Of a stretch of DNA of 64,000 nucleotides, positions 1 to 64,000 are shown in pieces. Position 1 is the first letter of the stretch. Every line of letters begins with the position of its first letter. A program made the translations under genes and the position numbers. This stretch comes from Thermoguttaceae bacterium (GTDB taxonomy: Bacteria; Planctomycetota; Planctomycetia; Pirellulales; Thermoguttaceae): positions 44,544 through 108,543 of the forward strand of contig JAFSMO010000059.1 in assembly GCA_017447865.1 (NCBI GenBank). The letters run 5' to 3'. Below the pieces are notes generated by a model that made no database searches, was not told the origin of the DNA, and saw nothing but the letters and a program-made list of their open reading frames with translations.

Positions 1-413
1 TGGACGTAATTCGTCGTAACAATGTTCCAGAAACTCTGAACGAACGTCCGCAGCCGGGCAGAATCGTACTGGCGCACGGCATTCAAATACCAATCCGTCT
101 CAAAGCGTTTCTGAATGTCGTAAAGGACTTTCGCCCGACTGTACTGGGACTGAAGATTTTTAGAGGCGGGGTAGCGGCGAATGGCGGCGGAGTATTGCTG
201 CAGCACCATCTCCCAATTTCCAGCCTTTTCATACGAAACGCATTCCTCAATGATCGCAGAAACTTCTTCTTCGACGCGTGAATTCCTGTTTTGTAGAATG
301 TCGGCGGGGACTTCAACCGACGGAACCGCAGGGGGGACGACGGGCGCGTCTGGACGATTGTATCCCAAACCCGGCGCGAATCCGAGGAGCAAAGCAGCAA
401 CAAGTGAAAACAT
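1..413 (-). CDS. 5' part of a secreted protein that continues past the window start (possibly an S41-peptidase-like or TPR-like N-terminal region)
   Basis: A reverse-strand ATG at 413..411 opens a stop-free frame running to position 1. My translation is MFSLVAALLLGFAPGLGYNRPDAP...SYEKAGNWEMVLQQYSAAIRRYP...FWNIVTTNYV. The N-terminus is hydrophobic. It is absent from the ORF track because it has no stop in the window. Track ORFs 83..430(-) and 181..417(+) lie in other frames. Confidence 0.55.
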   Translation of the reverse strand, partial: MFSLVAALLLGFAPGLGYNRPDAPVVPPAVPSVEVPADILQNRNSRVEEEVSAIIEECVSYEKAGNWEMVLQQYSAAIRRYPASKNLQSQYSRAKVLYDIQKRFETDWYLNAVRQYDSARLRTFVQSFWNIVTTNYV

Positions 414-700
414 TTAAGCCTCCGTGACAAATCATAATGGTTCTTTCCCTTGGAACCTTCTATTACTGTTATTATAATACATAAAAACAGAAAGTCAAAC
501 CTACTACGACCCCATTTAAAGAAAAATCCGGCACATTTTCTGCACCATCGTTCCGGTTGTAACGATTAAAGGGACTTCGGAAGAAATTTTAATTTATTTT
601 TCCGGATTTTTTCAAAATTTCAGCTAAAGTTTCCCCAAACTTGTAAAATTAGGTAGTCAAAACTCATTGAGCTGTTTTTCATGCCGCAGGGGAAACCTTT

Positions 701-1645
701 ATGAAACACAAAATCATTCTGGACATTGAACCAGGGATCACGGACGTTCTGACTCTTTACTTCGCGCTTTTCGAACCGGCACTGGACGTTCAGGGAATCA
801 CCGTCTGTGGCGGGGGAAATCCACTGCCCGCCTCACTGCGATGCGTCCAGCGGATCCTCGACTCGCTCCAGCCTCCCAAAATGCCCCGTCTGGGCGTGGG
901 GATGGGGACGCTCCCGATGCCGATGGGGGATTGGGAGGCGTTTCATTCCTCCGCCTACTCTTCGGCCATGGAACTTCCGGGAGCCGATTACTTCTCGGTG
1001 CATCCGGCAGGTCAAATCATCGCGGACCTGATTCGGGAGAATCCCCATGAAATTACGCTCGTGACGCTCGGCCCGCTTACGAACGCCGCGAGGGTTTTCG
1101 GGTTTGGAAACGCACTTTCCACCCTGCTCCACCGGCTGATCATCGTCGGCGGAACGGTTTTGGAGCCGGGAAATGCGACGCCAGCCGCGGAGTACAATTT
1201 CTTCCGCTCTCCGACGGCAGCCGCCCAGATTTTCAGGTCCGACGTTCGCAAGACGCTGATCCCGCTGGACGTCACCAACCGGCTGACGCTCGATTACGAT
1301 TTGCTGCGTCGGCTTCCGACCGGAGAATCGACGATGAGCCAGTTTCTTCATCTGACCGTGAACCGCCTGTTCCAGCTCCACCGCGAGCTGCTGGGGATTG
1401 AAGGAATTTTCGTGCCGGGCCTGATCGCGCTTCAGGCGATTCTCCACCCGGAACATTTCATCTCCCGGCCAATGCACGGCGAAGTGGAAATTCACGGGGA
1501 TCAAACCCTCGGAATGACGGTTTTCGACCGTCGGCTTCATCCCAGGAACACGCCAAATCTGGAAGTTCTGACCGACGTTCAAACCGGGCAGATCCAGGCG
1601 GAAATTTATGGATTTCTGGAACGATTAAGTGCTGCGGCGCTTTGA
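701..1645 (+). CDS. Inosine/uridine-preferring nucleoside hydrolase family protein with a degenerate N-terminal Asp motif
   Basis: The 314-aa length and overall pattern fit the IUNH fold (KIILDIEPGITDVLTL..., LVTLGPLTNAA, AEYNF). The canonical DxDxxxDD reads D-I-E-P-G-I-T-D here. Confidence 0.7.
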   Translation: MKHKIILDIEPGITDVLTLYFALFEPALDVQGITVCGGGNPLPASLRCVQRILDSLQPPKMPRLGVGMGTLPMPMGDWEAFHSSAYSSAMELPGADYFSVHPAGQIIADLIRENPHEITLVTLGPLTNAARVFGFGNALSTLLHRLIIVGGTVLEPGNATPAAEYNFFRSPTAAAQIFRSDVRKTLIPLDVTNRLTLDYDLLRRLPTGESTMSQFLHLTVNRLFQLHRELLGIEGIFVPGLIALQAILHPEHFISRPMHGEVEIHGDQTLGMTVFDRRLHPRNTPNLEVLTDVQTGQIQAEIYGFLERLSAAAL

Positions 1646-1732
1646 AGAGGCCCTAACCCCAAAAATTTTTTCGCCGGTACTTGTAAAATTTTCAGAATGT
1701 GCTAAAATACATCGGTCTTGATGAAAGACGCC

Positions 1733-1805
1733 GGGGGTATAGCTCAGTTGGTAGAGCATCGCGTTTGCAACGCGAGGGTCACCGGTTCGAGTCCGATTAC
1801 CTCCA
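1733..1805 (+). tRNA. tRNA-Ala (anticodon UGC)
   Basis: I folded the cloverleaf by hand. The acceptor is GGGGGTA/TACCTCC with the G3:U70 alanine identity pair. The D arm is GCTC-AGTTGGTA-GAGC, the anticodon arm is TCGCG-TTTGCAA-CGCGA, and the T loop is TTCGAGT. There is one C-A mismatch at 50:64. The discriminator is A, and CCA is not encoded. Confidence 0.9.
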
Positions 1806-1816
1806 CTTCAAACCAG

Positions 1817-1843
1817 GCCGAAACGCACGTTTCGGCTTTTTTT
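1817..1843 (+). terminator. Rho-independent terminator after tRNA-Ala
   Basis: The hairpin GCCGAAACG-ca-CGTTTCGGC is followed by TTTTTTT. Confidence 0.8.
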
Positions 1844-1952
1844 GTGAAAATTTCGGGTTTTGAAAAGGTTCCTCCCCAGCCCCCCCTCCTCAAAAACTTT
1901 TTAACTATTATACTAAAGAGGATCCTCTGGTCCTTCAATATTTTATAATATT

Positions 1953-2849
1953 ATGATCCTCCCAGCCGTTTTTTCCATTTGCTGCCTGTTCGCGTTCGTG
2001 CTGGAGCTTTCGCGCCTCCGGTCTCGGACTGCGGGGAAAGTCTTCGCGGAGCTCTGCTTCCTCGGCGCTGCTCTGGCCGCGCTGACGGTCTTCCTCACCC
2101 AGCGGCTTTTGGAGTCGGCCCAGAGTCCTCTTTCCACGCCGAAGGACGCGCTTTTCGTGCTCGTTGCCGTGCTGACGGCGATCTCGCTCGGCCTGATCTC
2201 GACGCACCGGGAGAAAACCTTCGGAATGTTTCTCCTCCCGATGATCCTGATCCTGCTCGGGATCGCGCAGTTTTGCGCCTCCACCACACCCTTCGCCACT
2301 GCGCCCGCTTCCCGTGCGTGGGGGATGGTCCACGGCGTGAGTATGCTGCTGGCGGCCGTTTCGATCTTCTTCGGCTTCCTTTCCGGAATCATGTACTTGC
2401 GTCAGGCGTGGAACCTCAAGCACCCCGGCACCGCGTCCGTGCGCCGCAGCCGGTTTTCGCTTCCGTCGCTGGAGTGGCTGCACGTTGCCAACCGGCACTC
2501 GATGAAACTGGCCGCCACGGCGCTCGCGCTTGGCGTTCTTTCGGGAGTCGTGCTCGACGCGATGAAGGGGGAAACCGTGAATCTGCTCGCGAACTGGATG
2601 ATCCTCGGGACCACTCTGCTTTTGATCTGGTTCGTCTTTTCGCTCCTTCTGGGTTTCTTCTGGAAGCGCGCCAATGCCGGGCCGCAGATCGCCCGACGGA
2701 CGATCCTGAATTTCATCGCGCTCTGCACGCTTTTCGGGCTGGTCATTTTCTCCCAGCACCGGCTGGTGATGGAGTCGCCGACCGAAACGCCCGCCGAATC
2801 GTCCGCTGACGTCCCGTCCCCAACGACTGAAACCGAGGTGCGCCCATGA
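1953..2849 (+). CDS. Polytopic membrane protein, HemX/CcsA-like by position upstream of hemA
   Basis: The 298-aa protein has about 8 hydrophobic segments. Its stop overlaps the hemA start (ATGA at 2846..2849), indicating translational coupling. The family call rests mainly on the hemA-hemX type context, and I did not see a clear WWD motif. Confidence 0.45.
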   Translation: MILPAVFSICCLFAFVLELSRLRSRTAGKVFAELCFLGAALAALTVFLTQRLLESAQSPLSTPKDALFVLVAVLTAISLGLISTHREKTFGMFLLPMILILLGIAQFCASTTPFATAPASRAWGMVHGVSMLLAAVSIFFGFLSGIMYLRQAWNLKHPGTASVRRSRFSLPSLEWLHVANRHSMKLAATALALGVLSGVVLDAMKGETVNLLANWMILGTTLLLIWFVFSLLLGFFWKRANAGPQIARRTILNFIALCTLFGLVIFSQHRLVMESPTETPAESSADVPSPTTETEVRP

Positions 2850-4141
2850 TTTGGATGGCGATTGGCTGCCGCTACCGGGAATGCGCCGTTTCGGTCCGGG
2901 AAAAACTCTCGTTCTCCGAGAGCGAGGTCCGCGACGCGCTGGCCCAGATCCGAAACCGCTGGCCCGAGCTGGAGGTCGTGATCCTTTCCACGTGCAACCG
3001 GGTGGAGATCTACGCCGCTCTGGAACTGCGCTCTGGGTCAGCCTTCCCCGCCGAAGCCGAGGCAGGAATCTCGGCACTCATTCAATTCTGGGCCGACTTC
3101 AAGGGCCTTTCCCCTTCCGAAGTGGAGGCGGCCTGCTTCCACCGCGTCGGGGCCGAGGCGGTCCGCCATTTGTTCATGGTCGCCGCGTCGCTCGACTCGA
3201 TGATCGTCGGTGAGGCGCAGATCGCCGGCCAGGTCCAAACCGCCTACCAGCTCGCGGTCGAATGCGGGTCCGTCGGTCCGCTGCTTCATCTGGCGTTCCA
3301 GCGAGCGGGAAATGTCGCCCGAAAAGTCGCGGCCGAGACGGCGATCCACCAGTACAGGACGAGCGTCCCCAGCGTCGCGGTTTCGTGTTTCGCCCGCCAG
3401 ATTTTCGAGCACTTCGAGAGCAAACACACACTCGTCATCGGGGCCGGCAAAATGGCCGAGGAAACGCTCCTTTACCTGCGTGAAGAAGGCGCACGCACCA
3501 TCACGATCGTCAACCGGAGCCTCGAAAACGCCCGGAAAATGGCCGAGCAGTTCCAGGGGACCGTGCGTCCGTGGGAAGAACTCGACGCGGCCATCATCGA
3601 CGCGGACCTGATCGTTAGCATCACCGGCGCGACGGAGCCGATCGTGACGCTCGAACGTTTCCGCGCCCTGGAAAAGCAGCGTGGTTTCCGCCCGCTTTTC
3701 ATTCTGGACCTTGCGGTCCCGCGCGACTTTGACGGTCGGCTCGCCCAGCTTCAAAACGTTTACCTCTACACGGTGGACGATCTGCAGAGCGTCTGCGATG
3801 CGAATCAGGCGGCACGCGACCGCGATTTCCCCAAGGCGAAAACGCTCGTGGACCTTCAGCTTCAGTCGTTTTTGCTCGACATTCGCCACCGGAAATCCGG
3901 CCCGATCATCACGGAGCTGCGCGAGTTTTCGGACCAGACGAAACGCCTGGAACTGGAGCGGCTTTTCCGCAAAATGCCCGGTCTTTCCGAGGCGGAGCGC
4001 GCCGAGGTCGAGTACTCGTTCGACCGGCTCGTGAATAAACTCCTCCACCCGACGCTTGCGGCGCTTTACGAATCGGGCCAAAACCCCGAAAACCAGCGCG
4101 GCCTGCTTAACGCCGTGAAGAAACTTTTCGGGCTGAAGTGA
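2846..4141 (+). CDS. hemA: Glutamyl-tRNA reductase
   Basis: The hallmark LSTCNRVEIY active-site motif is present, as is the NADPH Rossmann segment LVIGAGKMAE. The length is 431 aa. Confidence 0.95.
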   Translation: MIWMAIGCRYRECAVSVREKLSFSESEVRDALAQIRNRWPELEVVILSTCNRVEIYAALELRSGSAFPAEAEAGISALIQFWADFKGLSPSEVEAACFHRVGAEAVRHLFMVAASLDSMIVGEAQIAGQVQTAYQLAVECGSVGPLLHLAFQRAGNVARKVAAETAIHQYRTSVPSVAVSCFARQIFEHFESKHTLVIGAGKMAEETLLYLREEGARTITIVNRSLENARKMAEQFQGTVRPWEELDAAIIDADLIVSITGATEPIVTLERFRALEKQRGFRPLFILDLAVPRDFDGRLAQLQNVYLYTVDDLQSVCDANQAARDRDFPKAKTLVDLQLQSFLLDIRHRKSGPIITELREFSDQTKRLELERLFRKMPGLSEAERAEVEYSFDRLVNKLLHPTLAALYESGQNPENQRGLLNAVKKLFGLK

Positions 4142-4180
4142 TCCGCCCCTCCCACCCTTTTTCCCCAAAATTTTCGCACC

Positions 4181-4816
4181 ATGACCAACATTCCGACCCT
4201 TCACGTAATGGATCATCCGCTGATCCGGCACAGCATTTCGCTTCTGCGCCGAAAGGAAACGACGACGTTCCAGTTCCGGCAGTTCGTCGCGGTGATTTCG
4301 TTCCTCATCGGCTACGAGGCAACGCGGACTTTCAGCCTGAAAATGACCGAGATCGAAACGCCGCTCCAGAAGATGCAGGCGCCGGTCCTCGCGACGCCGG
4401 TCTGCCTCGTTCCCATCCTTCGCGCCGGGCTGGGCATGGTCAGCGCGCTCCAGCTTCTGCTTCCCTATTCAAGCACCGGCCACATCGGGCTTTGCAGGAA
4501 TGAGGAAACCCTTCAGCCGATGGAGTACCTCTGCAAACTCCCGAAAAACATCAGTGAGCAAATGGTGCTGCTCCTCGATCCCATGCTCGCGACGGGCGGA
4601 AGCGCCATCCATGCCGTGAACCTTTTGAAGAAGCACGGCGTGAAAAAAATCATCATGCTGAACATCATCGGCTCGCCGGAAGGGGCCGAGGCTTTTACGA
4701 AAGCGCATCCGGACGTTGAAGTTTTTCTCGGCTGCATGGACGAGCACCTCAACGACCACGGCTACATTCTGCCGGGCCTTGGCGACGCAGGCGACCGGCT
4801 TTTCGGCACGATGTAA
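4181..4816 (+). CDS. upp: Uracil phosphoribosyltransferase
   Basis: It has the PRPP motif LLDPMLATGGSA and the C-terminal YILPGLGDAGDRLFGT. The length is 211 aa. Confidence 0.95.
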   Translation: MTNIPTLHVMDHPLIRHSISLLRRKETTTFQFRQFVAVISFLIGYEATRTFSLKMTEIETPLQKMQAPVLATPVCLVPILRAGLGMVSALQLLLPYSSTGHIGLCRNEETLQPMEYLCKLPKNISEQMVLLLDPMLATGGSAIHAVNLLKKHGVKKIIMLNIIGSPEGAEAFTKAHPDVEVFLGCMDEHLNDHGYILPGLGDAGDRLFGTM

Positions 4817-4843
4817 AACCAATCCAAGGAGAGAAAACCCACC

Positions 4844-6946
4844 ATGAAAACCATTCCTTTCTTCATTTCCGCTTTCTTCCTGCCGCTCCTTTGGGTCAGT
4901 CTGGCCTTTTCCTGGGAGCCGACCGGCGAGGGGCTCGTTTTCAACGGAAAGACCGCGTACGCTTCCCCCTTTGAGGGCGTGAAAGTCGAGCCGCAGAATT
5001 TCTCCGTCTGCACGTGGGTCAAGATGGAAAAGGAGTGCGAGTCGCAGATTTTCCTTACGCTGGGGAACATTCCGCAGGACTGGACCCTTTACGCCTACAA
5101 AGGGCGCGTCCGTATGCTGGTCCAGTACGACAGGGAAGGGTCGTACACGCACGCCAACGCCGAAATGCCCGAGCTTCACCGCTGGGTGCACATCGCAGGG
5201 ACCTGCGACGGGAAGCAGATCAAACTCTACTACGACGGCAAAAAAGTCGCTCAGGCGCCGCTGAATCGCTCCATGAGCCGTTTCACCGCCGAACGGGTGA
5301 AGCTCGGATCCGCCAATGACTTCGTGCGGAACCTGGTTGGAAGTCTCGAAGACGTGCGGGTTTACGACCGGGCGCTGACCGCCGACGAAATCCGTGATCT
5401 GGCCGACGGGAAAACCGACGCGGAAAGCCTGAAAAACGGCCTGGTGGGTCTTTGGGACTCCGCGCACGTGAAAGACGGCGTGCCCGTGAATCAGGCAAAC
5501 GCCCAAATTCAGACCGTAAAAGCGGACCCCTACGACTCGAACCTCCTGAACCAGAAGGACGACGGATTCCGGAGCATCTGGTACTTCAATCAGGCGATCG
5601 GCGGCGAGTACGTTTACAAATACTCCGGCGGTCTGGGCACCTACCCGGCCAACCACTACCCGTTCAGCGTTTACAGGCCGGAGGTGAACAAAACGTTCTT
5701 CTGCTTCGGCGGCACGGACCACGACGGCAAGACGCTCCTGCATGAGGTTTCGTACTTCGACCACGCCACGGGAAAAGTCGCCCGGCCAACGATCATCCTG
5801 GACAAAAAAACCACCGACGCGCATGATAATCCGGTCATGACCATGGACGACGCCGGCTACATCTGGGTCTTTTCGACGAGCCACGGCACGGGCCGCCCCT
5901 CGTACGTCTCCCGGAGCGCAAACCCCTACGACATTTCGAAGTTCCTGCCCGTTCCCGCGACCAAAATCGAAAATGGCCAGGAGGTCCCGATGACCAATTT
6001 CTCGTACGTGCAGGTTTTCAACGTCCCGAAGAAAGGAATGTTCGTCTTTTTCACCACGTACGACAAACGGGTCCTGAACGATCCGAGCACTCGCGCGCAG
6101 CGGATCCTGAGCTTCATGAAGAGCCCGGACGGAACGCACTGGTCCGAGTGGAAACCGATCGCGGGGATGGCCGTGGGGCACTACCAAAACGCCGCGGTCT
6201 GGCAGAAGGGCGAGACGCTGAAAATGGGCTCCGCGTACAATTACCACCCGTACGACCCGGAGCACGGCCGCGTGGGGCTGAACTACCGCACCAATCTGTA
6301 CTACATGGAAACGCTCGACGAGGGGGCGACCTGGCAGACGATCGACCGCAAACCGCTCGAAACGCCGCAGATCGACCCGCACTCCGCCGCGCTCGTGTAC
6401 GATTACGAGTCGGAAGGAAAGAACGTTTACATCATGGACCTGATTTACGACGAAAACGGCTTCCCGGTCATTTTCTACATCACGAGCAAAGACTGGCGCA
6501 GCGGCCCGGACGGCGACCCCCGCGAGTGGTTCACCTGCGCGTGGAACGGAAGCGACTGGGAGATCCACAAAATCACCGAGTCCGACAATAATTACGACTT
6601 TGGCTCGCTCTACATCGGAAACGACGGCGTGTGGCGCATGATCGGCACCGACGGGACCGGCCCGCAGGCGTACAACACCGGCGGCGAAGTCTCGCTTTGG
6701 GTGAGCCGCGACCATGGAAAGACCTGGACGAAAGAGCGGCAAATGACCGAAAACAGTCCGATCAACCACTGCTACCCGCGCCGGCCGATCGACGCCCACC
6801 CGGACTTTTACGCGTTCTGGGCCGATGGCCACGGCCGCCAGCCGTCCGAGGCCAATCTTTACTTTTCGAATATTCGCGGCGACGTGTTCCGCCTGCCGCG
6901 GGTCATTCCGGAAGGTGAAGAGATGGTTTTGCCCGAAAAGCAGTAA
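4844..6946 (+). CDS. Secreted LamG (concanavalin-like) domain protein fused to a BNR_4-like beta-propeller
   Basis: The signal peptide is MKTIPFFISAFFLPLLWVSLAFS. The LamG-type module ends in SLEDVRVYDRALTADEIRDL. The C-terminal 450 aa resemble BNR-4 repeat proteins (NHYPFSVYRPEVNKTFFCFGGT, YIWVFSTSHG). Confidence 0.6.
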   Translation: MKTIPFFISAFFLPLLWVSLAFSWEPTGEGLVFNGKTAYASPFEGVKVEPQNFSVCTWVKMEKECESQIFLTLGNIPQDWTLYAYKGRVRMLVQYDREGSYTHANAEMPELHRWVHIAGTCDGKQIKLYYDGKKVAQAPLNRSMSRFTAERVKLGSANDFVRNLVGSLEDVRVYDRALTADEIRDLADGKTDAESLKNGLVGLWDSAHVKDGVPVNQANAQIQTVKADPYDSNLLNQKDDGFRSIWYFNQAIGGEYVYKYSGGLGTYPANHYPFSVYRPEVNKTFFCFGGTDHDGKTLLHEVSYFDHATGKVARPTIILDKKTTDAHDNPVMTMDDAGYIWVFSTSHGTGRPSYVSRSANPYDISKFLPVPATKIENGQEVPMTNFSYVQVFNVPKKGMFVFFTTYDKRVLNDPSTRAQRILSFMKSPDGTHWSEWKPIAGMAVGHYQNAAVWQKGETLKMGSAYNYHPYDPEHGRVGLNYRTNLYYMETLDEGATWQTIDRKPLETPQIDPHSAALVYDYESEGKNVYIMDLIYDENGFPVIFYITSKDWRSGPDGDPREWFTCAWNGSDWEIHKITESDNNYDFGSLYIGNDGVWRMIGTDGTGPQAYNTGGEVSLWVSRDHGKTWTKERQMTENSPINHCYPRRPIDAHPDFYAFWADGHGRQPSEANLYFSNIRGDVFRLPRVIPEGEEMVLPEKQ

Positions 6947-7001
6947 TTCCCCCCACCCCGAACAAAACTTCAAACTTGGAACCAAACAGAAAGGAACCCT
7001 C

Positions 7002-9182
7002 ATGAAATCAACTCTCCGATTGGCCGCTTTTTTGGCCGCGGCCGCACTGACGGTTCTGCTTCAGGCGCAGTCCCTCGTCGTTTATGACGCCAACACGCCG
7101 GCAGAAAATCTTCGTTCCCTCGGAAACGCCAAATTCGAGCAGACTCCGGACGGATTGCTCGTCGAAACGCAGGGGTCCGACGCTCAAGGAAAGGAAGTTT
7201 ACCCGGGCGTCGCCGTCGTTGGGAACTGGGACCTCACCGAATTCAATGCCGTGGAAGTCGTCGCGGGGCACCGTGACCACAAATCCATGTTCAACCTGAC
7301 CATTCGCTTGGCCGCAGGCGAAAACAATCTGGGCGGTCAGGGAAACGCCTACATCGCCGACACTGGCGTCAGCACCGAGAAGGGCCTCTGCACCGTGCTG
7401 GTCCCGATCGAGCGGAAACGCTTCCAGACCACCGGCATCCGCCGCACGCCCTGGGACGGCGGTGGAAAATGCTCCACACTTGAAGGAAACAAAATCAACT
7501 CGGTCGGGATCTACATGAACCGCCCGATGCTCGACTGGAAATGGACCGTAAAATCCATCACGCTCAAGAAGGTGGACCGCGGCGAGCTCGTGAAAGAAGT
7601 CAAGGCCGGCGAAGTGAAACCCTTCAAAATGCCGACCCAGGCCGACTACTACGCCTTCTTCGATCCGAAACCGGTTTGGGAAACCATGACCCCGGAAGAA
7701 TTCTTCCCGTTCATCGACGTTTACGGCCAGTTCAAGTACAAAGATTGGCCCGGGAAGATCCACTCGGACGCTGAGCTGCAGACCGCCCGCGAAGCGGAAG
7801 AAAAAGACCTGGCCGCGCACCCCGGCCCCAAAGGCTGGGATGAATTCGGCGGTTGGGCGGACGGTCCGAAGCAGGAAGCCACCGGCCAGTTCTACGTGAA
7901 GAAGATCGACGGCAAATGGTGGATGGTGGACCCGCTCGGAAACCTCTACTGGTCGCACGGCCCGGTCCGCGTCACGTCCTCGAGCGCCGTCACGCCGCTG
8001 GATGGCCGCGAGCACTACTTCGAAAACCTCCCGGACGAAAACTCCGACCTGGGGCTTTTCTACACGACCCACGACGAACTGCTCTGGCCGTACTACACGA
8101 AACGGAACATTCAGAAGACCTACGACTTCTCCTCCGCGAACGCTTTCCGCAAGTACGGCAAAGACTGGCGGAACGTTTACGCTGATCTGGCCCACCGCCG
8201 TCTGCGCAGCTGGGGGATGAACACGATCGCGAACAGTTCGGACGTCGCGATCTGCAAGATGGACCGCACGCCGTACACCGACCGCATCGAACTGAAATCC
8301 CCGTCGATCGCGGCCAGTCACGACGGCTGGTGGCCTTTCCGCGACCCGTTCGACCCGGAATTCCGCGCGAATTTCCACCGTCAGCTCCTGGAACGCAAGG
8401 CCGAGCTGGATGATCCGTGGTGCTTCGGCTTCTTCGTCGATAATGAATTGAGCTGGGGGAACGAAAGCTCGCTGGGTTACTGGACGCTCCAGTCGCCGGC
8501 CAGCCAGTGCGCCAAGATCGAGTTCGTGAAACGTCTCACCGAAAAGTACGGGGAGATCGAAAAGCTGAACGAGGCTTGGGGGACCAGCTACGCCTCCTGG
8601 GACGCGCTGCTTCAGTCCACCGCCAACCCGGGCGCGAAAGCCGTGAAGGACTGCAGGGATTTCGCGTGCGCCATCGTGGAGGAGTACTACAAGAACGTGC
8701 GTGACGAGTTCAAGAAGGTCGCGCCGAACAAACTGTACCTCGGCTGCCGCTTCGCCGGCGGGACGAACGAGACGTTCCTCCGCATCGGTGCGAAGTACTG
8801 CGACGTGCTGAGCTACAACATTTACCGCTACACGGTGGATTCGTTCAAACTTCCGGAAGGGGTCGATAAACCGATCCTGGTCGGCGAGTTCCACTTCGGC
8901 GCTCTGGACCGCGGCGTGTTCCACTGGACGCTCATCGGCGTCAAGGACCAGAAGGAACGCGGCCAGGCGTACTTCAACTACGTGAAATCCGCGCTGGAGC
9001 ATCCGAATTTCATCGGCGTCCACTGGCATCAGTACTCGGAGCAGCCGACGACCGGCCGTTTCGACGGTGAGTGCTTCCAGAACGGCTTCGTTGACGTCTG
9101 CGACACGCCGTACGTTGAGACGATCGAAAAGATCCGCGAGATCGGCTACCAGATGTACGACGTGCGCTGGAACAAGAAGTAA
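7002..9182 (+). CDS. Secreted TIM-barrel glycoside hydrolase (GH42/GH50 agarase-like) with an N-terminal beta-sandwich module
   Basis: The ATG at 7002 gives the signal peptide MKSTLRLAAFLAAAALTVLLQAQS, so the track ORF start at 6825 is an upstream extension. The C-terminal motifs VGEFHFGALDRG and IGVHWHQYSEQPTTGR are typical of this hydrolase clan. The exact GH family is uncertain. Confidence 0.55.
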   Translation: MKSTLRLAAFLAAAALTVLLQAQSLVVYDANTPAENLRSLGNAKFEQTPDGLLVETQGSDAQGKEVYPGVAVVGNWDLTEFNAVEVVAGHRDHKSMFNLTIRLAAGENNLGGQGNAYIADTGVSTEKGLCTVLVPIERKRFQTTGIRRTPWDGGGKCSTLEGNKINSVGIYMNRPMLDWKWTVKSITLKKVDRGELVKEVKAGEVKPFKMPTQADYYAFFDPKPVWETMTPEEFFPFIDVYGQFKYKDWPGKIHSDAELQTAREAEEKDLAAHPGPKGWDEFGGWADGPKQEATGQFYVKKIDGKWWMVDPLGNLYWSHGPVRVTSSSAVTPLDGREHYFENLPDENSDLGLFYTTHDELLWPYYTKRNIQKTYDFSSANAFRKYGKDWRNVYADLAHRRLRSWGMNTIANSSDVAICKMDRTPYTDRIELKSPSIAASHDGWWPFRDPFDPEFRANFHRQLLERKAELDDPWCFGFFVDNELSWGNESSLGYWTLQSPASQCAKIEFVKRLTEKYGEIEKLNEAWGTSYASWDALLQSTANPGAKAVKDCRDFACAIVEEYYKNVRDEFKKVAPNKLYLGCRFAGGTNETFLRIGAKYCDVLSYNIYRYTVDSFKLPEGVDKPILVGEFHFGALDRGVFHWTLIGVKDQKERGQAYFNYVKSALEHPNFIGVHWHQYSEQPTTGRFDGECFQNGFVDVCDTPYVETIEKIREIGYQMYDVRWNKK

Positions 9183-9194
9183 TTGATTGGCGAA

Positions 9195-9234
9195 AGTGGT
9201 CAGGCAGAGGCTTTATGCCTGCTCCTGACCACTT
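9195..9234. terminator. Hairpin between convergent genes (candidate bidirectional terminator)
   Basis: AGTGGTCAGG ... CCTGACCACT forms a 10-bp stem. The 3' arm overlaps the last codons of the minus-strand gene 9213..9707. Confidence 0.45.
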
Positions 9235-9707
9235 AGCGCATTCGTATGGAATCGCTGGATCGTAAGAAAACACTTCTGCGCTTCTTCTTCATCGCGAAAA
9301 AACAAAACAAGCCCGAGCTTTTTCCCATTCTCTTTGGTGATTTTTATTCTCGCACAAGTAAATGTCCTGGTGTCCGTTTCGTAATTGATTTCAGAAATTT
9401 CTTTCCATGAAAGATCGGGCTTCATTTTATTACACCGAATGCCCTTTTGACTCACAAACAGTTCAATCGGAGGAAATTCCAATTTAACCATCCCTAAGTA
9501 CGCGAGAAGGTTAAGCACCACCAGCAGGAGCACCGCTCCGATTGTCGCCCACTTGTCGCCCCGATCCATGCAAATATTTGTAATGAATCCAACATACAGC
9601 CAAATAAGAAGCGCCTGAACCACCACTGCCAATATTACACGTTCGCGATGGCCACAAGTTGACTTGAAGCAAACTTCCTGATGCTCCTGGTCCGTTTGTG
9701 AACTCAT
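9213..9707 (-). CDS. Small two-TM membrane protein with a PH-like C-terminal domain, function unknown
   Basis: The 164-aa protein has two hydrophobic helices (ILAVVVQALLIWLYVGFI, IGAVLLLVVLNLLAYLGMV). It is visibly AT-richer than its neighbours: I counted about 43% GC over one 60-nt line. Confidence 0.5.
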   Translation of the reverse strand: MSSQTDQEHQEVCFKSTCGHRERVILAVVVQALLIWLYVGFITNICMDRGDKWATIGAVLLLVVLNLLAYLGMVKLEFPPIELFVSQKGIRCNKMKPDLSWKEISEINYETDTRTFTCARIKITKENGKKLGLVLFFRDEEEAQKCFLTIQRFHTNALSGQEQA

Positions 9708-9716
9708 GCCAGCCCC

Positions 9717-11171
9717 TCACTGATCCCGCTCACACGGGCGCTCGGTCGAGAGGATCCAGCTGCCGCTCTCGTTCATGCGCACGTCTTCTTCGGGAATCCC
9801 AAGCTCGCGGGAGAGGATCCGGATGATCCTCGGCTGGCAGAAACCACCCTGGCACTTTCCCATTCCCGGGCGAACGCGACGCTTGACGCCGCGGATCGTC
9901 GTCGCGCCGCATTTCCGATGGATGCAGTCCAGCACTTCCCCCTCGGAGATCTTCTCGCAGCGGCAGATGATGTTCCCAAATTTCGGGTCCTTGCGCACCA
10001 GTTCCTCGCGTTCCTCCGGCGTCATCCGGTTCAGACGCACCACCGGCCGGCGGCGCGGGTTGAAGTCCGGCTTCTTTTCCATCTTCAGCGTGTTGGAAGC
10101 CATTTTGACCACCTCAAGCGCGATCGCCGGGCAGGACGTCAGCCCCGGAGACTGGATCCCGACCAGATTCACAAAGCCCGGAAGCGATTCCTCGATGATG
10201 AAGTGCCCGCTCTTTTCCACGGCACGCAGGCCGGAAAATTCGCGAATGACCTGGTTCATCGGGATCGTCGGCACGAGTTTCCGTGCCGTGGCGAGGACCT
10301 GCGCAAGCGTTTCGGCGCTCGTCGAGTAGTCGTCTTTCCGTTCCACAAATTCGGCAGAAGGCCCCAGAATGTAATTCCCGTGCGTGGTGGGGCTCACGAG
10401 GATCCCCTTTCCTTTCGAGGACGGAACGGTAAAAATCGTGTGCCGGATGAAGTTCGGGTCGAAATGGTCCAGCACGAAGTATTCCCCCTTGCGCGGACGG
10501 ATCTCGAACTTCGTATCGGGATTCACCAGATTATTGATCTCGTCCGAGTGCAGCCCCGCCGCGTTGACCACGACCCGGGCCTGATAAACGCCGCGGTTCG
10601 TCGTGACTTCGTACCCGCCGCCGTCAAGCGCACGCAGCCCGGTCACGCCCTCGTTCAGGCGGAGCTGGACGCCGTTTTCCATGGCGTTTTCCATCAAAGC
10701 CACGCTCAGCTCGAACGGGTTCACGATCCCCGCCGTGGGGGCGAGAAGCGCGAGTTTCACCTCGGGGGTGAGATTCGGCTCAATGGCGAGCGTCTGGTCG
10801 TGGTCGAGCATCTCGACCGGCACGCCGTTTTTCCGGCCGCGCTCTTCCAGCTCGCGCAGGATTTCAACCTCCTCGTCGTTGGTGGCGATGGTGAGCGACC
10901 CGATCTTGCGCATGTCGATGTCGAGCTCCTCGCACATCTGGTCGTAGAGCTTGTTCCCCAGGACGTTCATCACGGCCTTCTCGCTGCCCGGGATCGGGTC
11001 GTAGCCGGAATGAATGATCGCCGAGTTGGCGGAAGACGTGACCTGGCCGACGTCGCTTTCTTTTTCGAGGACCAGAATGTCGAGCTGGTAACGGGCCAGT
11101 TCCCGGGCGGCGGCCGAGCCGATGGCTCCCGCGCCGATGATGATGAGGTCGTGCATGGTTTCAGGATTCAA
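9717..11171 (-). CDS. FAD-dependent oxidoreductase (GlpA/LhgO-like) with a C-terminal BFD-like [2Fe-2S] domain
   Basis: It has the N-terminal Rossmann motif DLIIIGAGAIGSAAARELA and a C-terminal Cys cluster (CRCEKISEGEVLDC ... GKCQGGFC). Confidence 0.8.
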   Translation of the reverse strand: MNPETMHDLIIIGAGAIGSAAARELARYQLDILVLEKESDVGQVTSSANSAIIHSGYDPIPGSEKAVMNVLGNKLYDQMCEELDIDMRKIGSLTIATNDEEVEILRELEERGRKNGVPVEMLDHDQTLAIEPNLTPEVKLALLAPTAGIVNPFELSVALMENAMENGVQLRLNEGVTGLRALDGGGYEVTTNRGVYQARVVVNAAGLHSDEINNLVNPDTKFEIRPRKGEYFVLDHFDPNFIRHTIFTVPSSKGKGILVSPTTHGNYILGPSAEFVERKDDYSTSAETLAQVLATARKLVPTIPMNQVIREFSGLRAVEKSGHFIIEESLPGFVNLVGIQSPGLTSCPAIALEVVKMASNTLKMEKKPDFNPRRRPVVRLNRMTPEEREELVRKDPKFGNIICRCEKISEGEVLDCIHRKCGATTIRGVKRRVRPGMGKCQGGFCQPRIIRILSRELGIPEEDVRMNESGSWILSTERPCERDQ

Positions 11172-11177
11172 AAAAAG

Positions 11178-11280
11178 GCGAGCGGGGTCAGTAATGACCC
11201 CGTAAGAATCGGAGGGCAGGCGTCCCGCCGGTCAAGTTAATTACGTGGAAAATTACGGGGTCATCACTGACCCCGCTCGC
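11178..11280. repeat. 28-bp inverted repeat pair separated by 47 bp
   Basis: GCGAGCGGGGTCAGTAATGACCCCGTAA (11178..11205) and TTACGGGGTCATCACTGACCCCGCTCGC (11253..11280) are reverse complements with 1 mismatch. Each arm also contains its own palindrome (GGGGTCA-n4-TGACCCC). Confidence 0.85.
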
Positions 11281-11347
11281 ATGTGAAAGATTGGGGTTTT
11301 GCGGCCGGGCCGGCCGCGGACGGCGAGCCGCCGTCCCTCCGGATAAT

Positions 11348-11857
11348 TCACAGCACAAGCGACGGGGCCGAATAAACGCGGGCCTTCAGCTCGGCGTTCA
11401 GCATGTAAAGCCCCTTCGAGTCGGCGCCGAACAGTTCCATCTTCGTGATCATGTCGGCAGCGTTCTTTTCTTCTTCGCCCTGCTCCTTCACGAACCAGTC
11501 GAGAAGCTGCATCGTGCGGAAGTCGTGGACCTCGTACGCGGCGGCATAGATCCCGTTGATCAGCGACGTGACGAATTTCTCATGCTCGAACCCGGCCTTG
11601 AGCGGGTCCATGCTGTTCGTGAGCGTGCACTCCGGCTTGCGGATCGCCTCGAAGGTGATCTTCTCGCCGTTGTTCTGCAGGTACTGGTAGAAGAGCATCG
11701 CGTGATCGCGCTCTTCCATCGCCTGGATCCGGTACCAGTTCTCGAAGCCGTCCAGCCCGATCGAGCCGTAGTAATTGGCGAATTCCAGGTACAGGTACGC
11801 GGAATAAAATTCGTGGTTGATCTGTTCGTTGATGAGTTTTGCGACGTTGGCGTCCAT
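11348..11857 (-). CDS. Non-heme ferritin
   Basis: Ferroxidase-centre motifs are present (EQINHEFYSAYLYLEFANYY, QAMEERDHA). The length is 169 aa, and a GGAG Shine-Dalgarno sits upstream. Confidence 0.9.
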   Translation of the reverse strand: MDANVAKLINEQINHEFYSAYLYLEFANYYGSIGLDGFENWYRIQAMEERDHAMLFYQYLQNNGEKITFEAIRKPECTLTNSMDPLKAGFEHEKFVTSLINGIYAAAYEVHDFRTMQLLDWFVKEQGEEEKNAADMITKMELFGADSKGLYMLNAELKARVYSAPSLVL

Positions 11858-12027
11858 AAAATTCTCCTCTATTTAAAAGGTACGGGTTGAACATTTTTAT
11901 TAAGTGTAACCCTTTCTCAACCGTTTGTCAAGGGCCGGGAGGTACACAGTGCCGCAAATTTTCCGAAAATGCAAAGGAAAAATCGCCAAAAATTTTCACT
12001 TTTTTTCAAAAAAACCGAACCCCCCTG

Positions 12028-12056
12028 CTGACAAAACGTAAAAAATCTGGTATAAT
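12028..12056 (+). promoter_or_regulatory. Candidate sigma70-type promoter for the DUF1559 gene
   Basis: CTGACA (12028..12033) is followed by a 17-nt spacer and TATAAT (12051..12056), with an extended TG (TGGTATAAT). This would give a leader of about 150 nt. Confidence 0.45.
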
Positions 12057-12215
12057 ACGTAAGATAGGTTTCCAAATTTGACTAATAATTTTTAAAAATC
12101 CTGATTTTATCCAACCGGGGTTGAACCCAATATCAGATTCCTGCGTATGACTACCAGGTAACTCTGTTTAAACGTAGTTAAAATTGGGGAATTGAAAAAC
12201 ACAGGAGATTGAACG

Positions 12216-13277
12216 ATGAAAAAATTCGTCAAACGGCCGGCTTTCACACTGGTCGAACTTTTGGTCGTCATCGCCATCATTGGTATGCTGGTTGGTCTGC
12301 TCCTTCCGGCTATTCAGATGGCCCGTCGTACCGCCATGCGTATGCAGTGCGATAACAAAGTGAAACAGCTCACGCTGGCTGCGAACACCTTCGAAAGCTC
12401 GAAGAAACGTCTGCCCCCGGTCGGCCGCGCCCCTGGAGGCACCTCCTATGATGGAGTCAGCGGTTTCGTCCTCCTTCTCCCGTACATTGAACAGGATGCC
12501 CAGTACCAGCAGGTTAAAAATGACGTAAACAAGACCATGGCGTCAGCTTGTCAGTCAAGCCAGTTCTTGGATCTGGCGAGAACCTCTCTGCCGGCGTTCC
12601 GCTGCCCGGGTACTTCCACGAATCCGACCACAGATGAAGGCAGCTCGAGTGCTCCTGCAATTTCTAACTATAAATTTGTCGTGGCCTCGTTGTATGACCT
12701 TAACAGAGCTGCCGTACAAGGTGGTACAGGTCGGGGTTACGGCAGCGTGACCACGGCTGACGGAGCTTCCACGTACGCGAATAAAGGACGTACTTTGGGC
12801 GAGATCACCGACGGTACTTCCCACACGCTGCACATCACGGAATCGAATGAGCAGCACTACGCTCGTTGGGTCGTTGGTCAGGACTCCGGTATTTACACCT
12901 ACTGCACCAAGGGTGGAATTAGCGAGCCTGTTCTGCAGGGCACGAACAACTTCTATGCTCCGTCGGGATTCCAGCAGAACGAGCTGGGTGCGGATGCCTC
13001 CTACGCTGACAATACCCCGTGGACGAACCTGGATCGTGACTACACCCAGTCCCAGTACGAGTATGAATGGTCCTCGCTTTCCCAGAGTGGTGCCAGTACT
13101 TTGACTCTTGGCAGCACCTCCGATACGAAGTACGGCCCGAGCTCCGAGCACTCCGGCGTCGTGGTCCACTCCTTCATCGACGGTTCGGTGCATGACATCG
13201 ACATCGAAATCGACCCGGCGGTCTATTTCTTCGCCACGACCTACAAAGGCGGCGACCCGGGACTCGATGTTGAATGA
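12216..13277 (+). CDS. DUF1559 / H-X9-DG protein with a prepilin-type N-terminal methylation domain
   Basis: The N-terminus is FTLVELLVVIAIIGMLVGLLLPAIQ. The C-terminal HSGVVVHSFIDGSVH fits H-X9-DG. Position -1 of the prepilin site is Ala rather than Gly. This family is typical of Planctomycetota. Confidence 0.9.
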   Translation: MKKFVKRPAFTLVELLVVIAIIGMLVGLLLPAIQMARRTAMRMQCDNKVKQLTLAANTFESSKKRLPPVGRAPGGTSYDGVSGFVLLLPYIEQDAQYQQVKNDVNKTMASACQSSQFLDLARTSLPAFRCPGTSTNPTTDEGSSSAPAISNYKFVVASLYDLNRAAVQGGTGRGYGSVTTADGASTYANKGRTLGEITDGTSHTLHITESNEQHYARWVVGQDSGIYTYCTKGGISEPVLQGTNNFYAPSGFQQNELGADASYADNTPWTNLDRDYTQSQYEYEWSSLSQSGASTLTLGSTSDTKYGPSSEHSGVVVHSFIDGSVHDIDIEIDPAVYFFATTYKGGDPGLDVE

Positions 13278-13319
13278 TCTGAGTAACCGTTTGGGGTAAC
13301 ACCCGGACACAAATTTCAC

Positions 13320-13356
13320 AGAGCTGAGAGGTTTTAGGCCTTTCAGCTCTTTTTTG
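13320..13356 (+). terminator. Rho-independent terminator after the DUF1559 gene
   Basis: AGAGCTGAGAGG-ttttagg-CCTTTCAGCTCT forms a 12-bp stem with one G-U pair, followed by TTTTTG. Confidence 0.75.
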
Positions 13357-13494
13357 TTTTTAAAGCCTCCCCTGAAAGGGGAGGGGGACCGCCGAAGGTG
13401 GTGGAGGGGTTCCAAACAAAGGACGGATTTTCCCCAACTTCGGAACCCCTCCGGCGCTGCGCGCCACCTCCCCATGCAGGGGAGGCTTTAAAAA
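13357..13494. repeat. Palindromic MITE/REP-like intergenic element of about 138 nt
   Basis: The terminal inverted repeats are TTTTAAAGCCTCCCCTG and CAGGGGAGGCTTTAAAA. Each end also forms a local CCTCCCC-loop-GGGGAGG hairpin. There is additional inner pairing between GGAGGGGTTCC and GGAACCCCTCC. Confidence 0.6.
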
Positions 13495-13537
13495 GCAAAA
13501 AATACTACATTTTTTCTCTTTTTTCCCCCGTACCCCT

Positions 13538-13564
13538 TTGCATTTCAGAAAATTCTGTTAAAAT
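13538..13564 (+). promoter_or_regulatory. Weak candidate promoter for glgC
   Basis: TTGCAT is followed by a 15-nt spacer and TAAAAT, preceded by TGT. The spacer is short. Confidence 0.25.
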
Positions 13565-13613
13565 TTAATAAGGAAATTTTAGGGACCTTGCAAATTATAC
13601 GAAAGGATTCAAG

Positions 13614-14897
13614 ATGGATAAAGTACTGGCACTGATTCTCGGCGGCGGCCGCGGCACACGTTTGTATCCGCTCACGAAAGTACGTTCCAAGCCCGCCGTG
13701 CCTGTGGCGGGCAAATACCGTCTCATCGACATTCCACTCTCCAACTGCATTAACAGCGACATTTTGAAGGTTTATGTCCTCACCCAGTTCAACTCCATGA
13801 GCCTTCACCGGCACATCCGCAGCGCGTACACGTTTGACAGTTACCGCCGCGGTTACATTGAGATCCTGGCCGCGGAGCAGACCATCGACAATCCGAACTG
13901 GTACGAAGGCACCGCGGACGCCGTGAAAAAAAGTCTTCGTTACGTCGAGAGCAGTAACGTGGATTACGTCATCATCCTTTCGGGCGACCAGCTTTACAGG
14001 ATGGATTTCCGCGAAATGCTGAAAATTCACAAGGAGTCCGGAGCGGACGCGACGATAGCCTCGATCCCGGTCCGTGCGAAAGACACCGTGGGGCTCGGCA
14101 TTATGCGCGTTGATCCTGAAACGGGACAAGTGGGCGGTTTTCTCGAAAAACCCAAAAACGCGGATGAACTCAAGGGTTTTGAGACCGATCCCGAATGGCT
14201 CAACTCGCAAGGCATCAAGGCCAAAGGGCGGGACTACCTCGCGAGCATGGGCATTTACGTTTTCAATAAAAGCATGCTCACTCACGTCCTGAGCAAAACC
14301 GGGTACAAAGACTTCGGCAAAGAAGTCTTCCCCGCTCTGATCCACAGCAAAAAAGTGCACACGTACGTTTACGACGGCTACTGGGAAGACATCGGAACGA
14401 TCCGGTCTTTCTTCGAAGCGAATTTGAGCCTGGCGAAGCCGAACCCGCCGTTTAAAATGTTCGAGCCGACCGCTCCGATCTACACGAACGCCCGTTTTCT
14501 GCCTTCCACGACGATCACCGGCGCGACGGTTTCCGACTCGCTCATCGCGGACGGCTGCCACATCGGGCGCGGCGCGGTGATTGAAAACTCGGTCATTGGT
14601 GTGCGCTGCCAGATCGGCGAAAACGTGACGATCCGGAACTGCGTCATCATGGGCGCCGACTTTTACGACCACGAGGCGGAAGATTCGGACGCGGGGAACC
14701 CCATCCCGCTGGGGATCGGAACCGGGTCGTACATCGAAAACGCCATCATCGATAAAAACTGCCGCATTGGCAAGAACGTGCGGATTCTGAACACCAACCA
14801 CCTCGAAAATATGGCGGAAAACGAGTACTGCCAAATCGTAGACGGGATCGTCGTCGTGCAGAAAGGCAACTGCATCCCGAACGGCTGGGTGATGTAA
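13614..14897 (+). CDS. glgC: Glucose-1-phosphate adenylyltransferase
   Basis: The N-terminal LILGGGRGTRLYPLTKVRSKPAVPVAGKYRLIDIPLSNCINS matches the family, and a C-terminal left-handed beta-helix region is present. The length is 427 aa. Confidence 0.95.
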   Translation: MDKVLALILGGGRGTRLYPLTKVRSKPAVPVAGKYRLIDIPLSNCINSDILKVYVLTQFNSMSLHRHIRSAYTFDSYRRGYIEILAAEQTIDNPNWYEGTADAVKKSLRYVESSNVDYVIILSGDQLYRMDFREMLKIHKESGADATIASIPVRAKDTVGLGIMRVDPETGQVGGFLEKPKNADELKGFETDPEWLNSQGIKAKGRDYLASMGIYVFNKSMLTHVLSKTGYKDFGKEVFPALIHSKKVHTYVYDGYWEDIGTIRSFFEANLSLAKPNPPFKMFEPTAPIYTNARFLPSTTITGATVSDSLIADGCHIGRGAVIENSVIGVRCQIGENVTIRNCVIMGADFYDHEAEDSDAGNPIPLGIGTGSYIENAIIDKNCRIGKNVRILNTNHLENMAENEYCQIVDGIVVVQKGNCIPNGWVM

Positions 14898-14958
14898 GAA
14901 CCCCTGATACAATATAATAAAGAAGAAAAACTTCCAACATTTATTTGAGGAAAAACCA

Positions 14959-17900
14959 ATGGCTAAATTGAATTTAATCCGTTTTGTGCTTTCTTTCTTT
15001 GCCGCTGCGGTTCTTCTGAGTGGCTGTATCAAGCCGCCGGTTGAAGATCGCAACGCGGAAATTTCAGACTCCGCCTCTTCTTCCGAAAAAACCGAAGCCG
15101 CTGCAACGGATTCCGAGGCCGCAAAAGTTGACTCCGCCGTGACGGACGCCGCGCAGGAATTGATCCCGGAAGCCCTTCGTGAGTTCACGACGCTCCCGAA
15201 AGACCGCTCGGCCAAATCGCTCGCCGCTTACATCGAGTCTCTGGACGGTCCGGAATTCCAGGCCGCCGCGATTTCCGTGATGCAGTCCCAGGACGAAAAC
15301 GCGAGAGCCGGTCTTCAGGTCGCCGCGCAGATCCTTCAGGAAAATAAAATGACGGCCGCCGACATGATCCTCGGCGCGGAAGACGCCACGGAGGACGAAT
15401 ACATGCAGGCCCTTTCCGTCCAGATGGAAAGCCAGATCATGAACGCCCAGCGGACGCAGGCTTCGCCGGAAAGTGTGAGTCTTCAGCTCAACACGCTGCG
15501 CGATAAAGTGGAAAAAGGGCGTTTCCCCAAACTCACCGAGCGTGTTGATTTGGTCAAAGGGTCGCTTGCCCTGATGGACAAAGCCGAGAAAATGGCGAAA
15601 GACGGCGAGCCGAAACCTGAAGAGTTGGACGCTTTCTACGACGAATACAACGCGCAGCTCGATAAAGTGCTGGCCCAGAAGCTCGACAGTCTGAACGTCT
15701 TCATGATGATGAACATCGCTCAGCTTTTCCAGACGGATTCCGCGAAAATGCTTCCGGTCTGCGAAAAAGTGCAGGCCGCGCTGGAGAAGAGTCCGGTGGA
15801 ATCGCTGAAATCGCTTTCCTCCGTGCTTCCGCAGCAGATCGAGGCCCTGAAAAAGGACGTTCAGCTTCAGGCCGTCACGCCGGAAGACGTGAAAGAAAAA
15901 GTCGCGAAATTCAAGGCCTTCCCCGAAGAAAAAACCCCGGCCAAACTGGCTGAGTACCTGAAACTCCTCGAAAGTGACGAATTCTACGAAACCATGCAGT
16001 CACTCCGTGAAGTACGCAAAGAGGAAGTCCAGAACACTCTGAACGAAGAATGGAAAGAAATCCAGAAAAACACGGAAGAGGCCGCAAAGGAAATTTGCAA
16101 GTCGGAAGACGCGACCGAAGAAGAATTCAAAACCGCTCTTGACTGGCGGCTGCGTCTCGTCATGGCCTATACCGCCGAGGAGGAAAAGCCCTCCTTCGCA
16201 CAGATGGAGGAACGTTACACCGTTCTGAAAGACGAACTGGAAAAGAGCAAATTCCCGCAGTTCGCGCCGCGTGCCGCCGTTTGTGCGCAGACCGCCGCGA
16301 TTCTGGAAAAGGCCGCCCCGATTTTTGAGGGCACCACCCAGCCCACGCCCGAACAGAAAGACGCGCTTTACCCGGATCTGCTCCAGCTCGCCGAGGACGC
16401 TGTGAAGGCTGACATGGTGGAAGGTCTTCCTCTGGAAGTACTCGCGCAGAGCGTTGGAATGTTCCAGGACGACAAAGAAAAGGCCAAGTCCATCCTCGAA
16501 ACGCTCATCAAGGGACTGGAAGGGAAAGAGGACGAAAACTCCAAAATGTTCTTGAACTCCCTGAAAATGCGCCTCCAGATGATCGAGAATCCGGAAATGG
16601 CCCAGGCGATGCAAAACGGCCAGAATCCGCAAGCCGCACAGACGCCCGCCCAGCCGGAACTCACCCCCGAGCAGATCGACGAGCTGAAAGCCAAACTCGA
16701 AGCCTTCGCGAAACTCCCGGAAGAAAAAACCGCCGCGGCCCTGGAAGCGTACGTCAATTCGGTCGATTCCCCGGAATTCCAGCAGACCGCCATGCCGCTC
16801 TTCCAGAAGCAGGACCCGGAACTTCAGTCCTGGCTGACGGAAACCATGACCAAATTGCAGGACACGGTAAAGGAAGCCCTCGGTCTTCTCTGCAAGGCGG
16901 AAGACGCGACGGAGGAGCAGTACAAAGACGCGCTTCGTTTCCGTCTTGACCTCATGCGGGCGGACAAAGCGCGCAAAAACATTGAGCCGGACTACGCCGC
17001 TCTGACCGAAGAAGTGAAAGCCGGCCGCTTCCCCGCGCTCGTTTCGCTCGTTGAGCTGGAATCGGCCACCAATTCCCTCATGGAAAAAGCCAGTACTCTG
17101 TTCAGCGGCGCCGAAGATCCGACGGCCGAGCAGAAAGACGAGCTTTACGCCGAGTTCCTCCCGTTCGTGGAAAAAGCCTGCGCCGCCGGCGAACTGAAAG
17201 GCCCGCAGCTTCAGGCCATCATGCAGCTCGCCTCGATCTTCTCCGACGACAATCAGAAGATGAAGGAGATCTGCGAAGCGCTCCTGAAGGGCCTGGAAGG
17301 AAAGGACGACCCGCAGTCCGAACAGCTGCGCGCTGTGCTTCAGAAGCAGCTCGACGACATCAAATTCGTGACCGAGCCGATGACGTTCACCGCACCGGAA
17401 GGAACGGATCTGAAGGGCCTGAAAGAATTGGTCTCGCAGAAAATGGAGATCATCATGCGGGCGGGCACGAAAGACCTTCCGACTGAAAAACTGGCCGAAT
17501 TCCTCGCCGCCGTGGAAAAATTCGGAAACGAGGATCTGACCGCCTACACCTCGTGGCAAATCGACTTGATCCACCTGATCCCGCTCATTCAGAGCGCGGA
17601 CTTCGACATCAATACGTTCAAGGAAAAATTCCTCGCCTGCGTGAAAACCGGCACGGAGAAAAACCTCTTTAATATTAATTGCCTCCAGATGTGCGTCCAG
17701 ATGGCCGCCATTTCGTCGCAAAAACCCGGCGTGAAATCCTCCGACGAAGGCAAAGCCGCGGTCGAGGAAATGCTCAACGCCATCCTGCCGGTCTGCGACT
17801 CGCTCGAAGTCACCGGCCGTGAAGAAGAGCTGAAAGGCCAGTTCCGCAAATCGATCGAAAGTTTCCTGAAGGAACTGAAAGAGGCGCCGGAAGAAGTCGC

Positions 17901-20900
17901 TCCGGACGCTCTGAACGCCGCGACGCAAGCGATCCCCGCCCTCCCGGAAGCCAACCCCAACGCCGAGACGGACGCCCTTCCGGCCGAGATCAATCTCGAC
18001 GACTCGCCGATCGAAGCCCCGAAAGCCGATGAAGCGCCGAAGGCTGAGGAAGCAGCCGCTCCTTCGGAATCGACCGCCGGCACCGAGGACGATGAAGACG
18101 AAGAACTCGAGGAAGACGATCTGGAAGAGGACGACCTGGAGGAAGACGAAGCTCCGAAAGTCGAAATTCCCGAACCGATTCTGAAAATCATCTCCCTGCC
18201 GGAAAACGCGACGCAGGAACAGTGCGTGGAATATTTGTCGATGCGGGACAGCGAGCAATTTCAGGACCTTGTGATGCAAATCCTGCAGTCCGGCAACCAG
18301 GGCCTCCTCATGGCCATTATGGGAAAAATGGAAGGGGACACGGTAACGGCTTGCCGGCAGATTCTAATCTCCCCAACCGTTAAAAAAGCGGATTTGGAAA
18401 GTGCTGTAAACATTCTGCTCGTCAAACTTCATAGCGAAACCGTAGATGACCCAGACGCTTTCACTGCCGGCTTGGCCGACCTGAAAAAATCCCTGAAAAA
18501 GACTCCGTTCCCGGAACTGACGAAAATCCTTGAAACCGCCAAGGCCTGGTACGCGTTCAAAACCAAATTGGACACTCTGGATGATGAGGATGAACCGACT
18601 GACGAGCAGCTCGACGCTTTGTTCCAGGAATACAAAACCATCCTTCCGACGGCCTTTGCTTCCGATTCCTGGAAAGGCTACGCGTCGCTCGCTTGCCGCG
18701 AGTGCTTTGAGGTTTTCCAGCAGGACGACGCCAAACTTCTGGAAATCGCCAATCTGGTCCTGAAAAACGCGGAAGGAAAGGAAGGCGAGGACTGGGACGA
18801 TCTGCGCAATGAAATGCAGGGCGTGGTCGATAAAATCGAGATGAAGACCAAGCCGGTCCAGTTCACCGCCAAAGAAGGTGCGACGCTGGACGAGCTGAAA
18901 GCCTCCGTTGATGAAAAGGTCCAGGCGATTCTGGAACTCGATGACCCGGCCGCAACGCTGAAAAAGCTGGACGAGTTGAAAACCGCCGTCGCAGGCGTGA
19001 AGAACGAGGAACTCAACGCCTATACCGCGTGGGAAACCAGACTCTTTAACTTCTTCATTGAACTCACACAGCCGGTGGAAATCGCGGACGGCGATGATGA
19101 TGACGAGACCGAAAAAGCCGAAACGGAACCGGACGTCATGAAGACTCTGAACGCTTTGATCGACGAAGCCGCGAAAGTGAAGCCGACCGAGCATTCTTCT
19201 CTCATGTTGTGTCTGGTCACGCTTTCCTCGATAGATTACCCCCAAGACGTAGAACCCGATGCGAAAGTCGAGTTGATCACGAAACTTCAGGAACTCGCGA
19301 AAAAGTTTGACTTTGACTCCGTAGATACGCAAAGACTCGTGCAAGCCCTGGAAGACCGAAAAGAGCGGATCCTGAACCCCGACGCCGACGAAAAAGACGA
19401 TGAAGAAGAGGAAAAAACGGAAGTTTCCACCGATTTCGTCCCGGCAGAAGGCGCAACGCTCGACGAGATGAAAGCCCAGGCGAGCAAGCAGATTTCGGCC
19501 CTCGCAAATTCCAAGGGCGACGTTCCCGCGAAACTGGACGCTTTTGAAGCCTCCGTCAAAAAAGTCGGGAACGACGAACTCAGCGCCTGCGTGAACTGGG
19601 AACTCGGAATTTTCCGCTTCCTCTTCGGGCTGCGCGAAGCGAAAGAACGTCCGGATCTGGATACTCTCGTGACCAAACTGACCGAAATCGCCGCCAGGGG
19701 AGTCGAGCTGAAAGCCTTCCAGGACGATTCGCTCCAGCTCCTGTTCCGGCTGAGCATGAACGTCGCTCCCAACACGAACGACCCGGAAGTCGGCAAAAAA
19801 CTCCTGACCACCATGAAAGCGGCCCTCGCGGCCTCGAAAGCGCCGTGGGCGTCCATGGCCGGCTCCGAGATCGACGGGATCCTGGTCAAGCTCAACCTCC
19901 CGGGCAACCCGATCGAACTGTCCGCGGAAACCCTCGACGGGAAAACGGTCAAAATTGAAGATTTTGCCGGGAAAACCGTCCTGATCGACGTCTGGGCCAC
20001 CTGGTGCGGGCCGTGCGTCGGTGAGATTCCGAACATTCGCAAGGCCTGGAACGCCTACCACGACGCCGGTTTCGAAGTCATTGGTCTGAGCATCGACGAC
20101 GACCTGAAAGAGCTGAAATCCTTCCTCAAGAAGAACGACGTTCCGTGGACCATCGTCACGCAGCAGAAAATGAAGGACACCGTTCATTTTGACGATCAGT
20201 ACGGCATCTCGGCGATCCCCGCGATGTTCCTCGTCGGCGCGGACGGAAAAGTCATCACGATCAACGCCCGCGGCCAATTGATGGAGCTTCTGGCGAAAAT
20301 CTACCCGAACGTCGAAGTTCCGGAGGATGAAGACGCGGATGAAGATGAGGACGAAGATGAAGACGAGGACGAAAAAGAAGAGGAAGTTTCCACCGATTTC
20401 GTCCCGGCAGACGGCGCGTCGCTCGACGAGCTGAAAGTTCAGGCGCACAAACAAATCATGGCCCTGATCAACGCCAACGGCCTGAATCTTGACAAAATGG
20501 ACGCTTTTGAAGCCTCTGTCAAAAAAGCCGGAAACGGGGAACTCGACGCCTGCGTGAACTGGGAACTCGGGATTTACCGTTTCATCCGGAAACTCGTTTC
20601 GGAAGACGGACTCGACATGAACGAGATGGCGGCCAAATTCACCGAAATCATCACCAAAGGGGTCGAGCTGAAAGCCATTCAGGAAGGGTCGCTCCGCGAA
20701 CTGGTCCAGATCGGCACGGTCCTCGCCCCCGACGCGGAAGATACGGAAATCGCCAAAAAGCTTCTGAACGCGCTGAAAGCAGCACTTGCGGCCTCGGACG
20801 TTCCGTGGGCGGAGCCGGCCGGCAAACGGATCGACGGGATCTTGGTCAAGCTCAACCTCCCCGGAAATCCGATCGAACTGACCGCGGAAACCCTCGACGG

Positions 20901-23562
20901 GAAAACGGTCAAAATTGAAGATTTTGCCGGGAAAACCGTCCTGATCGACGTCTGGGCCACCTGGTGCGGACCATGCCGTGCGGAAACCCCGAGAATTCGT
21001 GAAGCGTGGGACGCGTACCACGAAGCCGGTTTTGAAGTCATTGGTCTGAGCCTCGACAAAGATCTGGATAAACTGGGATCTTTCGTCGATGAAAACGAGA
21101 TCCCGTGGACCATCGTCACGCAGCAGAAAATGGAAGGCGTGAAATTTGACGACCAGTACGCCATCACGGGGATCCCCACGATGTTCCTCGTCGGCGCGGA
21201 CGGAAAAGTCATCACGATCAACGCCCGCGGCAAATTAATGGAGCTTTTGGGGAAAATCTACCCGGACGTGAAAGTCCCTGAAGAGAAAGAAGCCGACGAA
21301 ACGGACTCCGACTCCCAGGCCGGGATCGAAAAAAAAAATAAAGACTCCGTGACGGAGTCTGAGTCGATGGCTGGCACGGAAGACGAGGACGAGGAAGACG
21401 CGGACGCGCCGGAAGAAGCCAAGCCGGAGGAGATTTCGACCGACTTCGTTCCGCCGGAAGACGCGACGCCTGAAGCGCTTCGCAACGCGGTTTACATCCA
21501 GTTCATGCAGCTCGTTCAGAAAGCGCAGGGAAACCCGTTCGAGCCCGTTCTGAAGTTCCAGAAATCGGTGAACGCTCAGGGAAACGCCGACCTGACGGAA
21601 TTCCTGGACTGGAACGTGGAAACGCTCCGGTTCCTGACCGTCAAAATCCGGACCGCGACCGACATTCAGGCGCTGACCGATGAACTGGCCGAGCTTTTGA
21701 CCAAAGGCACAAAGATCAAGGCGCTGCGTCCCGAATTTCTCAGCCCGCTGACGCAGCTTTCCGTTCAGCTGATCAGTGCGCTGGACCCGCCTGCCGCGAA
21801 AAAACTCGCTGCTGCAATTCAGAACGCTCTGGCCTCGAGTGGCCAACCTTGGGCGCCGCGGGCCGCCAAAATGATCCAGGGGATCCTGACCCAGATGGAT
21901 CTGCCGGGCAAACCGCTGGACCTCGTCGCGAAGACCCTCGACGGGAAAGAAATCAAGATCCAGGACTTTGCCGGGAAAACCGTGCTGGTGGACGTCTGGG
22001 CGACCTGGTGCGGCCCGTGCCGCGCGGAATTCCCACGCATGGCCAAGGCCTACGAAGCGTTCCACGACGCCGGGTTTGAAATCATCGGCCTGAGCGTGGA
22101 CAAAGACCTGGAAAAACTCAAAGGTTTCGTCGAAGAGGAAAAAACGCCGTGGATCATCGCGACCCAGGACGGAATGGACCTTCCGGAATCTTTCTCCGAG
22201 AAATACGGCATCATGGGGATCCCCACGATGTTCCTCGTCGGTGCGGATGGAAAGGTCCTCACGACCAACGCCCGCGGCCGCCTGATGCAGCTTTTGGGTG
22301 AGATTTACCCCGAAGCCGCCGAAGCAGCCCGTAAAAAGGCCGAGGAAGAAACGCGCCTCGACGCTCCCGCCGATTCCGCCGCACCTTCCCAGTCGATGAG
22401 CACGACGGAAGAAGACGCTGAAGAAGCCGCGCAGGAACAGGCCGAAAAACCGGCGTCTGAAGCGAATATTCTGGACCAGTTCTCCACGCTCCCGAAGGAT
22501 TCCAGTCTCACCGCGACGAAAGAGTTTCTTGAAAGTTTCGACCAGCACGCTTACGAAATCCAGGCCGCGCTCCAGCAGTCCCCCAGCATGGAAGCCGCGA
22601 TGGAAAAGGTCCAGAAAATTCAGGACGTGCGGGCCCAGGCCGCAGACCTGATCATCGCGAATGAGCAGGCGACCGAGGCCGACCTGAAGCTTGCGGTGAA
22701 CATCAAAATTCAAGCCATTCTGTTCACGGCCCAGATCCAGAATGACGCCAAGGCGGCCGAAAAAGCGGACGCGGCTTTCTCGAAGCTGATCGCGGCCCTC
22801 GAAGCCCGTAAAGCCGAGGCGATCGTGATTCAGGTTCAGGTCGAACAAATCATCGCCGGCTCGATGCTGCTTGGCCGGATGCCGAACGCCGGGGAAATGG
22901 GCGCCACGCTCGAAAAACTGACGGCCGTCTGCCAGCGCGCCAAGGCTTCCAAGTGCATGAATGGCGACCTGATGGGCCAGTTCATGCGATTGATCGTTTC
23001 CGCGCACGATTTGGGCGTCGATGCCGGGAAAATCGAAACCGCTTGCACGGCTTTGCGTGAGGCGGTGCTGGCGACGGAAGACCCGCAGCTCATCAATACG
23101 GCCGACTTCATCACGGGAATGGCCCGCCGCGCGATGCTGAAAGGGAAGCCGATGGAACTGGTCGGCACGACGCTCGACGGCCAGACGGTCGACATTCAGA
23201 AGGACTACGCCGGAAAAGTCGTGCTGGTCGATTTCTGGGCGACCTGGTGCAACCCGTGCGTCATGGAGCTGAAAAACCTCGAGGATAAATATTACGCCGC
23301 GTTTCACGAAAAGGGCTTTGAAATCCTCGGTTTCAGCATCGACGCGGACCGGAACCAGCTCGCGGCCTTTCTGGAACGCCGCAAACTCCCGTGGCAGACG
23401 ATTTGCCAGCAGGGCGATTTTGACCCGGTTTTCTACTACGGGATCCAGGCGATTCCGTGCCTGATCCTCGTCGGCCCGGACGGAAAAGTCATCCGCGAGA
23501 TCCCCACGATGCGCCGCGACGAAGTCCTCTCCGCCGAGCTGAAGAAGATTTACAGCGAGTGA
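14959..23562 (+). CDS. Giant lipoprotein (2,867 aa) with four TlpA/ResA-type thioredoxin-fold domains on repeated helical modules
   Basis: The lipoprotein signal is MAKLNLIRFVLSFFAAAVLLSG-C. There are about 5 copies of a helical module (F.xLPxxxxxxxxxEYLxSxDSxEFQ). These are followed by repeated units of the form STDFVP...helical...Trx domain. Highly acidic linkers (DEDEDEDEDE, EDDLEEDDLEEDE) separate the units. Confidence 0.9.
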   Translation: MAKLNLIRFVLSFFAAAVLLSGCIKPPVEDRNAEISDSASSSEKTEAAATDSEAAKVDSAVTDAAQELIPEALREFTTLPKDRSAKSLAAYIESLDGPEFQAAAISVMQSQDENARAGLQVAAQILQENKMTAADMILGAEDATEDEYMQALSVQMESQIMNAQRTQASPESVSLQLNTLRDKVEKGRFPKLTERVDLVKGSLALMDKAEKMAKDGEPKPEELDAFYDEYNAQLDKVLAQKLDSLNVFMMMNIAQLFQTDSAKMLPVCEKVQAALEKSPVESLKSLSSVLPQQIEALKKDVQLQAVTPEDVKEKVAKFKAFPEEKTPAKLAEYLKLLESDEFYETMQSLREVRKEEVQNTLNEEWKEIQKNTEEAAKEICKSEDATEEEFKTALDWRLRLVMAYTAEEEKPSFAQMEERYTVLKDELEKSKFPQFAPRAAVCAQTAAILEKAAPIFEGTTQPTPEQKDALYPDLLQLAEDAVKADMVEGLPLEVLAQSVGMFQDDKEKAKSILETLIKGLEGKEDENSKMFLNSLKMRLQMIENPEMAQAMQNGQNPQAAQTPAQPELTPEQIDELKAKLEAFAKLPEEKTAAALEAYVNSVDSPEFQQTAMPLFQKQDPELQSWLTETMTKLQDTVKEALGLLCKAEDATEEQYKDALRFRLDLMRADKARKNIEPDYAALTEEVKAGRFPALVSLVELESATNSLMEKASTLFSGAEDPTAEQKDELYAEFLPFVEKACAAGELKGPQLQAIMQLASIFSDDNQKMKEICEALLKGLEGKDDPQSEQLRAVLQKQLDDIKFVTEPMTFTAPEGTDLKGLKELVSQKMEIIMRAGTKDLPTEKLAEFLAAVEKFGNEDLTAYTSWQIDLIHLIPLIQSADFDINTFKEKFLACVKTGTEKNLFNINCLQMCVQMAAISSQKPGVKSSDEGKAAVEEMLNAILPVCDSLEVTGREEELKGQFRKSIESFLKELKEAPEEVAPDALNAATQAIPALPEANPNAETDALPAEINLDDSPIEAPKADEAPKAEEAAAPSESTAGTEDDEDEELEEDDLEEDDLEEDEAPKVEIPEPILKIISLPENATQEQCVEYLSMRDSEQFQDLVMQILQSGNQGLLMAIMGKMEGDTVTACRQILISPTVKKADLESAVNILLVKLHSETVDDPDAFTAGLADLKKSLKKTPFPELTKILETAKAWYAFKTKLDTLDDEDEPTDEQLDALFQEYKTILPTAFASDSWKGYASLACRECFEVFQQDDAKLLEIANLVLKNAEGKEGEDWDDLRNEMQGVVDKIEMKTKPVQFTAKEGATLDELKASVDEKVQAILELDDPAATLKKLDELKTAVAGVKNEELNAYTAWETRLFNFFIELTQPVEIADGDDDDETEKAETEPDVMKTLNALIDEAAKVKPTEHSSLMLCLVTLSSIDYPQDVEPDAKVELITKLQELAKKFDFDSVDTQRLVQALEDRKERILNPDADEKDDEEEEKTEVSTDFVPAEGATLDEMKAQASKQISALANSKGDVPAKLDAFEASVKKVGNDELSACVNWELGIFRFLFGLREAKERPDLDTLVTKLTEIAARGVELKAFQDDSLQLLFRLSMNVAPNTNDPEVGKKLLTTMKAALAASKAPWASMAGSEIDGILVKLNLPGNPIELSAETLDGKTVKIEDFAGKTVLIDVWATWCGPCVGEIPNIRKAWNAYHDAGFEVIGLSIDDDLKELKSFLKKNDVPWTIVTQQKMKDTVHFDDQYGISAIPAMFLVGADGKVITINARGQLMELLAKIYPNVEVPEDEDADEDEDEDEDEDEKEEEVSTDFVPADGASLDELKVQAHKQIMALINANGLNLDKMDAFEASVKKAGNGELDACVNWELGIYRFIRKLVSEDGLDMNEMAAKFTEIITKGVELKAIQEGSLRELVQIGTVLAPDAEDTEIAKKLLNALKAALAASDVPWAEPAGKRIDGILVKLNLPGNPIELTAETLDGKTVKIEDFAGKTVLIDVWATWCGPCRAETPRIREAWDAYHEAGFEVIGLSLDKDLDKLGSFVDENEIPWTIVTQQKMEGVKFDDQYAITGIPTMFLVGADGKVITINARGKLMELLGKIYPDVKVPEEKEADETDSDSQAGIEKKNKDSVTESESMAGTEDEDEEDADAPEEAKPEEISTDFVPPEDATPEALRNAVYIQFMQLVQKAQGNPFEPVLKFQKSVNAQGNADLTEFLDWNVETLRFLTVKIRTATDIQALTDELAELLTKGTKIKALRPEFLSPLTQLSVQLISALDPPAAKKLAAAIQNALASSGQPWAPRAAKMIQGILTQMDLPGKPLDLVAKTLDGKEIKIQDFAGKTVLVDVWATWCGPCRAEFPRMAKAYEAFHDAGFEIIGLSVDKDLEKLKGFVEEEKTPWIIATQDGMDLPESFSEKYGIMGIPTMFLVGADGKVLTTNARGRLMQLLGEIYPEAAEAARKKAEEETRLDAPADSAAPSQSMSTTEEDAEEAAQEQAEKPASEANILDQFSTLPKDSSLTATKEFLESFDQHAYEIQAALQQSPSMEAAMEKVQKIQDVRAQAADLIIANEQATEADLKLAVNIKIQAILFTAQIQNDAKAAEKADAAFSKLIAALEARKAEAIVIQVQVEQIIAGSMLLGRMPNAGEMGATLEKLTAVCQRAKASKCMNGDLMGQFMRLIVSAHDLGVDAGKIETACTALREAVLATEDPQLINTADFITGMARRAMLKGKPMELVGTTLDGQTVDIQKDYAGKVVLVDFWATWCNPCVMELKNLEDKYYAAFHEKGFEILGFSIDADRNQLAAFLERRKLPWQTICQQGDFDPVFYYGIQAIPCLILVGPDGKVIREIPTMRRDEVLSAELKKIYSE
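19891..20306 (+). other. Thioredoxin-like (redoxin/TlpA) domain 1, WATWCGPC
   Basis: The sequence is GKTVLIDVWATWCGPC...GFEVIGLSID...IPAMFLVGADGKV. The CGPC codons lie at 20005..20016. Confidence 0.85.
20851..21264 (+). other. Thioredoxin-like domain 2, WATWCGPC
   Basis: This is a near copy of domain 1, offset by 960 nt. Confidence 0.85.
21895..22311 (+). other. Thioredoxin-like domain 3, WATWCGPC
   Basis: The sequence is GKTVLVDVWATWCGPCRAEFP...IPTMFLVGADGKV. Confidence 0.85.
23134..23559 (+). other. Thioredoxin-like domain 4, WATWCNPC
   Basis: The sequence is GKVVLVDFWATWCNPCVMEL...IPCLILVGPDGKV. This divergent copy sits at the C-terminus. Confidence 0.85.
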
Positions 23563-23582
23563 GTTCAGCTTCGCCGAAATTA

Positions 23583-23650
23583 AGTTTTCAGTTTTCAGTT
23601 CTCAGTTTTCAGTTCATCAACTGCCAACTGAAAACTGGCAACTGAAAACT
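23583..23650 (+). repeat. Long imperfect hairpin built from GTTTTCA heptamers and their complement
   Basis: The 5' arm AGTTTTCAGTTTTCAGTTCTCAGTTTTCAGTT (23583..23614) pairs with the 3' arm AACTGCCAACTGAAAACTGGCAACTGAAAACT (23619..23650). That is 32 positions with 4 mismatches and 1 G-U. It lies 20 nt after the stop of the giant gene, and no U-tract follows it. Confidence 0.8.
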
Positions 23651-23660
23651 CCCACCTCCC

Positions 23661-23690
23661 AATTCCTAATTCCTCATTCCTAATTCCTAA
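23661..23690 (+). repeat. Tandem heptamer array (AATTCCT)x4 immediately upstream of the EF-G start
   Basis: The array reads AATTCCT AATTCCT CATTCCT AATTCCT AATT and ends 7 nt before the ATG at 23698. It is preceded by CCCACCTCCC. Confidence 0.85.
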
Positions 23691-23697
23691 TTATAAA

Positions 23698-25797
23698 ATG
23701 TCCACTGCCATCGAGAAAATTCGCAATTTGGGAATCATCGCTCACATTGATGCCGGCAAAACGACCTGCACGGAACGGATTCTGTACTATTCCGGCTTCA
23801 ATCATAAAGTCGGCTCCGTCGATGAAGGAACCACCACAACCGACTTTGATGAGGAGGAGCAGGAACGCGGAATCACGATCTACTCCGCCGCGATCACGTA
23901 CCACTGGAACGACTGCACCGTGAACCTGATCGACACGCCGGGCCACGTCGATTTCACCGCCGAGGTGGAACGCAGTCTCCGCGTGTTGGACGGGGCCGCC
24001 GTCATTTTCAGCGCACGTGAAGGGGTCGAGGCCCAAAGCGAAACGGTCTGGCGTCAGGCCGACAAATACAACGTCCCGCGCCTTGCGTTCATTAACAAAA
24101 TGGACCGCGAAGGCGCTGATTTTGACGGGACCGTGAACGAGATCCAGAAGCGCCTCGGCGCGAACCCGCTCGTTCTGACCATCCCGGTCGGGGCGGGGCC
24201 GGAACATACGCCGGATCCTTTCCGCGGAACCATCGACCTGATCCAGATGAAAATGCTCGTCTGGGACCAGGAATCCAAAGGGATGAAATTCGATGTGCTG
24301 GAAATCCCGGAAGAAATGAAGGAAGAGGCGGAACTCTGGCGCTCCCAGCTGCTTGATCAGCTTTCCATGTTTAGCGACGAGATCACGGAGTTGATGCTCG
24401 CGGAAGAAGAGGTCCCCGCCGAACTGATCCACAAAGTGATCCGCGACGCGACGATCCACCTCCTCTGCGTCCCGGTGCTTTGCGGAACGGCTCTGCACTA
24501 CATCGGGATTCAGCCGCTGATGGACGCGCTTTGCGCCTACCTTCCCTCCCCGCTGGACATTCCGCCGGTGGAAGGGATCGACCCCAAGGGCCGCGACCCG
24601 AAAAACCCGGAAGAACCCAAAAAGATCCAGCGCAAAACCGACCCGAAAGAATCGTTCTGCGGACTGGTTTTCAAGGTGGTGCCGAGCAAACACGGCGATC
24701 TTTCCTACTTGCGCATCTACTCCGGTACGCTGAAACCCGGGTCCCGCGTGCTGAACGTGAGCCGGAACGAGAAGGAAAATGTCCCCCAGATCTACCGACT
24801 GCTCGCCGGTCACAAAGAATTGCTGAAAGAACCGGTTTACGCCGGCGACATCGTGGGGATCGTGGGATTAAGCAAAACGATCACGGGCGACACGCTCTCC
24901 GAAACGAACCACCCGATCCTTCTGGAATCGATCGAATTCCCGGAAACGGTCATTTCCATGGCAATCGAACCGGAAACGACCGCCGAGCGCAAGAAGCTCG
25001 ACGAAGTGCTGGAAATGATGCGCCGTCAGGACCCGACCTTCCAGGCCGTCGTGAACCCGGAAACGGGCCAGACGCTCATCAGCGGAATGGGCGAGCTGCA
25101 CCTGGAGATCATCAAGCACCGGCTTCTGCGTGACTTCAAACTAAACGTCCGGGTTCGTCCGCCGCGCGTCAGCTACCGCGAAACCATCAAAACGACCGCC
25201 GAGGTGGTGGGCGAGTGTACCCGTAAAATCGGCGACGTTCAGCTCTTCGCGCAGGTCAAAATCAAGATGGAGCCTTTCTCCAAGGGCGACAAATCGGTCC
25301 TCGTGATCCCGATGCTTCCGATCGGAACGCCCTGCCCGCTGGAATATCAGGACGCCGCGGTTCAAACACTGCGCGACCAGGCGGACGGCGGCGGAATGTA
25401 CGGTTTCCCGCTGATCCACATCAAAACGACGGTTCAGGACGTGATCGTTGATGAAACGACGAATGAAACGGCTGTGAACATCGCGGCGGCGGATGCGTTC
25501 AACAAAGCGGTGCTCCAGGCCGGGATCGACCTGATGGAGCCGATCATGAAGCTGGAAGTCACGACCCCCGAAGAGTGCGTGGGCGGAATCATCGGCGACC
25601 TGCAGCAGCGCCGCGCACAGGTGAATCAGACGTACGTCCGCGGCCATACTTCCGTCATTGAGGCGGAGGCGCCGCTCGCCACGCTCTTCGGCTACGCGAA
25701 CGACGTGAAAAGCCTGAGCCAGGGCCGCGCGTCGTTTTCCATGGAGCCGCTGACGTACCGGCCCGCGCCGAAAGAAGTGATGGACAGTTTCATGTAG
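23698..25797 (+). CDS. fusA: Elongation factor G (stand-alone copy, not in an rpsL-rpsG-fusA-tuf context)
   Basis: G motifs are present (AHIDAGKTT, DTPGHVDF, NKMD). The length is 699 aa and the domain IV/V regions are present. Confidence 0.92.
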   Translation: MSTAIEKIRNLGIIAHIDAGKTTCTERILYYSGFNHKVGSVDEGTTTTDFDEEEQERGITIYSAAITYHWNDCTVNLIDTPGHVDFTAEVERSLRVLDGAAVIFSAREGVEAQSETVWRQADKYNVPRLAFINKMDREGADFDGTVNEIQKRLGANPLVLTIPVGAGPEHTPDPFRGTIDLIQMKMLVWDQESKGMKFDVLEIPEEMKEEAELWRSQLLDQLSMFSDEITELMLAEEEVPAELIHKVIRDATIHLLCVPVLCGTALHYIGIQPLMDALCAYLPSPLDIPPVEGIDPKGRDPKNPEEPKKIQRKTDPKESFCGLVFKVVPSKHGDLSYLRIYSGTLKPGSRVLNVSRNEKENVPQIYRLLAGHKELLKEPVYAGDIVGIVGLSKTITGDTLSETNHPILLESIEFPETVISMAIEPETTAERKKLDEVLEMMRRQDPTFQAVVNPETGQTLISGMGELHLEIIKHRLLRDFKLNVRVRPPRVSYRETIKTTAEVVGECTRKIGDVQLFAQVKIKMEPFSKGDKSVLVIPMLPIGTPCPLEYQDAAVQTLRDQADGGGMYGFPLIHIKTTVQDVIVDETTNETAVNIAAADAFNKAVLQAGIDLMEPIMKLEVTTPEECVGGIIGDLQQRRAQVNQTYVRGHTSVIEAEAPLATLFGYANDVKSLSQGRASFSMEPLTYRPAPKEVMDSFM

Positions 25798-25816
25798 TCC
25801 CGTCCCTGAAAAAAGC

Positions 25817-25858
25817 AAACCCTCTTTCAGACGTTTTTGAAAGAGGGTTTCGTTTTTT
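25817..25858. terminator. Bidirectional rho-independent terminator between convergent genes
   Basis: AAACCCTCTTTCA-gacgtttt-TGAAAGAGGGTTT forms a 13-bp stem, with T-runs on both strands. Confidence 0.85.
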
Positions 25859-25883
25859 AAAATCCTAAAACCGGAAACGGCGT

Positions 25884-26750
25884 TCAGAATTTAATGTTTT
25901 CGAGGAACTGCACGTTCTTCGGCGTCACTTCGTCCAGCTTGCGCGGGTCGTCGTGCTCGATGAAGTAGTACTTGAATCCCACTTCCTGCGCGGTCTTCAG
26001 AAGGGCCGGGAAGTCAATTCTGCCGGACTCACCGAAAACCATCGCGTCTTTGCCGGAGAAATCTTTCACGTGCATCAAACGCCAGCGGGTCGGGTAGCGC
26101 TTCATGTACGTCACCGGGTCGTAGCCGGGATTGGCGACCCACACGACGTCCATCTCGAAATTGACCCATTCCGGATTGGTTTCCTTGACCAGAACGTCGA
26201 AAAGCGTCTCACCTTCCGGGCAGCCGTCATACGGCACGAACTCAAATCCGTGATTGTGGTAGCAGTAGCTCAGGCCGTTCTCGGCGAGGTATTTGCCCGC
26301 CTCGTTGAAGACTTTCACGGCTTCCCAGGCGTTTTCCATCGTGAAACCGACCTGGCGGTCGTGCGGGATCCAGGCGATGCGGACGTACTTCGCGCCGAGC
26401 GTCTTCGCGTCCGAGATCACTTTATCGAGCGACTCTTTCGTCTTCAGCTGGTCGTAGCCGGTCGGAAGCGACGAGGCGTAGAGGTGGTGTTTGTCAAGCA
26501 GATTCTTGTATTCCTGCGCGGTGTGCCCGAAGAAATCGGAGGCTTCAACGATCGTGAACCCCTGATCCTCCGCAAACTGCATGGCGGCGTCCAGGCCTTT
26601 AGCCTTCGCGATGTCGCGCAGACTGTACATGCACATTCCGACCGGGCCTTTGAACTGCTCGTTCGTTCCAATGCCGTTGGACCGTTCAGCCTTCACCGGA
26701 AGAGTGAAAACCAGAAGGGCGAGAATAAACAGAAGGGCGAGTTTTTTCAT
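25884..26750 (-). CDS. Secreted sugar-phosphate isomerase/epimerase (xylose isomerase-like TIM barrel)
   Basis: The signal peptide is MKKLALLFILALLVFTLPVKA. The length is 288 aa, and the motifs YCYHNHGFEF and FIEHD are typical of the AP-endonuclease-2/xylose isomerase-like TIM family. Confidence 0.65.
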   Translation of the reverse strand: MKKLALLFILALLVFTLPVKAERSNGIGTNEQFKGPVGMCMYSLRDIAKAKGLDAAMQFAEDQGFTIVEASDFFGHTAQEYKNLLDKHHLYASSLPTGYDQLKTKESLDKVISDAKTLGAKYVRIAWIPHDRQVGFTMENAWEAVKVFNEAGKYLAENGLSYCYHNHGFEFVPYDGCPEGETLFDVLVKETNPEWVNFEMDVVWVANPGYDPVTYMKRYPTRWRLMHVKDFSGKDAMVFGESGRIDFPALLKTAQEVGFKYYFIEHDDPRKLDEVTPKNVQFLENIKF

Positions 26751-27055
26751 AAATGGTTCCTTTCAGTTGATTCTTTCTGTAAAATGAAAATAAAAGCGGA
26801 ACGTCGGATTTCAACCTCAAACGTTTTCAGGGGCGAGTTTTTATTCCGTGCTTCCTTTTATCATTATAGCACTTTTGTTTTTTTTGCCAACCACCGGGGA
26901 AATTTTTTTCCCGACTCCTGAAAAACTTGCTGGTCCTTTTATAATTTAGAGGCGGAAAATAGTATTTGCGCCATTTTACACCCCCCAAATAGGGGGTGCT
27001 TTATGAAAATTTTAAAAAATTTTCAAAATTTCCGTATTTTTCTGGGGGGAGATAC

Positions 27056-27083
27056 TGGAATTTAATTGAAAATAGGGTACAAT
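27056..27083 (+). promoter_or_regulatory. Weak candidate promoter upstream of the small lipoprotein and gntP-like genes
   Basis: TGGAAT is followed by a 16-nt spacer and TACAAT. Confidence 0.25.
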
Positions 27084-27178
27084 AGAAGCGAATGAGTTAG
27101 AGGATTCAAAGTAGTTTTGAAAACTCGCGCGGTTTTCCGCATTCACTTAAAATTTATTCCAATTTGGAGGAAAGTACA

Positions 27179-27397
27179 ATGAAAAAACTTGGATTTCTCG
27201 CTGTTCTTCTGAGCTGCGTTATGTTCATTGGTTGCCCGAAAAAAGCTCCGGAAGCTCCGGCTGCTGAAGAACCCGCCGCTGAAGCTCCGGCTGAAGCCCC
27301 GGCTGAAGAAGCTGCTCCGGCTGAAGAAGCCGCTCCGGCTGCTGAAGAAGCTGCTCCGGCTACTGAAGAAGCCCCGGCTGAAGCCCCGGCTGCCTGA
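27179..27397 (+). CDS. Small lipoprotein with an Ala/Glu/Pro low-complexity tail
   Basis: A GGAGG Shine-Dalgarno sits 8 nt upstream of the ATG at 27179. The signal MKKLGFLAVLLSCVMFIG-C carries a lipobox. The mature part is almost entirely (A/E/P) repeats. Confidence 0.65.
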   Translation: MKKLGFLAVLLSCVMFIGCPKKAPEAPAAEEPAAEAPAEAPAEEAAPAEEAAPAAEEAAPATEEAPAEAPAA

Positions 27398-27431
27398 TAA
27401 ACCATTACTAAAACGAATCACCGATTTGTTT

Positions 27432-27460
27432 AGCCGGTCCTTCGGGTTCCGGCTTTTTTT
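27432..27460 (+). terminator. Rho-independent terminator or attenuator after the small lipoprotein gene
   Basis: The hairpin AGCCGG...CCGGCT is followed by TTTTTTT. Confidence 0.6.
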
Positions 27461-27498
27461 ATGTTTGCATTTTCCCAACCGTTTCCTGAATCAGAATC

Positions 27499-28932
27499 AT
27501 GGACCCGCTCTTAATTCTTCTCATTGGGCTTTTGTTCGTCATTGGACTGATCGTTTACGCCCGTCTGAACCCGTTTCTCGCTCTGCTGGCCGCGGCTTTG
27601 ATCGTGAGTTTTCTTTCCAAACCGGCGCCGGGAACCGAGGGAGACTGGACCGCTCAGGTCACGCGGGTCGGAACGGCTTTGGGAGAAATGGCCGGCAAAA
27701 TCATGATCCTCATCGCGATGGGGTCCCTCATCGGTCAGGCCATGACCCGAAGCGGGGCGGCGGACCGGATCGTGCGCGGGATCGTGCGTCTTTTCGGGCG
27801 GGAACGCATGCCGGAGGCGCTCCTTTCGAGCGGTTTCGTCCTTTCCATTCCGGTTTTCTACGACGCGACGTTTTACCTTCTGCTCCCGCTGGCCCGCGCG
27901 GTGTACCGCATGACGCAGAAGCATTACGTGCTTTACCTGCTCGCCATCGGGTTTGGCGCGACGCTTTCCCACACGCTGATCCCGCCGACGCCCGGCCCGC
28001 TGATGGTCGCGCGGGAAATGGGCATTTCGATCGGCACGATGATGCTTCTGAGCGGAATGGTCGGGTTTTGCACGATGCCGTTCGCGCTTTTGATCGCAAG
28101 ATTTCTGGACCGGAGAAACGCCAACATTCAGATCGAAGACGCAGCGATCCGCGAGGCGCTGAAACCTTTGGCGGAGGTTTCAGCGGCGGACGGTCTGAAA
28201 GACGAAATCGACGCGGCTCCCGCGATGAAACTCCCGTCTTTTTTCGCGGCCATTTTGCCGATCCTGCTCCCCGTAGCGCTGATCGCCGGAGCGTCCATCA
28301 CGAAATCGCTTTGCGGGAACTCCGCCCAGACCACGTGGCAGAAAATCGTTTACTTCGCGGGTGACGCGCAGGTCGCGCTCATCCTTTCGGCCCTGACGGC
28401 GTTCGCGGTCCTGCAGCTCACCCAGCGGCTTTCGCTCCGCGAGCTGGAAAAGGAAATGGGGACCGCGCTGCAAGCGGCGGGAAATATCATCCTGATCACG
28501 TCGGCAGGCGGCGCGTTTGGGGCGATGCTCCGTGCGTGCGGGGTCGGGGAACGCATTCAGGAACTGATGGTTTCCGGAAACGGCACGCTTCCCGGGCTGG
28601 GCGTTTTGCTTCTGGCGTTTCTGACCGCCTCGATGATCAAGACCGCCCAAGGTTCCAGCACGACCGCGATGATCACGACCGCCGGGATCTTCTCGACGCT
28701 GAGCCTCAGCTCCGCGGCCCTCGGTTTTCATCCGGGCTACGTCGCCGTCGCGATCGGCGTCGGGTCGTGCGTGACGGGCTGGATGAACGACAGCGGATTC
28801 TGCATTTTCGCGAGCATGAGCGGCCTGGGCGAGACGAACGTCCTGAAAACCTGGACCGTGGGTCTGGCACTCATGGGATTGGTGGGGATCTGCGTCACGA
28901 TGATCCTGAGCCAGATCGTGCCGATGATTTAA
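27499..28932 (+). CDS. GntP-family permease (gluconate/organic-acid:H+ symporter type)
   Basis: The 477-aa protein is polytopic. Its N-terminus LLILLIGLLFVIGLIVYARLNPFLALLAAALIV and overall layout are typical of GntP. The substrate is unknown. Confidence 0.75.
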   Translation: MDPLLILLIGLLFVIGLIVYARLNPFLALLAAALIVSFLSKPAPGTEGDWTAQVTRVGTALGEMAGKIMILIAMGSLIGQAMTRSGAADRIVRGIVRLFGRERMPEALLSSGFVLSIPVFYDATFYLLLPLARAVYRMTQKHYVLYLLAIGFGATLSHTLIPPTPGPLMVAREMGISIGTMMLLSGMVGFCTMPFALLIARFLDRRNANIQIEDAAIREALKPLAEVSAADGLKDEIDAAPAMKLPSFFAAILPILLPVALIAGASITKSLCGNSAQTTWQKIVYFAGDAQVALILSALTAFAVLQLTQRLSLRELEKEMGTALQAAGNIILITSAGGAFGAMLRACGVGERIQELMVSGNGTLPGLGVLLLAFLTASMIKTAQGSSTTAMITTAGIFSTLSLSSAALGFHPGYVAVAIGVGSCVTGWMNDSGFCIFASMSGLGETNVLKTWTVGLALMGLVGICVTMILSQIVPMI

Positions 28933-28940
28933 ATCCTGAA

Positions 28941-28984
28941 AAGAAAAAGGCCTCCCGACCGGTAAATGTTCCGGAAAGGAGGCC
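28941..28984 (-). terminator. Terminator serving the PEP-CTERM gene (hairpin shared by convergent genes)
   Basis: The GGCCTCC ... GGAGGCC stem is followed on the minus strand by TTTTTCTTTTC. Confidence 0.7.
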
Positions 28985-29006
28985 CGTTTGCGTTAGCCGG
29001 TGAATC

Positions 29007-31688
29007 TCAATGGCAGGCGCGTTTCCAACCGAAAATCGCCAGACCGAAAACCAGAAGCACGAGCGTGGACGGCTCCGGGACCTGGTACGGACCCGTGAGG
29101 GCCGAGTAGCCCCACGCCTGCCCCAAGGCCGCCAGCGTACCGTACTGGGAGGTCATGGGACCCGCGCTTGCGTTTTCCAGCGAGCTGGCCAGTTCCGCCA
29201 TTTGAGGAACCGTCTCACTGGTGGTGGAACCTAAAACCCACGAAACGCCCTCATTCACCTCGATTTTCTCTTTGAGCTGCTCGCTCGTGACCGCCGCGCC
29301 GTCCTGAAGCCACAGAACGGCCGTCTCACCATCCAGACCATCCAGCGCGGCCTGAAGGAGGGCCAAAGCTTGGGATTGGTCGGTGGTCGTCGCGTCCACA
29401 AACGCCACGGGAACGTCGGGGAACGCTTTGGTCAAATACTCGCCCGTCTCGGCCCACGGCGTACTGCCGCCGGTGAGGGAAATTTTGCCGGTCACGGGAT
29501 CCAACGTCACGACGTTCCCCGACGTGGCCCAGACCGTTCCGCTGCGCGTGTCCGTCTTTCCGGCCGCCACCAGAACGTCACCGACGCCGATCTTGCCAGT
29601 ACTCGCGGAAGTCACGAGATTCCCGGCCGCGTCAAACGCCTGGATCTGGAGCGCGTGCCAGCCAGTCCCGAGAGTCACCGACGAAGTGAACGTTTTGCTG
29701 GCCGCGTCGAGCGTGGCGTCCGTCCAGTCCGTGCCGTTTTCGGAAATTTTGATCGTCGCGATCGTATCGTCCGCGATCGCCTGCCAGCTTCCCGAAATGG
29801 TCGCGGAAGCATTTCCGTCCGCGCCGCGCTGGAAGAAGCAGGGGCTGGTCGGATTCAGGACCGCGTCAGACTCGTGGATGTACGAGTAAATATTCGCCAC
29901 GGCGTAGTTTCCATTATTAATATTGGCCGAAAAAGTCCAGTCACGGCTGCTTCCCCCGGAATTCCCCAGACCGATCCCGGCATTATTCGCTTTTCCCCAG
30001 CCGCAGTAGCTGAAGAGGGTGGTTTTGGTGTCCGCGTCGAGGATCTGGAAACTCCCGTAGCCCACCGCGTTCTGGAACCCCGTGTCCCAGTAGTCGTACA
30101 TGCCGTTCGCGCCGGCGCTGTAGTCACCGCGCCCGAACTCGATCCGCCCGCCCGAGATCCCGGACCGGGAAATCGCCGCGACGTTCGATTCAACGCTCAG
30201 ATTCCGCACGCTGGTCAGCAGCGGCGCGCCCGTGGGGAGGCCCACGTCGCTGAGTTTCGTCGAAAACGGATCCATGGAAATGAGCGCGTAGGAATAATTC
30301 CCCGCTTTATCCACCAGCTCGACGTAGTAGCCGACCCGGTCGTAAATCGCGTTGGAATAGGCGTCGGACGCGTCGTAAGTGTAAGGGATCTTCGTGACGC
30401 CGTTGTTGCCGTAGCCGGCCTTGCCCGTTCCCGCGGCGTCCAGGGCATGGATCAGCGTTCCGCCGGCCTCAACGATCTTGGAGGGGACTTCGACCATCTG
30501 CACTTTATCGATCGTGACCGTGCGGTCCGCGTCGCCTCCGCCGTTGATCGTATTCGTAAACCGGAGCTTCGTCACGGCATCCGAAGCCGTAAAGGTCCCC
30601 GCGAACGTGTAGTTTGAGGCCGTATTGGCCGTGACGAGCTGACGGTCGAGGAACGTTTTCGTCGCGGTGGCGCCCTCGGCGGTGATGCTCAGCTCGGCCG
30701 TATCATTTTTCCGCGCGTTATACTTGCACGTAACGGCGTAGGTTTTTCCGGGGGTCGTTCCGATCTCCTGATAAAGCGACGCGGTCACCGGGTTCGCGTA
30801 GCCCTGGATTGCCGCGACGTACGTCCCGTCCGGGATCGGGCCGGCATGGAACTCACTCGCGGAGGGGCGCAAATAGTAACCGGCGGCAGAAGAACTTTCG
30901 TACTTCCAAATCCCCGTGTTTTCGAAATTCCCGGAAGTCGGCGCGCTGGTGGCCCAGATGATGTACTGGCCGTGGCCCGACGCGTACGTGTACGAGCCGC
31001 TTTCAAAACTTCCGTCCTGCACGAGATTCTTCAGGGGCTGGGCCGGGGAAAGGGTCAGCGCGACGTTCCCGATGAAAAGCGTTTTGTCGCCGCCCGTGGA
31101 AGAGTGCGCGATGCTCAGTACGGCCGTGCTGGAATCTGCCGTGAACGTGGTGGAATATTTCTGGAACGGAAGGGTCCCCGAGTTTCCGAAAGTGGTATTC
31201 TGAAGCGGAATTTCGGAAGCGCCGGTGATCGAAGAAACGACCGTGACCGTGTTTCCTTTCCGCGCGTTATACTCGTAAGACGCGATGTAGAGTTTCCCCG
31301 GTTCCAAACCGCTGACGGTTTGCGAGATCGCCGCGTTTCCCGACGCGTTGAAAACCTGAAGCCCCACCGCGTTACCGGTGCTCGGGACGGATCCCGTCCA
31401 GCCGGAAGTCTGATTGGAGCGGACGTAATAACCAAAAGTATCCGGAGTCCCCGAGGGGTCTGTGGTCGCGTAAGCCCAGGTCGTCCCGGCAGTATCGAGG
31501 TAGCCGGAAGGATTGCTCCCCGCTCCGCCCCAAATGATGTAAATGTCATTTTGTGAGGAGATTTTGTAAGCGCCCGTAAACGTTCCGTCCGTAATAAGGT
31601 TTTCGGCCCCCCACGCCGGTACGCTGACCAGACCGAGCATTACAAAAACGACAAAAAACCAACTGCGATAAAAAGGACGCATGTTCAT
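29007..31688 (-). CDS. PEP-CTERM sorting-domain protein with repeated carbohydrate-binding-like beta-sandwich modules
   Basis: The C-terminus VPEPSTLVLLVFGLAIFGWKRACH is a PEP-CTERM anchor. The likely start is the ATG at 31688 (MNMRPFYRSWFFVVFVMLGLVSVPAWG), with AGGAG 7 nt upstream. Two DUF642-like repeats are present (YEYNARKGN, CKYNARKND). Confidence 0.85.
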   Translation of the reverse strand: MNMRPFYRSWFFVVFVMLGLVSVPAWGAENLITDGTFTGAYKISSQNDIYIIWGGAGSNPSGYLDTAGTTWAYATTDPSGTPDTFGYYVRSNQTSGWTGSVPSTGNAVGLQVFNASGNAAISQTVSGLEPGKLYIASYEYNARKGNTVTVVSSITGASEIPLQNTTFGNSGTLPFQKYSTTFTADSSTAVLSIAHSSTGGDKTLFIGNVALTLSPAQPLKNLVQDGSFESGSYTYASGHGQYIIWATSAPTSGNFENTGIWKYESSSAAGYYLRPSASEFHAGPIPDGTYVAAIQGYANPVTASLYQEIGTTPGKTYAVTCKYNARKNDTAELSITAEGATATKTFLDRQLVTANTASNYTFAGTFTASDAVTKLRFTNTINGGGDADRTVTIDKVQMVEVPSKIVEAGGTLIHALDAAGTGKAGYGNNGVTKIPYTYDASDAYSNAIYDRVGYYVELVDKAGNYSYALISMDPFSTKLSDVGLPTGAPLLTSVRNLSVESNVAAISRSGISGGRIEFGRGDYSAGANGMYDYWDTGFQNAVGYGSFQILDADTKTTLFSYCGWGKANNAGIGLGNSGGSSRDWTFSANINNGNYAVANIYSYIHESDAVLNPTSPCFFQRGADGNASATISGSWQAIADDTIATIKISENGTDWTDATLDAASKTFTSSVTLGTGWHALQIQAFDAAGNLVTSASTGKIGVGDVLVAAGKTDTRSGTVWATSGNVVTLDPVTGKISLTGGSTPWAETGEYLTKAFPDVPVAFVDATTTDQSQALALLQAALDGLDGETAVLWLQDGAAVTSEQLKEKIEVNEGVSWVLGSTTSETVPQMAELASSLENASAGPMTSQYGTLAALGQAWGYSALTGPYQVPEPSTLVLLVFGLAIFGWKRACH

Positions 31689-32008
31689 TGGTAAACTCCT
31701 GAAATTCTCTTTATTAATTATGTTTAAAATTATGTGTCGTTTTTTCTCTTTGTCAACAAAAAAATGGAACAAAAATTAAAAAAATGAGAAATTTTCAATA
31801 TTTTTTTCAGTTCTAAACGAAAATCCTGTTTTCTCTCTGGTATTAAACTGAAAATTTTGCTAAAATCCTCGCCAGAATGGATTATGCGCCTCCGTCTTGA
31901 GCTTTCCTGAAAGCACGGCGAGAACAAGCCAAACCTTTTTCAAATCAGGCCATTTTGGGGAAAATCAGAATGGGCGCACCTTAAAATCCCGAGTTGGAGT
32001 TAAATTAG

Positions 32009-33781
32009 ATGGAAATGCTGCGCACCCTAATCGTCGCCTTGGTTTTTGCCGGAATTACAGTTTGCACTTACTATTACCTGAATTCCTCGCAGTTCCCCTG
32101 GGAAATCGCGAATCCGGGAGGTAATATGGCTCAAACTTCCGAAAATCCCATGGGAAACACGCTTCCAGCTCCGTCGTTGAATAATCAGGGGGAGAGTACG
32201 TTCGCGCAAGACGGTCCGTTCGCGCCCGCCTCCATGAGCGAGGGGGATGATTTTACGCTTCCCGGCATGAACGAGCTTCCGCCGGCACTTGAGCCCAATT
32301 CCGCGCCCGATCCCACAGCCAATCCGATGGTCATGACGGAACCCCAGCCTTCCCAGCCGCCCGTCCTCGACACCGATCTGCCCGCGCTGAATAACGGCAC
32401 CAATACACCACCCGATCCCATTCAGGCCAATCATGAAAAACAGATCGGCTCCTATGCTGACGTGGATAGGACTCAGGCACTTCCGGCTCCTGAGGACGCC
32501 TCCGCACAAGATCTTCCGCCAGTTCCTGATTTTGAAACCAACCCCGCCCCGACGGAAGTTTATCAGGCACAGCCCAATATTCCGCCGTCAACCGCTTCCA
32601 ATTCAGGTGGAATGACGAATCCACTCCGACAAAATCAGGCCCCCGCGCCGACCATCCCGGTGGTTCCGCCTCCGGTCGTTTCCCCGAGCCCCGCGCCAAG
32701 TCCTGCGCCAAGCCCTGCTCCGACCCTCGCTCCGGCCCCCGCGCCGAGTCCGGCTCCGAGTTTTGACCCGATGCCACCCGCTCCAGTTTTAGACGAAGCG
32801 CCGGATTTAAGCGTTCCACCGACCGCGGCTTCGAGCGATCCTCAACCCCCGGCTCAAATATCTCCGCAGGAAGAAATGGAAACCGCGGCGATTCGCGAGT
32901 ACCTGAAAAAAGCGGCCGAGAAGATTCAGAACGGCGAAGCGCTGGAGGTTTTGCGTCAATTGAGCAAATTCTACGGAAACCCCCGCTTTTCCGCCGAGGA
33001 ATCCTCCGAGCTGGTGAGTATTTTGGTTCAGGCCGCCAGCCAGGTCATTTACTCCCAAAAGAGTTTCCTTGATCCAGCCTACACGGTTCAGCCAGGGGAC
33101 ACACTGGAAAAAATTGCCGCGGAATACGAAACCCCTGAGGAGTTCATCGTTCTGGTGAATGGCCTTCAGGCTGACGCACCACTTCAACCCGGCACGCAGC
33201 TGAAAGTCATTCACGGTCCATTCCATGCACTGGTTTATTTGGACCGCCACGAAATGCTCCTGACGTTAAACGGACTCTTCGCGGGCCGGTTCTGGATTGG
33301 AATCGGCGGCGAGCTGATCCAGAAAGACAGTGATTTCTCCTTCGCGGGAAAATCCGTCGAGCAAAACGGGGCCACTTCCATGCCCTGCTGCGATTTTACC
33401 AAGCTCGCAGGTGAACCTGGCTGCGCGGAATCCGTGAAAATTCAGGCCTGCACTGACCCGAACGCCATTGGAAGCAGCGCACCAACCGGCTCAATCCTCA
33501 TGACGCTGACCGACGTTCAAAGTCTCGGCGCGATTTTAGGCCCGAAATCGGAACTGCTTATGCGATGCCACTCCCATCAGCAAATGGCTTCTGGAGCAGA
33601 TTCAACCTCAGCTCCAACCCCGGCTTCCGTTCCGGCCCCAGCCCCGGCCTATGGTTCCTCCGCGGAACTTCCCAATTCACTGCCGAACACGCTCCCCGAC
33701 TCTCTGCCCGGCACAGCCCCTGCACCGGCACCGGCTCCCTCGGCGGAAGAACTGCCTTTGGAGCTTCCGGCAACACTTTGA
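32009..33781 (+). CDS. Membrane-anchored proline-rich LysM domain protein
   Basis: It has the N-terminal TM segment LIVALVFAGITVCTYYYL and a long Pro-rich region (PSPAPSPAPSPAPTLAPAPAPSPAPS). The LysM motif is YTVQPGDTLEKIAAEYETPEEFIVLVNGL...PGTQLKV. Confidence 0.8.
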   Translation: MEMLRTLIVALVFAGITVCTYYYLNSSQFPWEIANPGGNMAQTSENPMGNTLPAPSLNNQGESTFAQDGPFAPASMSEGDDFTLPGMNELPPALEPNSAPDPTANPMVMTEPQPSQPPVLDTDLPALNNGTNTPPDPIQANHEKQIGSYADVDRTQALPAPEDASAQDLPPVPDFETNPAPTEVYQAQPNIPPSTASNSGGMTNPLRQNQAPAPTIPVVPPPVVSPSPAPSPAPSPAPTLAPAPAPSPAPSFDPMPPAPVLDEAPDLSVPPTAASSDPQPPAQISPQEEMETAAIREYLKKAAEKIQNGEALEVLRQLSKFYGNPRFSAEESSELVSILVQAASQVIYSQKSFLDPAYTVQPGDTLEKIAAEYETPEEFIVLVNGLQADAPLQPGTQLKVIHGPFHALVYLDRHEMLLTLNGLFAGRFWIGIGGELIQKDSDFSFAGKSVEQNGATSMPCCDFTKLAGEPGCAESVKIQACTDPNAIGSSAPTGSILMTLTDVQSLGAILGPKSELLMRCHSHQQMASGADSTSAPTPASVPAPAPAYGSSAELPNSLPNTLPDSLPGTAPAPAPAPSAEELPLELPATL

Positions 33782-33821
33782 TCCCAGATCCCCTGATTCC
33801 TGATTAAAAGAAAAGAATACG

Positions 33822-34379
33822 ATGTACAATTCCGAAGAACTCAAACAGCTGCTCCTCGACCGCGCCCTGAAATTCGGCGATTTCATCCTTGCATCCGGCA
33901 AAAAAGCCAAATACTACTGCGACAGTAAACAGATCACGCTCAGCTCCAAAGTCCGGCTTGTGGGCGAAGGAATGCTCCAACTGATGGAAGAAGAGGATGA
34001 ATTTCCCGCGGCCGTCGGCGGAATGACGATGGGCGCGGACCCGATCGTCGCCTCCATCATCACCATGGCTGACGTCCAGGGAAAAGACCTCAAAGGCTTC
34101 CTCGTCCGCAAAGAGGCCAAAGGTCACGGGACGAACAAATTCGTGGAAGGTCCGGTCCAGCCGGGCGAATCGGTCATCATCGTCGAAGACGTCGTGACGA
34201 CCGGCGGCTCCTCGCTCAAAGCAATCGAACGCGCCGTGGAATTCGGCCTGAAAGTGAAAGGCGTTTACGCCATTCTGGACCGCATGGAAGGCGGACGCGA
34301 AGCGTTTGAAAAGGCCGGCTACAAACTGAAGAGCCTCTTCACCATTCGGGATTTCGGAATCGAACCGCCGGTGGAGTGA
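33822..34379 (+). CDS. pyrE: Orotate phosphoribosyltransferase
   Basis: It has the PRPP motif VIIVEDVVTTGGSSL and the N-terminal FGDFILASGKKAKYYCD. The length is 185 aa. Confidence 0.93.
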   Translation: MYNSEELKQLLLDRALKFGDFILASGKKAKYYCDSKQITLSSKVRLVGEGMLQLMEEEDEFPAAVGGMTMGADPIVASIITMADVQGKDLKGFLVRKEAKGHGTNKFVEGPVQPGESVIIVEDVVTTGGSSLKAIERAVEFGLKVKGVYAILDRMEGGREAFEKAGYKLKSLFTIRDFGIEPPVE

Positions 34380-34384
34380 AAAGA

Positions 34385-34645
34385 ATGAAACGCGTAATTT
34401 CCCTCATTTTGATTGGCTCGTTCCTCTTGGCTGGCGGCTGTACTTCCCTCCGTGGAAACATGGGGGCAAAGCACGGCGAAAAAGCCGTTTCCAGCAGCGA
34501 AAGCAAGCGTGAAACGGACAGCATGCGCAAGACCATCGATGAGTCGGCCGCGGGGAAAGAACGCAAGAAGAACAATGGCCACTTCCTCTACGGCGGTCTG
34601 TCCTCGGAAGCCCGGGAAATTGAAGACCACTTATACGGCAATTAA
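34385..34645 (+). CDS. Small lipoprotein, function unknown
   Basis: The signal MKRVISLILIGSFLLAGG-C carries a lipobox. An alternative GTG start at 34376 overlaps the pyrE stop. Confidence 0.55.
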   Translation: MKRVISLILIGSFLLAGGCTSLRGNMGAKHGEKAVSSSESKRETDSMRKTIDESAAGKERKKNNGHFLYGGLSSEAREIEDHLYGN

Positions 34646-34672
34646 AAACGAATTCTATTAAGATTTAAATGT

Positions 34673-34737
34673 TTTTGAGGAGAGAGTTCGAGAGGACGTT
34701 TTTTTCGAAATGTTCCTCACCGGCTCCCTCCTCAAAA
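34673..34737. terminator. Hairpin between convergent genes (small lipoprotein and lexA-like)
   Basis: TTTTGAGGAGAGAG pairs with CTCCCTCCTCAAAA as a 14-bp stem with 1 mismatch, and there is additional inner pairing. Confidence 0.55.
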
Positions 34738-34781
34738 TCTTTTAAAAGGTCAATCGGATCCGGATTTCCAGGCCCGGTTTT

Positions 34782-35426
34782 TCAGAAGTGAAATCTCATC
34801 ACGGAGACCAGCACGCCGTAAATGCCGGAGCAGGAGTTTTCAAACCATCGGGTCGGTGTGAACAAACGATTCTTCCCGGTCCCTTCATCCAGGCGGCAAT
34901 GGGCCAGAAGGAATTCGTCCTGGAAGTCACGAATGATGACCGTCTCACCTTCCGCCGCGTTTCTGGCACGGCGCACGACCAGCAAATCGCCCTTCCGGAA
35001 GAAGTACTCTTTGGAAAGTGAATCATCCTCGACACGCACCAGGAAAAAATCTTCACCGCTGAGCTGGATCTTTTCGTGAATTTCCATGCGTTCTTCCGGA
35101 TTGGAATTTTCCACGAGCCGGCCTTCCACGATGGACGCCGCGACGCGAAGCCCCGTGAGTGGTTTCTCCGTCCGTTCAACGAGCATGATCGAGCGTGAAA
35201 GGTTGGCCTCACGGTGAATGAAACCTTTACGTTCCAGCGCCACGAGATGCCCCACGACGCCGTTCGGAGAGTTGATCCCCATCTGGTCGCCGATTTCACG
35301 GACCGTCGGACCGTAACCACGTTTACGAACGCAGCGGCGGATGAATTCGAGTGCCTCGCGCTGACGGGCAGTAAGAGGGAGTTTGGACGGAGCGTCTGCG
35401 AGATGGCTTTTGGTTGGATTAGACAT
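34782..35426 (-). CDS. lexA: LexA-family repressor with atypical autocleavage residues
   Basis: The winged-helix N-terminus is LTARQREALEFIRRCVRKRGYGPTVREIGDQMGINSPNGVVGHLVALERKGFI, followed by an S24-like C-terminal domain. See the findings for the missing Ala-Gly site and Lys. Confidence 0.75.
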   Translation of the reverse strand: MSNPTKSHLADAPSKLPLTARQREALEFIRRCVRKRGYGPTVREIGDQMGINSPNGVVGHLVALERKGFIHREANLSRSIMLVERTEKPLTGLRVAASIVEGRLVENSNPEERMEIHEKIQLSGEDFFLVRVEDDSLSKEYFFRKGDLLVVRRARNAAEGETVIIRDFQDEFLLAHCRLDEGTGKNRLFTPTRWFENSCSGIYGVLVSVMRFHF

Positions 35427-35888
35427 TTACGCAATCCTTTGCAAAAAAAGTGAAAATTGGGAAAAATGAATGAACCAAGAGAATCATTTCTCATTGGATG
35501 TTCTAGTTTTACACCACAAAAGGCATTTTGTCAAGAGTCACTATTAAGCAAAACCCGGTGAATTTTGTTTACATTTGACCTTTTATGAACTGCTTTCTTG
35601 TTCACTAAAACCCACCTTTTTTTTCATTAAAATTTCGTTCACCTGATTTCGTCTGAAAATCCGAAAAAACCCGCGTGCAAACTCGCGTGATGTTCTTGAG
35701 CCGTTAAAACGTTCACGAATGAAATTTTAAAGGGGAAAAAAATTTCCAAAAAATTTGAAAATTTTTCTCGTGGTGCTTTTCAAAAAGAAAAAAAAGAGTA
35801 AAATGAAAGAAAATCTTTGAGGGATTCGCGGTCTGCGAGGCCCTCGTCAAAATTAATCAGTCCTTCCAGCCTTTTTTCACAGTTTCCC

Positions 35889-37232
35889 ATGAATCCTCAA
35901 GTCCAAAAAGCCCTTCAGCGTGCCGACGAAACCCGCGATCTGCTCATCGGCGAAGGCGTTCTTCCTCAGGTCGCCGCGATGTTCCAGCACCAATTCCCCG
36001 GCAAAAAAGCCATCGTCGTGGCCGACACAAATACGTGGCGGGTTGCCGGTCAATTCGTTGAAAAAGCCCTTTCCGAAGCCGGGATCGAGCAGGAAAAACC
36101 CTACATTTTCGACGCGGCCGGCGTGACTGACGAAGGTTTCCATGCCGAATGGACGTACGTCATGATGCTCGAGGAAAACCTCAAAACCCACGACGCGATC
36201 CCGGTCGCCTGCGGTTCCGGGACGATCAACGACCTTTGCAAAGTCGTGTCGTACCACCTCGGCCGCCGCTACATGGTCTGCGGGACGGCCGCGTCGATGG
36301 ACGGTTACACGGCTTTCGGAGCCGCCATCACGAAGGACGGCAAAAAGTCCACGCACACGTGCCCTGCTCCGCAAGCTGCTCTGGTCGATACGCTGATCGC
36401 TGCGGAGGCCCCGCAGGAAATGACCGCCTCCGGTTACGCGGACCTTTACGCCAAAATCCCGGCCGGAGCAGACTGGATCCTCTCCGACGCTCTGGGGGTT
36501 GAGCCGATCGATGAGCACGCCTGGAGCGTCGTTCAGGACGGCCTTGCCGCGGCCCTCGCCGACCCGGAAGGCCTCGCCGCGAAGAAACCCGAAGCGTTCG
36601 GGCCGCTTCTGGAAGGTTTGATTCTGGGCGGTTTCGCGATGCAGGCGCACAAAAGCAGCCGGCCCGCCTCGGGCGCCGACCATCAATTCAGCCATTTGTG
36701 GGAAATGGAGCACCACACGTTCAACGGCGTGGCCCCCTCCCACGGGTTCAAAGTCGCGATCGGGACCCTCGCCTCGCTGGCGCTTTACGACTGCTTCCTG
36801 CACACCGACATGACGCAGCTCGACGTGGAAGCGTGCGTAACCGCCTGGCCGTCGCTGGAGGACCAGCAGAAAGTCGCCGCAAAACTCTACGAGGGGACGG
36901 ATTTCCCGGATCTCGGAGTGACCGAGATCACCGCGAAATACTCGACGCCGGACGAACTGCGGAAGCAGCTCACTACGTTGAAAGAAAACTGGCCGGAGAT
37001 CCGCGCGCGGCTTGAGAAGCAGGTCGTTCCCGTGAAGAAGGTTCAGGAGCAATTCGCAATTATTGGAGCGCCCAAGCATCCGGAAGAGATCGGGATCACA
37101 CGCGAGCGGTTCCGTTCGAGTTTCCTCCGCGCCCAGCACGCCCGCCGCCGGTTCACGATCCTGGACATTGCGGTCCGGACCGGAAATCTTGAGAAATGGA
37201 TCGACGAGATTTTCGCAAAGAAAGAGATTTAA
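35889..37232 (+). CDS. Iron-containing alcohol dehydrogenase family protein, sn-glycerol-1-phosphate dehydrogenase-like
   Basis: The ATG at 35889 (MNPQVQKAL...) is the likely start; the track ORF extends to 35817. The motifs GSGTINDLCKVVS, TAASMDGYTAF, SGYADLYAK and GADHQFSHLWE fit the COG0371 GldA/EgsA(AraM) pattern. Confidence 0.6.
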   Translation: MNPQVQKALQRADETRDLLIGEGVLPQVAAMFQHQFPGKKAIVVADTNTWRVAGQFVEKALSEAGIEQEKPYIFDAAGVTDEGFHAEWTYVMMLEENLKTHDAIPVACGSGTINDLCKVVSYHLGRRYMVCGTAASMDGYTAFGAAITKDGKKSTHTCPAPQAALVDTLIAAEAPQEMTASGYADLYAKIPAGADWILSDALGVEPIDEHAWSVVQDGLAAALADPEGLAAKKPEAFGPLLEGLILGGFAMQAHKSSRPASGADHQFSHLWEMEHHTFNGVAPSHGFKVAIGTLASLALYDCFLHTDMTQLDVEACVTAWPSLEDQQKVAAKLYEGTDFPDLGVTEITAKYSTPDELRKQLTTLKENWPEIRARLEKQVVPVKKVQEQFAIIGAPKHPEEIGITRERFRSSFLRAQHARRRFTILDIAVRTGNLEKWIDEIFAKKEI

Positions 37233-37408
37233 GGGAAATTCGGGTCTGATCGAATATTCGGAGCGTAATCAAAAAAAGGATACGCTCCGATTTTTTATTT
37301 TTAAAATTTTCCGATTTTGCGGATTTTTCTTTTGTAATCTTTTTCCCCTGCCGATAAACCAAAGAGGATTTGAAGTATTTTGGTTTTTTAGGGGCATAAT
37401 ATCACATC

Positions 37409-39694
37409 ATGATCAGGAAAAACTGGCAGAAAAAACGGCGGATCCTGCTTTTTCTTATCCTTTTTGTTTTGGCTTCACCGGTTCACACGGTGCTGGGGGA
37501 TAGTGTACTTGAAAATTCAGTCCAGGGAAATGCCGCACCCATTGCGGAAGAACAAAATGCGGCACTTCATCAAACCTGGAATCTGATTTGCTGGGCGGAC
37601 CCGGAAGTTCTTCTAACCGAACTGGAAGAGGCGGGAAAGGCACCAATTCTTAGCGAATGGTGTTCCGGCGTGGAGATCCTGATCAACGATTTGAGTCAAA
37701 CTTTTCCCATTTTAAAACAGTGTGACCCGGAAACGCGCCGTCTGTTCCGTTTTCGTGCCAATACGACCGTAAAAAATACTCAAACGACTCTTGACGAGTG
37801 GAATTTCCAGGACACTTCCATTCGGGCACGCCGTAAAGACATTTTGACACTCCTGACGGTAAAATTGCAGGAAGGCCGCGAATTGCAAAGGAAACTCGGA
37901 GCCGATTTGGATACACTGTTCCTCCTGACGCGCGTCACTTACACACTGCAGCGTCGGCTCATCCTTTGGAATCACTGCGACATGCTGCTCACCACACCGC
38001 CAGGGCCAAAGCCGAATATTTCCGAGGCGGAATGGCTTTCCTCTGTATCCAATGTGAAAAAAGTGGCGGCGGCGCATCCCTACATGGAAACATGGTTCAG
38101 CTATTTGCGTCTTGAAACGCTGAAGCAATTTTCGAAACTTTCACCGACTCAGCAGCGCGACATTGCCTGGCAGATACTCGGGCGTCTCCACCCCAATCAT
38201 GCGGATGCGTCCCAGAAACAGTTTTTGGCTCATGAAAATTTTGAGAAGCTGGAAACCTTCCTGAAACTTTATGCTTCCATTCGGTCTGCGGACGATTGCC
38301 TTATGGCCGCCGCGGAAGCGTATGAAAAGGCGGAAGACGTGAAGGCAGGAAACCGTCTCGTGATGGAATCCCGCCGTTTCGAACTGGAACAGGGCCACGA
38401 ACTGCCCGCTCAGGCAAAATTCCTGGAGGACATTTACAGGAACGCCAATTTGCGCCTGTACGTCACAGAAGAGTTTTTAAACTCCAGCCTGCCTCAGCCT
38501 GGCTCGGAAGAACGCGCCATTCAGGAAACGATGCTGGATCGCATGGTTTACGGGCGTGGCGTTTCGAACACGAAACTAAACATTGAAACGATTCCGGATG
38601 AAAACCATTTCCGCTTTGGTTTGTTTGTGGAAGGAACAATGAATTCCTCTACGTATTCCCCGGACGTCGTAACCGTTTACAATCACACGGATTCCAAATA
38701 CAGAGCAATGAAGGAGATCCTGTTTTCTTCGGAAGGGCTGAAAACACTCCCGGCCGTCGCAAAAGTTCAGAGCCAAATTCAACTTCAAAATCTCCGTACT
38801 CCATTGGATGCGATCCCGGTAATCGGCTTCGTTGCGAACGGAGTCGCCCGAAATCAGGCGCAAGCAAAACAGAAAAATGCCCGTCAGATTTCCGAACAGA
38901 AAATTCACAGAGAAGTTTGCGAAAAACTGGACGAGGGAGTGGAAAACAAGCTGGACGTCGCCAACAAATTCCTTGAAGAGAAATTTTTCACGGCCTTATC
39001 CCGATTTGAACTGGCTCTTGAGGAGTTGGAGGCCAAAACGACAGAAGATTCTGCGGTCATTCGTATGCGTCTGGCGGGAATTATCCAGCCTGGAGCCTAC
39101 ACCGCCCGCCCGATTCCACCGGAAAACAGTCAGATCAACTTCCAGGTTCATGAATCCGCGGCAAACAATTTCCTCCAGAAATTTCATCTGGAAGGAAGGA
39201 CCTTCACGCTGGAAGAGCTGATCCAGTACCTGCGCAGCCGCTTGCCGAACTGCAAAATTGGGGAGCGTTTCATTCGTCCCAAAGAAAAGTTCATTTTAAC
39301 TTTCGCCGACCAAAACGCAGTAACGGTCAAACTGGAAAATGGGGAATTTACGGTCTGTTTGGCAGTGAAAAGTCTCTCGGTGGGAAGACGTTCATGGTCT
39401 AATTTCGTCGTGGAGGCATCATACCAGGTTGAGTCAGGCCCCTTGGCCGTTTACGTGTCCCGGAAAGGCCCCGTTCATCTTTCAGGCGGGATCCCGGCGA
39501 GTCAGCAGATCGTCGTGCGCGGCGTGTTCAGCAAAGTTTTCCCCAAAACGGATCAGAACAATAATATTTTGCCGGAGAAATTCATTCAAAACCCACGATT
39601 CCTCAATCTGGAATTAGACCAGCTCGTCGTTCAGGATGGCTGGCTCGGGATTTCCTTTGGGCCAAAATCGACCAACGGAATCGTGAAGTATTGA
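37409..39694 (+). CDS. Secreted hypothetical protein (761 aa)
   Basis: It has a signal-like N-terminus (KKRRILLFLILFVLASPVHTVLG). I recognised no family. The gene is visibly AT-richer than most of the window. Confidence 0.6.
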   Translation: MIRKNWQKKRRILLFLILFVLASPVHTVLGDSVLENSVQGNAAPIAEEQNAALHQTWNLICWADPEVLLTELEEAGKAPILSEWCSGVEILINDLSQTFPILKQCDPETRRLFRFRANTTVKNTQTTLDEWNFQDTSIRARRKDILTLLTVKLQEGRELQRKLGADLDTLFLLTRVTYTLQRRLILWNHCDMLLTTPPGPKPNISEAEWLSSVSNVKKVAAAHPYMETWFSYLRLETLKQFSKLSPTQQRDIAWQILGRLHPNHADASQKQFLAHENFEKLETFLKLYASIRSADDCLMAAAEAYEKAEDVKAGNRLVMESRRFELEQGHELPAQAKFLEDIYRNANLRLYVTEEFLNSSLPQPGSEERAIQETMLDRMVYGRGVSNTKLNIETIPDENHFRFGLFVEGTMNSSTYSPDVVTVYNHTDSKYRAMKEILFSSEGLKTLPAVAKVQSQIQLQNLRTPLDAIPVIGFVANGVARNQAQAKQKNARQISEQKIHREVCEKLDEGVENKLDVANKFLEEKFFTALSRFELALEELEAKTTEDSAVIRMRLAGIIQPGAYTARPIPPENSQINFQVHESAANNFLQKFHLEGRTFTLEELIQYLRSRLPNCKIGERFIRPKEKFILTFADQNAVTVKLENGEFTVCLAVKSLSVGRRSWSNFVVEASYQVESGPLAVYVSRKGPVHLSGGIPASQQIVVRGVFSKVFPKTDQNNNILPEKFIQNPRFLNLELDQLVVQDGWLGISFGPKSTNGIVKY

Positions 39695-39724
39695 CCTTTT
39701 AATCGTCCGAATTTAAAGCCACAG

Positions 39725-39760
39725 AAAAAACCCACCTGATACAAAACCAGGCGGGTTTTT
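39725..39760 (+). terminator. Rho-independent terminator after 37409..39694
   Basis: AAAACCCACCTG-loop-CAGGCGGGTTTT is followed by T's. Confidence 0.7.
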
Positions 39761-39794
39761 GGGATTAATCACCGGCGATTACTGGCACGCTGAG

Positions 39795-39828
39795 TAAAAA
39801 CCACGCTTCCGTTTGCCCCCCACGGAAG
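39795..39828 (-). terminator. Candidate terminator after giant gene A
   Basis: The CTTCCGT-n9-ACGGAAG stem is followed on the minus strand by a short T-run (plus-strand AAAAA at 39796..39800). Confidence 0.45.
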
Positions 39829-39879
39829 TACAAAAGCCTCCGGAACTCCGTCCTTTTGCGCTTCCGCGGGAAAACCTTT

Positions 39880-42800
39880 TCAGGAAATCATCTTTCCAAG
39901 CGTGACTTCCAGTTCTTCCGTTTCTTCTTTCTTCACTTCATCCAAGACGTCATCCAACTCGAACGCCTCGTCTGACGTACTGAGAGGGGCCTCATTCGTC
40001 ACAGGCTGGGGAAGGGCCTCCTCGAGCAGTTCAGCACGCAAGGCGTTTTCTTCCTCGATCTGCTTCTGGAAATCAGGAGCTTGAGCCGTCCAGTCATTGA
40101 CGTATACGTTTCCGAAGGACGTCTGGAACGCCGGGACGGACTCGGAAATTGCTGCCGCCGGTTCAGAAACGGAAAGCGCCGCCTCGGGTTCAGGGGCCGG
40201 AAGTACCACAGGCTCGGGTTCCGAAAGTACCGCAGGCTCAGGGGCCGGAAGTACCGCCGGCTGTGCGGTTGGATTGCCCCAGTCTTCGGTCAGCGTGTCA
40301 GCGTAAACGATGGAACTTCCTTCCTTTTTGCCAAAATTCCGCGCGAAAAGAACCAGGTCGTTGATCTCCACCCTGCCACCGGCGTTGAAATCGGCCGCGC
40401 CCGTGATCGTGAATGGAACGGCCGGCTGGGCAAACACTCTCGCGAAAGCCACCAGGTCATTAATGTCAATGGTTCCCGAGTCGTCAAGGTCATAAACCAC
40501 AGGATAAACGGACGGAAGATCCTGCGTCGTGTTTTCGACCGTGGAGACGACCGTATCGTTCGTGTCTGCCATTACCACCGAATTTTCGATCTGGATTCCA
40601 ATCTCGACTCCCTCAACGGCGTAAGTTTCCGAAAGGTGCACACCGTCTTTTTGAGCGTAGAACTGAATACTTCCAAGAAGCACGTGATCCCCCACGCCTT
40701 CCAGGTCGCAGACCCCGACGTTTTCCACTCCCGCTTTCACGGAGGCCTGGATCTGGATTTTGTTCTCGTTGGCCACTTTCGTGACGGTCACGGAGCTGAA
40801 AATCGTGGAATCGTATTTCACGGAAATGTTTCCGTTCTTTATCGGATTGAATTTTGCCGGGTCGTAGGCAATCTCCGCTGTGTAACTCTTCAGACCGGTT
40901 TCAGTCGCGGAAAGAACGGAGGCCCAGACTTCGACCCAAACGTTCTGCCACTCGTCGATCCACTTTTCACTCGCGGGAATTTCCTGCCGCGATGCGCCGC
41001 CCGATTCGCCGGTTTCATCCAGCGAAGACGTTTTGCGGATGACCAGCGCCGTTTCTCCCTGAACATTCAGATTGATCGTTTGTTCCAGAGCGTCCAGTTG
41101 CTCGACCGGGCAGCCGGAAACCATCGAAACCGACGACGAATCCAGGAAAATCGAGATCTGATCGCCCGTTCCAGCCAAAACCGAACCGGCGGTCCATTTC
41201 AGAACGTTCCCATGGCGGGTAAGTGTGCCGGTGGACGTAATATTCACCCACGAATCGGAGCCGCTGGCCTTTTTCAGGATGGTCACGCTCGCGTTGGCGT
41301 TTTTGAGGTTTTCCTCGAAAGTCCAAATCGCTTCCAGCGAATCTTCCCGGGCGCGGATTTTCTGCTCCACGGAGGTTTGCGCCAGGGTGAGGGTCTGAGT
41401 CGCCTGCGCGTCCGTAAGGGTCAGAATGGAACCGTCCACCGAGCAGAAATCCTCGGCGCGAATCGTCAGCGTGGCCGTAGTTTGCGTAAACTGTTTGTAC
41501 GCGAACGTGAACGTGGCGGTCTTTCCATCGGCCGAAAGCGTAAAGCTGGAAGCGGAAACGCCATCGATCTGGACCGAAGATTTGGAAATCAGATCCGCGC
41601 GGACCGGTTTTTCCAAGGAGAGCGTCACGGTCGTCGGACGAGTGGTCAAGGTTTCCGAAATGGCGGCTCCGTTGACCTTCACACCGGTTTCCGTCAGGCC
41701 GAACGAGAATTCGTTCTGGGTGATTCCCTGGACCGTCATCACGTAGTCGCACTCGGCGCTCTCCGCCGTTCCGACGTAGAGGTAATATTCCGTTCCCGCC
41801 GTCGCCGAGTAGGTGAACGTCCCATTCTGAACCGTCCCCTGGATCTCTGTCCCGGCCTCATCGACGAGAAACACTTCAAGGTCTTCCACGTTTCCTCTCA
41901 ATCCCGCGCCGAACACCACAGAAATGGAGGACTCATCAGCCGTGAAGTGATAAATGTCCATCTGCGTGTCGTAAGGCCAGACAGTACTGGAGCAAAGCGT
42001 CAACTGCGTTTCCGGAGACGAGGCGGACGCGCCCGTCACGTAAAGGAAACCTTCGCGGATCTGAACCGCCTGAGGAAGTGCCCCGATGTTTTCCGAAATA
42101 ACCAGATCAGAAAGGATGAATCGGTCGTCTGCCGGAGACGCTTTTCTGAAGTCGAACGTGTGCAGTGCAATGCCGGAAGTATAATCTCCCGGCGCGGAGG
42201 CCGCAACCAAAACGCCGTTCTCGGAGGTGACGGAGTAGCCAAACCCAAGATCCGAGTCTTCCGCCAGACGCATGGAAGAACCGTTCATGGCAAGCACGAA
42301 AACCATCCCGTTGGAACCGGATTCCGTGGTCCACGTGCCGGTCTGCTGATTGTAAGCGCTGTACGTATTGGCTAAAGGCGCGCCGACAACGACCAGACCG
42401 GCGTCATCAATCGCCACGGAGTAACCGAAATTGGACCAGTTCTCACTCCACGAGAGCTGATTGTTTTGGATCACCGGGGTCTGCCCGTCCGCTTCCAGTT
42501 TAAGGTTCACCTGCCTGGCCAGCATCTGCGTCAAATTGTACGTTTCCGGTGTGGTTTCGCCTCCACTCAAGTCAAACAGATACGACATTTGGTAGGCCGT
42601 TTGCGAACCGACTACCAGAAGGCCCAAAGACTCCGAGTAATCCATGACGAAGCCGAAATCGTGGGAGCTTCCCGGGTTTTTAATCGTCTGGAACGGCGTG
42701 GAATTTCCTGCCGCGTTGATGGAATCCAAATCAAAGAGGTACACCGCGCCGGTCGTTCCATCGCCGTTGGAGTGACCTGGAGCCGAAATCGCCAGCGTGG

Positions 42801-45800
42801 AACCGTTCAGGACGAGCGTCGCGCCGAAACCGTCGCCGGAAACGGAAACACTCGTTTTGACCGTTCCGACCTGCTCAAGAGCGGTTCCTGCGGCATTCGG
42901 CGCGTAGATCAAAACCTGATTGTGCGTGGAATCACCGACGAAAACATAGTCTCCGTAAACCGCAGAGGAAGCGGCATCGAGCGAATTGTAAATGCCCGCG
43001 GAAGTGAAACTCGCGATCGCCGAGGAAACGTGCCCCACCGCCGAGTTGGAATCGTAAAGCTCCGTAATGGTGTTCACCGTCGTGTACTTTTCGGCATTGA
43101 AAACCGCGTTTTCCGTCAGAACCAGCGTATAAAGCGCGCCGGAGGCGGAAACGTTCGAAGCCGAAACAACGAGCTGGAACGTCTGCGCTTCGTCCGAATG
43201 ATTTCGCACATTTTCGATCCAAACGTCCAGCGAGTCGGAAATCTTTTCACCCATGGACGAGGAATTGGCCTCGGCCAGAAGTGTACCACGGGACCCATTG
43301 GGGAGTTCTTCGTAAAGCTGAATTTTAAAATTCGTATTCGTTCCCAGCGTGATGGAATTGATGGTCAGACCAGCAAAAATCGTGCTTTTCCCATCGACTG
43401 TGAAGCGATAAACGTCCGAATCCCCGGCGCTGGAAATCGTTCCCATGGCGCTCGTCTGGCGGATTTTCTGAACATTTCCCTGTGCGTCGGTTTTCTCCCC
43501 GAGCTCGGAAAGCTGCACGTTCATCGGATCCGTAAAGTCTGCGTTTTCGTAATTCGCATTCCTCAGAATGTACATCACAAAAACGCCGGATTTTTGCCCG
43601 TTGTAAATCATGTCCGCCGTCAGCTGCGCGGATTCCTGAGCCGTCAGACCACCAGAATGAGCCGACGCATCGTAACGGATCGTCACGGATTTCGTCGCCG
43701 CATTCCACTCGGCCTTAATGTGGTCGTTCCAGCACGGATCCGAGTAACCCGCCGGGCTCATGAAGCTGAACGCGATCTGCTCACCGTCCTCGATTCCATC
43801 CAGAACGAACGAGGCGTACCGGGACTGAGTAACGCAGCCGACGATCTGATGAACGAACGCCTGCGAGCCGTCCATGTACTGCGGGAGCCAGCCAGTCGAA
43901 GGATCCGCCGAAACTACGTTGGAGACGGTCTCCGCACTGGTGGATGTAATAGCCAGGCCTTTCGTCGTCGCTCCTTCTGTAACGTTTCCGGCCAGGTCCT
44001 TAATATTCGAAACGGAGAAAGTGTAGAAATCAGACGGGAGCTCCACGAGGGTCGTGAGCGTCCAGATATTGGTTTGCTCGTCGTAACTTCCGTCACCACC
44101 CATCAGGTCCACTTGACCATAAATCTTGCCAGTGAGCGTGGGCCTCGCTTCCAGAACGGCTTCACTGAATTTAACATGAATCCGGGTTTTCCCGCTCGAA
44201 TCCGTCGAGAATGTAATGCTATCAACGGCCGGATTCGTCGAATCGATGCCAAACACGGCGGGGGTCAAGGCGAAATTCGTGCCGGCAAGGGTCTGAATCG
44301 ATTCACTTTCCTCTTCATTCACGGCAAGACCCAGAGTCCAGACGCCATCCGCAAGCGGCGCGTTGAACGTCAGAACGACGTGCGTTCCGTCCTGAACCTG
44401 GCACGCGCTGACGTAATAATCCGTCTGGGCTGCCCCGTCAAGCAAAAGCTGAAAATCCGAGGGGGCGAGCGTCGAAAGGTCCACGTTCTCGGAGAATTCA
44501 AGCGAGACGGACGAAAACGTCTCCAGGAAGGACTGGCCCGCAACGTTGATCTGCGCCGTCGCCGTCGCTGGGGCCTGGGCCGAAATGACTTGAAGCGTAT
44601 AGTCGGCCGCGCCTGACGTCTGGTTCGTGAGCTTGACCGTATAATTCGCCGCCGCTGGTGAAGTGTTTTTCAGCGTCGTGATCCACTGGCTCTCAGAATC
44701 GCCCGCCAGCAGCGTATCTACCGCCAGAAGCATTCCTCCCGAATCAAAAAGCTCCATCTTCACGGCTTCCTGCGAGACGGGATCCGTCACGGTAAGCGCC
44801 AGATTGACGCTCTGCCCGGAAGCAAGCGCAAGATCGAACGTTTGCGTTTTGGCCGCACCGCTCGCGGCGAGCGTTCCAACGACCGAGCTGCCCGGGACCA
44901 GGTCTTCATCGGAGGCAAAACTCGCGTTCAGAACCGCCTGAACCAAAACTCTTTCGGTGGCTTCCCCGCTGAGGATCCGCACCTGAAGGCCATGAATTTC
45001 CGGATCGTAGGTGCGCTCGATCGTGTAGTCGTTCAAGCCTTCCACGAGGAAATTGACGTTTGCCGCTTCTTCTTCGGTCAGGTCCAGAATTTCGAAGGTC
45101 GTTCCGACACTGATTTCCAGCTCGCCGCGTTTTACATCGCTTCCTTCCGTTCCGACGGGGACGAGATTCAGTGTGTGGCTTCCCGTGAATTCGTAATTTG
45201 CAACCGAAAGTGTATTGAGCGATGCCCCGGAAACCGCCTTGAGTCCGCTGACATTCAGCGTGTATGCGCCATTCGGCACGGTTTCTGGGACGTTCCAGAC
45301 CACCTGATTTCCGTTTACGACCCCCTGGAGTTCCAGCACCGTTTCTGCCCCATGCGAGTCCCTGAAGACAGCCGTGGCCGAATCCAGACTGGAAACCAGA
45401 ATCTGCTGCGCATACTCAACGGTCACTTCATTGGAACGATCTTTCGGTTGAGCGGCCACTCCCGAGGAAAACGCCGCCAGTGCGTTCGAAGTAGTGCGAA
45501 GGTAATAAATGCGTGTAACCTCCGAGAAAAGCCTGACCTTGTAAATTCCCGTCCTGGAAGGAGTAAACGAAACCGAAACTGCGTCGTCCCCGATCGTTTT
45601 CGTAAAGGTTTGCTCGGAGCCATCCGGTCCCAGGATCAAAACGTCCATTTCCGTTTCGGATTTTGAAATCTGGAATTCGATCTTCGTCCCGGCAGAAGTC
45701 ACGTTCAGATTCCAGGAATCACCGTTGGAATAATTCGTCAGCGTCGTGACGGTATTTCCTTCAAAATCCAGTACATCCATCCGATCCGCCGACAAAAGAA

Positions 45801-47601
45801 CGGCCTTTCCGAAATTCGCCGAGGCGGATCCGTTGTAAGTTTGCACGAATTTCCATTCTGCCGAGGTTCCGGAAGAAATACAGCGGTAAAGGTGGATCGT
45901 TCCAACGAGCGCCAGACCGGTACTCGTCTGCGACGAAACCGCGATCTGGCCGTTCGCGAACGAAAGGGCTCTTCCAAAAGACGGTTCTATTTCCGACGAT
46001 TCAAGGTCCTGCTTCCAAACCCAATTATTGGTCCCCGCGTTCCAGTTAAAGATCTGGACCACCCACTGGCTGTTCTTTTGGCAGGTAACCGCGAGCCAGT
46101 TTCCTTCAAGAGCCGCCGCAGAGCCAAATTTGGTGACGGAATTTCCCGTGAGAGTGGTCTCCAACGTCCAAATTCCCGAATTGTTCTGTTTATAGAAAGA
46201 AAGCTTGCCGTCGGAAACGACGCACAGGCGGTTCTGCTCCGCATCCAGGACCATTTTGGAGCCAAAGCTGCTCACGGTCCCCTGGGTAAGCGTCTGGCCC
46301 AAACTCCAGTTGTCCCCGTCTTTTTCAAAAACGTAAACCATTCCCGAATCTTTTTCCGGAGCCGAAATGAAGAGGTAATTCTCCGCAAGCAAGACGGAAG
46401 TTCCGAATTTCGCGTCTGCCGGAAGAGACTCCACCGTAAGTTCGGTCTGGACCAATTCGCCGTCTTCCAGAGTAAAGAGGTACGCCGCATTTTCGTCCTG
46501 GACTCCTGCCAAAATCGAATCCCCGCAGATGGAGACGGCGATTTTACTGCTTGTACAGGCAAAGGAAGCCGAAGCAGTTTCCGACCATGAAGTTCCCTCG
46601 TACTTCCAAAGGGAGACCGTCGCGGACAAAGTATCTGAATCGTAAGAAACGACGGCGGCCTGGTTCCCATCGGAGTCCAGCGCACGAATCTTGCCGTTTT
46701 CAACGGACCGGGAAATTGTGTTCCAACTCCGATCCACGCCTTCCAACTGCCCAAAGAAAAGGTTCGAGGTGAGGCAATTCACCACCTGGGTTTCCAAGTT
46801 GGAGGAAGTATTCGCGCCAGCCCCGTCCGTGACTGTCAGCGTATAGTTGACCGTCGCGACTTCCGCGCCTTCCAGTGCGTGTACCCGAATGTAAACCGTG
46901 GAATTCTTCGCCGTCGCGGCAGAATTCAAAACCGCGGTAAAATCGTCAATATTCGTCGCGTAACCGAGTGGTTTTTCCGCTGTCTCGGAAGCGTAAAGCT
47001 CAAACGTCAAAGCCGATGCCGTGTCGGTATGGAGCTGAATATTGACGTTTCCGTGGGTCGTATTGAAAGAATAGCAGTCCGAATCATTCGTGCCAAGTTT
47101 CGGCGTGAGCTGACCGACGAGAACCGACTGTTTTATGGTTCCGACCGTCGTGATGCTCATATTCTGCGCGGAAGAAAGTACGTCATTCGTCTTGCTGGGA
47201 AGTTGAAATTCCGACTCAAAATTGCTTCCGCTGAACGCGACGAGCGTATAATTCGCCTCATGTTCCGAAAGGTTGGAAAGCGTATAAGTGATCGCATCCA
47301 CCGACGTCACGGAAACGCCGTCTCTCATGACGCTCTGCATCGAAGAGCTTGCTTGCCCGCCAAAATCGATCGACGTATTGACGCCATTCGTATTCAGGCA
47401 AAAAACCGAGAGCGTTTCCAGATTTCCCGTCTGAAACTCGATCGCGTATGTTTCGTGACTCTCCAAATCGAAAGTCTGGGTCCAGCACACCGCGCCGGTT
47501 CCCGCGGGCTGAATATCTGGAAGATACACAGGGACCGCACTCAGCAGCATACGACTTTCAAGAGATTCTAATTGAAGCGCACGATTTTTTTCACGTTTCA
47601 T
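39880..47601 (-). CDS. Giant secreted protein A (about 2,573 aa): LQLESLESRMLLSA N-terminal motif, PPC-like and FG-GAP-like repeats, Ig-like domains, and a C-terminal cohesin-like module plus dockerin pair
   Basis: The first ATG is at 47601 (MKREKNRALQLESLESRMLLSA); the track start at 47655 is a TTG with no Shine-Dalgarno. There are two clusters of FG-GAP-like repeats at about 45780..46420 and 42185..42840 (e.g. FGATLVLNGSTLAISAPG, FGYSVAIDDAGLVVVGAP). PPC-like modules are present (NDSDCYSF, GDSDVYRF). The C-terminal tail is acidic. Confidence 0.85.
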   Translation of the reverse strand: MKREKNRALQLESLESRMLLSAVPVYLPDIQPAGTGAVCWTQTFDLESHETYAIEFQTGNLETLSVFCLNTNGVNTSIDFGGQASSSMQSVMRDGVSVTSVDAITYTLSNLSEHEANYTLVAFSGSNFESEFQLPSKTNDVLSSAQNMSITTVGTIKQSVLVGQLTPKLGTNDSDCYSFNTTHGNVNIQLHTDTASALTFELYASETAEKPLGYATNIDDFTAVLNSAATAKNSTVYIRVHALEGAEVATVNYTLTVTDGAGANTSSNLETQVVNCLTSNLFFGQLEGVDRSWNTISRSVENGKIRALDSDGNQAAVVSYDSDTLSATVSLWKYEGTSWSETASASFACTSSKIAVSICGDSILAGVQDENAAYLFTLEDGELVQTELTVESLPADAKFGTSVLLAENYLFISAPEKDSGMVYVFEKDGDNWSLGQTLTQGTVSSFGSKMVLDAEQNRLCVVSDGKLSFYKQNNSGIWTLETTLTGNSVTKFGSAAALEGNWLAVTCQKNSQWVVQIFNWNAGTNNWVWKQDLESSEIEPSFGRALSFANGQIAVSSQTSTGLALVGTIHLYRCISSGTSAEWKFVQTYNGSASANFGKAVLLSADRMDVLDFEGNTVTTLTNYSNGDSWNLNVTSAGTKIEFQISKSETEMDVLILGPDGSEQTFTKTIGDDAVSVSFTPSRTGIYKVRLFSEVTRIYYLRTTSNALAAFSSGVAAQPKDRSNEVTVEYAQQILVSSLDSATAVFRDSHGAETVLELQGVVNGNQVVWNVPETVPNGAYTLNVSGLKAVSGASLNTLSVANYEFTGSHTLNLVPVGTEGSDVKRGELEISVGTTFEILDLTEEEAANVNFLVEGLNDYTIERTYDPEIHGLQVRILSGEATERVLVQAVLNASFASDEDLVPGSSVVGTLAASGAAKTQTFDLALASGQSVNLALTVTDPVSQEAVKMELFDSGGMLLAVDTLLAGDSESQWITTLKNTSPAAANYTVKLTNQTSGAADYTLQVISAQAPATATAQINVAGQSFLETFSSVSLEFSENVDLSTLAPSDFQLLLDGAAQTDYYVSACQVQDGTHVVLTFNAPLADGVWTLGLAVNEEESESIQTLAGTNFALTPAVFGIDSTNPAVDSITFSTDSSGKTRIHVKFSEAVLEARPTLTGKIYGQVDLMGGDGSYDEQTNIWTLTTLVELPSDFYTFSVSNIKDLAGNVTEGATTKGLAITSTSAETVSNVVSADPSTGWLPQYMDGSQAFVHQIVGCVTQSRYASFVLDGIEDGEQIAFSFMSPAGYSDPCWNDHIKAEWNAATKSVTIRYDASAHSGGLTAQESAQLTADMIYNGQKSGVFVMYILRNANYENADFTDPMNVQLSELGEKTDAQGNVQKIRQTSAMGTISSAGDSDVYRFTVDGKSTIFAGLTINSITLGTNTNFKIQLYEELPNGSRGTLLAEANSSSMGEKISDSLDVWIENVRNHSDEAQTFQLVVSASNVSASGALYTLVLTENAVFNAEKYTTVNTITELYDSNSAVGHVSSAIASFTSAGIYNSLDAASSAVYGDYVFVGDSTHNQVLIYAPNAAGTALEQVGTVKTSVSVSGDGFGATLVLNGSTLAISAPGHSNGDGTTGAVYLFDLDSINAAGNSTPFQTIKNPGSSHDFGFVMDYSESLGLLVVGSQTAYQMSYLFDLSGGETTPETYNLTQMLARQVNLKLEADGQTPVIQNNQLSWSENWSNFGYSVAIDDAGLVVVGAPLANTYSAYNQQTGTWTTESGSNGMVFVLAMNGSSMRLAEDSDLGFGYSVTSENGVLVAASAPGDYTSGIALHTFDFRKASPADDRFILSDLVISENIGALPQAVQIREGFLYVTGASASSPETQLTLCSSTVWPYDTQMDIYHFTADESSISVVFGAGLRGNVEDLEVFLVDEAGTEIQGTVQNGTFTYSATAGTEYYLYVGTAESAECDYVMTVQGITQNEFSFGLTETGVKVNGAAISETLTTRPTTVTLSLEKPVRADLISKSSVQIDGVSASSFTLSADGKTATFTFAYKQFTQTTATLTIRAEDFCSVDGSILTLTDAQATQTLTLAQTSVEQKIRAREDSLEAIWTFEENLKNANASVTILKKASGSDSWVNITSTGTLTRHGNVLKWTAGSVLAGTGDQISIFLDSSSVSMVSGCPVEQLDALEQTINLNVQGETALVIRKTSSLDETGESGGASRQEIPASEKWIDEWQNVWVEVWASVLSATETGLKSYTAEIAYDPAKFNPIKNGNISVKYDSTIFSSVTVTKVANENKIQIQASVKAGVENVGVCDLEGVGDHVLLGSIQFYAQKDGVHLSETYAVEGVEIGIQIENSVVMADTNDTVVSTVENTTQDLPSVYPVVYDLDDSGTIDINDLVAFARVFAQPAVPFTITGAADFNAGGRVEINDLVLFARNFGKKEGSSIVYADTLTEDWGNPTAQPAVLPAPEPAVLSEPEPVVLPAPEPEAALSVSEPAAAISESVPAFQTSFGNVYVNDWTAQAPDFQKQIEEENALRAELLEEALPQPVTNEAPLSTSDEAFELDDVLDEVKKEETEELEVTLGKMIS
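40331..40494 (-). other. Dockerin-type Ca-binding repeat pair of protein A
   Basis: The two repeats are YDLDDSGTIDINDLVAFARVF and ADFNAGGRVEINDLVLFARNFG. Confidence 0.8.
40500..40971 (-). other. Cohesin-like beta-sandwich module of protein A
   Basis: The sequence is SEKWIDEWQNVWVEVWASV...YTAEIAYDPAKFNP...LLGSIQFYAQKDG. The pattern resembles cohesin domains, judged by eye only. Confidence 0.55.
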
Positions 47602-47760
47602 ACTTTTTTCTTTCCTGTTTCTTAATCGGATAAAAGGCCGTAATGAAACAACCAAAGGAACGGGGCGGGGCTCAAACCCACTCCGTTCGCTTTGCCTGTT
47701 ACGCTGCGGCCTTCCTAACCAATTTCAGGGACGATGATTTCGCCGCGTCCCTGTTCCTGA

Positions 47761-50700
47761 CTATTCCTCGTCCATCTCGACTTCCAGGTCTTCACGAATG
47801 GTTCCATCCGTCATGCCTGAAAAATCGCCATCGAACAAGCTCTCGAACACATCATCCGTAACGGCGGTTGAAAGGTTCACTTCCACGTTTTCATCTTTTT
47901 CGAATTCCTGCCAGGCAGCATCAACCCGTTTTGCCGAAACTTCCATGACGGCCCTGGTTGCGGCCGCGGTCAGAATCTGGTTGAATTTCGCTTCCGACAT
48001 GATGGCCGAAGCGTCTGCAACCGTGACCCATTCCGAGGTTTCCGAAGAAACTCCACGAATTGCGTCGGTGGCATTTCCGAGGATCGCACCGCCATAATTA
48101 CGGGCAGCGTTCACGATTTCCGCGTCCACATCCGAAATTTCCCGACGGACTCCCACGTCAATGGTTTCGGTCATCAGGTCGTTTTCGTCATAAACGTGAC
48201 TTCCAATGACGACGTGCATATTGCCCGCTTCGTCGCGGTAGTTGGAAGATTTCACGTTCTTGCTGAGGAATTCATTGTAGCCGGAGTAGTTGGTCGTCAT
48301 GCCCAGCGCGTGGCCCAGTTCGTGCAGGAGGACCGTGTAGAGGTCATACTGTTCCGCCTGAACTTCCGCGTCTTTGCCCACGTACCAGCCCATTCCCAAA
48401 GCGTCCGAGTCAAGGTAAATCACGGCCGTATTCGGTTTACCATTTTCGTCGCAGTCGAGGAGAGAGGCTTCCGCCAGCGTGCCATTTACTTCGTTCGCAT
48501 ACTCTTTTACGATGATTTGAACATCAAGGTTCAATTCCTCGCCAAGTTTTTCGCTCCACGAATCCAGCGCACTCTCGAGCGTGTCGGAAATGTTGGAGTC
48601 GCCGCTCATTTCCAGCGTGGTTCCGATCCAGATCTGGAAGTAGTTCTTCGGGTAGTAAATTTTCGCGCCGTTGGCCTGCGTCGCTCCGAAGTTCTTCGCG
48701 AAGAAGATGAGGTCCTGGACGTCGATCAGCCCGTTATTATCGAAGTCAAGCGCCCACGCAAGCGAATCCGTGGAAACCACCGTGTTCGTACCAAACTTCT
48801 TGGCGAAAAGAACCAGGTCGTCGATGTCGATGTCGCCGTCGTCGTTGGCGTCGTACATGACCGCCAGCGCTTTCGTGTTCACGACCGTCTGCGTATTCAC
48901 GTCGAGCCAGAAGCTGGCCGAGTCACGCAGCTCGATGTTTTCGAGGCTCAGGCCAAGCGACGTGGTGCCGATGGTCTGGGCGGCAATGCCTCCGTTCCTG
49001 ACCGGCGTAAGCTGGATACGGCCGATCAAAACGAAGCCATCTTCCGTCGTGACGGCATTGGTCAGCGTGCCCGTGATTCCGTTCACGGTTCCGTTCCCGA
49101 AGGTGACGGCTCCCGCGTTGGAAACACTCGCACCGTACTCGATGCCGCTGGCGGTGTAGAGGCTGGAATCGTAATTCACGTCAAACTTGAAGTTCGCAAT
49201 GTCGGTTCCCACTTCCTGCGTGTTGACCCACAGTTCGAGCCAGCCGCCTTCCCACTCGGTGATGTAGGCTTCGCTCTTCGGGAGCGTGTCGGAAACTTCC
49301 ACATTGGATTTTTCCTTCACGAACGACATGTAGATGCCGTTTCCTTCCACGACGGTTTCTTTCGCCGCGCTCGTTCCTTTCACCGCGTTCGGGTTGAGGG
49401 TTCTGGTCTTGACCTGAGTCGCGGAGAGGTGCACGCCCTCGCTCGCATCCGGCAAGCCGGTTTCCGGGTCCACACCACCGCAGGCGCCAATGCCGCTCAC
49501 GATTTCATTGTCGAGGACCAGAGAGTACGTCGAGCTTTCCAGGTCACGGGCAAAATCGCTGATGGAGCAGTTTTCTCCAGCCGTGAAGGTCAGGTACATG
49601 ATCTGGTAGGATTCCGTGGTGAAATCCTTTCCTGCGGACGTTTCGACCACGCCGAGTTTGAGCTTGCCAACACCATCCTCATAGGTGGATTCCGAAGCGC
49701 CACTAGGCCCATACGTTCTCACATTCGTCACATTACTCAGAGAGAAGTAGGCGGTTTCGATGAAGCTCTGCGCCCCGTAAGGTTTCCCGTCAAGCAATGT
49801 TTCCGAAAGGAGCGGCAGGCTGCACTTGACCCACATCTGAACGGTGTAGGTCTCCCCGGACGTCAGCGTCGCAGTCGGATCCACGAATTCGCAGCCTGCT
49901 CCCGCAGCAATACTGGAGGCTGTCAGGCGCATGTCCGTGCCATGACTCAGCGTGTAGCAGACTTCAAACGGCTTTTCGTAATCAATGGAAAGGGTCAAAC
50001 CAACTTCTTCGCCACTGATCGTAACCACAGCAGTCTGCGCGCTGCGGTCCTGCGTGGAGTCATAGGGCGTGTAGTAGGCGTAGAACTTGCCCGTCTCGGA
50101 ATCGTACGTCACGAACCGGAACGGCGAGATGGTGCCGGCTTCGACTTCCGGATCCACGATCGAAATGATCCTTTCCGTCGTGCTGTCGTCAGAGAAGTCC
50201 ACGGCCGCGTAATAATCGTTCTCCGCAGCATCCGCGTCAAAGACGTACTGGACCGCGCCGCCGATCGAGCTGAAGTCAGTCACGGAGCTGATCGCGTCCG
50301 GATCCGAGACCGTAACCGAGATTTCGTCGCGCAGGAGCACGAAGCGGTCTCCCGTCAGATCGAACACTTTCTTGCTGGCCTGGTAAATCTTCTTGACCCC
50401 CGTCACATTGGAAACGGTTTCAACGATCGTGAAGTCCTGACCGAATCTGGAGTCCTGTGCCGCCACAGTCCCCGCGGCAATCGTGGAACCGGACGCCGCG
50501 GCGATGCTCTTGTTCGTGATGGTAATATCAGCCGTCAGGGTAATATCCGCATTAAGCGTAACCTTCCCGCTCGCACTGTATTCGCCGTCATCTTCTTCGA
50601 ATCCGTACGTTTCATACCAATCCTGAACTTCGTTACACTGGAAACCAAAGTTCTTCGCAAATTCCGTGCCGGCTTTCAGTACCGTGCCCGCCTTCAGGAC

Positions 50701-53700
50701 GGAACTCGTGGTAAACGTCGCCTGCGCGGTAAGATCCAGATCCTGATCCAGCGTCTTGTCGGACGGAAGAGCCGCACCCGACTGAATGTTCGTTTCCGTC
50801 AACGCCGTGGCGTCCAGACTGTCGTCCGTGATCATCGCGGAACCGTTGACCACCACGGTGTACTCGAAGTTGCTCGACAGACCGTTCTTCGTATCGTTCA
50901 CGGTCACTTCGATCGTGTAGGAGCCGAACCCGGCATCTTCGGGGATCGTGTACGTGGTCGAATCTCCGTAAACGACCTCAAGCGTATCGTTGCCGTCCGG
51001 GCTGAAGAATTTCCCAACCTCTTCGGAAAGGTCAAAGACGTCGCCGGGATCACCGGAAAGGACCAGGCTCGCGCCGTCCAGGACTCGCGGAGCGTCCTCC
51101 GTGTTGGTGATCTTTGCCGTCAGGGTAAAGCTGGAGGTCAGCGCCGCCGCTTTTTTCGTTCCGGCCGCGCCGTCGGTCACATTCACTTTGAACTCGATGG
51201 TCCCGTAGAAGTCTTTGTCCGCCGGCGAGAACCAGATCACTCCGTCCTCAATGTCTCCTTCGAAATCCATGAAATCGGCGGCTTCACCGGTACGGCCGTC
51301 AATGATCGTCGGCATATACGTGAAATCGATTCCAATCGTCAGAGCCGTGCCGTCCACCGGGTCAACGAAGAGGCCGTTGAGATCCCATGAGTAAACCGGC
51401 GTTTCGGATTCGTTGTCTTCGGGCAAGGTCTTGAAAGTGGACTGTCCGGGGATCAGCTCCGGCGCCCAGTTGTAACCGTCGATGCTGATGTAAAGCTGGG
51501 CGTAGTAGGTGGTCGTACCATTGGAAAGCATGTACTCGTAAACCGTGTCCACGTCGCAGCCGGCCGGGATGGTGACTCCAACGCCGTAGTTCTGATCCAC
51601 GCCAGCCAAAACGTCTTCGGAGCCGCGAACGAATTGAATGTTCACGACCTTGTACCCGTCCTCGGCGAAATCGGTGAATTCGCTGAGCGGAATTTCGTAG
51701 TATGCGTCAGCGTCGGAACGACGGTAGGACTTCGTGACGCTCTTGGCGATCGCGTTCAGCTTGATGATGAAATTGCCCGTATTCGCGCATTCCGTGTCGG
51801 TGTTCTGGATTTCGTAGGGGATCACGACCGTCGCGCCGTGCAGGGCTTCCCATTCCTCGCTCGTCCCGACGTTTCCGTCGATCGTGCCGCGGGTGAGCGT
51901 GAAGCCGTCTTCGGTCACAGCCAGGTTCAGAGTGTAAACCTTGTCGTCCTGGAAGATCGTATAGGTCGTTTTATTGTCGTTGACCGAGGTGAGGGCCAGG
52001 GTGCCGGAATCCGTGTCGGTATTGCACTGGGCGAGGACGTTATACTCCTGCGCCTCGGTGCTGGTGAGCGTGAAGCTGCCGGTCTGGGCGGGCGCGTACG
52101 GGTCGCACGGGTCGTTCGTGACCGTGACCGTCACGTCCGTCGTCTTGCCATTGACGCTCAGCGTCAGGACCCCCTCGCCGTAGGCGTAAGGATCCACGCT
52201 GTACGTCAGGGTGGAGCCGGTGAAGTTGTAGTCCGCGAACAGGGTCTCGATCGGGGTCTGGACGTGGGCCTCATCGACCGTGTTGCCGTAAACCGTCTCG
52301 GATTTGACGCTGATGCCGTAGGTCATTTCGCACGTGTAATCGCCCCAGGCCTGTTCCGGGTCAAAGGCGTTTTCGATCGTGACGGCGACTTCCTGAGTGG
52401 CAGCGTTTTCATCGACCGTCTGATTTCTGGCGGCGACGCTCTGAACGCCCGCCCATTCGATCAGGACGTCAAGAGTCACGCTCGTTTCCGCGTCAAAAGC
52501 GTCTTTGACGGTGATTTCGAGCGAGGTTCTGCCGTAAAGGCCTTCGGACGGAGTCCAAGTGATCGATTTGCCGTCGATTGCGCACTCGTCGCCGTTGATT
52601 TCAGCGGCCGAGATTGTCCACTCGTCGCCTTCCGGATCGGCGAAGTAGTTGGTCAGGTCGAACGTATAGGACGGGGTTTCCTCGAGTTTCTGCGTGTCGG
52701 TCAGCGTCGCCGTTTCGGTCTGTTCCGGCGCGAGGTTAACCTTGTCGATCGCCATATTGAGTTCTTTCACTGCCGACTGATCGAACGTGTCCGTGGCGGT
52801 GAGGGAGGTCAGCGTTCCAAACGTGTGCGACTGTTTCAGTGCTGCCGGATCAACGGTCAGTTTGAGGTTCCAGACGCCATTGTTGAACGTCCAGTCGGAA
52901 GCGGTCACGACGCCGTCAGCCCCTTCAAAATTGCAGGTGATGGTCAGCGCATCGCCGTTCTCGATGTCCGCGTCATCGAACAGGGCCGAGACTTCTTCAT
53001 CGGTGAACTGAACAGTGTATTCGGTCTGATTTTCCACGAATCCAATCGGTTCCTTCGCCTCGAGCGTCGTCCGGGTCACGGTCGGCGTGTGGTCGTAGGA
53101 GACGTCGATCGTCGTTTCGGAAATGCTCTCGTTACCGGCTTCGTCGATGGCCTTGAACAGGAACGTCTTCGTGCCGAATTCAAGCGCAACGCCGTCGCCG
53201 GGAACGTAATCGGTCCAGGTTTCCCCGCCGTCGGTGGAGTACTGGAACGCCACGTCTTCCAGGGCCGAAATATTGTCTTCCACTTCCAGATTAAATTCGA
53301 CCGAATCATTTTCATCCAGGAACAGGAAGCCGTAATCGCCTTCTTCAGCCGGAGCGTTGGCGACTTCCGTGACGGTCCAGACCGGGGCGGTCGTATCCAC
53401 GACGAACTCGATGATCGAGTAAACGTCGGACTTGTTGCCCGCGCCGTCCTCGACCTGGAAGGTGTAGCGGTGTACGCCATCTTCCAGAGCCGTATCGTCG
53501 TCAATGATCTTGCCCATGAAGTCAAAGTAATCGCCGATCAGCTCGCCATTGTGGAAAATGGAAAGTTTGCAGCAGTCCGGAACCAGGTCATTGACCACGA
53601 TCGTGTAAGCGATCCGCGGGTGATTATCGTTGGTGAGCGATTGATTCGGAGCGATTTTGTCATCGGACGTCTGGAGCTGGGAGCTCACCAAAGTGGCGGT

Positions 53701-56700
53701 CGGGGCCGTATTGTCCACGTAGAACTGGTACGTGCAGCTCGGTTCCTCCGCGGTCGATTCGTTGGCCGGGACCAGCGTGTCTTTGCCCCAGGCGGTCAGG
53801 ACGAACTTGGCGCCGTCCTCGACGCCGGTTTCGGTGTAGCTGACGTTTGCCGTCTCGCCGGAAGCGACCACCGTGGTCTCTTCACCCACGATTTTGCTGA
53901 GGCTCCAGCCACAGGTTTCGATCCCCGTGTCGTCCGTGATCGTCGCTTCGATGTGGAACTCGTCGCCGGTCAGGAAGTACAGCGTGTCGGTGTTTTTCGT
54001 GACGTTGCCGTCCTCGGAGGCGGTAACGGTGAGGTCGTCCAGCTGGATGGTCGGCGCGAAACTGTCGAACAGGTACGTGACGTCGAAGGAAACCGCCAGT
54101 TCTTTGCCGAACTCGTCAACCAGCGTAAAGGAAACGTTGGAGAAGCGGTCCGGTTCGCCCTGCTCCATGCCGGGGGTCATGGTGAAGACCAGGAAACCTT
54201 CTTCGATGGCGCACGCGCTCACGGCAGCGTCCTGATCGCTATTCCCGGTGATCGTGAAGCCGTCGCCCGTCAGCGTGGCAACCACTTCGTCGTTGAAGTA
54301 CTTCGTCAGGTCAAGCTTGATCTGCTCGTTTTCGTCGCAAAGGCTCTTGCTGAGCGTCTGGACGAATTTCTGCTCGTTCGCGTTGTAGAAGGCCCCCTGA
54401 GCGGTCGGCGCGGTGTTGAAAACGACGCTGAATTCCGCGGACGGATCGCTCGTATTGCCGGCGGCGTCCGTGGCAGTGTACGTGAACGTGTTCACGCCGT
54501 AGAAAAGCGTCACGTCGCACGAGTCAAACGTCTCGTTGGAGGAGTAGGTTTTCGTCTGGGCATTGCCGCCTTCGTCGGTGTAGCTCTGGGTGATCAGAAT
54601 GCTCGCCACGCCGGAAACCGCGTCCTGCGTGTCCAGCGTGAGCGTGTAATCGCTGTTCGTCACGCCGGTGGGGTCTTCCGCCTCGTTCGTGATCGCAACG
54701 GTCGGCGCGGTCGTGTCGAAGTAATACACCAGCCCGTCTTCCGGAGTCACCGTGAACTCATTGCCCGCGGCGTCAACCAGCTTGGCCGTGAACGTGTAAA
54801 TGCCGTCTTCGGGAAGCTCGGACGAGGTGATCTCCGCGCTCTCGGCATCGGCCGCCACTTCGACGGAGGCGACTTCCGTTCCGTCGCAGTAAAGGACCAG
54901 CGTGGCCGGCTCGGTCAGAGCGTCAAACGTGGCCTCAAAGCTCGGGGTGGAGTCCGTGTCGCGCTCGTTGACGCCGCTCAGAGCGAATTCAGCGTCTTCA
55001 ACGTCCACTTTCTGATCCACGAAAATCGTGCAGAGGAACGCGCCTTCGACCTCGTTCCCGAAATTGTCCTTCGCGTCGTAGCGGAACGTGTAGGCCTGAT
55101 TGTGGGCCGGGTTCTCAAGCAGGACTTCCGCCTGATCAAAGTCGACCATTTCAGACGTCGCGATGGGATTTTCCGGATCGTCGCCGTAAACGTAAATCGT
55201 GCCGGACTCGACGGTGTTGAAGTCGGTGAAGGTGAACGTCAGCGCCAGGTCATCCTCGCCGGTGTAATAGTACTCGTTCTCGGCTTTGTCAACCAGCGCG
55301 TCGTTCGCGTCCAGAGCGGCGACCGGCGCCTCGGTGTCGTTCGTCCACTTCAGATCAAACGAAATGTCGGCCGATTTGTCGTACTCGTCCGTGTAAGTGA
55401 TCACGATCCCTTCGGAAACGAACGTGGCGGTCTCGCCGTCGGTGAAGCTCGCGAGCGTCAGAACGATCTCGCCTTCGTCGTTGATTTCCCACGACGTAAC
55501 CGCGTCGCCGAGGTTTTCAATGTTCACGTTGTCGGCCACGATGCTCGAGCCGTCGACCTCTTTGAACAGGTCCGCGACTTTGCCGAGGTTCAGCTCGCCG
55601 TCCGTAACCGTGCCAACGGCCTGCTGGGATTCGTAATCGCTGGCGGTGGTGGAATCGGTCGTCAAACGAACGTCCGCGTCCTGGAGCTTCGTGCCTTTAT
55701 TCGTGACCTGCGGCGGTTTGTTGTAATCGTAGGTGAAGGTCTTGACCGACTGGTTTCCGGCGGCGTCCACAACGGTGAACGTCCAGATGTTCGTGCCGTA
55801 AGACTGATCCAGGGAGTATGCGTACTGGATCGACGAATCCGTCACACCCGTTTCCATCGGTTCGGCAGAATCGCCGCGATTGGAGGTCATCGTCACGCAG
55901 CCATCAGGATTCGTGATCATGAGATTCTCGTCCGTCACCGTGATTTCCAGTGGCGTCGTGGAGGTTTCGACGTACATCGAATCCGTGCCGTAATTCACGT
56001 TGTGGCCTTCAGCCGCCACGACCGGTTTTACGGTGTCGATCGTCAGCACTTCCTTCGAGCCTGTGGTCTGGTTGCCGGCCAGGTCCTCGGTGTAGAAGGA
56101 CAGCGAGTGGCAGCCGTTCGCAAGTCTGGGCAACGTCACGAAGAACTCATCATTCTGGAGTTTGGTGAGGTCTGAGTTCGTGAGCTTTTTACGGTACACC
56201 TCCGTCTGATCATCCTTCACCACGAGCCAGATCCCCATGTCCGGATTGGCGACTTCTTCGGAAACCGCATCCCAGTCGATCTCGCCGCTGGGGCTGATCT
56301 GGAATTCCGGCGTGGGGTCGTTGGTGTAAACCATGCCCTCGTAAATATTGTAGTCGGAAGTCAGCTGGGAAGCCACATCCAGCGCGGGCGCCAGCGAGTC
56401 GAAAACGTACGTGTAGGTCGTTTCACTTTCTTCCAGACCGTTATAACTGAAAGTAACCGTCACGGTGGAATTCGCATGAATGCCGCCCTCCAGAGGAATG
56501 GAAACATTATTGCCTTGGACGGTTACGTCTTCTTCGGTCAGGGTACGTTCGTTGCCTTCCGAATCGACGTAGTTAATGACCACTTTCACCGGGAGATTTT
56601 CCGAATCCGGAAGCGCGAACGTCACCGCGGGATCTTCAAAGGTCGATGGATCTTCATTGGAGATGAACCGGTTTTCCGAATTGGGGACAGCCGTGCCGGA

Positions 56701-57417
56701 AATTCCACCAACTTGCAGGTTTTCGATCTGGGGCGTGGTGGTGATCGTCGGGGAGAGCTGATAATTCGAGTCCTGAATATTGGCCGCGAGCTGCCATTCG
56801 TCCTGGCTAATTTTGCCATCATTGTTCAGGTCGAAGATTTTCGGCAGCTCAACGGTATTCAAATCAATCCCGTGCTGCTTATAGAACATGGCGGCAATTC
56901 TTTGGTTTTGTCCCAGCGAGTTCAAATAACTCCCCTGCACCTGGTAATATTCCTGCTCGGTGCCCTGACCATCCCCATTCAGGTCCAGGGGGTGCGTCAC
57001 AAAAACGGTCATCGGCCCATCCAACTGCGTGTCAGTCGTGAGGGTGAACGAGGACTTCGCGCCCATTTTCACGAGGAGGCACGAGATTTGCTCGTTCTCC
57101 GAGTCACGGACCTGGCTGAGAATCATCGCCGAATCACCATCTTTCAGTCTGAAGGTGGCATCGCTGTTTCCCTGAATGTACACCGCAACGATTTTGTCGG
57201 CGCAGTCTGAGGAAAGGTTGCTCTGAACCGTAAACGTATTCTGATTTACCTCTTTGCAGGCATCGGTGTCATTCGCAATGGCCGTCTGCATAATCGAAGT
57301 CGCTGACAAAAGGTGACGGTTCTCAAGGGCTTCCAACTGCAGGGAACGCGTCTTGCGATTTTCCTGCGTTTTGTGGTTACTGCTGTTCAGGTGACTGGAA
57401 ACAAAGTTCTTTTTCAT
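47761..57417 (-). CDS. Giant secreted protein B (about 3,218 aa): LQLEALENRHLLSA N-terminal motif, N-terminal EF-hand/dockerin-like loops, at least 7 Ig-like modules, a cohesin-like module plus dockerin pair, and a C-terminal HEXXH domain
   Basis: The ATG at 57417 (MKKNFVSS...) has GGTGGA upstream; the track start at 57423 is a TTG. Ig-like domain boundaries recur as D(T/S/N)xAP(T/V/A) (DTVKPVV, DTEAPVA, DTTAPTV, DSFAPTI, DNTAPTA, DTTAPVW). Ca-loops DLNGDGQGTEQE and DLNNDGKISQDE lie at about 56790..56990. Confidence 0.85.
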   Translation of the reverse strand: MKKNFVSSHLNSSNHKTQENRKTRSLQLEALENRHLLSATSIMQTAIANDTDACKEVNQNTFTVQSNLSSDCADKIVAVYIQGNSDATFRLKDGDSAMILSQVRDSENEQISCLLVKMGAKSSFTLTTDTQLDGPMTVFVTHPLDLNGDGQGTEQEYYQVQGSYLNSLGQNQRIAAMFYKQHGIDLNTVELPKIFDLNNDGKISQDEWQLAANIQDSNYQLSPTITTTPQIENLQVGGISGTAVPNSENRFISNEDPSTFEDPAVTFALPDSENLPVKVVINYVDSEGNERTLTEEDVTVQGNNVSIPLEGGIHANSTVTVTFSYNGLEESETTYTYVFDSLAPALDVASQLTSDYNIYEGMVYTNDPTPEFQISPSGEIDWDAVSEEVANPDMGIWLVVKDDQTEVYRKKLTNSDLTKLQNDEFFVTLPRLANGCHSLSFYTEDLAGNQTTGSKEVLTIDTVKPVVAAEGHNVNYGTDSMYVETSTTPLEITVTDENLMITNPDGCVTMTSNRGDSAEPMETGVTDSSIQYAYSLDQSYGTNIWTFTVVDAAGNQSVKTFTYDYNKPPQVTNKGTKLQDADVRLTTDSTTASDYESQQAVGTVTDGELNLGKVADLFKEVDGSSIVADNVNIENLGDAVTSWEINDEGEIVLTLASFTDGETATFVSEGIVITYTDEYDKSADISFDLKWTNDTEAPVAALDANDALVDKAENEYYYTGEDDLALTFTFTDFNTVESGTIYVYGDDPENPIATSEMVDFDQAEVLLENPAHNQAYTFRYDAKDNFGNEVEGAFLCTIFVDQKVDVEDAEFALSGVNERDTDSTPSFEATFDALTEPATLVLYCDGTEVASVEVAADAESAEITSSELPEDGIYTFTAKLVDAAGNEFTVTPEDGLVYYFDTTAPTVAITNEAEDPTGVTNSDYTLTLDTQDAVSGVASILITQSYTDEGGNAQTKTYSSNETFDSCDVTLFYGVNTFTYTATDAAGNTSDPSAEFSVVFNTAPTAQGAFYNANEQKFVQTLSKSLCDENEQIKLDLTKYFNDEVVATLTGDGFTITGNSDQDAAVSACAIEEGFLVFTMTPGMEQGEPDRFSNVSFTLVDEFGKELAVSFDVTYLFDSFAPTIQLDDLTVTASEDGNVTKNTDTLYFLTGDEFHIEATITDDTGIETCGWSLSKIVGEETTVVASGETANVSYTETGVEDGAKFVLTAWGKDTLVPANESTAEEPSCTYQFYVDNTAPTATLVSSQLQTSDDKIAPNQSLTNDNHPRIAYTIVVNDLVPDCCKLSIFHNGELIGDYFDFMGKIIDDDTALEDGVHRYTFQVEDGAGNKSDVYSIIEFVVDTTAPVWTVTEVANAPAEEGDYGFLFLDENDSVEFNLEVEDNISALEDVAFQYSTDGGETWTDYVPGDGVALEFGTKTFLFKAIDEAGNESISETTIDVSYDHTPTVTRTTLEAKEPIGFVENQTEYTVQFTDEEVSALFDDADIENGDALTITCNFEGADGVVTASDWTFNNGVWNLKLTVDPAALKQSHTFGTLTSLTATDTFDQSAVKELNMAIDKVNLAPEQTETATLTDTQKLEETPSYTFDLTNYFADPEGDEWTISAAEINGDECAIDGKSITWTPSEGLYGRTSLEITVKDAFDAETSVTLDVLIEWAGVQSVAARNQTVDENAATQEVAVTIENAFDPEQAWGDYTCEMTYGISVKSETVYGNTVDEAHVQTPIETLFADYNFTGSTLTYSVDPYAYGEGVLTLSVNGKTTDVTVTVTNDPCDPYAPAQTGSFTLTSTEAQEYNVLAQCNTDTDSGTLALTSVNDNKTTYTIFQDDKVYTLNLAVTEDGFTLTRGTIDGNVGTSEEWEALHGATVVIPYEIQNTDTECANTGNFIIKLNAIAKSVTKSYRRSDADAYYEIPLSEFTDFAEDGYKVVNIQFVRGSEDVLAGVDQNYGVGVTIPAGCDVDTVYEYMLSNGTTTYYAQLYISIDGYNWAPELIPGQSTFKTLPEDNESETPVYSWDLNGLFVDPVDGTALTIGIDFTYMPTIIDGRTGEAADFMDFEGDIEDGVIWFSPADKDFYGTIEFKVNVTDGAAGTKKAAALTSSFTLTAKITNTEDAPRVLDGASLVLSGDPGDVFDLSEEVGKFFSPDGNDTLEVVYGDSTTYTIPEDAGFGSYTIEVTVNDTKNGLSSNFEYTVVVNGSAMITDDSLDATALTETNIQSGAALPSDKTLDQDLDLTAQATFTTSSVLKAGTVLKAGTEFAKNFGFQCNEVQDWYETYGFEEDDGEYSASGKVTLNADITLTADITITNKSIAAASGSTIAAGTVAAQDSRFGQDFTIVETVSNVTGVKKIYQASKKVFDLTGDRFVLLRDEISVTVSDPDAISSVTDFSSIGGAVQYVFDADAAENDYYAAVDFSDDSTTERIISIVDPEVEAGTISPFRFVTYDSETGKFYAYYTPYDSTQDRSAQTAVVTISGEEVGLTLSIDYEKPFEVCYTLSHGTDMRLTASSIAAGAGCEFVDPTATLTSGETYTVQMWVKCSLPLLSETLLDGKPYGAQSFIETAYFSLSNVTNVRTYGPSGASESTYEDGVGKLKLGVVETSAGKDFTTESYQIMYLTFTAGENCSISDFARDLESSTYSLVLDNEIVSGIGACGGVDPETGLPDASEGVHLSATQVKTRTLNPNAVKGTSAAKETVVEGNGIYMSFVKEKSNVEVSDTLPKSEAYITEWEGGWLELWVNTQEVGTDIANFKFDVNYDSSLYTASGIEYGASVSNAGAVTFGNGTVNGITGTLTNAVTTEDGFVLIGRIQLTPVRNGGIAAQTIGTTSLGLSLENIELRDSASFWLDVNTQTVVNTKALAVMYDANDDGDIDIDDLVLFAKKFGTNTVVSTDSLAWALDFDNNGLIDVQDLIFFAKNFGATQANGAKIYYPKNYFQIWIGTTLEMSGDSNISDTLESALDSWSEKLGEELNLDVQIIVKEYANEVNGTLAEASLLDCDENGKPNTAVIYLDSDALGMGWYVGKDAEVQAEQYDLYTVLLHELGHALGMTTNYSGYNEFLSKNVKSSNYRDEAGNMHVVIGSHVYDENDLMTETIDVGVRREISDVDAEIVNAARNYGGAILGNATDAIRGVSSETSEWVTVADASAIMSEAKFNQILTAAATRAVMEVSAKRVDAAWQEFEKDENVEVNLSTAVTDDVFESLFDGDFSGMTDGTIREDLEVEMDEE
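48310..48324 (-). other. HEXXH zinc-binding motif (HELGH) in the C-terminal domain of protein B
   Basis: The context is VLLHELGHALGMTTNYSG. The position of the third metzincin His is Thr, so this is not a canonical HExxHxxGxxH. Confidence 0.6.
48683..48857 (-). other. Dockerin-type repeat pair of protein B
   Basis: The two repeats are YDANDDGDIDIDDLVLFAKKFG and LDFDNNGLIDVQDLIFFAKNFG. Confidence 0.8.
48858..49275 (-). other. Cohesin-like module of protein B
   Basis: The sequence is SEAYITEWEGGWLELWVNTQ...FKFDVNYDSSLYT...LIGRIQLTPV. It is colinear with the module in protein A. Confidence 0.55.
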
Positions 57418-57613
57418 GATCAATTTCCACCTTGCGGATGATTAAAACTGGAACTCACACAATATTATAAAAATACTGTCGTGAACAGAATTCTTGAATG
57501 AAACCTCACTGAGGGTTACGGGGACCTTCGTCAGGAATGGCACAAGAAACCCCCAAAATTTGGAGTGCTTCTCACCGGAAAACTGGCGCGATGTATTCAA
57601 GTACATCTTCGTG

Positions 57614-57625
57614 CGTAAATTTACG
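57614..57625. promoter_or_regulatory. Perfect 12-bp palindrome CGTAAATTTACG in the divergent control region
   Basis: I read it directly from the sequence. It lies 197 nt upstream of the gene B start. Confidence 0.4.
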
Positions 57626-57703
57626 GATTTTCAGGAGTAATCCTCCCAGCCTCACTTCTCGCACGGATCTTCCATTTGCAGTGATTCTTCGTTAGATTTC
57701 AGA

Positions 57704-57716
57704 CGCAAATTTACGG
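57704..57716. promoter_or_regulatory. Second copy of the motif (CGCAAATTTACGG), 90 nt from the first
   Basis: It has one mismatch to the palindrome. A third ATTTACG sits at 57741..57747, inside the ATTTTAT-n6-ATAAAAT palindrome (57736..57755). Confidence 0.35.
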
Positions 57717-57953
57717 TAGATCATCCTCCTCCGCTATTTTATTTACGCATAAAATCCGAAAAAATCTTCTTAACTATACAAATTTTTCACAAATAAAACA
57801 AGACCTAAAATGCCATACTATTAAAATTTTTACTTTTTTTATTATTTTTGTAAAAATTTGTATTTTTTTCTCAACTTGCTCTTTCTTTATAATCGAAAAA
57901 TTATTAAACTGGATATTCATATATCGGTTGTAAAATGACTAAAGGAATAAGTC

Positions 57954-59453
57954 ATGAATAAATCAGTCATGAATAATACAATGGAATGGAAGACGTTTTT
58001 GAACGGAATCGTGTGTCTTCTGGTTCTGGTATCGCTTGTGCGGGCACAGAATACAGACTCACCTGGTGCCTTTAACCATGATTCCTATTGGGCGTCTTTA
58101 GATGCTTCTACTTCTGGCCATTCTGAACAGAAGGACCCAGAAGCAAATTCCACCCAGGCGCAAGCTCCCGCAGCCGTCTCCAGTTCAAATTTGTCTTACG
58201 GAGAGGGATGTTCTTACGGTTGTATCGAATCGGAAATGCCTGACGGGCTTTTCCTGTATCGGTTTAATCAGTCTCCAATGGCTCAGGCAGGAAGCAATTT
58301 CCTTGGTCCTGGCAGCTTCTTTATTAACGGCTATGTTGATCAGGGTGTCCGTTGGGGAGATGCCAAAGATTTCCAGCCGATGGGTATGAATGACCATGAA
58401 TCCTACCAGATGAATCAGGCCTACCTTTCCTTCGGCCGCAAAGTGGATCACCTGGATCAGTTTTCCATTGGCTACCAAGTGGATGTCATGTACGGAACGG
58501 ACTATTATTATATGTCGTCCGTCGGACTTGAAACCAGACAGGATAATCAGCCGCACTGGAACGGGAGAACGAATAATATGCTTTACCGTGCCGGCCGCAG
58601 CAAATACGGTCTTGCGGTTCCGCAGGCTTTCGTTGAGGTTTATATGCCTTTTATGAATGGTCTGGACCTGAAAGTCGGGCACTTCGACTCCATTATGGGC
58701 TACGAATCGTTTCAGGGGAACAAGAACTTCTTCTACTCGCAGACCTATTCAAAGATTTACGCCATGCCGACTTCAATGTCGGGTGCGATTTCAACCCTTA
58801 CGCTGTGTAACGGCTGGAATTTCATCCTGGGCGGCGTAACTGAGTGGAACACTTTCGATTCGATAAATGATAATTTTTCCGCAGTGGTAGGGTTCACTAA
58901 AGAAAGTGATGATAAATTTTTCACGTTTGCTTCAACGTTCATGGCCGGCAAGCAAACCTCGCCCTGTTACCAGATGCAAACCACTTCCGACCAGCAGGAA
59001 ATGTGCTACGTGTTCAACACTTACGGCAAATTCCAACTGGGTGAACGCGTGAATTACGTCATTGAATTTACGGCAGGTTACGATGATCGTGAATATACGG
59101 TCATGGATTGGGCCGACATGCCGAAGCACCGCGGCCGCGCGTGGTTTGGCCTGACGAACTACCTGTTCTTCAAGGTTACCGACACGTTCTCGCTGGGCAC
59201 TCGTTTCGAGTGGTTTAACGACATGGACAGCACCGTCATCGACGGCGGTTACGATGTGGCTCTTCAGGACAAATCGGCGAATTACTTCGCTCTGACGCTC
59301 GGAGCGAACTGGACGCCGGTTTGCTGGCTGACGATTCGGCCGGAAGTCCGCTACGACTTCAGCGATTTCGACGCGGACGGCATGAAAACCTACGACGGGT
59401 TCACGAAGAAAAGCATGATCACGGCTGGTGCCGATGTGATCCTGAGATTCTAA
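57954..59453 (+). CDS. Outer-membrane beta-barrel protein (porin-like, BBP2/OmpL-type pattern)
   Basis: It has a signal peptide (FLNGIVCLLVLVSLVRAQN). Alternating aromatic/hydrophilic strands run throughout, and the C-terminal strand ends ...AGADVILRF. The gene is AT-richer than the housekeeping genes. Confidence 0.6.
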   Translation: MNKSVMNNTMEWKTFLNGIVCLLVLVSLVRAQNTDSPGAFNHDSYWASLDASTSGHSEQKDPEANSTQAQAPAAVSSSNLSYGEGCSYGCIESEMPDGLFLYRFNQSPMAQAGSNFLGPGSFFINGYVDQGVRWGDAKDFQPMGMNDHESYQMNQAYLSFGRKVDHLDQFSIGYQVDVMYGTDYYYMSSVGLETRQDNQPHWNGRTNNMLYRAGRSKYGLAVPQAFVEVYMPFMNGLDLKVGHFDSIMGYESFQGNKNFFYSQTYSKIYAMPTSMSGAISTLTLCNGWNFILGGVTEWNTFDSINDNFSAVVGFTKESDDKFFTFASTFMAGKQTSPCYQMQTTSDQQEMCYVFNTYGKFQLGERVNYVIEFTAGYDDREYTVMDWADMPKHRGRAWFGLTNYLFFKVTDTFSLGTRFEWFNDMDSTVIDGGYDVALQDKSANYFALTLGANWTPVCWLTIRPEVRYDFSDFDADGMKTYDGFTKKSMITAGADVILRF

Positions 59454-59581
59454 AGAATTACGGACAAAACTTCCAATTTTGAAACGCTTTACAAAAAACC
59501 TGGGAGAAATTCTTCTTCCGGGTTTTCGTTCGTAACGGATTTGACATTTTAATCGCTCATTTTCTGATTCAAAGTACCTGA

Positions 59582-62500
59582 ATGCCCCGCGTTATACGCA
59601 GAACCCGATTCCTTTTTCTTCGGTGGGTGGTTTTCCTGCTCATCGTTGGGGGCGTTTTGGCCGTCTGTTTTCTCATGTACGAGTTGGACCCCATTGTGTA
59701 CCGGCAAGTACAAAAATCTCTGGATGAGCGTTTTATTAAAGCCCAGGTTTCCATCTCATCGGCGCATTATGTTCAAAAAAAGGGTTTCGAGCTTTCCCAT
59801 TTCAAGCTCATTCCGAATTACTCGCCCGACGACGGGAAAAGATACCGTACCACATCCCGTCATTCCAGAAAATTCCCGCCGTTGATCGAGGCGGAACGGG
59901 TACGGCTCGTTTGTAAATCCTCGCTTGATGAACTGGCGCGGGGAAAAAACATCCCCATCTCCGAAATCATTTTCGACTCAGCCACGATCCACGTTTACCG
60001 CCGCCCGGATGGTTCATGGTCTCTGGAAGCCCTGAAATTCAATCCGAACATCGCACCAATGAAACCCGCTCCGGTCATTCAATTCCGCAACGCGACGGTG
60101 GAAGTCCATGATCTGAAAGACTCCAAAACGGAACGGAAGCTCCTGCTACGCAATTTGGACCTCACGATCAACCCGGCCCAGGAACAAATCACGGACGTCT
60201 TCGGGAATCCTGCACAGAATCCGGACGGCACTGCGAAAAAATTCTTCCTGCTTCCCTTTTCGGGAACGGTGGAATCGGAGTTTTCGCGGAGTGTTTCCTT
60301 CACCGGAAAATTCGACTCCAGGCAGAACGCAATTCTTCTCGATGCGGACATTAACGGGCTTCATTTTAACGAGGAATTTCGCAATTCCCTGCCCCTTGAA
60401 CTCGCGGAACGGTTTCACGAGATCCGATTCATCCGCGGCGAGATCCACACGCATTTGACGCTTGCTTCCAGGTTGAAAGAGTTGATTTCGGCCCGTTACC
60501 GTCTGGAAGGCCGACTGGTGGATGGACGTTCCACCGACCCGCGTTTCCCGGAATCTCTCGCCTCCCTTTCAACCGATTTTCAAGTGACGAATGAAGGGTT
60601 TTGCTTCCCGAATCTGCTGGTGCATCACGGCGATGGAACCATCTCTCTGAACGTCGTCCAGCGCGGCTACGGTCCCGGCTCGCCGAAACGGATCCTTTCC
60701 AGATTCCAGAACATAAATATTTCCGACGCACTTCTGGCCTCGCTCCCGGAAAAACTCGGCATTTTTTTGAAAAGCCTCTCCCCGGATGGCCTGTTCAACA
60801 TGGAGGCGGAATTCCTTTACGACGGCCAATTCTGGACCCCAAACGGAAAAATTCAGTTCTCGGATCTGCGCATCAACTACGTGAAATTCCCCTACGAGAT
60901 CAAGCAGCTGGCCGGTGAGGTTCTGCTGAAAGAAAACCTCGTCCAGTTCGATTTCCAGACGCAAAACAGTCTGACGAGGATTTCGGGAGACTTTTTGCTT
61001 TCCTCCCGCCAAAACGTTCAACCGCCAAGCGGGAAACTGGCGATCCAGGCCCAAAAACTCCCGGCAGATGCCCGTCTTCTGGCCGCTTGTCCGAAAGAAA
61101 CCGCAGATTTTCTCCGGGATTTGGAACTGGGCGGAAGCATTAACCTCCGGGCCGATTATAGGCTTTCCCACGAGTCTGGAATGTCCAAATCGTCCCTGAA
61201 TCTTCGCGTAGATCTCCAGAAAAATTCCTGCTGCTACAAAAGTTTCCCTTATCCGCTGCGGGACATGGAAGGGACGATTCTGGTGAACGACCATGCCATT
61301 TCCGCCGAAAATATTCGCGGATTCAACCAAAACGCCGAAGTGGCTTTTTCGTTTCACGCGGTTTTTCCCCAATCCCTTTTCCAATCGCAAAACACCTCAC
61401 CGATCCCAGACGTAACCAGCGCCGTGCCGCTTCAAGCGTTTCAGGTTTCCAACGCAAACGCCGAAGACGCCGGTCTTTCGTTCCATCCAATGCCCACCGG
61501 AAAGAAACCGACTGAGTGGGATTTTTCCCTCGTCGGAACCAATGTCCAGCTCAACGGCGGTCTGTTCGCGAATCTTCCGCCGAATCTGGCCGGAATTTTC
61601 CGTTACATTCAGCCCCGCGGCCCGGTAAACGTCCGTTACGAGTACAAATCGCCGGGAGGATCCGTTTCCGCTGAACGTCCGAAACATCTGGTTCTTTGGG
61701 TGAACACAACAAACGAAGGAATTCAGATCGATTTCCCGGAAATGAACTACACGTTGAGCAAATTTCAGGGAAATTTCCAGTACCAAAACGGCCAGTTCCA
61801 ACTGACCGACTTTGACGCCGAGCACGATTCGACGCACTTTTCCGGAAAAGCCTCCGGAACGGTTCAGTCGGTGAACCAGTGGAATTTCCATTTCGACCGT
61901 CTGACGATCGATGGCCTGGCTTTCGACCGCGACCTGATGCTTGCACTTCCCTCCGAGGCCCGCCTCATGATTGCTTCCAAGCGGCCCAGCGGCGCTTTGT
62001 TCTATTCCGGAACGTTGGACGTTCACTACGACAGTCAGCAGGTGAAACCATTCTCGATCGACTGGGACGGCGAGTTCGGGATCGTGGACGGCTCGATCGA
62101 CGTCGCGTTCCCCGTGACGGCCATTAATGGCGGCGTTCAACTTCGCGGGCACTGGGATCAGAACGCTTTTTACTGCGGCGGCGAACTGAATATTGAATCC
62201 CTCTTCCGACAAAACATTCAATTTACGAAAGTCCAGGGCCCGATTTGGATCGATAATCAGAAGCTGATTTTAGGAGGAAAAGCCGATAAACTCCTGCGGG
62301 AGAAACTGAATTTTCAGCAAACGGCGCCTCAAAGTACTTCGGCGGTTTCCGCGCGGGCCATCAGTCTGCACTGTATGGCGGGGACTTTGTACGGGATTTT
62401 CGAGCTGCAATTTGGCTACCCGTCCACCTTCCAAAGTCACGTCGTACTGACGGACGGCCATTTGGAAGACTGCGCCATCCTCACCGGGAACAATCAGTTG

Positions 62501-63016
62501 AAAGGCAAAATCTTCGGCGAGCTGACGCTGGCCGGGACCGATTCGTCCATGCACTCGCTGCGCGGAAAAGGAGAATTCCATCTCGTGGACGCGGACGTTT
62601 ACAAACTTTCCGTCATGATGTCGCTCCTGAAAATTCTGTCCCTGAAAGAGGTCAATGATTCCGGGTTCAGCACCGGCGACGCCGAGTTCCACATCGATGG
62701 AAATCACATTTACTTCGACAAAATCGTCTTTTCCGGAGACGCTTTCAGCCTCATCGGGAAAGGGGAAATGGACTTCAAGAGCCAGGTCAAACTGGTTTTT
62801 TATACCGTGATGGGACGAAACGAGAGAAATATTCCGGTCGTCAGCCCACTCCTGCATGCTACCGGACGGCAAATGCTCCTCATTACGATGAAGGGCCCCA
62901 TTCAGAACCCACAGATTTCCCAGAAACCGCTTCCGGGAATTAATATGGCAATTCAACAGATGGGAGAAGACCTTCTTTCACCCGGAGGACAAAACAAAAA
63001 GGAAAGTCTCAAATGA
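59582..63016 (+). CDS. AsmA/TamB-like giant inner-membrane-anchored envelope protein (1,144 aa)
   Basis: It has a single N-terminal TM segment (FLFLRWVVFLLIVGGVLAVCFLMY), a long beta-rich body, and an AsmA_2-like C-terminus (SLIGKGEMDFKSQVKLVFYTVMG). Confidence 0.55.
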   Translation: MPRVIRRTRFLFLRWVVFLLIVGGVLAVCFLMYELDPIVYRQVQKSLDERFIKAQVSISSAHYVQKKGFELSHFKLIPNYSPDDGKRYRTTSRHSRKFPPLIEAERVRLVCKSSLDELARGKNIPISEIIFDSATIHVYRRPDGSWSLEALKFNPNIAPMKPAPVIQFRNATVEVHDLKDSKTERKLLLRNLDLTINPAQEQITDVFGNPAQNPDGTAKKFFLLPFSGTVESEFSRSVSFTGKFDSRQNAILLDADINGLHFNEEFRNSLPLELAERFHEIRFIRGEIHTHLTLASRLKELISARYRLEGRLVDGRSTDPRFPESLASLSTDFQVTNEGFCFPNLLVHHGDGTISLNVVQRGYGPGSPKRILSRFQNINISDALLASLPEKLGIFLKSLSPDGLFNMEAEFLYDGQFWTPNGKIQFSDLRINYVKFPYEIKQLAGEVLLKENLVQFDFQTQNSLTRISGDFLLSSRQNVQPPSGKLAIQAQKLPADARLLAACPKETADFLRDLELGGSINLRADYRLSHESGMSKSSLNLRVDLQKNSCCYKSFPYPLRDMEGTILVNDHAISAENIRGFNQNAEVAFSFHAVFPQSLFQSQNTSPIPDVTSAVPLQAFQVSNANAEDAGLSFHPMPTGKKPTEWDFSLVGTNVQLNGGLFANLPPNLAGIFRYIQPRGPVNVRYEYKSPGGSVSAERPKHLVLWVNTTNEGIQIDFPEMNYTLSKFQGNFQYQNGQFQLTDFDAEHDSTHFSGKASGTVQSVNQWNFHFDRLTIDGLAFDRDLMLALPSEARLMIASKRPSGALFYSGTLDVHYDSQQVKPFSIDWDGEFGIVDGSIDVAFPVTAINGGVQLRGHWDQNAFYCGGELNIESLFRQNIQFTKVQGPIWIDNQKLILGGKADKLLREKLNFQQTAPQSTSAVSARAISLHCMAGTLYGIFELQFGYPSTFQSHVVLTDGHLEDCAILTGNNQLKGKIFGELTLAGTDSSMHSLRGKGEFHLVDADVYKLSVMMSLLKILSLKEVNDSGFSTGDAEFHIDGNHIYFDKIVFSGDAFSLIGKGEMDFKSQVKLVFYTVMGRNERNIPVVSPLLHATGRQMLLITMKGPIQNPQISQKPLPGINMAIQQMGEDLLSPGGQNKKESLK

Positions 63017-64000
63017 CCGACGAACAAATGCTGCAAAATTCGAAAATTTACTCCAGAATCTTCTGGTCCTTTATGGCAGTTCACGCCCTTTTCTGGACGT
63101 TTGCTCCTCCCTTTTTTCTTCCCAATTACCGACCGGATACTCTGGAAATGATTTTCGTTGGAAAGCATTGGCTCCTTTCTTCCTTCAAGCATCCCGGTTT
63201 TCAGGGTTGGGTCGTACAGATCCTGGAAATGCTTACAGGTGGAGCGGAGTTCGCGCCGTATCTGGCGGCCCAAATCGCTGTGGTTCTTACGATCTGGTGC
63301 ATCTGGAAAATGGCGCAGGAATTCCTCTCCCCGCAAGCCGCACTTGTTGCAGCGCTCGCGATGCTCACGTACTACTATTTCAATTTCGACAGTACTCTTT
63401 ACAATAATCGCACGTACTTCCGTTTTTTCTCGTCTTTAGCGCAGCTTTTAACCTTATACGCACTGAAAACCAATCGGTTTCGTTTCTGGCTCGGCACCGG
63501 AATTGTGCTGGCGGCGGGAATTTACTGTAAACTCACGACTCTGCTGACCATTTTAACGATCGTGTCGTTTATGCTTGTGGATCGTCAGTCCAGGTCTTTT
63601 TGGCGGACTTACGGTCCCTGGCTTTCCACCGGAGTCTGTTTCGTGCTGACGATTCCGTATCTGGTCTGGCTGGTCCGGTATAATTTTCCGCCAGTCACTT
63701 ACGCGATGAGCGAGCTTTCCAGTACTCAACCCGCATTTGTGGAGCACTTTTCACGTCCGATTGAGTTTTTCCTGTCTCAGATCCCGAACATTCTCCCAAT
63801 ATGCCTGATGCTTGTTCCTCTTCTTGGATTTGGCTGGAAATGGAACTATTCCCATGTTTGGGGCAGTGAAACGAAAGACCGTTTTTTAACGTTCATCATC
63901 CTTTTCCCGCTATTGGTTACCATGGGAATCGCATGCGTAAAAGCCTGCAAAATCCGGGCGGCACTGGGTTGCGAAATTTGGGTTTTCTTTTCGGTTTTCC
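63013..64000 (+). CDS. ArnT/PMT-like (GT39/GT83) membrane glycosyltransferase, 5' part running off the window end
   Basis: The ATG at 63013 overlaps the upstream stop (ATGA). I translated the frame and it stays open to 64000: MTDEQMLQNSKIYSRIFWSFMAVHALFWTFAPPFF...YRPDTLEMIFVGKHW... The protein is polytopic. It is not on the ORF track. Confidence 0.5.
   Translation, partial: MTDEQMLQNSKIYSRIFWSFMAVHALFWTFAPPFFLPNYRPDTLEMIFVGKHWLLSSFKHPGFQGWVVQILEMLTGGAEFAPYLAAQIAVVLTIWCIWKMAQEFLSPQAALVAALAMLTYYYFNFDSTLYNNRTYFRFFSSLAQLLTLYALKTNRFRFWLGTGIVLAAGIYCKLTTLLTILTIVSFMLVDRQSRSFWRTYGPWLSTGVCFVLTIPYLVWLVRYNFPPVTYAMSELSSTQPAFVEHFSRPIEFFLSQIPNILPICLMLVPLLGFGWKWNYSHVWGSETKDRFLTFIILFPLLVTMGIACVKACKIRAALGCEIWVFFSVF

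Follow-up and report, generated by a model that had tools for sequence, protein, structure and literature searches.

TlpA, ResA, CcmG (DsbE) and StoA are extracytoplasmic, membrane-tethered proteins that share a thioredoxin fold, a CxxC motif, a cis-Pro loop and a Glu at position +3, and each consists of a single domain of ~130-250 aa. Etrx1 and Etrx2 of Streptococcus pneumoniae are lipobox-anchored extracytoplasmic proteins of the same fold, again with a single domain (~185 aa), and act as reductases; their genes share operons with ccdA and msrAB, and their electron path runs from CcdA through the thioredoxin-like lipoprotein to MsrAB2 (PMC3914529). DsbD is described as an electron hub (PMC3322552). 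Several thioredoxin-like domains on one chain are found in ERdj5, a disulfide reductase with six such domains, four of which carry a CXXC motif (PMC10591012). In Planctomycetia, proteins that combine a helical module with a redoxin domain, in one or two units (P0015, P0027, P0030, P0032, P0012, P0011, P0014 and P0020), are annotated only as “TlpA disulfide reductase family protein”; most have a lipobox, and all are uncharacterised.

The gene described here encodes the same module and the same kind of redoxin domain (hereafter head), but carries ten modules and four heads rather than one or two units. It lies in a 64-kb window, the whole stretch of DNA analysed, from a Thermoguttaceae bacterium. 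The open reading frame (14959-23562, plus strand) translates into 2,867 aa with zero internal stops, is preceded by a GAGGA Shine-Dalgarno-like motif 9 nt 5' of its ATG, and has a predicted product of ~314 kDa with a pI of ~4.5. Its modules are laid out as AAAB-AB-BT-BT-BT-AT, where A and B are long and short helical modules and T is a redoxin head, with acidic linkers between them (Table 1). An earlier note on this DNA had described one intact frame with four redoxin domains and acidic linkers; the translation, the Pfam matches to four redoxin stretches and the composition of the linkers all agree with that description.

Table 1 Features of the giant gene and its immediate surroundings.
Feature	Coordinates	Strand	Basis
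glgC-like glucose-1-phosphate adenylyltransferase gene, upstream neighbour	13614..14897	+	Pfam
Signal peptide with lipobox, aa 1-23, LLSG-C23	14959..15027	+	Read from translation; lipobox kept in orthologs and small relatives
Helical module A1, aa 66-300	15154..15858	+	Self-BLAST, local HMM; no Pfam family
Helical module A2, aa 305-545	15871..16593	+	Self-BLAST, local HMM; no Pfam family
Helical module A3, aa 568-805	16660..17373	+	Self-BLAST, local HMM; AF2 model
Helical module B1, aa 807-985, no redoxin	17377..17913	+	Local HMM, AF2 model
Acidic Pro-rich linker, aa 986-1066, 38% D+E	17914..18156	+	Composition; short tandem DNA repeats
Helical module A4, aa 1067-1297	18157..18849	+	Self-BLAST, local HMM
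Helical module B2, aa 1299-1475, no redoxin	18853..19383	+	Self-BLAST, local HMM
Unit B3-T1: module aa 1489-1642, redoxin 1 aa 1643-1785, WCGPC 1683	19423..20313	+	Pfam, local HMM
Poly-acidic linker, aa 1786-1809, 83% D+E	20314..20385	+	Composition, DNA repeats
Unit B4-T2, aa 1810-2105, WCGPC 2003	20386..21273	+	Self-BLAST, local HMM
Unit B5-T3, aa 2159-2452, WCGPC 2351	21433..22314	+	Pfam, local HMM
Unit A5-T4, aa 2500-2867, WCNPC 2764	22456..23559	+	AF2 model, ortholog conservation
Long hairpin right after stop codon	23583..23650	+	dG -33.7 kcal/mol, z -8.1; no U-run after

An internally repetitive gene taken from short-read metagenome assemblies could be an assembly artefact or a decaying pseudogene, its repeats collapsed or expanded or a frameshift concealed in it, and one ortholog (L012) is indeed broken by a 100-N scaffold gap. 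The earlier note had named such an artefact as grounds for abandoning its claim. Four observations effectively refute it and leave it extremely improbable: The same 2,867-aa protein is found, 100% identical and with the same neighbours, on 18 contigs that come from independent assemblies made with more than one assembler; DNA identity between repeat copies of the gene does not exceed 78%; orthologs in 8 species-level gut Thermoguttaceae/Planctomycetia MAGs have their modules in collinear order; and the whole gene has a dN/dS of 0.20 relative to its closest ortholog, every module being under constraint and the redoxin heads lying at 0.05-0.15. The duplicated units B3-T1 and B4-T2 share 78% nucleotide identity, with a longest common exact word of 88 nt; B4-T2 is an extra copy that is missing in the closest ortholog. 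Judged from sequence and its conservation, the open reading frame encodes one real, selectively maintained polypeptide.

The N-terminus reads MAKLNLIRFVLSFFAAAVLLSG followed by C, and comprises a basic n-region, a hydrophobic core and then the lipobox L20-S21-G22-C23, in agreement with the pattern [LVI][ASTVI][GAS]C expected at the end of a lipoprotein signal peptide. The lipoprotein signal proposed earlier is thus present, and its lipobox is conserved in all orthologs, where it takes the forms LTGC, FTGC, MTGC and LVGC. The protein would be exported by Sec and lipid-modified at Cys23, so that the predicted signal peptide and lipobox provide the export and membrane tethering characteristic of the TlpA/ResA-like family.

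The Pfam models Redoxin, AhpC-TSA, Thioredoxin_8 and Thioredoxin each match four stretches of the protein (whole-protein E values 1e-78 to 1e-31), with scores, summed over the matches, of 262 bits for Redoxin (PF08534), 248 for AhpC-TSA (PF00578) and 208 for Thioredoxin_8 (PF13905) against gathering cut-offs of 26-27. T1 to T3 carry WCGPC and the C-terminal T4 carries WCNPC, exactly as first read. Across 15 units, the C, P and C of this motif, an E, the cis-Pro (I-P of its loop) and a G-D-G-K stretch are invariant. The Glu lies at +3 past the second Cys and aligns with the Glu of B. anthracis ResA (PDB code 4nmu), and each head has the equivalent of ResA Glu80 in addition to the CxxC motif and cis-Pro loop of the broad TlpA/ResA-like family. 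The AF2 model of A5-T4 (pLDDT 91.5, pTM 0.82) shows 11 helices followed by a thioredoxin fold, and only the thioredoxin part finds matches in Foldseek (ResA 4nmu, TMt 0.82-0.83, 2.4 Å rmsd). This head, T4, superposes on ResA and Bacteroides TlpA-like structures with TM-scores of 0.75-0.83 over ~135 residues. The PDB sequence and fold matches of the head include ResA, StoA, CcmG and Etrx2 (4hqz), and 50 of the 50 fold matches listed are bacterial TlpA/ResA/CcmG-type structures. A search with T3 alone returned single-domain outsiders of 116-248 aa rather than members of its own family. The four complete TlpA/ResA-like domains of the earlier note are borne out by these results, as is its statement that such relatives are normally single-domain.

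Within this class, the heads do not fall into any of the curated families. ResA and TlpA are the best NCBIfam models and ResA gives the top score for every head, yet the per-head ResA scores are 86 (T1), 85, 88 and 73 bits against a cut-off of 170 (NF002854), and the whole-protein score of 307 bits is merely the sum of the four heads. Per-head scores are also below the cut-offs of the TlpA equivalog (NF047696, 43-77 bits versus 230), DsbE/CcmG (TIGR00385, 40-53 versus 123) and StoA (NF041202, 41-60 versus 210). The AhpC-TSA match, together with one to GSHPx, could be taken to indicate a peroxiredoxin or thiol peroxidase. This is very improbable: the active site is of the thioredoxin type, WCxPC, rather than the PxxxT/SxxC context of the peroxidatic Cys in AhpC, Bcp and Prx; all Prx and Bcp NCBIfam models score far under their cut-offs, even summed over four heads; and the structural neighbours are thiol-disulfide oxidoreductases. 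Membership in the peroxiredoxins was accordingly rejected.

The likeness to ResA raises the alternative that the protein is a thioredoxin of cytochrome c maturation, in the role of ResA or CcmG, which reduces the CxxCH of apocytochromes and uses its modules as CcmI-like apocytochrome chaperones. The invariant Glu80 equivalent and the ranking of ResA for every head fit such a role, as do a hemA gene in the window and a multihaem cytochrome gene that lies three genes away from P0015, the positional ortholog with a single unit. We consider it unlikely, given the ResA and DsbE scores above, the fact that none of the loci has ccsBA/resBC or ccm genes next to the gene, and the architecture itself: the task needs neither four heads nor 2,867 aa, and head number varies from 1 to 4 among close species.

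The remainder of the mature protein consists of helical modules, which were mapped by self-BLAST with masked 100-aa chunks and a local HMM. The earlier note had described two separate repeat types; there is instead a single module family, with a long form A (~235 aa, 5 copies) and a short form B (~153-155 aa, 5 copies) that equals form A without its first 70 residues, and the two are homologous (hhalign probability 95.9%, E 5e-9). Its count of about five long copies, recognised by an LP...EFQ motif, is correct, but four of them lie upstream of the heads and the fifth directly precedes T4. Its proposal that a module of ~200 aa opening with STDFVP or an FTA motif precedes each head holds in part: T1 to T3 do follow an STDFVP-type module, of ~153 aa, but T4 follows the long A5, and the FTAPEG/FTAKEG modules, B1 and B2, carry no redoxin domain and are not head partners.

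No Pfam family could be assigned to the modules: searches at E<=1 returned only sub-threshold noise. The structure prediction that the earlier note had called for yielded confident all-alpha AF2 models (pLDDT 91-92). The A3-B1 model, which is entirely helical (pLDDT 90.8), has no PDB match at E<=1e-3 in Foldseek and shows only weak, generic alpha-solenoid resemblance (E>=4.5e-3, TM<=0.35); PDB sequence searches matched the thioredoxin part and nothing in the helical part. Assignments as TPR, 14-3-3 or spectrin were dropped, as neither Pfam nor PDB folds matched. B1 contains four invariant Cys (894, 908, 912 and 946), and A3 and B1 together contain six. Relative to the closest ortholog, dN/dS is 0.10 for B1 and 0.05 for T3, and 0.49 for the faster-evolving A4.

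Non-catalytic modules and several CxxC heads on one chain recall the PDI family and ERdj5, and the protein might accordingly be an envelope folding catalyst or holdase, a periplasmic “chaperedoxin” whose heads oxidise or isomerise disulfides while its modules bind unfolded clients. Strong purifying selection on head-less modules would suit such a function, and the Cys-less members of the family resemble the redox-inactive domains of PDI-family proteins. However, the heads are of the TlpA/ResA class and not of the PDI or DsbA/DsbC class; the sole PDI-related NCBIfam match, pdi_dom, reaches 57.9 bits against a cut-off of 107.2, and assignment to PDI-class a/b domains was rejected because the fold matches listed are all of TlpA/ResA/CcmG type. 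CGPC is the classical reducing dipeptide of thioredoxins. The modules have no TPR or other known chaperone fold in Pfam or Foldseek, and the TPR that accompanies the thioredoxin domain in CnoX/YbbN chaperedoxins is represented by a lone TPR_5 hit in A3 (E 0.18, 12.5 bits versus 24.2). We therefore find this explanation improbable. The giant protein resembles the PDI family and ERdj5 in having several CxxC thioredoxin-fold domains, non-catalytic modules and flexible linkers, but the homology is limited to the thioredoxin fold, and those proteins are soluble in the ER with PDI-class heads and J-domain or b-domains, which makes the analogy one of design only.

An exhaustive profile search for the combination of helical module and redoxin returned 27 matches among 1.84 billion representatives, restricted to planctomycetes, and nearly all of these module-bearing representatives pair the module with a redoxin domain. 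Single-unit proteins of this kind are 390-480 aa long. Directly after glgC, the same locus holds P0015 (480 aa, one unit), P0011 (1,053 aa), P0006 (1,400 aa), the orthologs of 2,529-2,867 aa and one protein of ~3,680 aa. The terminal A5-T4 unit is conserved in all orthologs and recurs in all family members whose sequence reaches the C-terminus. Searching for the multi-domain architecture, as the earlier note had suggested, thus found orthologs in 8 MAGs, and the number of heads per protein is 1, 2, 3 or 4 in related gut planctomycetes and varies even between close species. The unit of module plus redoxin is a pre-existing building block, and the giant grew out of a one-headed ~480-aa gene at the same locus; the series shows that it arose by repeated tandem duplication of the module-head unit, and also of modules alone, downstream of glgC. 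Some distant family members have Cys-less heads, which implies that the unit of module and thioredoxin fold can also work without redox chemistry. In the literature, we found no characterised bacterial protein with a four-headed TlpA architecture and no description of a bacterial multi-TlpA protein, consistent with the earlier note, which knew of none.

Every giant version stems from a Thermoguttaceae/Planctomycetia MAG of animal-gut origin (goat colon, deer rectum and other gut-sample assemblies). A digestive reductase, whose tethered heads break the cross-links of disulfide-rich polymers that the cell takes up or meets, such as gut mucins and plant or feed proteins, and thereby open them to hydrolases, would fit this distribution, the expansion of heads inside the gut clade and the long, flexible, polyanionic tether. 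Such a role is nevertheless quite unlikely, since the locus has no linked glycosidase or protease genes and the electron route to a surface or outer-membrane site is left without explanation.

The upstream neighbour glgC is conserved in loci L005-L010 and L012-L016, and no terminator-like site is present between it and the giant gene. The hairpin downstream of the stop codon is possibly the 3' end or a stabiliser of the transcript. Many orthologs are followed by a gene of ~280 aa without a Pfam match, which is missing from the window and is therefore not an obligatory cis partner. Genes for CcdA/DsbD, Msr, CcsBA or other redox partners or clients were found neither among the larger open reading frames of the window nor in the ortholog flanks, and the resBC/ccsBA linkage typical of ResA is absent from the window and from every orthologous locus. 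The giant thus differs from TlpA, ResA, CcmG and StoA in lacking any link to genes of cytochrome maturation, Sco/Cox or sporulation, and from Etrx1 and Etrx2 in having no operon with ccdA and msrAB.

From the sequence and the chemistry of its family, we think it fairly likely that the protein works outside the cytoplasm as a lipid-anchored thiol-disulfide reductase with several heads, and that a CcdA/DsbD-type donor supplies it with electrons. The mature chain is a string of ten all-alpha modules, four of which have a TlpA/ResA-class head rigidly joined to their C-terminal end. Because the linkers are disordered and strongly acidic, it should act as a flexible, negatively charged tether bearing four catalytic heads. 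The reductase-type site, with its WCxPC motif, Glu80-like Glu and cis-Pro loop, suggests that the heads are most likely kept reduced by a CcdA/DsbD-type transporter. As modelled on single-domain TlpA, ResA and the pneumococcal Etrx lipoproteins, whose path from CcdA to MsrAB2 is the one proposed here, they would pass electrons to disulfides, oxidised cysteines or, via Msr, oxidised methionines of cell-envelope proteins. As the helical module accompanies the head even in one-unit relatives, it probably serves to dock clients or to confer specificity on the head, and the head-less copies may add reach or extra binding surface.

A more elaborate form of this reductase, which we regard as a long shot, would make it a redox “fishing line”. 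A CcdA/DsbD donor at the cytoplasmic membrane would feed electrons into the polyanionic tether held by the lipid anchor, and each head would hand them on to the next across the enlarged periplasm of planctomycetes, so that the terminal A-T unit, which is always present, and perhaps the invariant B1 Cys cluster, could reduce distant targets such as outer-membrane proteins or disulfide-rich polymers imported for digestion. In gut species, duplication would then adjust how many heads and modules there are to the distance or substrate load.

Known extracytoplasmic thioredoxins are small reductases with a single head and specific clients; in the giant, nature has polymerised this design into four heads borne on a 314-kDa tether. 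It has no bearing on a long-standing open question. What it offers is one locus at which proteins with 1, 2, 3 and 4 heads already form an evolutionary series, together with an accessory all-alpha domain that matches neither a Pfam family nor a solved structure. If the module does serve in client recognition for TlpA-like heads, it would represent a new way to specify the substrates of envelope reductases and would provide a handle on the envelope redox biology of the poorly studied gut planctomycetes.

The big gene runs uninterrupted for 2,867 codons, with a GAGGA motif 9 nt 5′ of its ATG. The N-terminus of its product, MAKLNLIRFVLSFFAAAVLLSGC, reads as a basic n-region, then a hydrophobic core and an L-S-G-C lipobox; the gene encodes a single polypeptide predicted from its sequence to be exported and lipobox-bearing. 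Pfam detects Redoxin, AhpC-TSA, Thioredoxin_8 and Thioredoxin in four stretches apiece, the top-ranked NCBIfam models for the protein are ResA and TlpA, and the active sites of the heads (redoxin domains T1-T4) lie at residues 1683, 2003 and 2351 (WCGPC) and 2764 (WCNPC). Pfam, NCBIfam and motif positions thus agree with the core description in the earlier note, four redoxin heads and a lipobox on one ORF. The heads are of the TlpA/ResA class and have complete reductase-type active sites.

The helical repeats were mapped by self-comparison after masking, local HMMs and profile-profile comparison, and form a single module family with two forms. Form A (~235 aa, n=5) starts with an LP..(9)..EYL.S.DS.EFQ motif, while form B (~155 aa, n=5) starts with FTAPEG or STDFVP and corresponds to form A positions 74-227 (hhalign probability 95.9%, E 5e-9). 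From the lipobox, the order is A1 A2 A3 B1, an acidic linker, A4 B2, B3-T1, B4-T2, B5-T3 and A5-T4, each head being fused to a conserved helical module. The proposal that an STDFVP or FTA(P/K)EG module precedes each head needs correcting: only T1-T3 come after STDFVP modules, T4 is preceded by a long A module, and the FTAPEG/FTAKEG modules bear no redoxin domain. The linkers contain 38-83% Asp+Glu and those between units are presumably disordered; the mature protein is ~314 kDa, with a pI of 4.5 and a net charge near -230.

The earlier note had raised the possibility of an assembly artefact, which can effectively be excluded. The identical 2,867-aa protein occurs on 18 contigs of independent metagenome assemblies with its neighbours unchanged. 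The closest internal copies, B3-T1 and B4-T2, have only 78% DNA identity and a longest common exact word of 88 nt, so short reads are able to resolve them. Module order is collinear in orthologs from 8 species-level Thermoguttaceae/Planctomycetia MAGs (goat colon, water-deer rectum and other samples). Compared with the closest ortholog (P0001, at locus L005), dN/dS is 0.20 for the whole protein, with 0.05-0.15 for the heads and 0.10 for B1, a module that bears no head; these values indicate purifying selection on the whole length as protein.

A helical-module profile searched against 1.84 billion representative proteins matched 27 at E<=1e-3 and 14 at E<=1e-10, nearly all of the 27 combining the module with a redoxin domain. 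Where sources are named they are Planctomycetia or Pirellulaceae, and these already public sequences carry only generic labels (“TlpA disulfide reductase family protein” or “redoxin family protein”). The literature searched describes neither a chain with several such heads, nor a helical module that occurs in ten copies and has no described family, nor the series of one to four heads at one locus. Outside the family, the nearest relatives of a head are ordinary single-domain proteins of 116-248 aa with <=50% identity.

Family members range from one A-T unit (P0015, P0027, P0030 and P0032; 392-480 aa) and two heads (P0011, P0012, P0014 and P0020; 891-1,093 aa) through P0006 (AAAB + AT; 1,400 aa) to giant MAG orthologs with 2-3 heads (2,529-2,823 aa); the four heads of the window protein are the highest count among the family sequences fetched. 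The largest ortholog, at L012, carries 3 heads, each of them WCGPC, on no fewer than 13 helical modules and has an uncertain length of ~3,680 aa, as a 100-N scaffold gap breaks the gene and makes its continuity uncertain. A glgC-like gene is directly upstream at L005-L010 and L012-L016, from the 480-aa to the ~3,680-aa version, with gaps of 53-131 nt where measured; this may be plain synteny or a functional link. Given this common place, directly after glgC, P0015, P0011, P0006 and all the giants are positional orthologs, and growth of the gene took place by internal duplication. Every member with an available C-terminus has the terminal A-T unit, usually with WCNPC (WCGPC in L012), and internal WCGPC units number 0 to 3; the window protein has an additional B-T unit missing from its closest ortholog. 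Distant members (P0018, P0021, P0022, P0023, P0025 and P0026) have lost both active-site cysteines, with motifs such as TWSDPT or INADEP instead of WCGPC, and are therefore considered redox-inactive versions of the unit.

An AlphaFold2 model of A5-T4, made from an alignment of 15 module+head units, is confident (pLDDT 91.5, pTM 0.82) and places a thioredoxin fold after eleven helices. Foldseek matches in the PDB are confined to the last ~135 residues (ResA, Bacteroides TlpA-like proteins, StoA, CcmG and Etrx2; TMt up to 0.83). In the 15 units both Cys and their intervening Pro are invariant, as are the Glu at +3 from the second of these Cys, the I-P of the cis-Pro loop and the G.DGKV strand; in alignment, the Glu corresponds to the Glu80-type residue of ResA. 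The helical modules have no Pfam family and no sequence relative in the PDB. The A3-B1 model is all-alpha (19 helices, pLDDT 90.8), with no PDB fold match at E<=1e-3 and only weak, generic ones (designed repeat proteins, 14-3-3, importins; TM<=0.35). Six Cys in A3/B1 (residues 645, 772, 894, 908, 912 and 946) are invariant in 7 orthologs and include a CLQMC (CxxxC) pair in B1, a module without a redoxin domain; they may form structural disulfides, bind a metal or act as a redox site within the modules.

In the window, a promoter-like site lies 5′ of glgC, no terminator-like site was found between glgC and the big gene, and fusA lies downstream. The hairpin after the stop codon, composed of the repeats TTTTCAGT/ACTGAAAA, could be a terminator, 3′ stabiliser or regulatory element. 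In most orthologous loci, the 3′ end of the big gene adjoins a conserved Pfam-less gene of ~280 aa (41-63% identity); the window, L005 and L006 lack a homolog of it and have fusA or other genes there instead. Two adjoining giant ORFs probably encode huge surface or adhesin-type proteins. PEP-CTERM/DUF642, BBP2 porin and DUF1559/N-methylation proteins are typical planctomycete envelope features.

Features of the window and of related loci (window positions unless a locus is named)
Feature	Position	Strand	Remarks
Unassigned ORF	11291-11890	+	longer, overlaps ferritin on opposite strand; no family
Ferritin gene	11348-11857	-	E 1e-33; called in public assemblies
DUF1559/N-terminal-methylation protein gene	12216-13277	+	upstream of big gene
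glgC-like ADP-glucose pyrophosphorylase gene	13614-14897	+	directly upstream of big gene
Big gene	14959-23562	+	four heads; 2,867 aa
Six invariant Cys	16891-17796		inside A3/B1
Hairpin	23583-23650	+	right after big-gene stop; ~29-bp stem, dG -33.7 kcal/mol, z -8.1, no U-run
Short TTCCTAA-type repeats	23650-23697		between hairpin and fusA
PEP-CTERM-anchored DUF642 protein	29007-31772	-	921 aa
Giant ORF	39880-47655	-	2,591 aa; FG-GAP repeat
Giant ORF	47761-57423	-	3,220 aa; Big_13, Big_9, cadherin-like, EF-hand matches
OmpL-like beta-barrel porin (BBP2)	57954-59453	+	
Scaffold gap	L012 15344-15443		100 N
Pfam-less ~280-aa gene	L007 11736-12581		
Pfam-less ~280-aa gene	L008 13001-13933		
Pfam-less ~280-aa gene	L009 10589-11476		
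Pfam-less ~280-aa gene	L012 19402-20211		
Pfam-less ~280-aa gene	L014 9798-10634		
Pfam-less ~280-aa gene	L016 5101-5976		

Since Pfam thresholds, fold and motifs all fit, each head is placed in the broad TlpA/ResA-like thioredoxin family; membership in the curated ResA, TlpA, DsbE and StoA families was rejected, per-head scores lying below the cut-offs. A peroxiredoxin reading of the heads has a negligible probability. The sub-threshold ResA/DsbE scores and the lack of ccs/res linkage make a role in cytochrome c maturation unlikely. A function as folding catalyst or holdase in the manner of PDI/ERdj5 is similarly doubtful: four CXXC domains are likewise present in ERdj5 (PMC10591012), but the heads here belong to a different class. 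Circumstantial considerations suggest a digestive reductase for disulfide-rich polymers of the gut, which we regard as improbable.

We favor, as the probable function, an envelope thiol-disulfide reductase whose heads are fed by a CcdA/DsbD-type donor. By what is established for the head family, such a transporter would keep the heads reduced, and these would then reduce envelope clients. Precedents for this proposal are DsbD as an electron hub (PMC3322552) and the route from CcdA through an Etrx lipoprotein to MsrAB2 (PMC3914529). No CcdA/DsbD, Msr, Dsb or cytochrome-synthase genes are found in the 64-kb window or the ortholog flanks. As an object, the four-headed protein is unusual and has good support; its function is an inference, and no major question in the field depends on it. 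The helical module stays with the head even in proteins of a single unit, and those of its copies that lack a head are under strong constraint. A part in docking or specificity is therefore more likely for the module than that of a mere spacer.

What the first reader, a model, noticed from the sequence alone, without database searches (positions are those of the whole stretch)
39880..57417. Tandem pair of giant genes (about 3,218 and 2,573 aa) with the same end architecture: LQLExLExRxLLSA head, cohesin-like plus dockerin tail
Two co-directional minus-strand genes occupy 27% of the window and are only about 100-160 nt apart. Their interiors differ. B is built from Ig-like modules with DxxAP boundaries, while A carries two FG-GAP-like propeller clusters and PPC-like modules. 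Both nevertheless keep a near-identical N-terminal motif and a colinear C-terminal cassette, in this order: a W-rich cohesin-like sandwich (SE.(W/Y)I.EW...W.E.W), a two-repeat dockerin, then an acidic tail. Each protein therefore carries a dockerin and a putative cohesin side by side. This suggests head-to-tail self-assembly, or A-B hetero-assembly, into a surface lattice, rather than the classic scaffoldin/enzyme split of cellulosomes. I know of no experimentally characterised system with this layout.
Basis: partly seen in the sequence, partly recalled or inferred. Interest (0 to 1): 0.8.

Follow-up and report, generated by a model that had tools for sequence, protein, structure and literature searches.

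The report
Planctomycete giant surface proteins, cohesin-dockerin tails
Two neighbouring giant genes of a Thermoguttaceae planctomycete encode exported, adhesin-like proteins that end in a real but very divergent cohesin fused to a dockerin (one also carries a metalloprotease), a tail unit that turns out to be common and unannotated across Planctomycetota and probably links such proteins together outside the cell.

Summary
Genes B (47761-57417, 3218 aa) and A (39880-47601, 2573 aa) lie in tandem on the minus strand. They share only an N-terminal LQLExLExRxLLSA motif and a C-terminal cassette.

The motif is the known planctomycete export signal (Pfam PF07595, NCBIfam LEPR-XLL).

AlphaFold2 of the B cassette (pLDDT 92) plus Foldseek show a cohesin fold fused without a linker to a two-F-hand dockerin. 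Pfam scores stay below threshold.

Cohesin-dockerin(-metzincin)-acidic tail is a conserved unit in more than 300 protein clusters, on proteins of 300-7200 aa. Taxa named include Thermoguttaceae, Pirellulales, Gimesia and Phycisphaerae. About 75% of complete members carry the same N-terminal motif.

The order "B with protease, then A without" recurs in five related loci and in one unrelated Pirellulales pair.

Equivalent helix positions of the two dockerin repeats co-vary strongly, as in dual-binding cellulosomal dockerins. I found no cohesin-dockerin covariation within the same protein.

My best reading is a non-cellulosomal, "planctosome"-like surface assembly system. Binding, partners and protease role are untested. 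It is a new variant of a known kind.

The parts
47761..57417 (-). Gene B, 3218 aa. A giant acidic protein (net charge -386) with this order: LEPR-XLL head, Ig-like/cadherin-like array, cohesin, dockerin, metzincin, acidic tail.
   Evidence: ORF and translation. Pfam Big_13, Big_9, Cadherin_5 and EF-hand; NCBIfam OmpL47-type. Orthologs at 83%, 78% and 48% identity. Net charge.
57301..57342 (-). B N-terminal export motif LQLEALENRHLLSA (aa 26-39).
   Evidence: Aligns with the A motif. NCBIfam LEPR-XLL scores 12.4 bits, below the cutoff of 17. It matches the published consensus RRLxxExLExRxLLA.
53392..53676 (-). Best-scoring Big_13 Ig-like module of B (aa 1248-1342). It stands for the D..AP-bounded module array spanning roughly aa 230-2700.
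   Evidence: Pfam Big_13 at 48.3 bits in 3 stretches. D..[AK]P occurs 11 times against about 1 expected.
48865..49290 (-). B cohesin-like beta-sandwich (aa 2710-2851), with the W-rich start SEAYITEWEGGWLELWV.
   Evidence: AF2 model pLDDT 92, pTM 0.83. Foldseek top 35 hits are all cohesins. Pfam Cohesin gives a partial match at E 0.0016, below the cutoff. 4 of the top 5 PDB profile hits are cohesins, at E about 1.
48637..48864 (-). B dockerin (aa 2852-2927). It has two F-hand repeats, DANDDGDIDIDDLVLFAKKFG and DFDNNGLIDVQDLIFFAKNFG, followed by the conserved YPxNF.
   Evidence: The PDB profile matches dockerin 2y3n_B at E 4e-9. Foldseek against 2y3n_B gives TM 0.82, rmsd 1.5. Pfam EF-hand_7 and Dockerin_1 are sub-threshold. 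Repeat symmetry.
48049..48597 (-). B metzincin (MMP-like) catalytic domain (aa 2941-3123). It has HELGHALG at 3032-3039 (nt 48301-48324), a third His at 3074 after an insertion of about 35 aa, and a DLM Met-turn at 3080-3082.
   Evidence: Pfam Matrixin scores 24.2 bits against a cutoff of 24. H, E, H, G and H are invariant in 19 of 19 aligned tails. All PDB profile hits with E below 0.25 are metzincins. The AF2 core has pLDDT above 90. The top 19 Foldseek hits are metzincins. NCBIfam NF038122 gives a partial match.
47764..48048 (-). B helical/acidic C-terminal tail (aa 3124-3218), containing the motif DDVFESL.
   Evidence: The last 60 aa are 33% D+E. A D[DE]xF..W-type motif occurs in 27 of 107 family tails against 0 of 485 interior control windows. 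AF2 confidence is low here.
47602..47760 (-). B-A intergenic spacer, 159 nt, with a hairpin (CAGGGACG...CGTCCCTG) just after the B stop codon.
   Evidence: Sequence. The consensus scans find no convincing promoter or terminator beyond chance.
39880..47601 (-). Gene A, 2573 aa. An acidic protein (net charge -186) with this order: LEPR-XLL head, FG-GAP beta-propeller clusters and PPC-like modules, cohesin, dockerin, Pro/Glu-rich and acidic tail. It has no protease domain.
   Evidence: ORF and translation. Pfam FG-GAP_2 at 41.2 bits. PPC is weak. Orthologs at 84%, 70% and 61% identity.
47536..47577 (-). A N-terminal export motif LQLESLESRMLLSA (aa 9-22).
   Evidence: NCBIfam LEPR-XLL scores 19.0 bits against a cutoff of 17 when the N-terminus is scanned alone. 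Pfam Planc_extracel scores 13.5 bits, sub-threshold.
40504..40983 (-). A cohesin-like module (aa 2207-2366), with the start SEKWIDEWQNVWVEVW.
   Evidence: Aligns with the B cohesin. It matches the family profile over the whole cassette.
40291..40503 (-). A dockerin (aa 2367-2437). Its two repeats, DLDDSGTIDINDLVAFARVF and DFNAGGRVEINDLVLFARNF, are almost perfectly symmetric.
   Evidence: Pfam Dockerin_1 at E 0.021, sub-threshold. Repeat comparison.
39883..40290 (-). A tail (aa 2438-2573). A Pro/Glu-rich linker is followed by an acidic helical end (DEAFELDDVLDE).
   Evidence: Translation. The last 60 aa are 32% D+E. No HExxH motif and no match to the metzincin profile.
57954..59453 (+). Divergently transcribed BBP2 (OmpL-like) beta-barrel porin gene. 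This neighbour is conserved.
   Evidence: Pfam BBP2 at E 3e-53. It holds the same position in L001 and L002 and sits next to a distant cassette gene in L009.
59582..63016 (+). YhdP/AsmA-like 1144-aa protein gene. This neighbour is conserved.
   Evidence: Weak Pfam YhdP match at E 0.006. Genes of 1152-1186 aa hold the same position in L001 and L002.

Best explanation
A and B are two exported, probably cell-surface, Ca2+-binding giant proteins of a Thermoguttaceae planctomycete (Planctomycetota, Pirellulales).

Each protein has three layers:
1. A planctomycete-specific N-terminal export motif (LEPR-XLL / Planc_extracel).
2. A lineage-variable 'passenger' of adhesin-type beta modules. In B these are Ig/cadherin-like arrays; in A they are FG-GAP propellers.
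3. A conserved, mobile C-terminal unit found across Planctomycetota.

The C-terminal unit is a divergent cohesin fused without a linker to a symmetric two-F-hand dockerin. In about half of the family, B included, an MMP-like metzincin follows. An acidic tail closes the protein.

Proposed mechanism. After export, the Ca2+-loaded dockerin of one protein plugs into a cohesin of another. The partner could be A, B, or one of the multi-cohesin relatives seen in the family (whether this genome encodes one was not checked). This would tie long, acidic, adhesin-like stalks into a non-cellulosomal, 'planctosome'-like surface network that displays a zinc protease.

The conserved tandem order 'B with protease, then A without' suggests the two work as a unit.

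Shown here: the gene structures, the motifs, the three folds, intact catalytic and Ca2+-binding residues, family-wide conservation, synteny, and dockerin two-fold symmetry.

Inferred: export route and surface location, cohesin-dockerin binding and its partners, and protease activity and substrates.
For: Folds.
- The cassette model is confident (pLDDT 92, pTM 0.83). It hits only cohesins plus one dockerin in the PDB.
- The dockerin profile matches dockerin 2y3n_B at E 4e-9.
- The B tail model and profile hit metzincins. H-E-H-G-H is invariant in 19 of 19 aligned tails.

Family.
- The profile search found 1030 clusters at E<1e-3 and 326 at E<1e-10. Most match the whole cassette in one stretch, on proteins of 300-7218 aa.
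- 79 of 106 complete members carry the LExLExRxLL head and 53 of 106 carry the metzincin.
- HExxH lies at a fixed offset of 101-104 or 123-127 aa after the cassette.
- B shares only aa ~2655-3106 with unrelated members.

Signs of trans-assembly.
- Relatives with 2-4 cohesins or repeated cassettes exist, as do proteins made of 4-6 dockerins.
- In L014 an M23 peptidase carries the cassette and lies three genes downstream of an M23+dockerin gene.
- Helix positions 10, 11 and 14 are identical in the two dockerin repeats in 77%, 62% and 71% of proteins, against 27%, 19% and 17% after shuffling. Variable positions 2, 4, 19 and 22 show no such symmetry. From established knowledge, positions 10, 11, 17, 18 (and 22) are the cohesin-recognition positions of type I dockerins, and this kind of symmetry is the signature of dual-binding cellulosomal dockerins.

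Location.
- In T. immobilis, 20 proteins with this head motif were detected by proteomics. 8 of them were found only in the SDS-soluble fraction (S3) (PMC8567305).

Pair and context.
- The order 'B type then A type' is conserved in the window, L001, L002, L003, L011 and L012.
- A second, unrelated pair in L007 also runs protease-plus then protease-minus.
- The BBP2 porin and YhdP-like neighbours are conserved.
Against: - No binding, localisation or activity data exist for any member of this family.
- Pfam Cohesin and Dockerin scores for A and B are below the gathering thresholds.
- The cohesin and dockerin are fused with almost no linker, and the model's pTM of 0.83 implies a fixed mutual orientation. 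The unit could therefore be a single rigid structural domain rather than a plug-and-socket pair.
- I found no covariation between dockerin recognition positions and the cohesin of the same protein. The maximum APC was 0.22, and 1 of 10512 pairs exceeded 0.2. Self or homotypic binding is thus unsupported. Power is low, with Neff about 100.
- Outside Thermoguttaceae most cassette genes sampled were single (L004, L005, L008, L009, L014). In L013 the upstream LEPR gene has no cassette.
- In B's long-tail class the third zinc ligand is displaced by an insertion of about 35 aa, so activity is not certain.
Confidence: 0.55

Rival explanations
1. Cis structural or sorting module. The cohesin-dockerin(-metzincin)-acidic tail unit is one rigid C-terminal domain. 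It would serve export, Ca2+-driven folding, surface anchoring or maturation of LEPR-XLL cargo, by analogy with C-terminal sorting domains such as the T9SS CTD or PEP-CTERM. The metzincin would act as a self- or partner-processing protease. It would not be an intermolecular connector.
For: - The cohesin's last strand runs straight into the first Ca2+ loop, and the pTM of 0.83 implies a fixed geometry.
- The whole unit is inherited as one block at the C-terminus of otherwise unrelated proteins, with fixed spacing.
- It co-occurs with an N-terminal signal in 75% of members.
- A conserved extreme-C-terminal motif D[DE]xF..W occurs in 27 of 107 tails against 0 of 485 controls.
- No inter-domain specificity covariation was found.
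Against: - Position-specific two-fold symmetry of the dockerin helices is hard to explain unless both faces can engage a partner.
- Multi-cohesin, multi-cassette and multi-dockerin relatives look like scaffolds and clients.
- Some cassettes are internal rather than C-terminal, for example P0017 and P0021.
- No dedicated sorting enzyme is known or seen nearby.
Confidence: 0.25
2. Dedicated A-B heterocomplex. B's dockerin binds A's cohesin, or the reverse, and B's metzincin processes A. The pair would then form one two-component surface fibre or lattice.
For: - The 'protease-plus then protease-minus' tandem order is conserved in six Thermoguttaceae loci and in an independent Pirellulales pair.
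- The spacer is short, with no convincing terminator.
- The A and B dockerins differ at recognition positions 11 and 18.
Against: - Most cassette proteins sampled outside this lineage are unpaired.
- The L013 partner lacks the cassette.
- No binding prediction could be run.
- Conservation among relatives may reflect shared ancestry only.
Confidence: 0.15
3. Classical cellulosome-type polysaccharide-degrading complex.
For: Cohesin and dockerin folds are present.
Against: - Neither A, B nor their neighbours carry a glycoside hydrolase, CBM or SLH domain.
- Each protein has one cohesin.
- The only catalytic domain is a metzincin.
- Another family member carries an M23 peptidase.
Confidence: 0.03

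Closest known systems
Non-cellulosomal cohesin/dockerin proteins. Surveyed by Peer et al. 2009 (cited in PMC6461901 and PMC9012536). Solved examples are the C. perfringens GH84C/GH33 cohesins (2jh2, 2w1n, 2vo8) and the A. fulgidus cohesin (2xdh).
   Same: Cohesin and dockerin folds occur outside cellulose degradation. These structures are among the best structural matches to the B cassette.
   Different: Here the cohesin is fused directly to the dockerin as one conserved cassette. It usually carries a metzincin and an acidic tail, and it sits on giant proteins with the planctomycete export motif. Sequence similarity to Pfam Cohesin is below threshold.
Ruminococcus bromii Amy4 (amylosome).
   Same: One protein carries both a cohesin and a dockerin, and its dockerin recognises its own cohesin, allowing self-aggregation (PMC4611034).
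   Different: Amy4 is a Firmicute amylase with a normal signal peptide, and its modules are not a fused cassette. No binding data exist for the planctomycete unit, and covariation gives no support for self-recognition.
C. thermocellum scaffoldin CipA CohI9-X-DocII (3kcp, 4fl4).
   Same: Cohesin and dockerin lie in one chain. It is the top Foldseek hit (E 2.8e-6).
   Different: An X module separates the two in CipA, and the relative orientation differs (rmsd about 24 over both domains). CipA has nine cohesins and a CBM and organises cellulases.
The 'planctosome' hypothesis for Nemodlikiaceae (Andrei et al. 2019, PMC6461901).
   Same: It proposes planctomycete cohesin/dockerin proteins that organise Zn-dependent peptidases on the cell surface, including an adaptor protein with both a dockerin and a cohesin.
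   Different: In that model cohesin, dockerin and peptidases sit on separate proteins anchored by a lamin-tail domain, and it is purely hypothetical. Here cohesin, dockerin and metzincin are fused in one C-terminal unit on LEPR-XLL giant proteins. No lamin-tail anchor is seen.
Planctomycete LEPR-XLL / Planc_extracel proteins (Studholme et al. 2004; T. immobilis proteome, PMC8567305).
   Same: The same N-terminal consensus RRLxxExLExRxLLA, thought to be an export signal, occurs on large proteins with Ig-like, protease or other extracellular domains. Some of these were detected only in the SDS-soluble fraction.
   Different: The papers I could read do not describe a link between this head and a cohesin-dockerin-metzincin tail. 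Peer et al. 2009 was not available to me.
Giant Ca2+-binding repeat adhesins, such as Bap/LapA/RTX-type and Big_13/cadherin-like proteins.
   Same: Very long, very acidic proteins with arrays of Ig-like or cadherin-like modules. The distant full-length hits of B are Ig-like giant proteins of Acinetobacter and Limnobaculum.
   Different: No RTX repeats, no T1SS signal and no T1SS genes nearby. The head and tail modules are planctomycete-specific.

Membership tests
Cohesin (PF00963; cohesin fold) | Nine-stranded flattened beta-sandwich (jelly-roll) cohesin fold. | tested here: met
   AF2 model of the B cassette has pLDDT 92. The top 35 Foldseek PDB hits are cohesins, with TM (target-normalised) up to 0.73 for 2vo8 and probability 1.0.
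Cohesin (PF00963; cohesin fold) | Sequence match to the Pfam Cohesin model above the gathering score. | tested here: not met
   B scores 19.1 bits, partial (model positions 17-74 of 139), against a cutoff of 24.1. A has no hit. 3 of 28 family members hit at E<=0.01. The family profile against PDB puts cohesins at 4 of the top 5 places, but at E about 1.
Cohesin (PF00963; cohesin fold) | Binds a dockerin in a Ca2+-dependent manner. | not testable with these tools
   No multimer prediction or model coordinates were available. It needs ITC, ELISA or pull-down.
Dockerin (PF00404) | Two tandem ~22-aa F-hand repeats with Ca2+-ligand positions 1, 3, 5, 9 and 12 and a following helix. | tested here: met
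   B has DANDDGDIDIDD and DFDNNGLIDVQD. A has DLDDSGTIDIND and DFNAGGRVEIND. D1 (138 of 138 in repeat 1, 135 of 138 in repeat 2) and D12 (138 of 138 in both) are near-invariant to invariant in the two repeats. Foldseek against 2y3n_B gives TM 0.82, rmsd 1.5.
Dockerin (PF00404) | Sequence match above the Pfam gathering score. | tested here: not met
   A scores 15.4 bits and B 12.2 bits against a cutoff of 22.9. However, 10 of 28 family members hit Dockerin_1 (best E 3e-8), and the family profile hits dockerin 2y3n_B at E 4e-9.
Dockerin (PF00404) | Internal two-fold symmetry at the cohesin-contact helix positions (dual binding mode of type I dockerins). | tested here: met
   Positions 10, 11 and 14 are identical between the repeats in 77%, 62% and 71% of 138 cassettes, against 27%, 19% and 17% after shuffling. 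Positions 2, 4, 19 and 22 show no symmetry. These are the top covarying pairs in the cassette.
LEPR-XLL / Planc_extracel N-terminal export motif (NF012209, PF07595) | Motif RRLxxExLExRxLLA within the first ~50 residues of a large extracellular-type protein. | tested here: met
   A has RALQLESLESRMLLSA at aa 7-22 and B has RSLQLEALENRHLLSA at aa 24-39. The consensus comes from PMC8567305.
LEPR-XLL / Planc_extracel N-terminal export motif (NF012209, PF07595) | Score above the curated cutoff. | tested here: inconclusive
   NCBIfam: A scores 19.0 bits against a cutoff of 17 when the N-terminus is scanned alone, and B scores 12.4 bits. Pfam PF07595: A scores 13.5 bits against a cutoff of 25.5, and B is not listed.
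LEPR-XLL / Planc_extracel N-terminal export motif (NF012209, PF07595) | Directs export to the cell surface. | not testable with these tools
   Only indirect literature evidence exists, from T. immobilis fractionation.
Metzincin / matrixin-like zinc peptidase (PF00413, M10) | HExxHxxGxxH zinc-binding motif plus a Met-turn. | tested here: inconclusive
   B has HELGHALG, then an insertion of about 35 aa before the invariant third His (H3074), and then DLM. Short-tail relatives have the canonical HELGHLLGYEH. H, E, H, G and H are invariant in 19 of 19 tails.
Metzincin / matrixin-like zinc peptidase (PF00413, M10) | Catalytic-domain fold and profile match. | tested here: met
   Pfam Matrixin scores 24.2 bits against a cutoff of 24 on the tail alone. 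All PDB profile hits with E below 0.25 are metzincins, with E from 0.006. Residues 31-200 of the AF2 tail model have block-mean pLDDT 83-98. The top 19 Foldseek hits are MMPs, leishmanolysin and astacin, with TM up to 0.60.
Cellulosome (system) | Multi-cohesin scaffoldin plus dockerin-bearing carbohydrate-active enzymes. | tested here: not met
   A and B each have one cohesin. Neither the genes nor their neighbours carry a GH, CBM or SLH domain.
FG-GAP beta-propeller repeats (PF14312), protein A | Pfam match above the gathering score. | tested here: met
   FG-GAP_2 at 41.2 bits against a cutoff of 23, in 2 stretches. The same family is recorded for the orthologs.
PPC pre-peptidase C-terminal domain (PF04151), protein A | Pfam match above the gathering score. 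| tested here: not met
   2 of 5 candidate segments hit PPC, at 16.1 and 14.9 bits against a cutoff of 25.9. A 'faint' PPC hit is on record for the distant A-type homolog P0008.

The most novel reading that the evidence does not exclude
The cohesin-dockerin-metzincin-acidic tail unit, with its terminal D[DE]xF..W motif, may be the C-terminal half of a Planctomycetota-specific display pathway whose N-terminal half is the LEPR-XLL signal. Cargo of any size would be exported, then self-organised on the outer membrane by symmetric dockerins plugging into cohesins of partner or scaffold proteins. Protease-plus members such as B would mature or release protease-minus partners such as A. This would be a phylum-wide, protein-based surface-assembly and processing system, distinct from cellulosomes, S-layers and sortase or exosortase systems.
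Probability: 0.2. Interest if true: 0.8.

Novelty: new variant of a known kind. Interest (0 to 1): 0.55.

Why it matters
Planctomycetes have unusual cell envelopes, and how they build and decorate their surface is poorly understood.

This locus exposes a large protein family that public annotation does not name. Relatives are labelled 'hypothetical protein' or 'Calx-beta domain-containing protein'. In this family a known planctomycete export motif is coupled to a fused cohesin-dockerin, often with a metzincin.

If the modules bind in trans, the family would be the first widespread non-cellulosomal cohesin-dockerin assembly system in a Gram-negative phylum. That would give the speculative 'planctosome' a concrete, testable molecular basis.

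The cassette is present in cultured Gimesia species, which makes biochemistry or genetics on a cultured organism conceivable.

The compact, symmetric, highly diversified cohesin-dockerin pairs could also serve as orthogonal connectors for synthetic protein scaffolds.

Tried and rejected
- Word-indexed homolog search with the A cassette found nothing. With the 28-sequence profile it returned only 2 proteins. The exhaustive representative search was needed.
The 2-sequence alignment gave 7 genome loci.
- The window's own protein A is not on record in the contig index.
- Peer et al. 2009, the key survey of non-cellulosomal cohesins, is not held. Its content is cited only through other papers.
I therefore could not measure the cis cohesin-dockerin interface or run A-B multimer predictions. 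Only pTM and covariation bear on that question.
- The covariation search for cohesin-dockerin specificity coupling was negative, with low power.
- The cellulosome reading was rejected because no CAZyme, CBM or SLH domains are present.
- PPC modules in A could not be confirmed above threshold.
- Promoter and terminator scans were no better than shuffled sequence, so the operon status of B-A rests only on the short spacer and conserved order.
- A link between having the LEPR head and having the metzincin was tested and not found: 42 of 79 against 11 of 27.

Full report
**1. Observation**

The window holds two co-directional minus-strand ORFs at the stated place. B spans 47761-57417 and encodes 3218 aa from its ATG. 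A spans 39880-47601 and encodes 2573 aa from its ATG; the ORF extends to a TTG at 47655. Gene calls in orthologous contigs start at the same residues. The spacer is 159 nt.

BLASTP of A against B aligns only two regions. One is the C-terminal cassette (A 2208-2441 with B 2712-2930, 28% identity, E 3e-13). The other is the N-terminal motif (A 2-25 with B 19-42, E 0.002). No other ORF in the 64 kb has either feature.

The interiors differ as described.
- B has Big_13, Big_9, Cadherin_5 and OmpL47-type Ig-like modules and an EF-hand. D..[AK]P boundaries occur 11 times against about 1 expected.
- A has FG-GAP_2 and only weak PPC matches.
- Both proteins are extremely acidic, with net charges of -186 (A) and -386 (B).

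**2. The head**

The motif is the known planctomycete N-terminal signal. When A's N-terminus is scanned alone it passes the NCBIfam LEPR-XLL cutoff (19.0 against 17 bits). B scores 12.4 bits. Pfam Planc_extracel is sub-threshold.

The published consensus RRLxxExLExRxLLA (Studholme 2004) is regarded as a novel export signal. In Tuwongella immobilis, 20 proteins with the motif were detected by proteomics, and 8 of them were found only in the SDS-soluble fraction (S3) (PMC8567305).

**3. The cassette is a cohesin fused to a dockerin**

Pfam alone is inconclusive. Cohesin scores 19 bits as a partial match in B, and Dockerin_1 scores 15 bits in A. Both are below threshold.

An exhaustive profile search with the A+B cassette found 1030 clusters at E<1e-3 and 326 at E<1e-10. 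Most match the whole cassette in one stretch.

With a 28-sequence alignment, AlphaFold2 gave a confident model of the B cassette, with pLDDT 92 and pTM 0.83. Foldseek against the PDB returned cohesins for the first 35 hits. These include CipA CohI9-X-DocII, C. perfringens and A. fulgidus non-cellulosomal cohesins, and many type I cohesins, with TM up to 0.73. The dockerin 2y3n_B also matched, with TM 0.82 and rmsd 1.5.

The family profile hits that same dockerin at E 4e-9. With the cohesin part alone, 4 of the 5 best PDB sequences are cohesins, though at E about 1.

The last cohesin strand runs directly into the first Ca2+ loop, so there is no linker.

**4.

In 67 of 110 full-cassette proteins an HExxH motif lies at a fixed offset after the cassette, either 101-104 aa or 123-127 aa.

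Aligning these tails shows invariant H, E, H, G and a third H, followed by a DLM Met-turn. Short-tail members have the canonical HExxHxxGxxH. Long-tail members, B included, have an insertion of about 35 aa before the third His.

The evidence that B's tail is a metzincin catalytic domain is consistent across methods:
- Pfam Matrixin reaches its cutoff (24.2 against 24 bits).
- The profile's PDB hits with E below 0.25 are MMPs, karilysin, snapalysin and fragilysin.
- The AF2 core is confident.
- The top 19 Foldseek hits are MMPs, leishmanolysin and astacin.

So B ends in cohesin, dockerin, metzincin and acidic tail. A ends in cohesin, dockerin, a Pro/Glu-rich linker and an acidic tail.

A short motif D[DE]xF..W near the extreme C-terminus occurs in 27 of 107 family tails and 0 of 485 interior control windows. 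B has DDVFESL and A has the similar DEAFELD.

**5. The family**

Cassette proteins range from about 300 to 7218 aa. Of 106 complete members longer than 600 aa, 79 carry the LExLExRxLL head and 53 carry the metzincin. The two features are not correlated.

B shares only aa ~2655-3106 with unrelated members. The C-terminal unit therefore behaves as a mobile block on variable passengers.

Some relatives carry 2-4 cohesins or repeated cassettes, and others are arrays of 4-6 dockerins. One member is an M23 peptidase that lies three genes downstream of an M23+dockerin gene.

Named sources include Thermoguttaceae, Pirellulales, Planctomycetia and Phycisphaerae MAGs, and cultured Gimesia maris and G. 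chilikensis. There the proteins are annotated as 'Calx-beta domain-containing' or 'hypothetical'.

**6. Organism and synteny**

The closest genome locus is a Thermoguttaceae MAG, at 76% identity over the A cassette.

The order 'B type with protease, then A type without' is conserved in L001 (B 83%, A 84% identity), L002 (B 48%, A 61%), L003, L011 and L012. An unrelated Pirellulales pair in L007 has the same protease-plus then protease-minus order.

The divergent BBP2 porin, the YhdP-like gene and a PMT_2 gene are conserved in L001 and L002. A BBP2 gene also sits upstream of a distant cassette gene in L009.

Elsewhere the cassette genes sampled are mostly single. In L013 the upstream LEPR gene lacks the cassette.

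**7. Functional signal in the dockerin**

I ran a covariation analysis on 138 cassettes (Neff about 100). The strongest couplings by far link equivalent positions of the two dockerin repeats: positions 10, 11, 13, 14, 17, 18, 20 and 21.

The two repeats carry the same residue at positions 10, 11 and 14 in 77%, 62% and 71% of proteins, against 27%, 19% and 17% after shuffling. Other variable positions (2, 4, 19, 22) show no symmetry.

Position-specific symmetry of this kind is the known signature of dual-binding-mode type I dockerins. From established knowledge, recognition there uses positions 10, 11, 17, 18 and 22. It argues for a functional binding surface whose specificity diversifies.

By contrast, no convincing coupling links these positions to the cohesin of the same protein. 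The maximum APC is 0.22, and 1 of 10512 inter-domain pairs exceeds 0.2. That is weak evidence against obligatory self-recognition.

**8. Interpretation**

The best-supported reading is as follows (confidence about 0.55). A and B are exported, surface-associated, Ca2+-binding stalk proteins. Their conserved C-terminal unit provides a plug (dockerin) and a socket (cohesin) for non-covalent assembly with each other, or with multi-cohesin and dockerin-only relatives. Together they would display a zinc protease. This amounts to a concrete, fused-module version of the hypothetical 'planctosome' (PMC6461901).

Rivals:
- The unit may be a rigid cis module for export, sorting or maturation. The zero linker, pTM of 0.83, block inheritance and terminal motif favour this (confidence about 0.25).
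- A and B may form a dedicated heterocomplex (about 0.15).
- A classical cellulosome is disfavoured because no CAZyme, CBM or SLH domain is present.

**9. Novelty**

Cohesin and dockerin on one protein is not unprecedented. Examples are CipA (3kcp), adaptor scaffoldins, and R. bromii Amy4, whose dockerin binds its own cohesin (PMC4611034). Planctomycete cohesin/dockerin proteins and the head motif are also in the literature.

What I did not find described, within a limited library, are three things:
- the fused cohesin-dockerin(-metzincin)-acidic tail unit;
- its coupling to the LEPR-XLL head across hundreds of protein clusters;
- the conserved protease-plus then protease-minus gene pair.

I therefore rate the finding a new variant of a known kind, with moderate interest.

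Noticed in passing
window 14959-23562 (+): A third giant ORF (2867 aa) carries four redoxin/AhpC-TSA/thioredoxin-like domains in its C-terminal half. This is an unusually large multi-thioredoxin protein. It has no LEPR motif and no cassette.
   Followed up: no
window 29007-31772 (-): A 921-aa protein with DUF642, a weak Big_13 match and a C-terminal PEP-CTERM sorting motif. The genome therefore also uses an exosortase-type surface-protein route.
   Followed up: no
window 37409-39694 (+): A 761-aa ORF convergent with gene A has no Pfam match. An ORF of about 760 aa occupies the same position in L001 and L003 but not in L002. Its function is unknown.
   Followed up: partly
window 47764-48048 and 39883-40290; tails of P0028, P0032, P0062, P0121 and others: A short conserved motif lies near the extreme C-terminus of many cassette proteins, for example DDLFADW, DDVFSDWAGPIL and B's DDVFESL. 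It occurs in 27 of 107 tails and 0 of 485 interior control windows. It may be a recognition or sorting signal.
   Followed up: partly
P0017, P0021, P0029, P0036, P0056 (cassette relatives); P0076, P0103, P0148: Some relatives carry 2-4 cohesin-like modules or two full cassettes. Others consist of 4-6 tandem dockerins. These are scaffoldin-like and multi-plug architectures within the same family.
   Followed up: partly
L014 2276-3526 and 10001-14068: In an unrelated metagenomic contig, a Peptidase_M23 protein carries the cassette. An M23+Dockerin_1 gene lies three genes upstream. This suggests that peptidoglycan or protein hydrolases are clients of the system.
   Followed up: no
window 57418-57953: The 536-bp spacer between B and the divergent BBP2 gene is markedly AT-rich at its BBP2-proximal end. 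The window's lowest GC, 47%, falls in 56001-58000. It probably holds divergent promoters, but the consensus scan is not above chance.
   Followed up: partly
window 47730-47757 (-): A GC-rich hairpin (CAGGGACG-N12-CGTCCCTG) lies immediately after the B stop codon, with no T-run after it. It could be an RNA-processing or attenuation element between B and A.
   Followed up: no
L011 1-9695: The B-type gene upstream of the A-type protein P0008 is called as two genes, of 2679 aa and 615 aa. The cassette and metzincin lie on the 615-aa piece. This is probably a frameshift or assembly break in a single giant gene.
   Followed up: no

What the first reader, a model, noticed from the sequence alone, without database searches (positions are those of the whole stretch)
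57301..57342. Conserved N-terminal LQLE(A/S)LE(N/S)R(H/M)LLSA motif in place of a classical signal peptide (second copy at 47536..47577)
Both giant proteins must leave the cytoplasm, given their dockerin, Ig and FG-GAP content. Their N-termini, however, are a basic stretch followed by an amphipathic, charge-rich LQLExLExRxLLSA. They lack the usual hydrophobic h-region of 10-15 residues. I recognise this LExRxLL(S/A) signature from the N-termini of many very large planctomycetal and verrucomicrobial proteins. I am not aware of a demonstrated function for it, whether as export tag, sorting signal or processing site. The two copies here share 10 of 14 residues even though the rest of the proteins is unrelated.
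Basis: partly seen in the sequence, partly recalled or inferred. Interest (0 to 1): 0.7.

Follow-up and report, generated by a model that had tools for sequence, protein, structure and literature searches.

The report
Known planctomycete N-terminal export-type leader motif
Two neighbouring giant surface-type proteins of a Thermoguttaceae planctomycete start with a basic stretch plus LQLExLExRxLLSA instead of a hydrophobic signal peptide; this leader has been catalogued since 2004 (Pfam PF07595, NCBIfam LEPR-XLL), so the find is real but not new, and how the leader works is still unproven.

Summary
On the minus strand, window 57301-57342 and 47536-47577 encode LQLEALENRHLLSA and LQLESLESRMLLSA. 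They lie 25 and 8 residues into two adjacent giant ORFs of 3218 and 2573 aa. Orthologues keep the motif through synonymous codon changes, so it is translated. Neither protein has a hydrophobic h-region, whereas other exported proteins in the window do.

It is not new. Both N-termini hit only Pfam PF07595 (Planc_extracel; Studholme 2004, proposed export signal) and NCBIfam NF012209 (LEPR-XLL), mostly below the curated cut-offs. Published proteomics places such proteins in the cell envelope of Tuwongella.

In my metagenome sample, 62 of 67 non-artefact occurrences sit within 100 codons of an ORF's 5' end. They follow a leader that is 25% Lys+Arg and precede otherwise unrelated extracellular-type proteins. 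Only 4 of 54 have a hydrophobic stretch.

No common secretion partner turned up in the neighbourhoods. SapC lies next to three loci of the LEPR subtype.

Best reading: a linear, non-hydrophobic N-terminal export or sorting tag recognised by unidentified machinery. The route and any cleavage are untested. Novelty: already known.

The parts
57301..57342 (-). Motif core of ORF A: LQLEALENRHLLSA (aa 26-39)
   Evidence: Translation. Only Pfam hit is PF07595, aa 26-40, 17.9 bits, E 0.0025. NF012209 gives 12.5 bits. 8 synonymous and 2 non-synonymous codon changes versus the L002 orthologue.
57343..57417 (-). Basic leader (n-region) of ORF A: MKKNFVSSHLNSSNHKTQENRKTRS, 6 Lys/Arg and 1 Glu
   Evidence: Translation. 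Conserved in orthologues P0010-P0012.
57426..57433 (-). Shine-Dalgarno-like AAGGTGGA, 8 nt upstream of the ORF A ATG
   Evidence: Read from the sequence. Conserved in L002.
47761..57417 (-). ORF A, 3218 aa, acidic (pI 4.05). Carries Big_13, Big_9 and cadherin-like domains, an EF-hand/dockerin pair and a C-terminal HELGH metalloprotease-like motif. No TM segment.
47536..47577 (-). Motif core of ORF B: LQLESLESRMLLSA (aa 9-22)
   Evidence: Translation. PF07595 19.5 bits, E 7.4e-4. NF012209 18.5 bits against a cut-off of 17 when the N-terminal 60 aa are scanned alone, but 12.5 bits in the full-length protein.
47578..47601 (-). Basic leader of ORF B: MKREKNRA
   Evidence: Translation. Orthologues P0002-P0007 keep it.
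39880..47601 (-). ORF B, 2573 aa, acidic (pI 4.23), with FG-GAP_2 and a C-terminal dockerin. No TM segment.
   Evidence: AlphaFold of aa 1-200: residues 1-20 have pLDDT below 50 and the beta-sandwich begins near residue 23.
48628..49284 (-). C-terminal module of ORF A (aa 2712-2930) shared with ORF B, ending in a two-loop dockerin
   Evidence: BLASTP A vs B, 28% identity over 245 aa, E 2e-18. EF-hand_7 E 3.4e-8.
40279..40980 (-). Matching C-terminal dockerin module of ORF B (aa 2208-2441)

Best explanation
The two sequences are instances of the planctomycete N-terminal leader already catalogued as Pfam PF07595 (Planc_extracel) and, more broadly, NCBIfam NF012209 (LEPR-XLL).

Anatomy (shown): a Lys/Arg-rich n-region of 8-25 residues here (median about 30 in metagenomes), followed by the linear core L-x-[LF]-E-x-L-E-x-R-x-L-L-[SA]-A. 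The leader is predicted flexible and lies outside the first folded domain. No hydrophobic h-region follows it.

Mechanism (inferred): the leader serves as a non-classical N-terminal export or sorting tag for cell-surface proteins, especially giant adhesin-like ones. The basic n-region would hold the N-terminus at the cytoplasmic face. The invariant Leu/Glu/Arg pattern would be read as an extended peptide by a dedicated, still unidentified receptor, translocase or peptidase, rather than by insertion of a hydrophobic helix into SecYEG. The small-residue end LL[SA]A, often followed by Asp, is a plausible processing site.

The translocation route and any cleavage are untested.
For: Identity of the motif:
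- PF07595 is the only Pfam hit of both N-termini.
- NF012209 hits both.
- All consensus positions of the published RRLxxExLExRxLLA are present, apart from the RR pair.

Translated and under selection:
- Orthologues at 48-86% identity keep the motif.
- Codon changes in the ORF A motif are 8 synonymous and 2 non-synonymous.
- A Shine-Dalgarno sequence is conserved upstream of ORF A.

Stands in for a signal peptide:
- There is no h-region in A or B, while nine other exported proteins of the window have one. These include a 2867-aa lipoprotein with a classical signal peptide and lipobox.

Leader-like behaviour:
- AlphaFold gives residues 1-20 of ORF B pLDDT below 50, with the folded domain starting near residue 23.

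N-terminal specificity and portability, from the metagenome scan:
- 62 of 67 assessable non-artefact hits have an in-frame stop within 100 codons upstream (median 49.5). The nuoF-antisense control class gives 9 of 48.
- The leader is 25% Lys+Arg and 5% Asp+Glu.
- Only 4 of 54 have a 10-residue hydropathy mean of at least 2.4.
- Only 25 of 1225 protein pairs are similar beyond the motif.
- Complete members carry FG-GAP, Ig-like, cadherin-like, fn3, DUF11, and CBM6 plus GDSL-lipase domains.

Localisation (literature): in Tuwongella immobilis, 52 proteins carry the motif, including 8 of the 10 longest. Twenty were detected, 8 of them only in the SDS (cell-envelope) fraction (PMC8567305). Another study counts Planc_extracel among signal-peptide families (PMC10952558).
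Against: - No experiment shows that the motif is necessary or sufficient for export, that it is cleaved, or which machinery reads it.
- Both window proteins score below Pfam's gathering cut-off (17.9 and 19.5 bits against 25.5). In the full-length context they also fall below NCBIfam's cut-off.
- No secretion-system gene lies in the 64-kb window.
- No common partner appears among 212 neighbouring ORFs of metagenome loci.
- In Proteobacteria and Chlorobi, LEPR-XLL heads proteins that carry RTX modules or sit next to TolC-type genes. There, a C-terminal type I signal could be the real export signal.
- I could not run SignalP or a comparable predictor.
Confidence: 0.6

Rival explanations
1. The proteins are exported C-terminus-first by a type I-like (ABC/MFP/TolC) system. 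The N-terminal basic-plus-LExLExRxLL element is then not the export signal. It would be a retention, anchoring or processing element that leaves the cell last, analogous in role to the N-terminal retention module of LapA-type adhesins.
For: - LEPR-XLL heads an ~8000-aa Vibrio protein with C-terminal RTX and serralysin domains (PMC10868602).
- The Chlorochromatium LEPR giants Cag_663 and Cag_665 flank a TolC-like gene and follow a sapC gene (bioRxiv 10.64898/2026.03.19.712371).
- SapC lies directly upstream of three LEPR-type metagenome loci whose giant proteins show no mutual similarity beyond the leader in BLAST (one is truncated at 98 aa).
- ORF A and ORF B are very acidic (pI about 4.1), lack TM segments, and ORF A ends in Ca-binding loops and a weak M10/serralysin-like HELGH motif, which is a type I-substrate-like make-up.
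Against: - Neither protein has RTX nonapeptides.
- No ABC, MFP or TolC gene is present in the window or in loci L002-L004.
- In the neighbour census, OEP and ABC transporter families each appeared only once among 212 ORFs.
- The motif also heads ordinary-sized enzymes: trypsin-like proteases and a glucose dehydrogenase in T. immobilis, and a CBM6-GDSL lipase.
- SapC is predicted to be an enzyme that occurs in unrelated gene clusters (PMC2938197).
Confidence: 0.2
2. It is an unusual but ordinary Sec/SPase I signal peptide. The basic stretch plus motif form an extended n-region, the weakly hydrophobic residues from LLSA onward act as a short h-region, and L-[SA]-A satisfies the -3/-1 rule.
For: - It has an N-terminal position and a positively charged leader, as in Sec signals.
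- ORF B has an 11-residue uncharged stretch MLLSAVPVYLP with a Kyte-Doolittle mean of 1.98.
- LL[SA]A followed by Asp in 39% of sampled members resembles a -3/-1 cleavage site with an acidic +1 residue (the -3/-1 rule is established knowledge).
Against: - ORF A has only 8 uncharged residues after the Arg and its hydropathy maximum is 1.48. A distant B-like homologue has VLLTV followed by Asp.
- In 54 metagenome members, the median maximum hydropathy from the start to motif+45 is 1.59. Only 4 reach 2.4, the lowest value seen among classical signal peptides in this window.
- The invariant Glu, Glu and Arg have no role in a Sec signal.
- The same organism uses normal signal peptides, even on a 2867-aa protein.
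Confidence: 0.13
3. The motif is not a functional protein feature. It is either a chance similarity, or the true starts lie downstream so the motif is not translated.
For: ORF B has an in-frame ATG (Met18) inside the motif, and one database gene call starts there (P0001). At the DNA level the pattern also arises trivially on the antisense strand of nuoF.
Against: - Synonymous changes outnumber non-synonymous ones within the motif.
- The motif is conserved in orthologues down to 26-38% identity.
- ORF A has a conserved Shine-Dalgarno sequence upstream.
- Shuffles of the window give 0.00 expected matches.
- The motif shows N-terminal specificity in metagenomes.
Confidence: 0.02

Closest known systems
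Pfam PF07595 Planc_extracel ('Planctomycete extracellular'; Studholme, Fuerst & Bateman 2004)
   Same: N-terminal position, a basic stretch, then the L-x-x-E-x-L-E-x-R-x-L-L-[AS] core. Planctomycete host, extracellular-type domains downstream, no hydrophobic core. It is the only Pfam hit of both N-termini.
   Different: Scores are below the gathering cut-off (17.9 and 19.5 bits against 25.5). The RR pair of the Rhodopirellula consensus is replaced by scattered K/R (…NRKTRS, …KNRA).
NCBIfam NF012209 LEPR-XLL / LEPR-8K domain
   Same: A short N-terminal signature on very large proteins. ORF B's isolated N-terminus passes the cut-off (18.5 against 17 bits).
   Different: The eponymous Pro is Asn or Ser here. 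ORF A scores 12.5 bits, as does ORF B in its full-length context. The LEPR subtype is typically followed by Asp (LLSAD) and is found in Proteobacteria and Chlorobi with RTX, TolC or SapC context. None of that context is seen here.
Classical Sec (SPase I / II) signal peptides
   Same: N-terminal, with a positively charged n-region and small residues at the putative -3/-1 positions.
   Different: There is no 7-15-residue hydrophobic h-region. Three invariant charged residues sit where it should be.
Tat signal peptides (S/T-R-R-x-F-L-K)
   Same: A conserved charged motif near the N-terminus. The Rhodopirellula consensus starts with RR.
   Different: These two proteins have no twin arginine and no h-region. 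Multi-thousand-residue modular proteins are implausible Tat cargo (established knowledge, inference).
N-terminal extensions of classical signals: ESPR (PF13018, type V secretion) and YSIRK-G/S
   Same: A conserved N-terminal motif associated with very large surface proteins.
   Different: ESPR and YSIRK precede or sit within a normal signal peptide with an h-region. Here nothing hydrophobic follows.
Double-glycine leader peptides of C39-peptidase ABC exporters
   Same: A short non-hydrophobic N-terminal leader with spaced Leu and Glu. If cleavage followed SA, then Leu at -4 and -12 and Glu at -8 would coincide with leader positions (my own alignment from memory, a lead only).
   Different: The -7 position is a helix breaker (Pro/Asn/Ser/Asp) instead of a hydrophobic residue. 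The end is SA or AA, not GG. No C39 ABC exporter is nearby. Known cargo is small.
LapA/BapA-type type I-secreted adhesin N-terminal retention module
   Same: An N-terminal element on giant acidic Ca-binding adhesins. Distant Big_13 homologues of ORF A in Acinetobacter and Limnobaculum are of this type.
   Different: The retention module is a folded domain of about 100 aa or more. Here it is an unstructured linear motif of about 14 residues.

Membership tests
Pfam PF07595 Planc_extracel | HMM score at or above the gathering cut-off (25.5 bits) | tested here: not met
   17.9 bits (A) and 19.5 bits (B), E 2.5e-3 and 7.4e-4. It is the only family hit. A metagenome member found with the same pattern does pass (L055, 26.1 bits).
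Pfam PF07595 Planc_extracel | Consensus RRLxxExLExRxLLA located at the extreme N-terminus | tested here: met
   L, E, L, E, R, L, L and the final A are all present at aa 26-39 (A) and 9-22 (B). The consensus penultimate A is Ser here. The RR pair is replaced by dispersed K/R.
Pfam PF07595 Planc_extracel | Planctomycete protein with extracellular-type domains and no classical signal peptide | tested here: met
   Thermoguttaceae relatives. Big_13, Big_9, cadherin-like, FG-GAP and dockerin domains. No h-region.
Pfam PF07595 Planc_extracel | Acts as an export signal | not testable with these tools
   Only proposed (Studholme 2004, via PMC8567305). Supported indirectly by envelope-fraction proteomics.
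NCBIfam NF012209 LEPR-XLL (LEPR-8K) | HMM score at or above the curated cut-off (17 bits) | tested here: inconclusive
   B scores 18.5 bits when the first 60 aa are scanned alone but 12.5 bits as a full-length protein. A scores 12.5 bits.
NCBIfam NF012209 LEPR-XLL (LEPR-8K) | LEPRxLL signature | tested here: not met
   LENRHLL and LESRMLL: the Pro is replaced. A more distant A-like homologue, P0013, has LEPRHLL.
NCBIfam NF012209 LEPR-XLL (LEPR-8K) | N-terminus of a very large protein | tested here: met
   3218 and 2573 aa.
Sec/SPase I signal peptide | Hydrophobic h-region of about 7-15 residues after a basic n-region | tested here: not met
   Hydropathy maxima of 1.48 and 1.98 against 2.4-3.8 for classical signals in the window. 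SignalP was not available.
Tat signal peptide | Twin-arginine S/T-R-R-x-F-L-K followed by an h-region | tested here: not met
   Neither leader has RR and no h-region follows.
Type I secretion substrate (RTX type) | GGxGxD nonapeptide repeats near the C-terminus and a nearby ABC/MFP/TolC system | tested here: not met
   No GG.G.D matches. No such genes in the window. A non-RTX C-terminal signal cannot be excluded.

The most novel reading that the evidence does not exclude
The PF07595 / LEPR-XLL leader is the address tag of a distinct, still undiscovered export or processing pathway for giant surface proteins. The pathway would be shared by Planctomycetes and by Proteobacteria and Chlorobi. The leader would be read as an extended charged peptide, possibly after enzymatic modification or cleavage; SapC-family enzymes adjacent to LEPR-type genes are one candidate partner. 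It would not be read by Sec, Tat or a C-terminal type I signal.
Probability: 0.25. Interest if true: 0.8.

Novelty: already known. Interest (0 to 1): 0.27.

Why it matters
Planctomycetes encode some of the largest bacterial proteins, and how these leave the cytoplasm without a recognisable signal peptide has been an open question since the motif was described in 2004. These two genes are clean, well-conserved examples sitting next to proteins with normal signal peptides. They could serve as test substrates, but they add no new kind of feature.

Practical value:
- Gene callers sometimes start such genes at an internal Met and delete the leader (P0001).
- Signal-peptide-based secretome predictions will miss these proteins.
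- DNA-level motif searches must filter out nuoF antisense hits.

The small neighbourhood census, which found no common partner and SapC beside three LEPR-type loci, is only a lead.

Tried and rejected
1. Genome-collection scan with an alignment of leaders. 

2. Profile search of the 5.8-billion-protein set with a leader alignment (six real leaders from this window and its homologues plus ten designed probes). It returned only 33 fragments of 40-83 aa, because short targets score best. These illustrate the family but are not a census.

3. Exact look-up of ORF B in the assembly collection: not on record.

4. Neighbourhood census of 212 ORFs around 62 metagenome loci. No shared secretion, sortase-like or peptidase family was found. 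Two-component and c-di-GMP genes recur but are common everywhere.

5. Synteny of the BBP2 porin and the YhdP/AsmA-like gene with ORF A holds in the nearest relative (L002) but not in L003 or L004, so I did not treat them as partners.

6. Tat signal: rejected, because there is no RR, no h-region, and the cargo is giant and modular.

7. Double-glycine/C39 leader analogy: rejected as membership, because of the helix breaker at -7 and the SA end instead of GG.

8. ESPR/YSIRK-type extension: rejected, because no classical signal follows.

9. The N-terminal 40 aa are more conserved than the protein average, but only in the top 10-30% of windows, so this is not an extreme outlier.

10. Literature searches for literal motif strings found nothing beyond PMC8567305 and one 2026 preprint.
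Full report
**1. The observation**

On the minus strand, window 57301-57342 encodes LQLEALENRHLLSA and 47536-47577 encodes LQLESLESRMLLSA. Each lies just inside a giant ORF.

- ORF A is 47761-57417(-), 3218 aa. It begins MKKNFVSSHLNSSNHKTQENRKTRS followed by the motif.
- ORF B is 39880-47601(-), 2573 aa. It begins MKREKNRA followed by the motif.

A DNA pattern for LE.LE.R.LL[SA]A matches the window once, against 0.00 expected in shuffles. A six-frame scan with the looser pattern L[ED].R.[LMVIF][LMF] gave five hits, of which only these two carry the full motif.

The two proteins are not otherwise unrelated. BLASTP finds a shared C-terminal module of about 245 aa that ends in a two-loop dockerin (E 2e-18), in addition to the leader (E 0.002). 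The central parts differ. A has Big_13, Big_9, cadherin-like and EF-hand domains. B has FG-GAP.

**2. Is the motif translated?**

Orthologues from Thermoguttaceae-like metagenome contigs keep the motif:
- B orthologues at 61-86% identity.
- A orthologues at 48-83% identity.
- More distant homologues at 26-38% identity (…VEALESRVLLTV, …MEQLEPRHLLSS).

ORF A was compared with its orthologue in L002 (48% identity by BLASTP; 50% over the MAFFT alignment). The 15 motif codons show 8 synonymous and 2 non-synonymous changes, both at variable 'x' positions. ORF B shows 4 and 3. If about 30% of random codon changes are synonymous, 8 or more out of 10 has a probability near 0.002 (my rough binomial estimate).

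ORF A has a conserved AAGGTGGA 8 nt before its ATG. One database gene model (P0001, 100% identical to B) starts at the internal Met18 and another (P0006) starts too far upstream. The conservation pattern favours the MKREKNRA start. The refutation 'true starts lie downstream' therefore fails.

**3. Is there a classical signal peptide?**

The best 10-residue Kyte-Doolittle mean in the first 100 aa is 1.48 for A and 1.98 for B. The longest runs free of D, E, K, R, N, Q and H are 8 and 11 residues.

Nine other exported or membrane proteins in the same window score 2.4-3.8 with runs of 12-22. Among them is a 2867-aa thioredoxin-repeat lipoprotein with a textbook signal peptide and lipobox. This organism therefore uses ordinary signals, even on a giant protein, but not on A and B.

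Neither protein has a TM-like segment anywhere. Both are very acidic (pI 4.05 and 4.23).

AlphaFold of ORF B residues 1-200, using a shallow alignment of 6 sequences, gives residues 1-20 pLDDT below 50. A beta-sandwich begins near residue 23. The motif therefore behaves as a flexible leader, not as part of a domain. No signal-peptide predictor was available.

**4. What it is**

Scanned alone, both N-termini hit exactly one Pfam family, PF07595 Planc_extracel (17.9 and 19.5 bits, gathering cut-off 25.5). They hit one NCBIfam model, NF012209 'LEPR-XLL domain'. B scores 18.5 bits against a cut-off of 17 as an isolated N-terminus but 12.5 bits in the full-length context. A scores 12.5 bits.

The literature covers this feature.
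- The same paper finds 52 such proteins in Tuwongella immobilis, including 8 of the 10 longest. It detects 20 by mass spectrometry, 8 of them only in the SDS (envelope) fraction.
- PMC10952558 lists Planc_extracel among signal-peptide families.
- LEPR-XLL is also reported on an ~8000-aa Vibrio RTX/serralysin protein and on a Limnohabitans protein.
- It is also reported on the 20,000-36,000-aa Chlorochromatium proteins Cag_663 and Cag_665, which sit beside tolC-like and sapC genes.

**5. Enrichment test**

I scanned the metagenome collection with YTNGARNNNCTNGARNNNCGNNNNYTNYTNKCNGCN.

Fifty-three matches are the antisense strand of nuoF. The sense strand there encodes …ICGEETALLESLEGK…. This class makes a convenient negative control.

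Of the other 68:
- 62 of 67 assessable have an in-frame stop within 100 codons upstream (median 49.5). The control gives 9 of 48 (median 257).
- The motif starts a median of 30-33 codons after the first start codon.
- The leader is 25% Lys+Arg and 5% Asp+Glu.
- The hydropathy maximum from the start to motif+45 has a median of 1.59. It reaches 2.4 in only 4 of 54.
- Downstream ORFs run to at least 3754 aa, and 10 exceed 1000 aa.
- The unconstrained position after LL[SA]A is Asp in 39%.

Beyond the motif, only 25 of 1225 protein pairs are similar. Of nine complete members scanned, seven have recognisable domains, which include FG-GAP, DUF1573, Ig-like, fn3, cadherin-like, DUF11, DUF4347, SdrD_B, and CBM6 plus GDSL-lipase domains. 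One passes PF07595's cut-off.

The motif is therefore a portable, N-terminal-specific module on extracellular-type proteins that lack an h-region. The sample is the first rows returned by the scan, not a random draw.

**6. Partners**

The 64-kb window contains no recognisable secretion system.

Divergent from ORF A lie a BBP2 beta-barrel porin and a 1144-aa YhdP/AsmA-like protein. Both are syntenic in the nearest relative L002, but not in L003 or L004. The A-like plus B-like tandem pair itself is conserved in L002 and L003.

Among 212 ORFs neighbouring the metagenome loci, no secretion, sortase-like or peptidase family recurs. OEP and ABC transporter families appear once each.

SapC (PF07277, E about 1e-70) lies directly upstream in three loci of the LEPR/LLSA[DE] subtype. 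Their giant proteins show no mutual similarity beyond the leader in BLAST, though one of them (L016) is truncated at 98 aa. This echoes the Chlorochromatium arrangement. SapC is predicted to be an uncharacterised enzyme and also occurs in unrelated clusters (PMC2938197). This is a lead for the LEPR subtype only. Nothing similar was seen around the planctomycete loci.

**7. Mechanism**

Shown:
- The leader is N-terminal, basic, non-hydrophobic and conserved at the protein level.
- It is portable between unrelated proteins.
- It is attached to proteins with extracellular-type domains.

Published: such proteins fractionate with the cell envelope.

Inferred (confidence about 0.6): the leader is a linear targeting or sorting tag recognised by dedicated machinery, possibly processed at LL[SA]A.

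Rivals:
- A type I-like, C-terminus-first route in which the leader is a retention or processing element (0.2). It is supported by the RTX, TolC and SapC contexts of the LEPR subtype and by the acidic, Ca-binding make-up of A and B. It is weakened by the absence of RTX repeats and nearby type I genes, and by the motif's presence on ordinary enzymes.
- An atypical Sec/SPase I signal with a vestigial h-region (0.13). It is weakened by the hydropathy data and the invariant charged residues.
- Chance or an untranslated motif (0.02).

**8. Verdict**

It remains mechanistically unsolved, and these two genes do not by themselves make the question more testable. Interest is low to moderate.

Noticed in passing
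window 48628-49284(-) and 40279-40980(-): ORF A and ORF B share a C-terminal module of about 245 aa (28% identity, E 2e-18) that ends in a two-repeat dockerin (…YDxxDDGxIDIxDLVxFAxxFG… twice). The two giants are therefore bracketed by the same leader and the same C-terminal module around unrelated cores.
   Followed up: partly
window ~48301-48324(-), ORF A aa 3032-3039: HELGHALG zinc-metalloprotease motif near the C-terminus of ORF A, with weak Peptidase_M10 and snapalysin hits. This may be a protease domain on an adhesin-like giant.
   Followed up: no
window 39880-57417(-); L002 10001-27480; L003 4128-22893: The A-like and B-like giant genes form a conserved tandem pair in relatives down to about 38% and 26% identity, which suggests they act together.
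   Followed up: partly
window 57954-59453(+) and 59582-63016(+): A BBP2 (OmpL-like) beta-barrel porin and a 1144-aa N-terminally anchored protein lie divergent from ORF A. The orthologue of the latter has a faint YhdP/AsmA hit. Both are syntenic in L002 but absent from L003 and L004.
   Followed up: partly
window 47636-47653(-), between the ORF A stop and the ORF B start: A hairpin plus T-run, GGTTGTTTCATTACGGCC-TTTT, is conserved across three orthologous loci and is better conserved than the surrounding intergenic DNA. It is terminator-like by the simple scan.
   Followed up: partly
window 14959-23562(+): A 2867-aa predicted lipoprotein (signal ending in the lipobox LLSGC) with at least four redoxin/thioredoxin/AhpC-like domains. 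This is an unusual giant thiol-redox protein.
   Followed up: no
Metagenome loci such as L012 823-857(-); 53 of the 121 pattern matches: The antisense strand of nuoF (sense …ICGEETALLESLEGK…) reads LERLEQRGLLAADVGA. It produces a large false-positive class for DNA-level searches of this motif.
   Followed up: yes
L016 3198-4031(-), L028 6247-6978(-), L051 1330-2226(-): SapC-family genes (PF07277, E about 1e-70) lie directly upstream of LEPR-type giant genes whose products show no mutual similarity beyond the leader in BLAST (the L016 product is truncated at 98 aa). This matches the sapC-giant-tolC arrangement reported for Chlorochromatium.
   Followed up: partly
Database proteins P0001 and P0006 (orthologues of ORF B): Gene callers disagree on the start. 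P0001 begins at the internal Met18 and loses the leader. P0006 is extended 55 aa upstream. Leaders of this family are easily mis-annotated.
   Followed up: yes
window 29007-31772(-), 12216-13277(+), 1733-1805(+): A DUF642 protein with a PEP-CTERM anchor, a DUF1559/N-methyl prepilin-like protein typical of Planctomycetes, and one tRNA gene.
   Followed up: no
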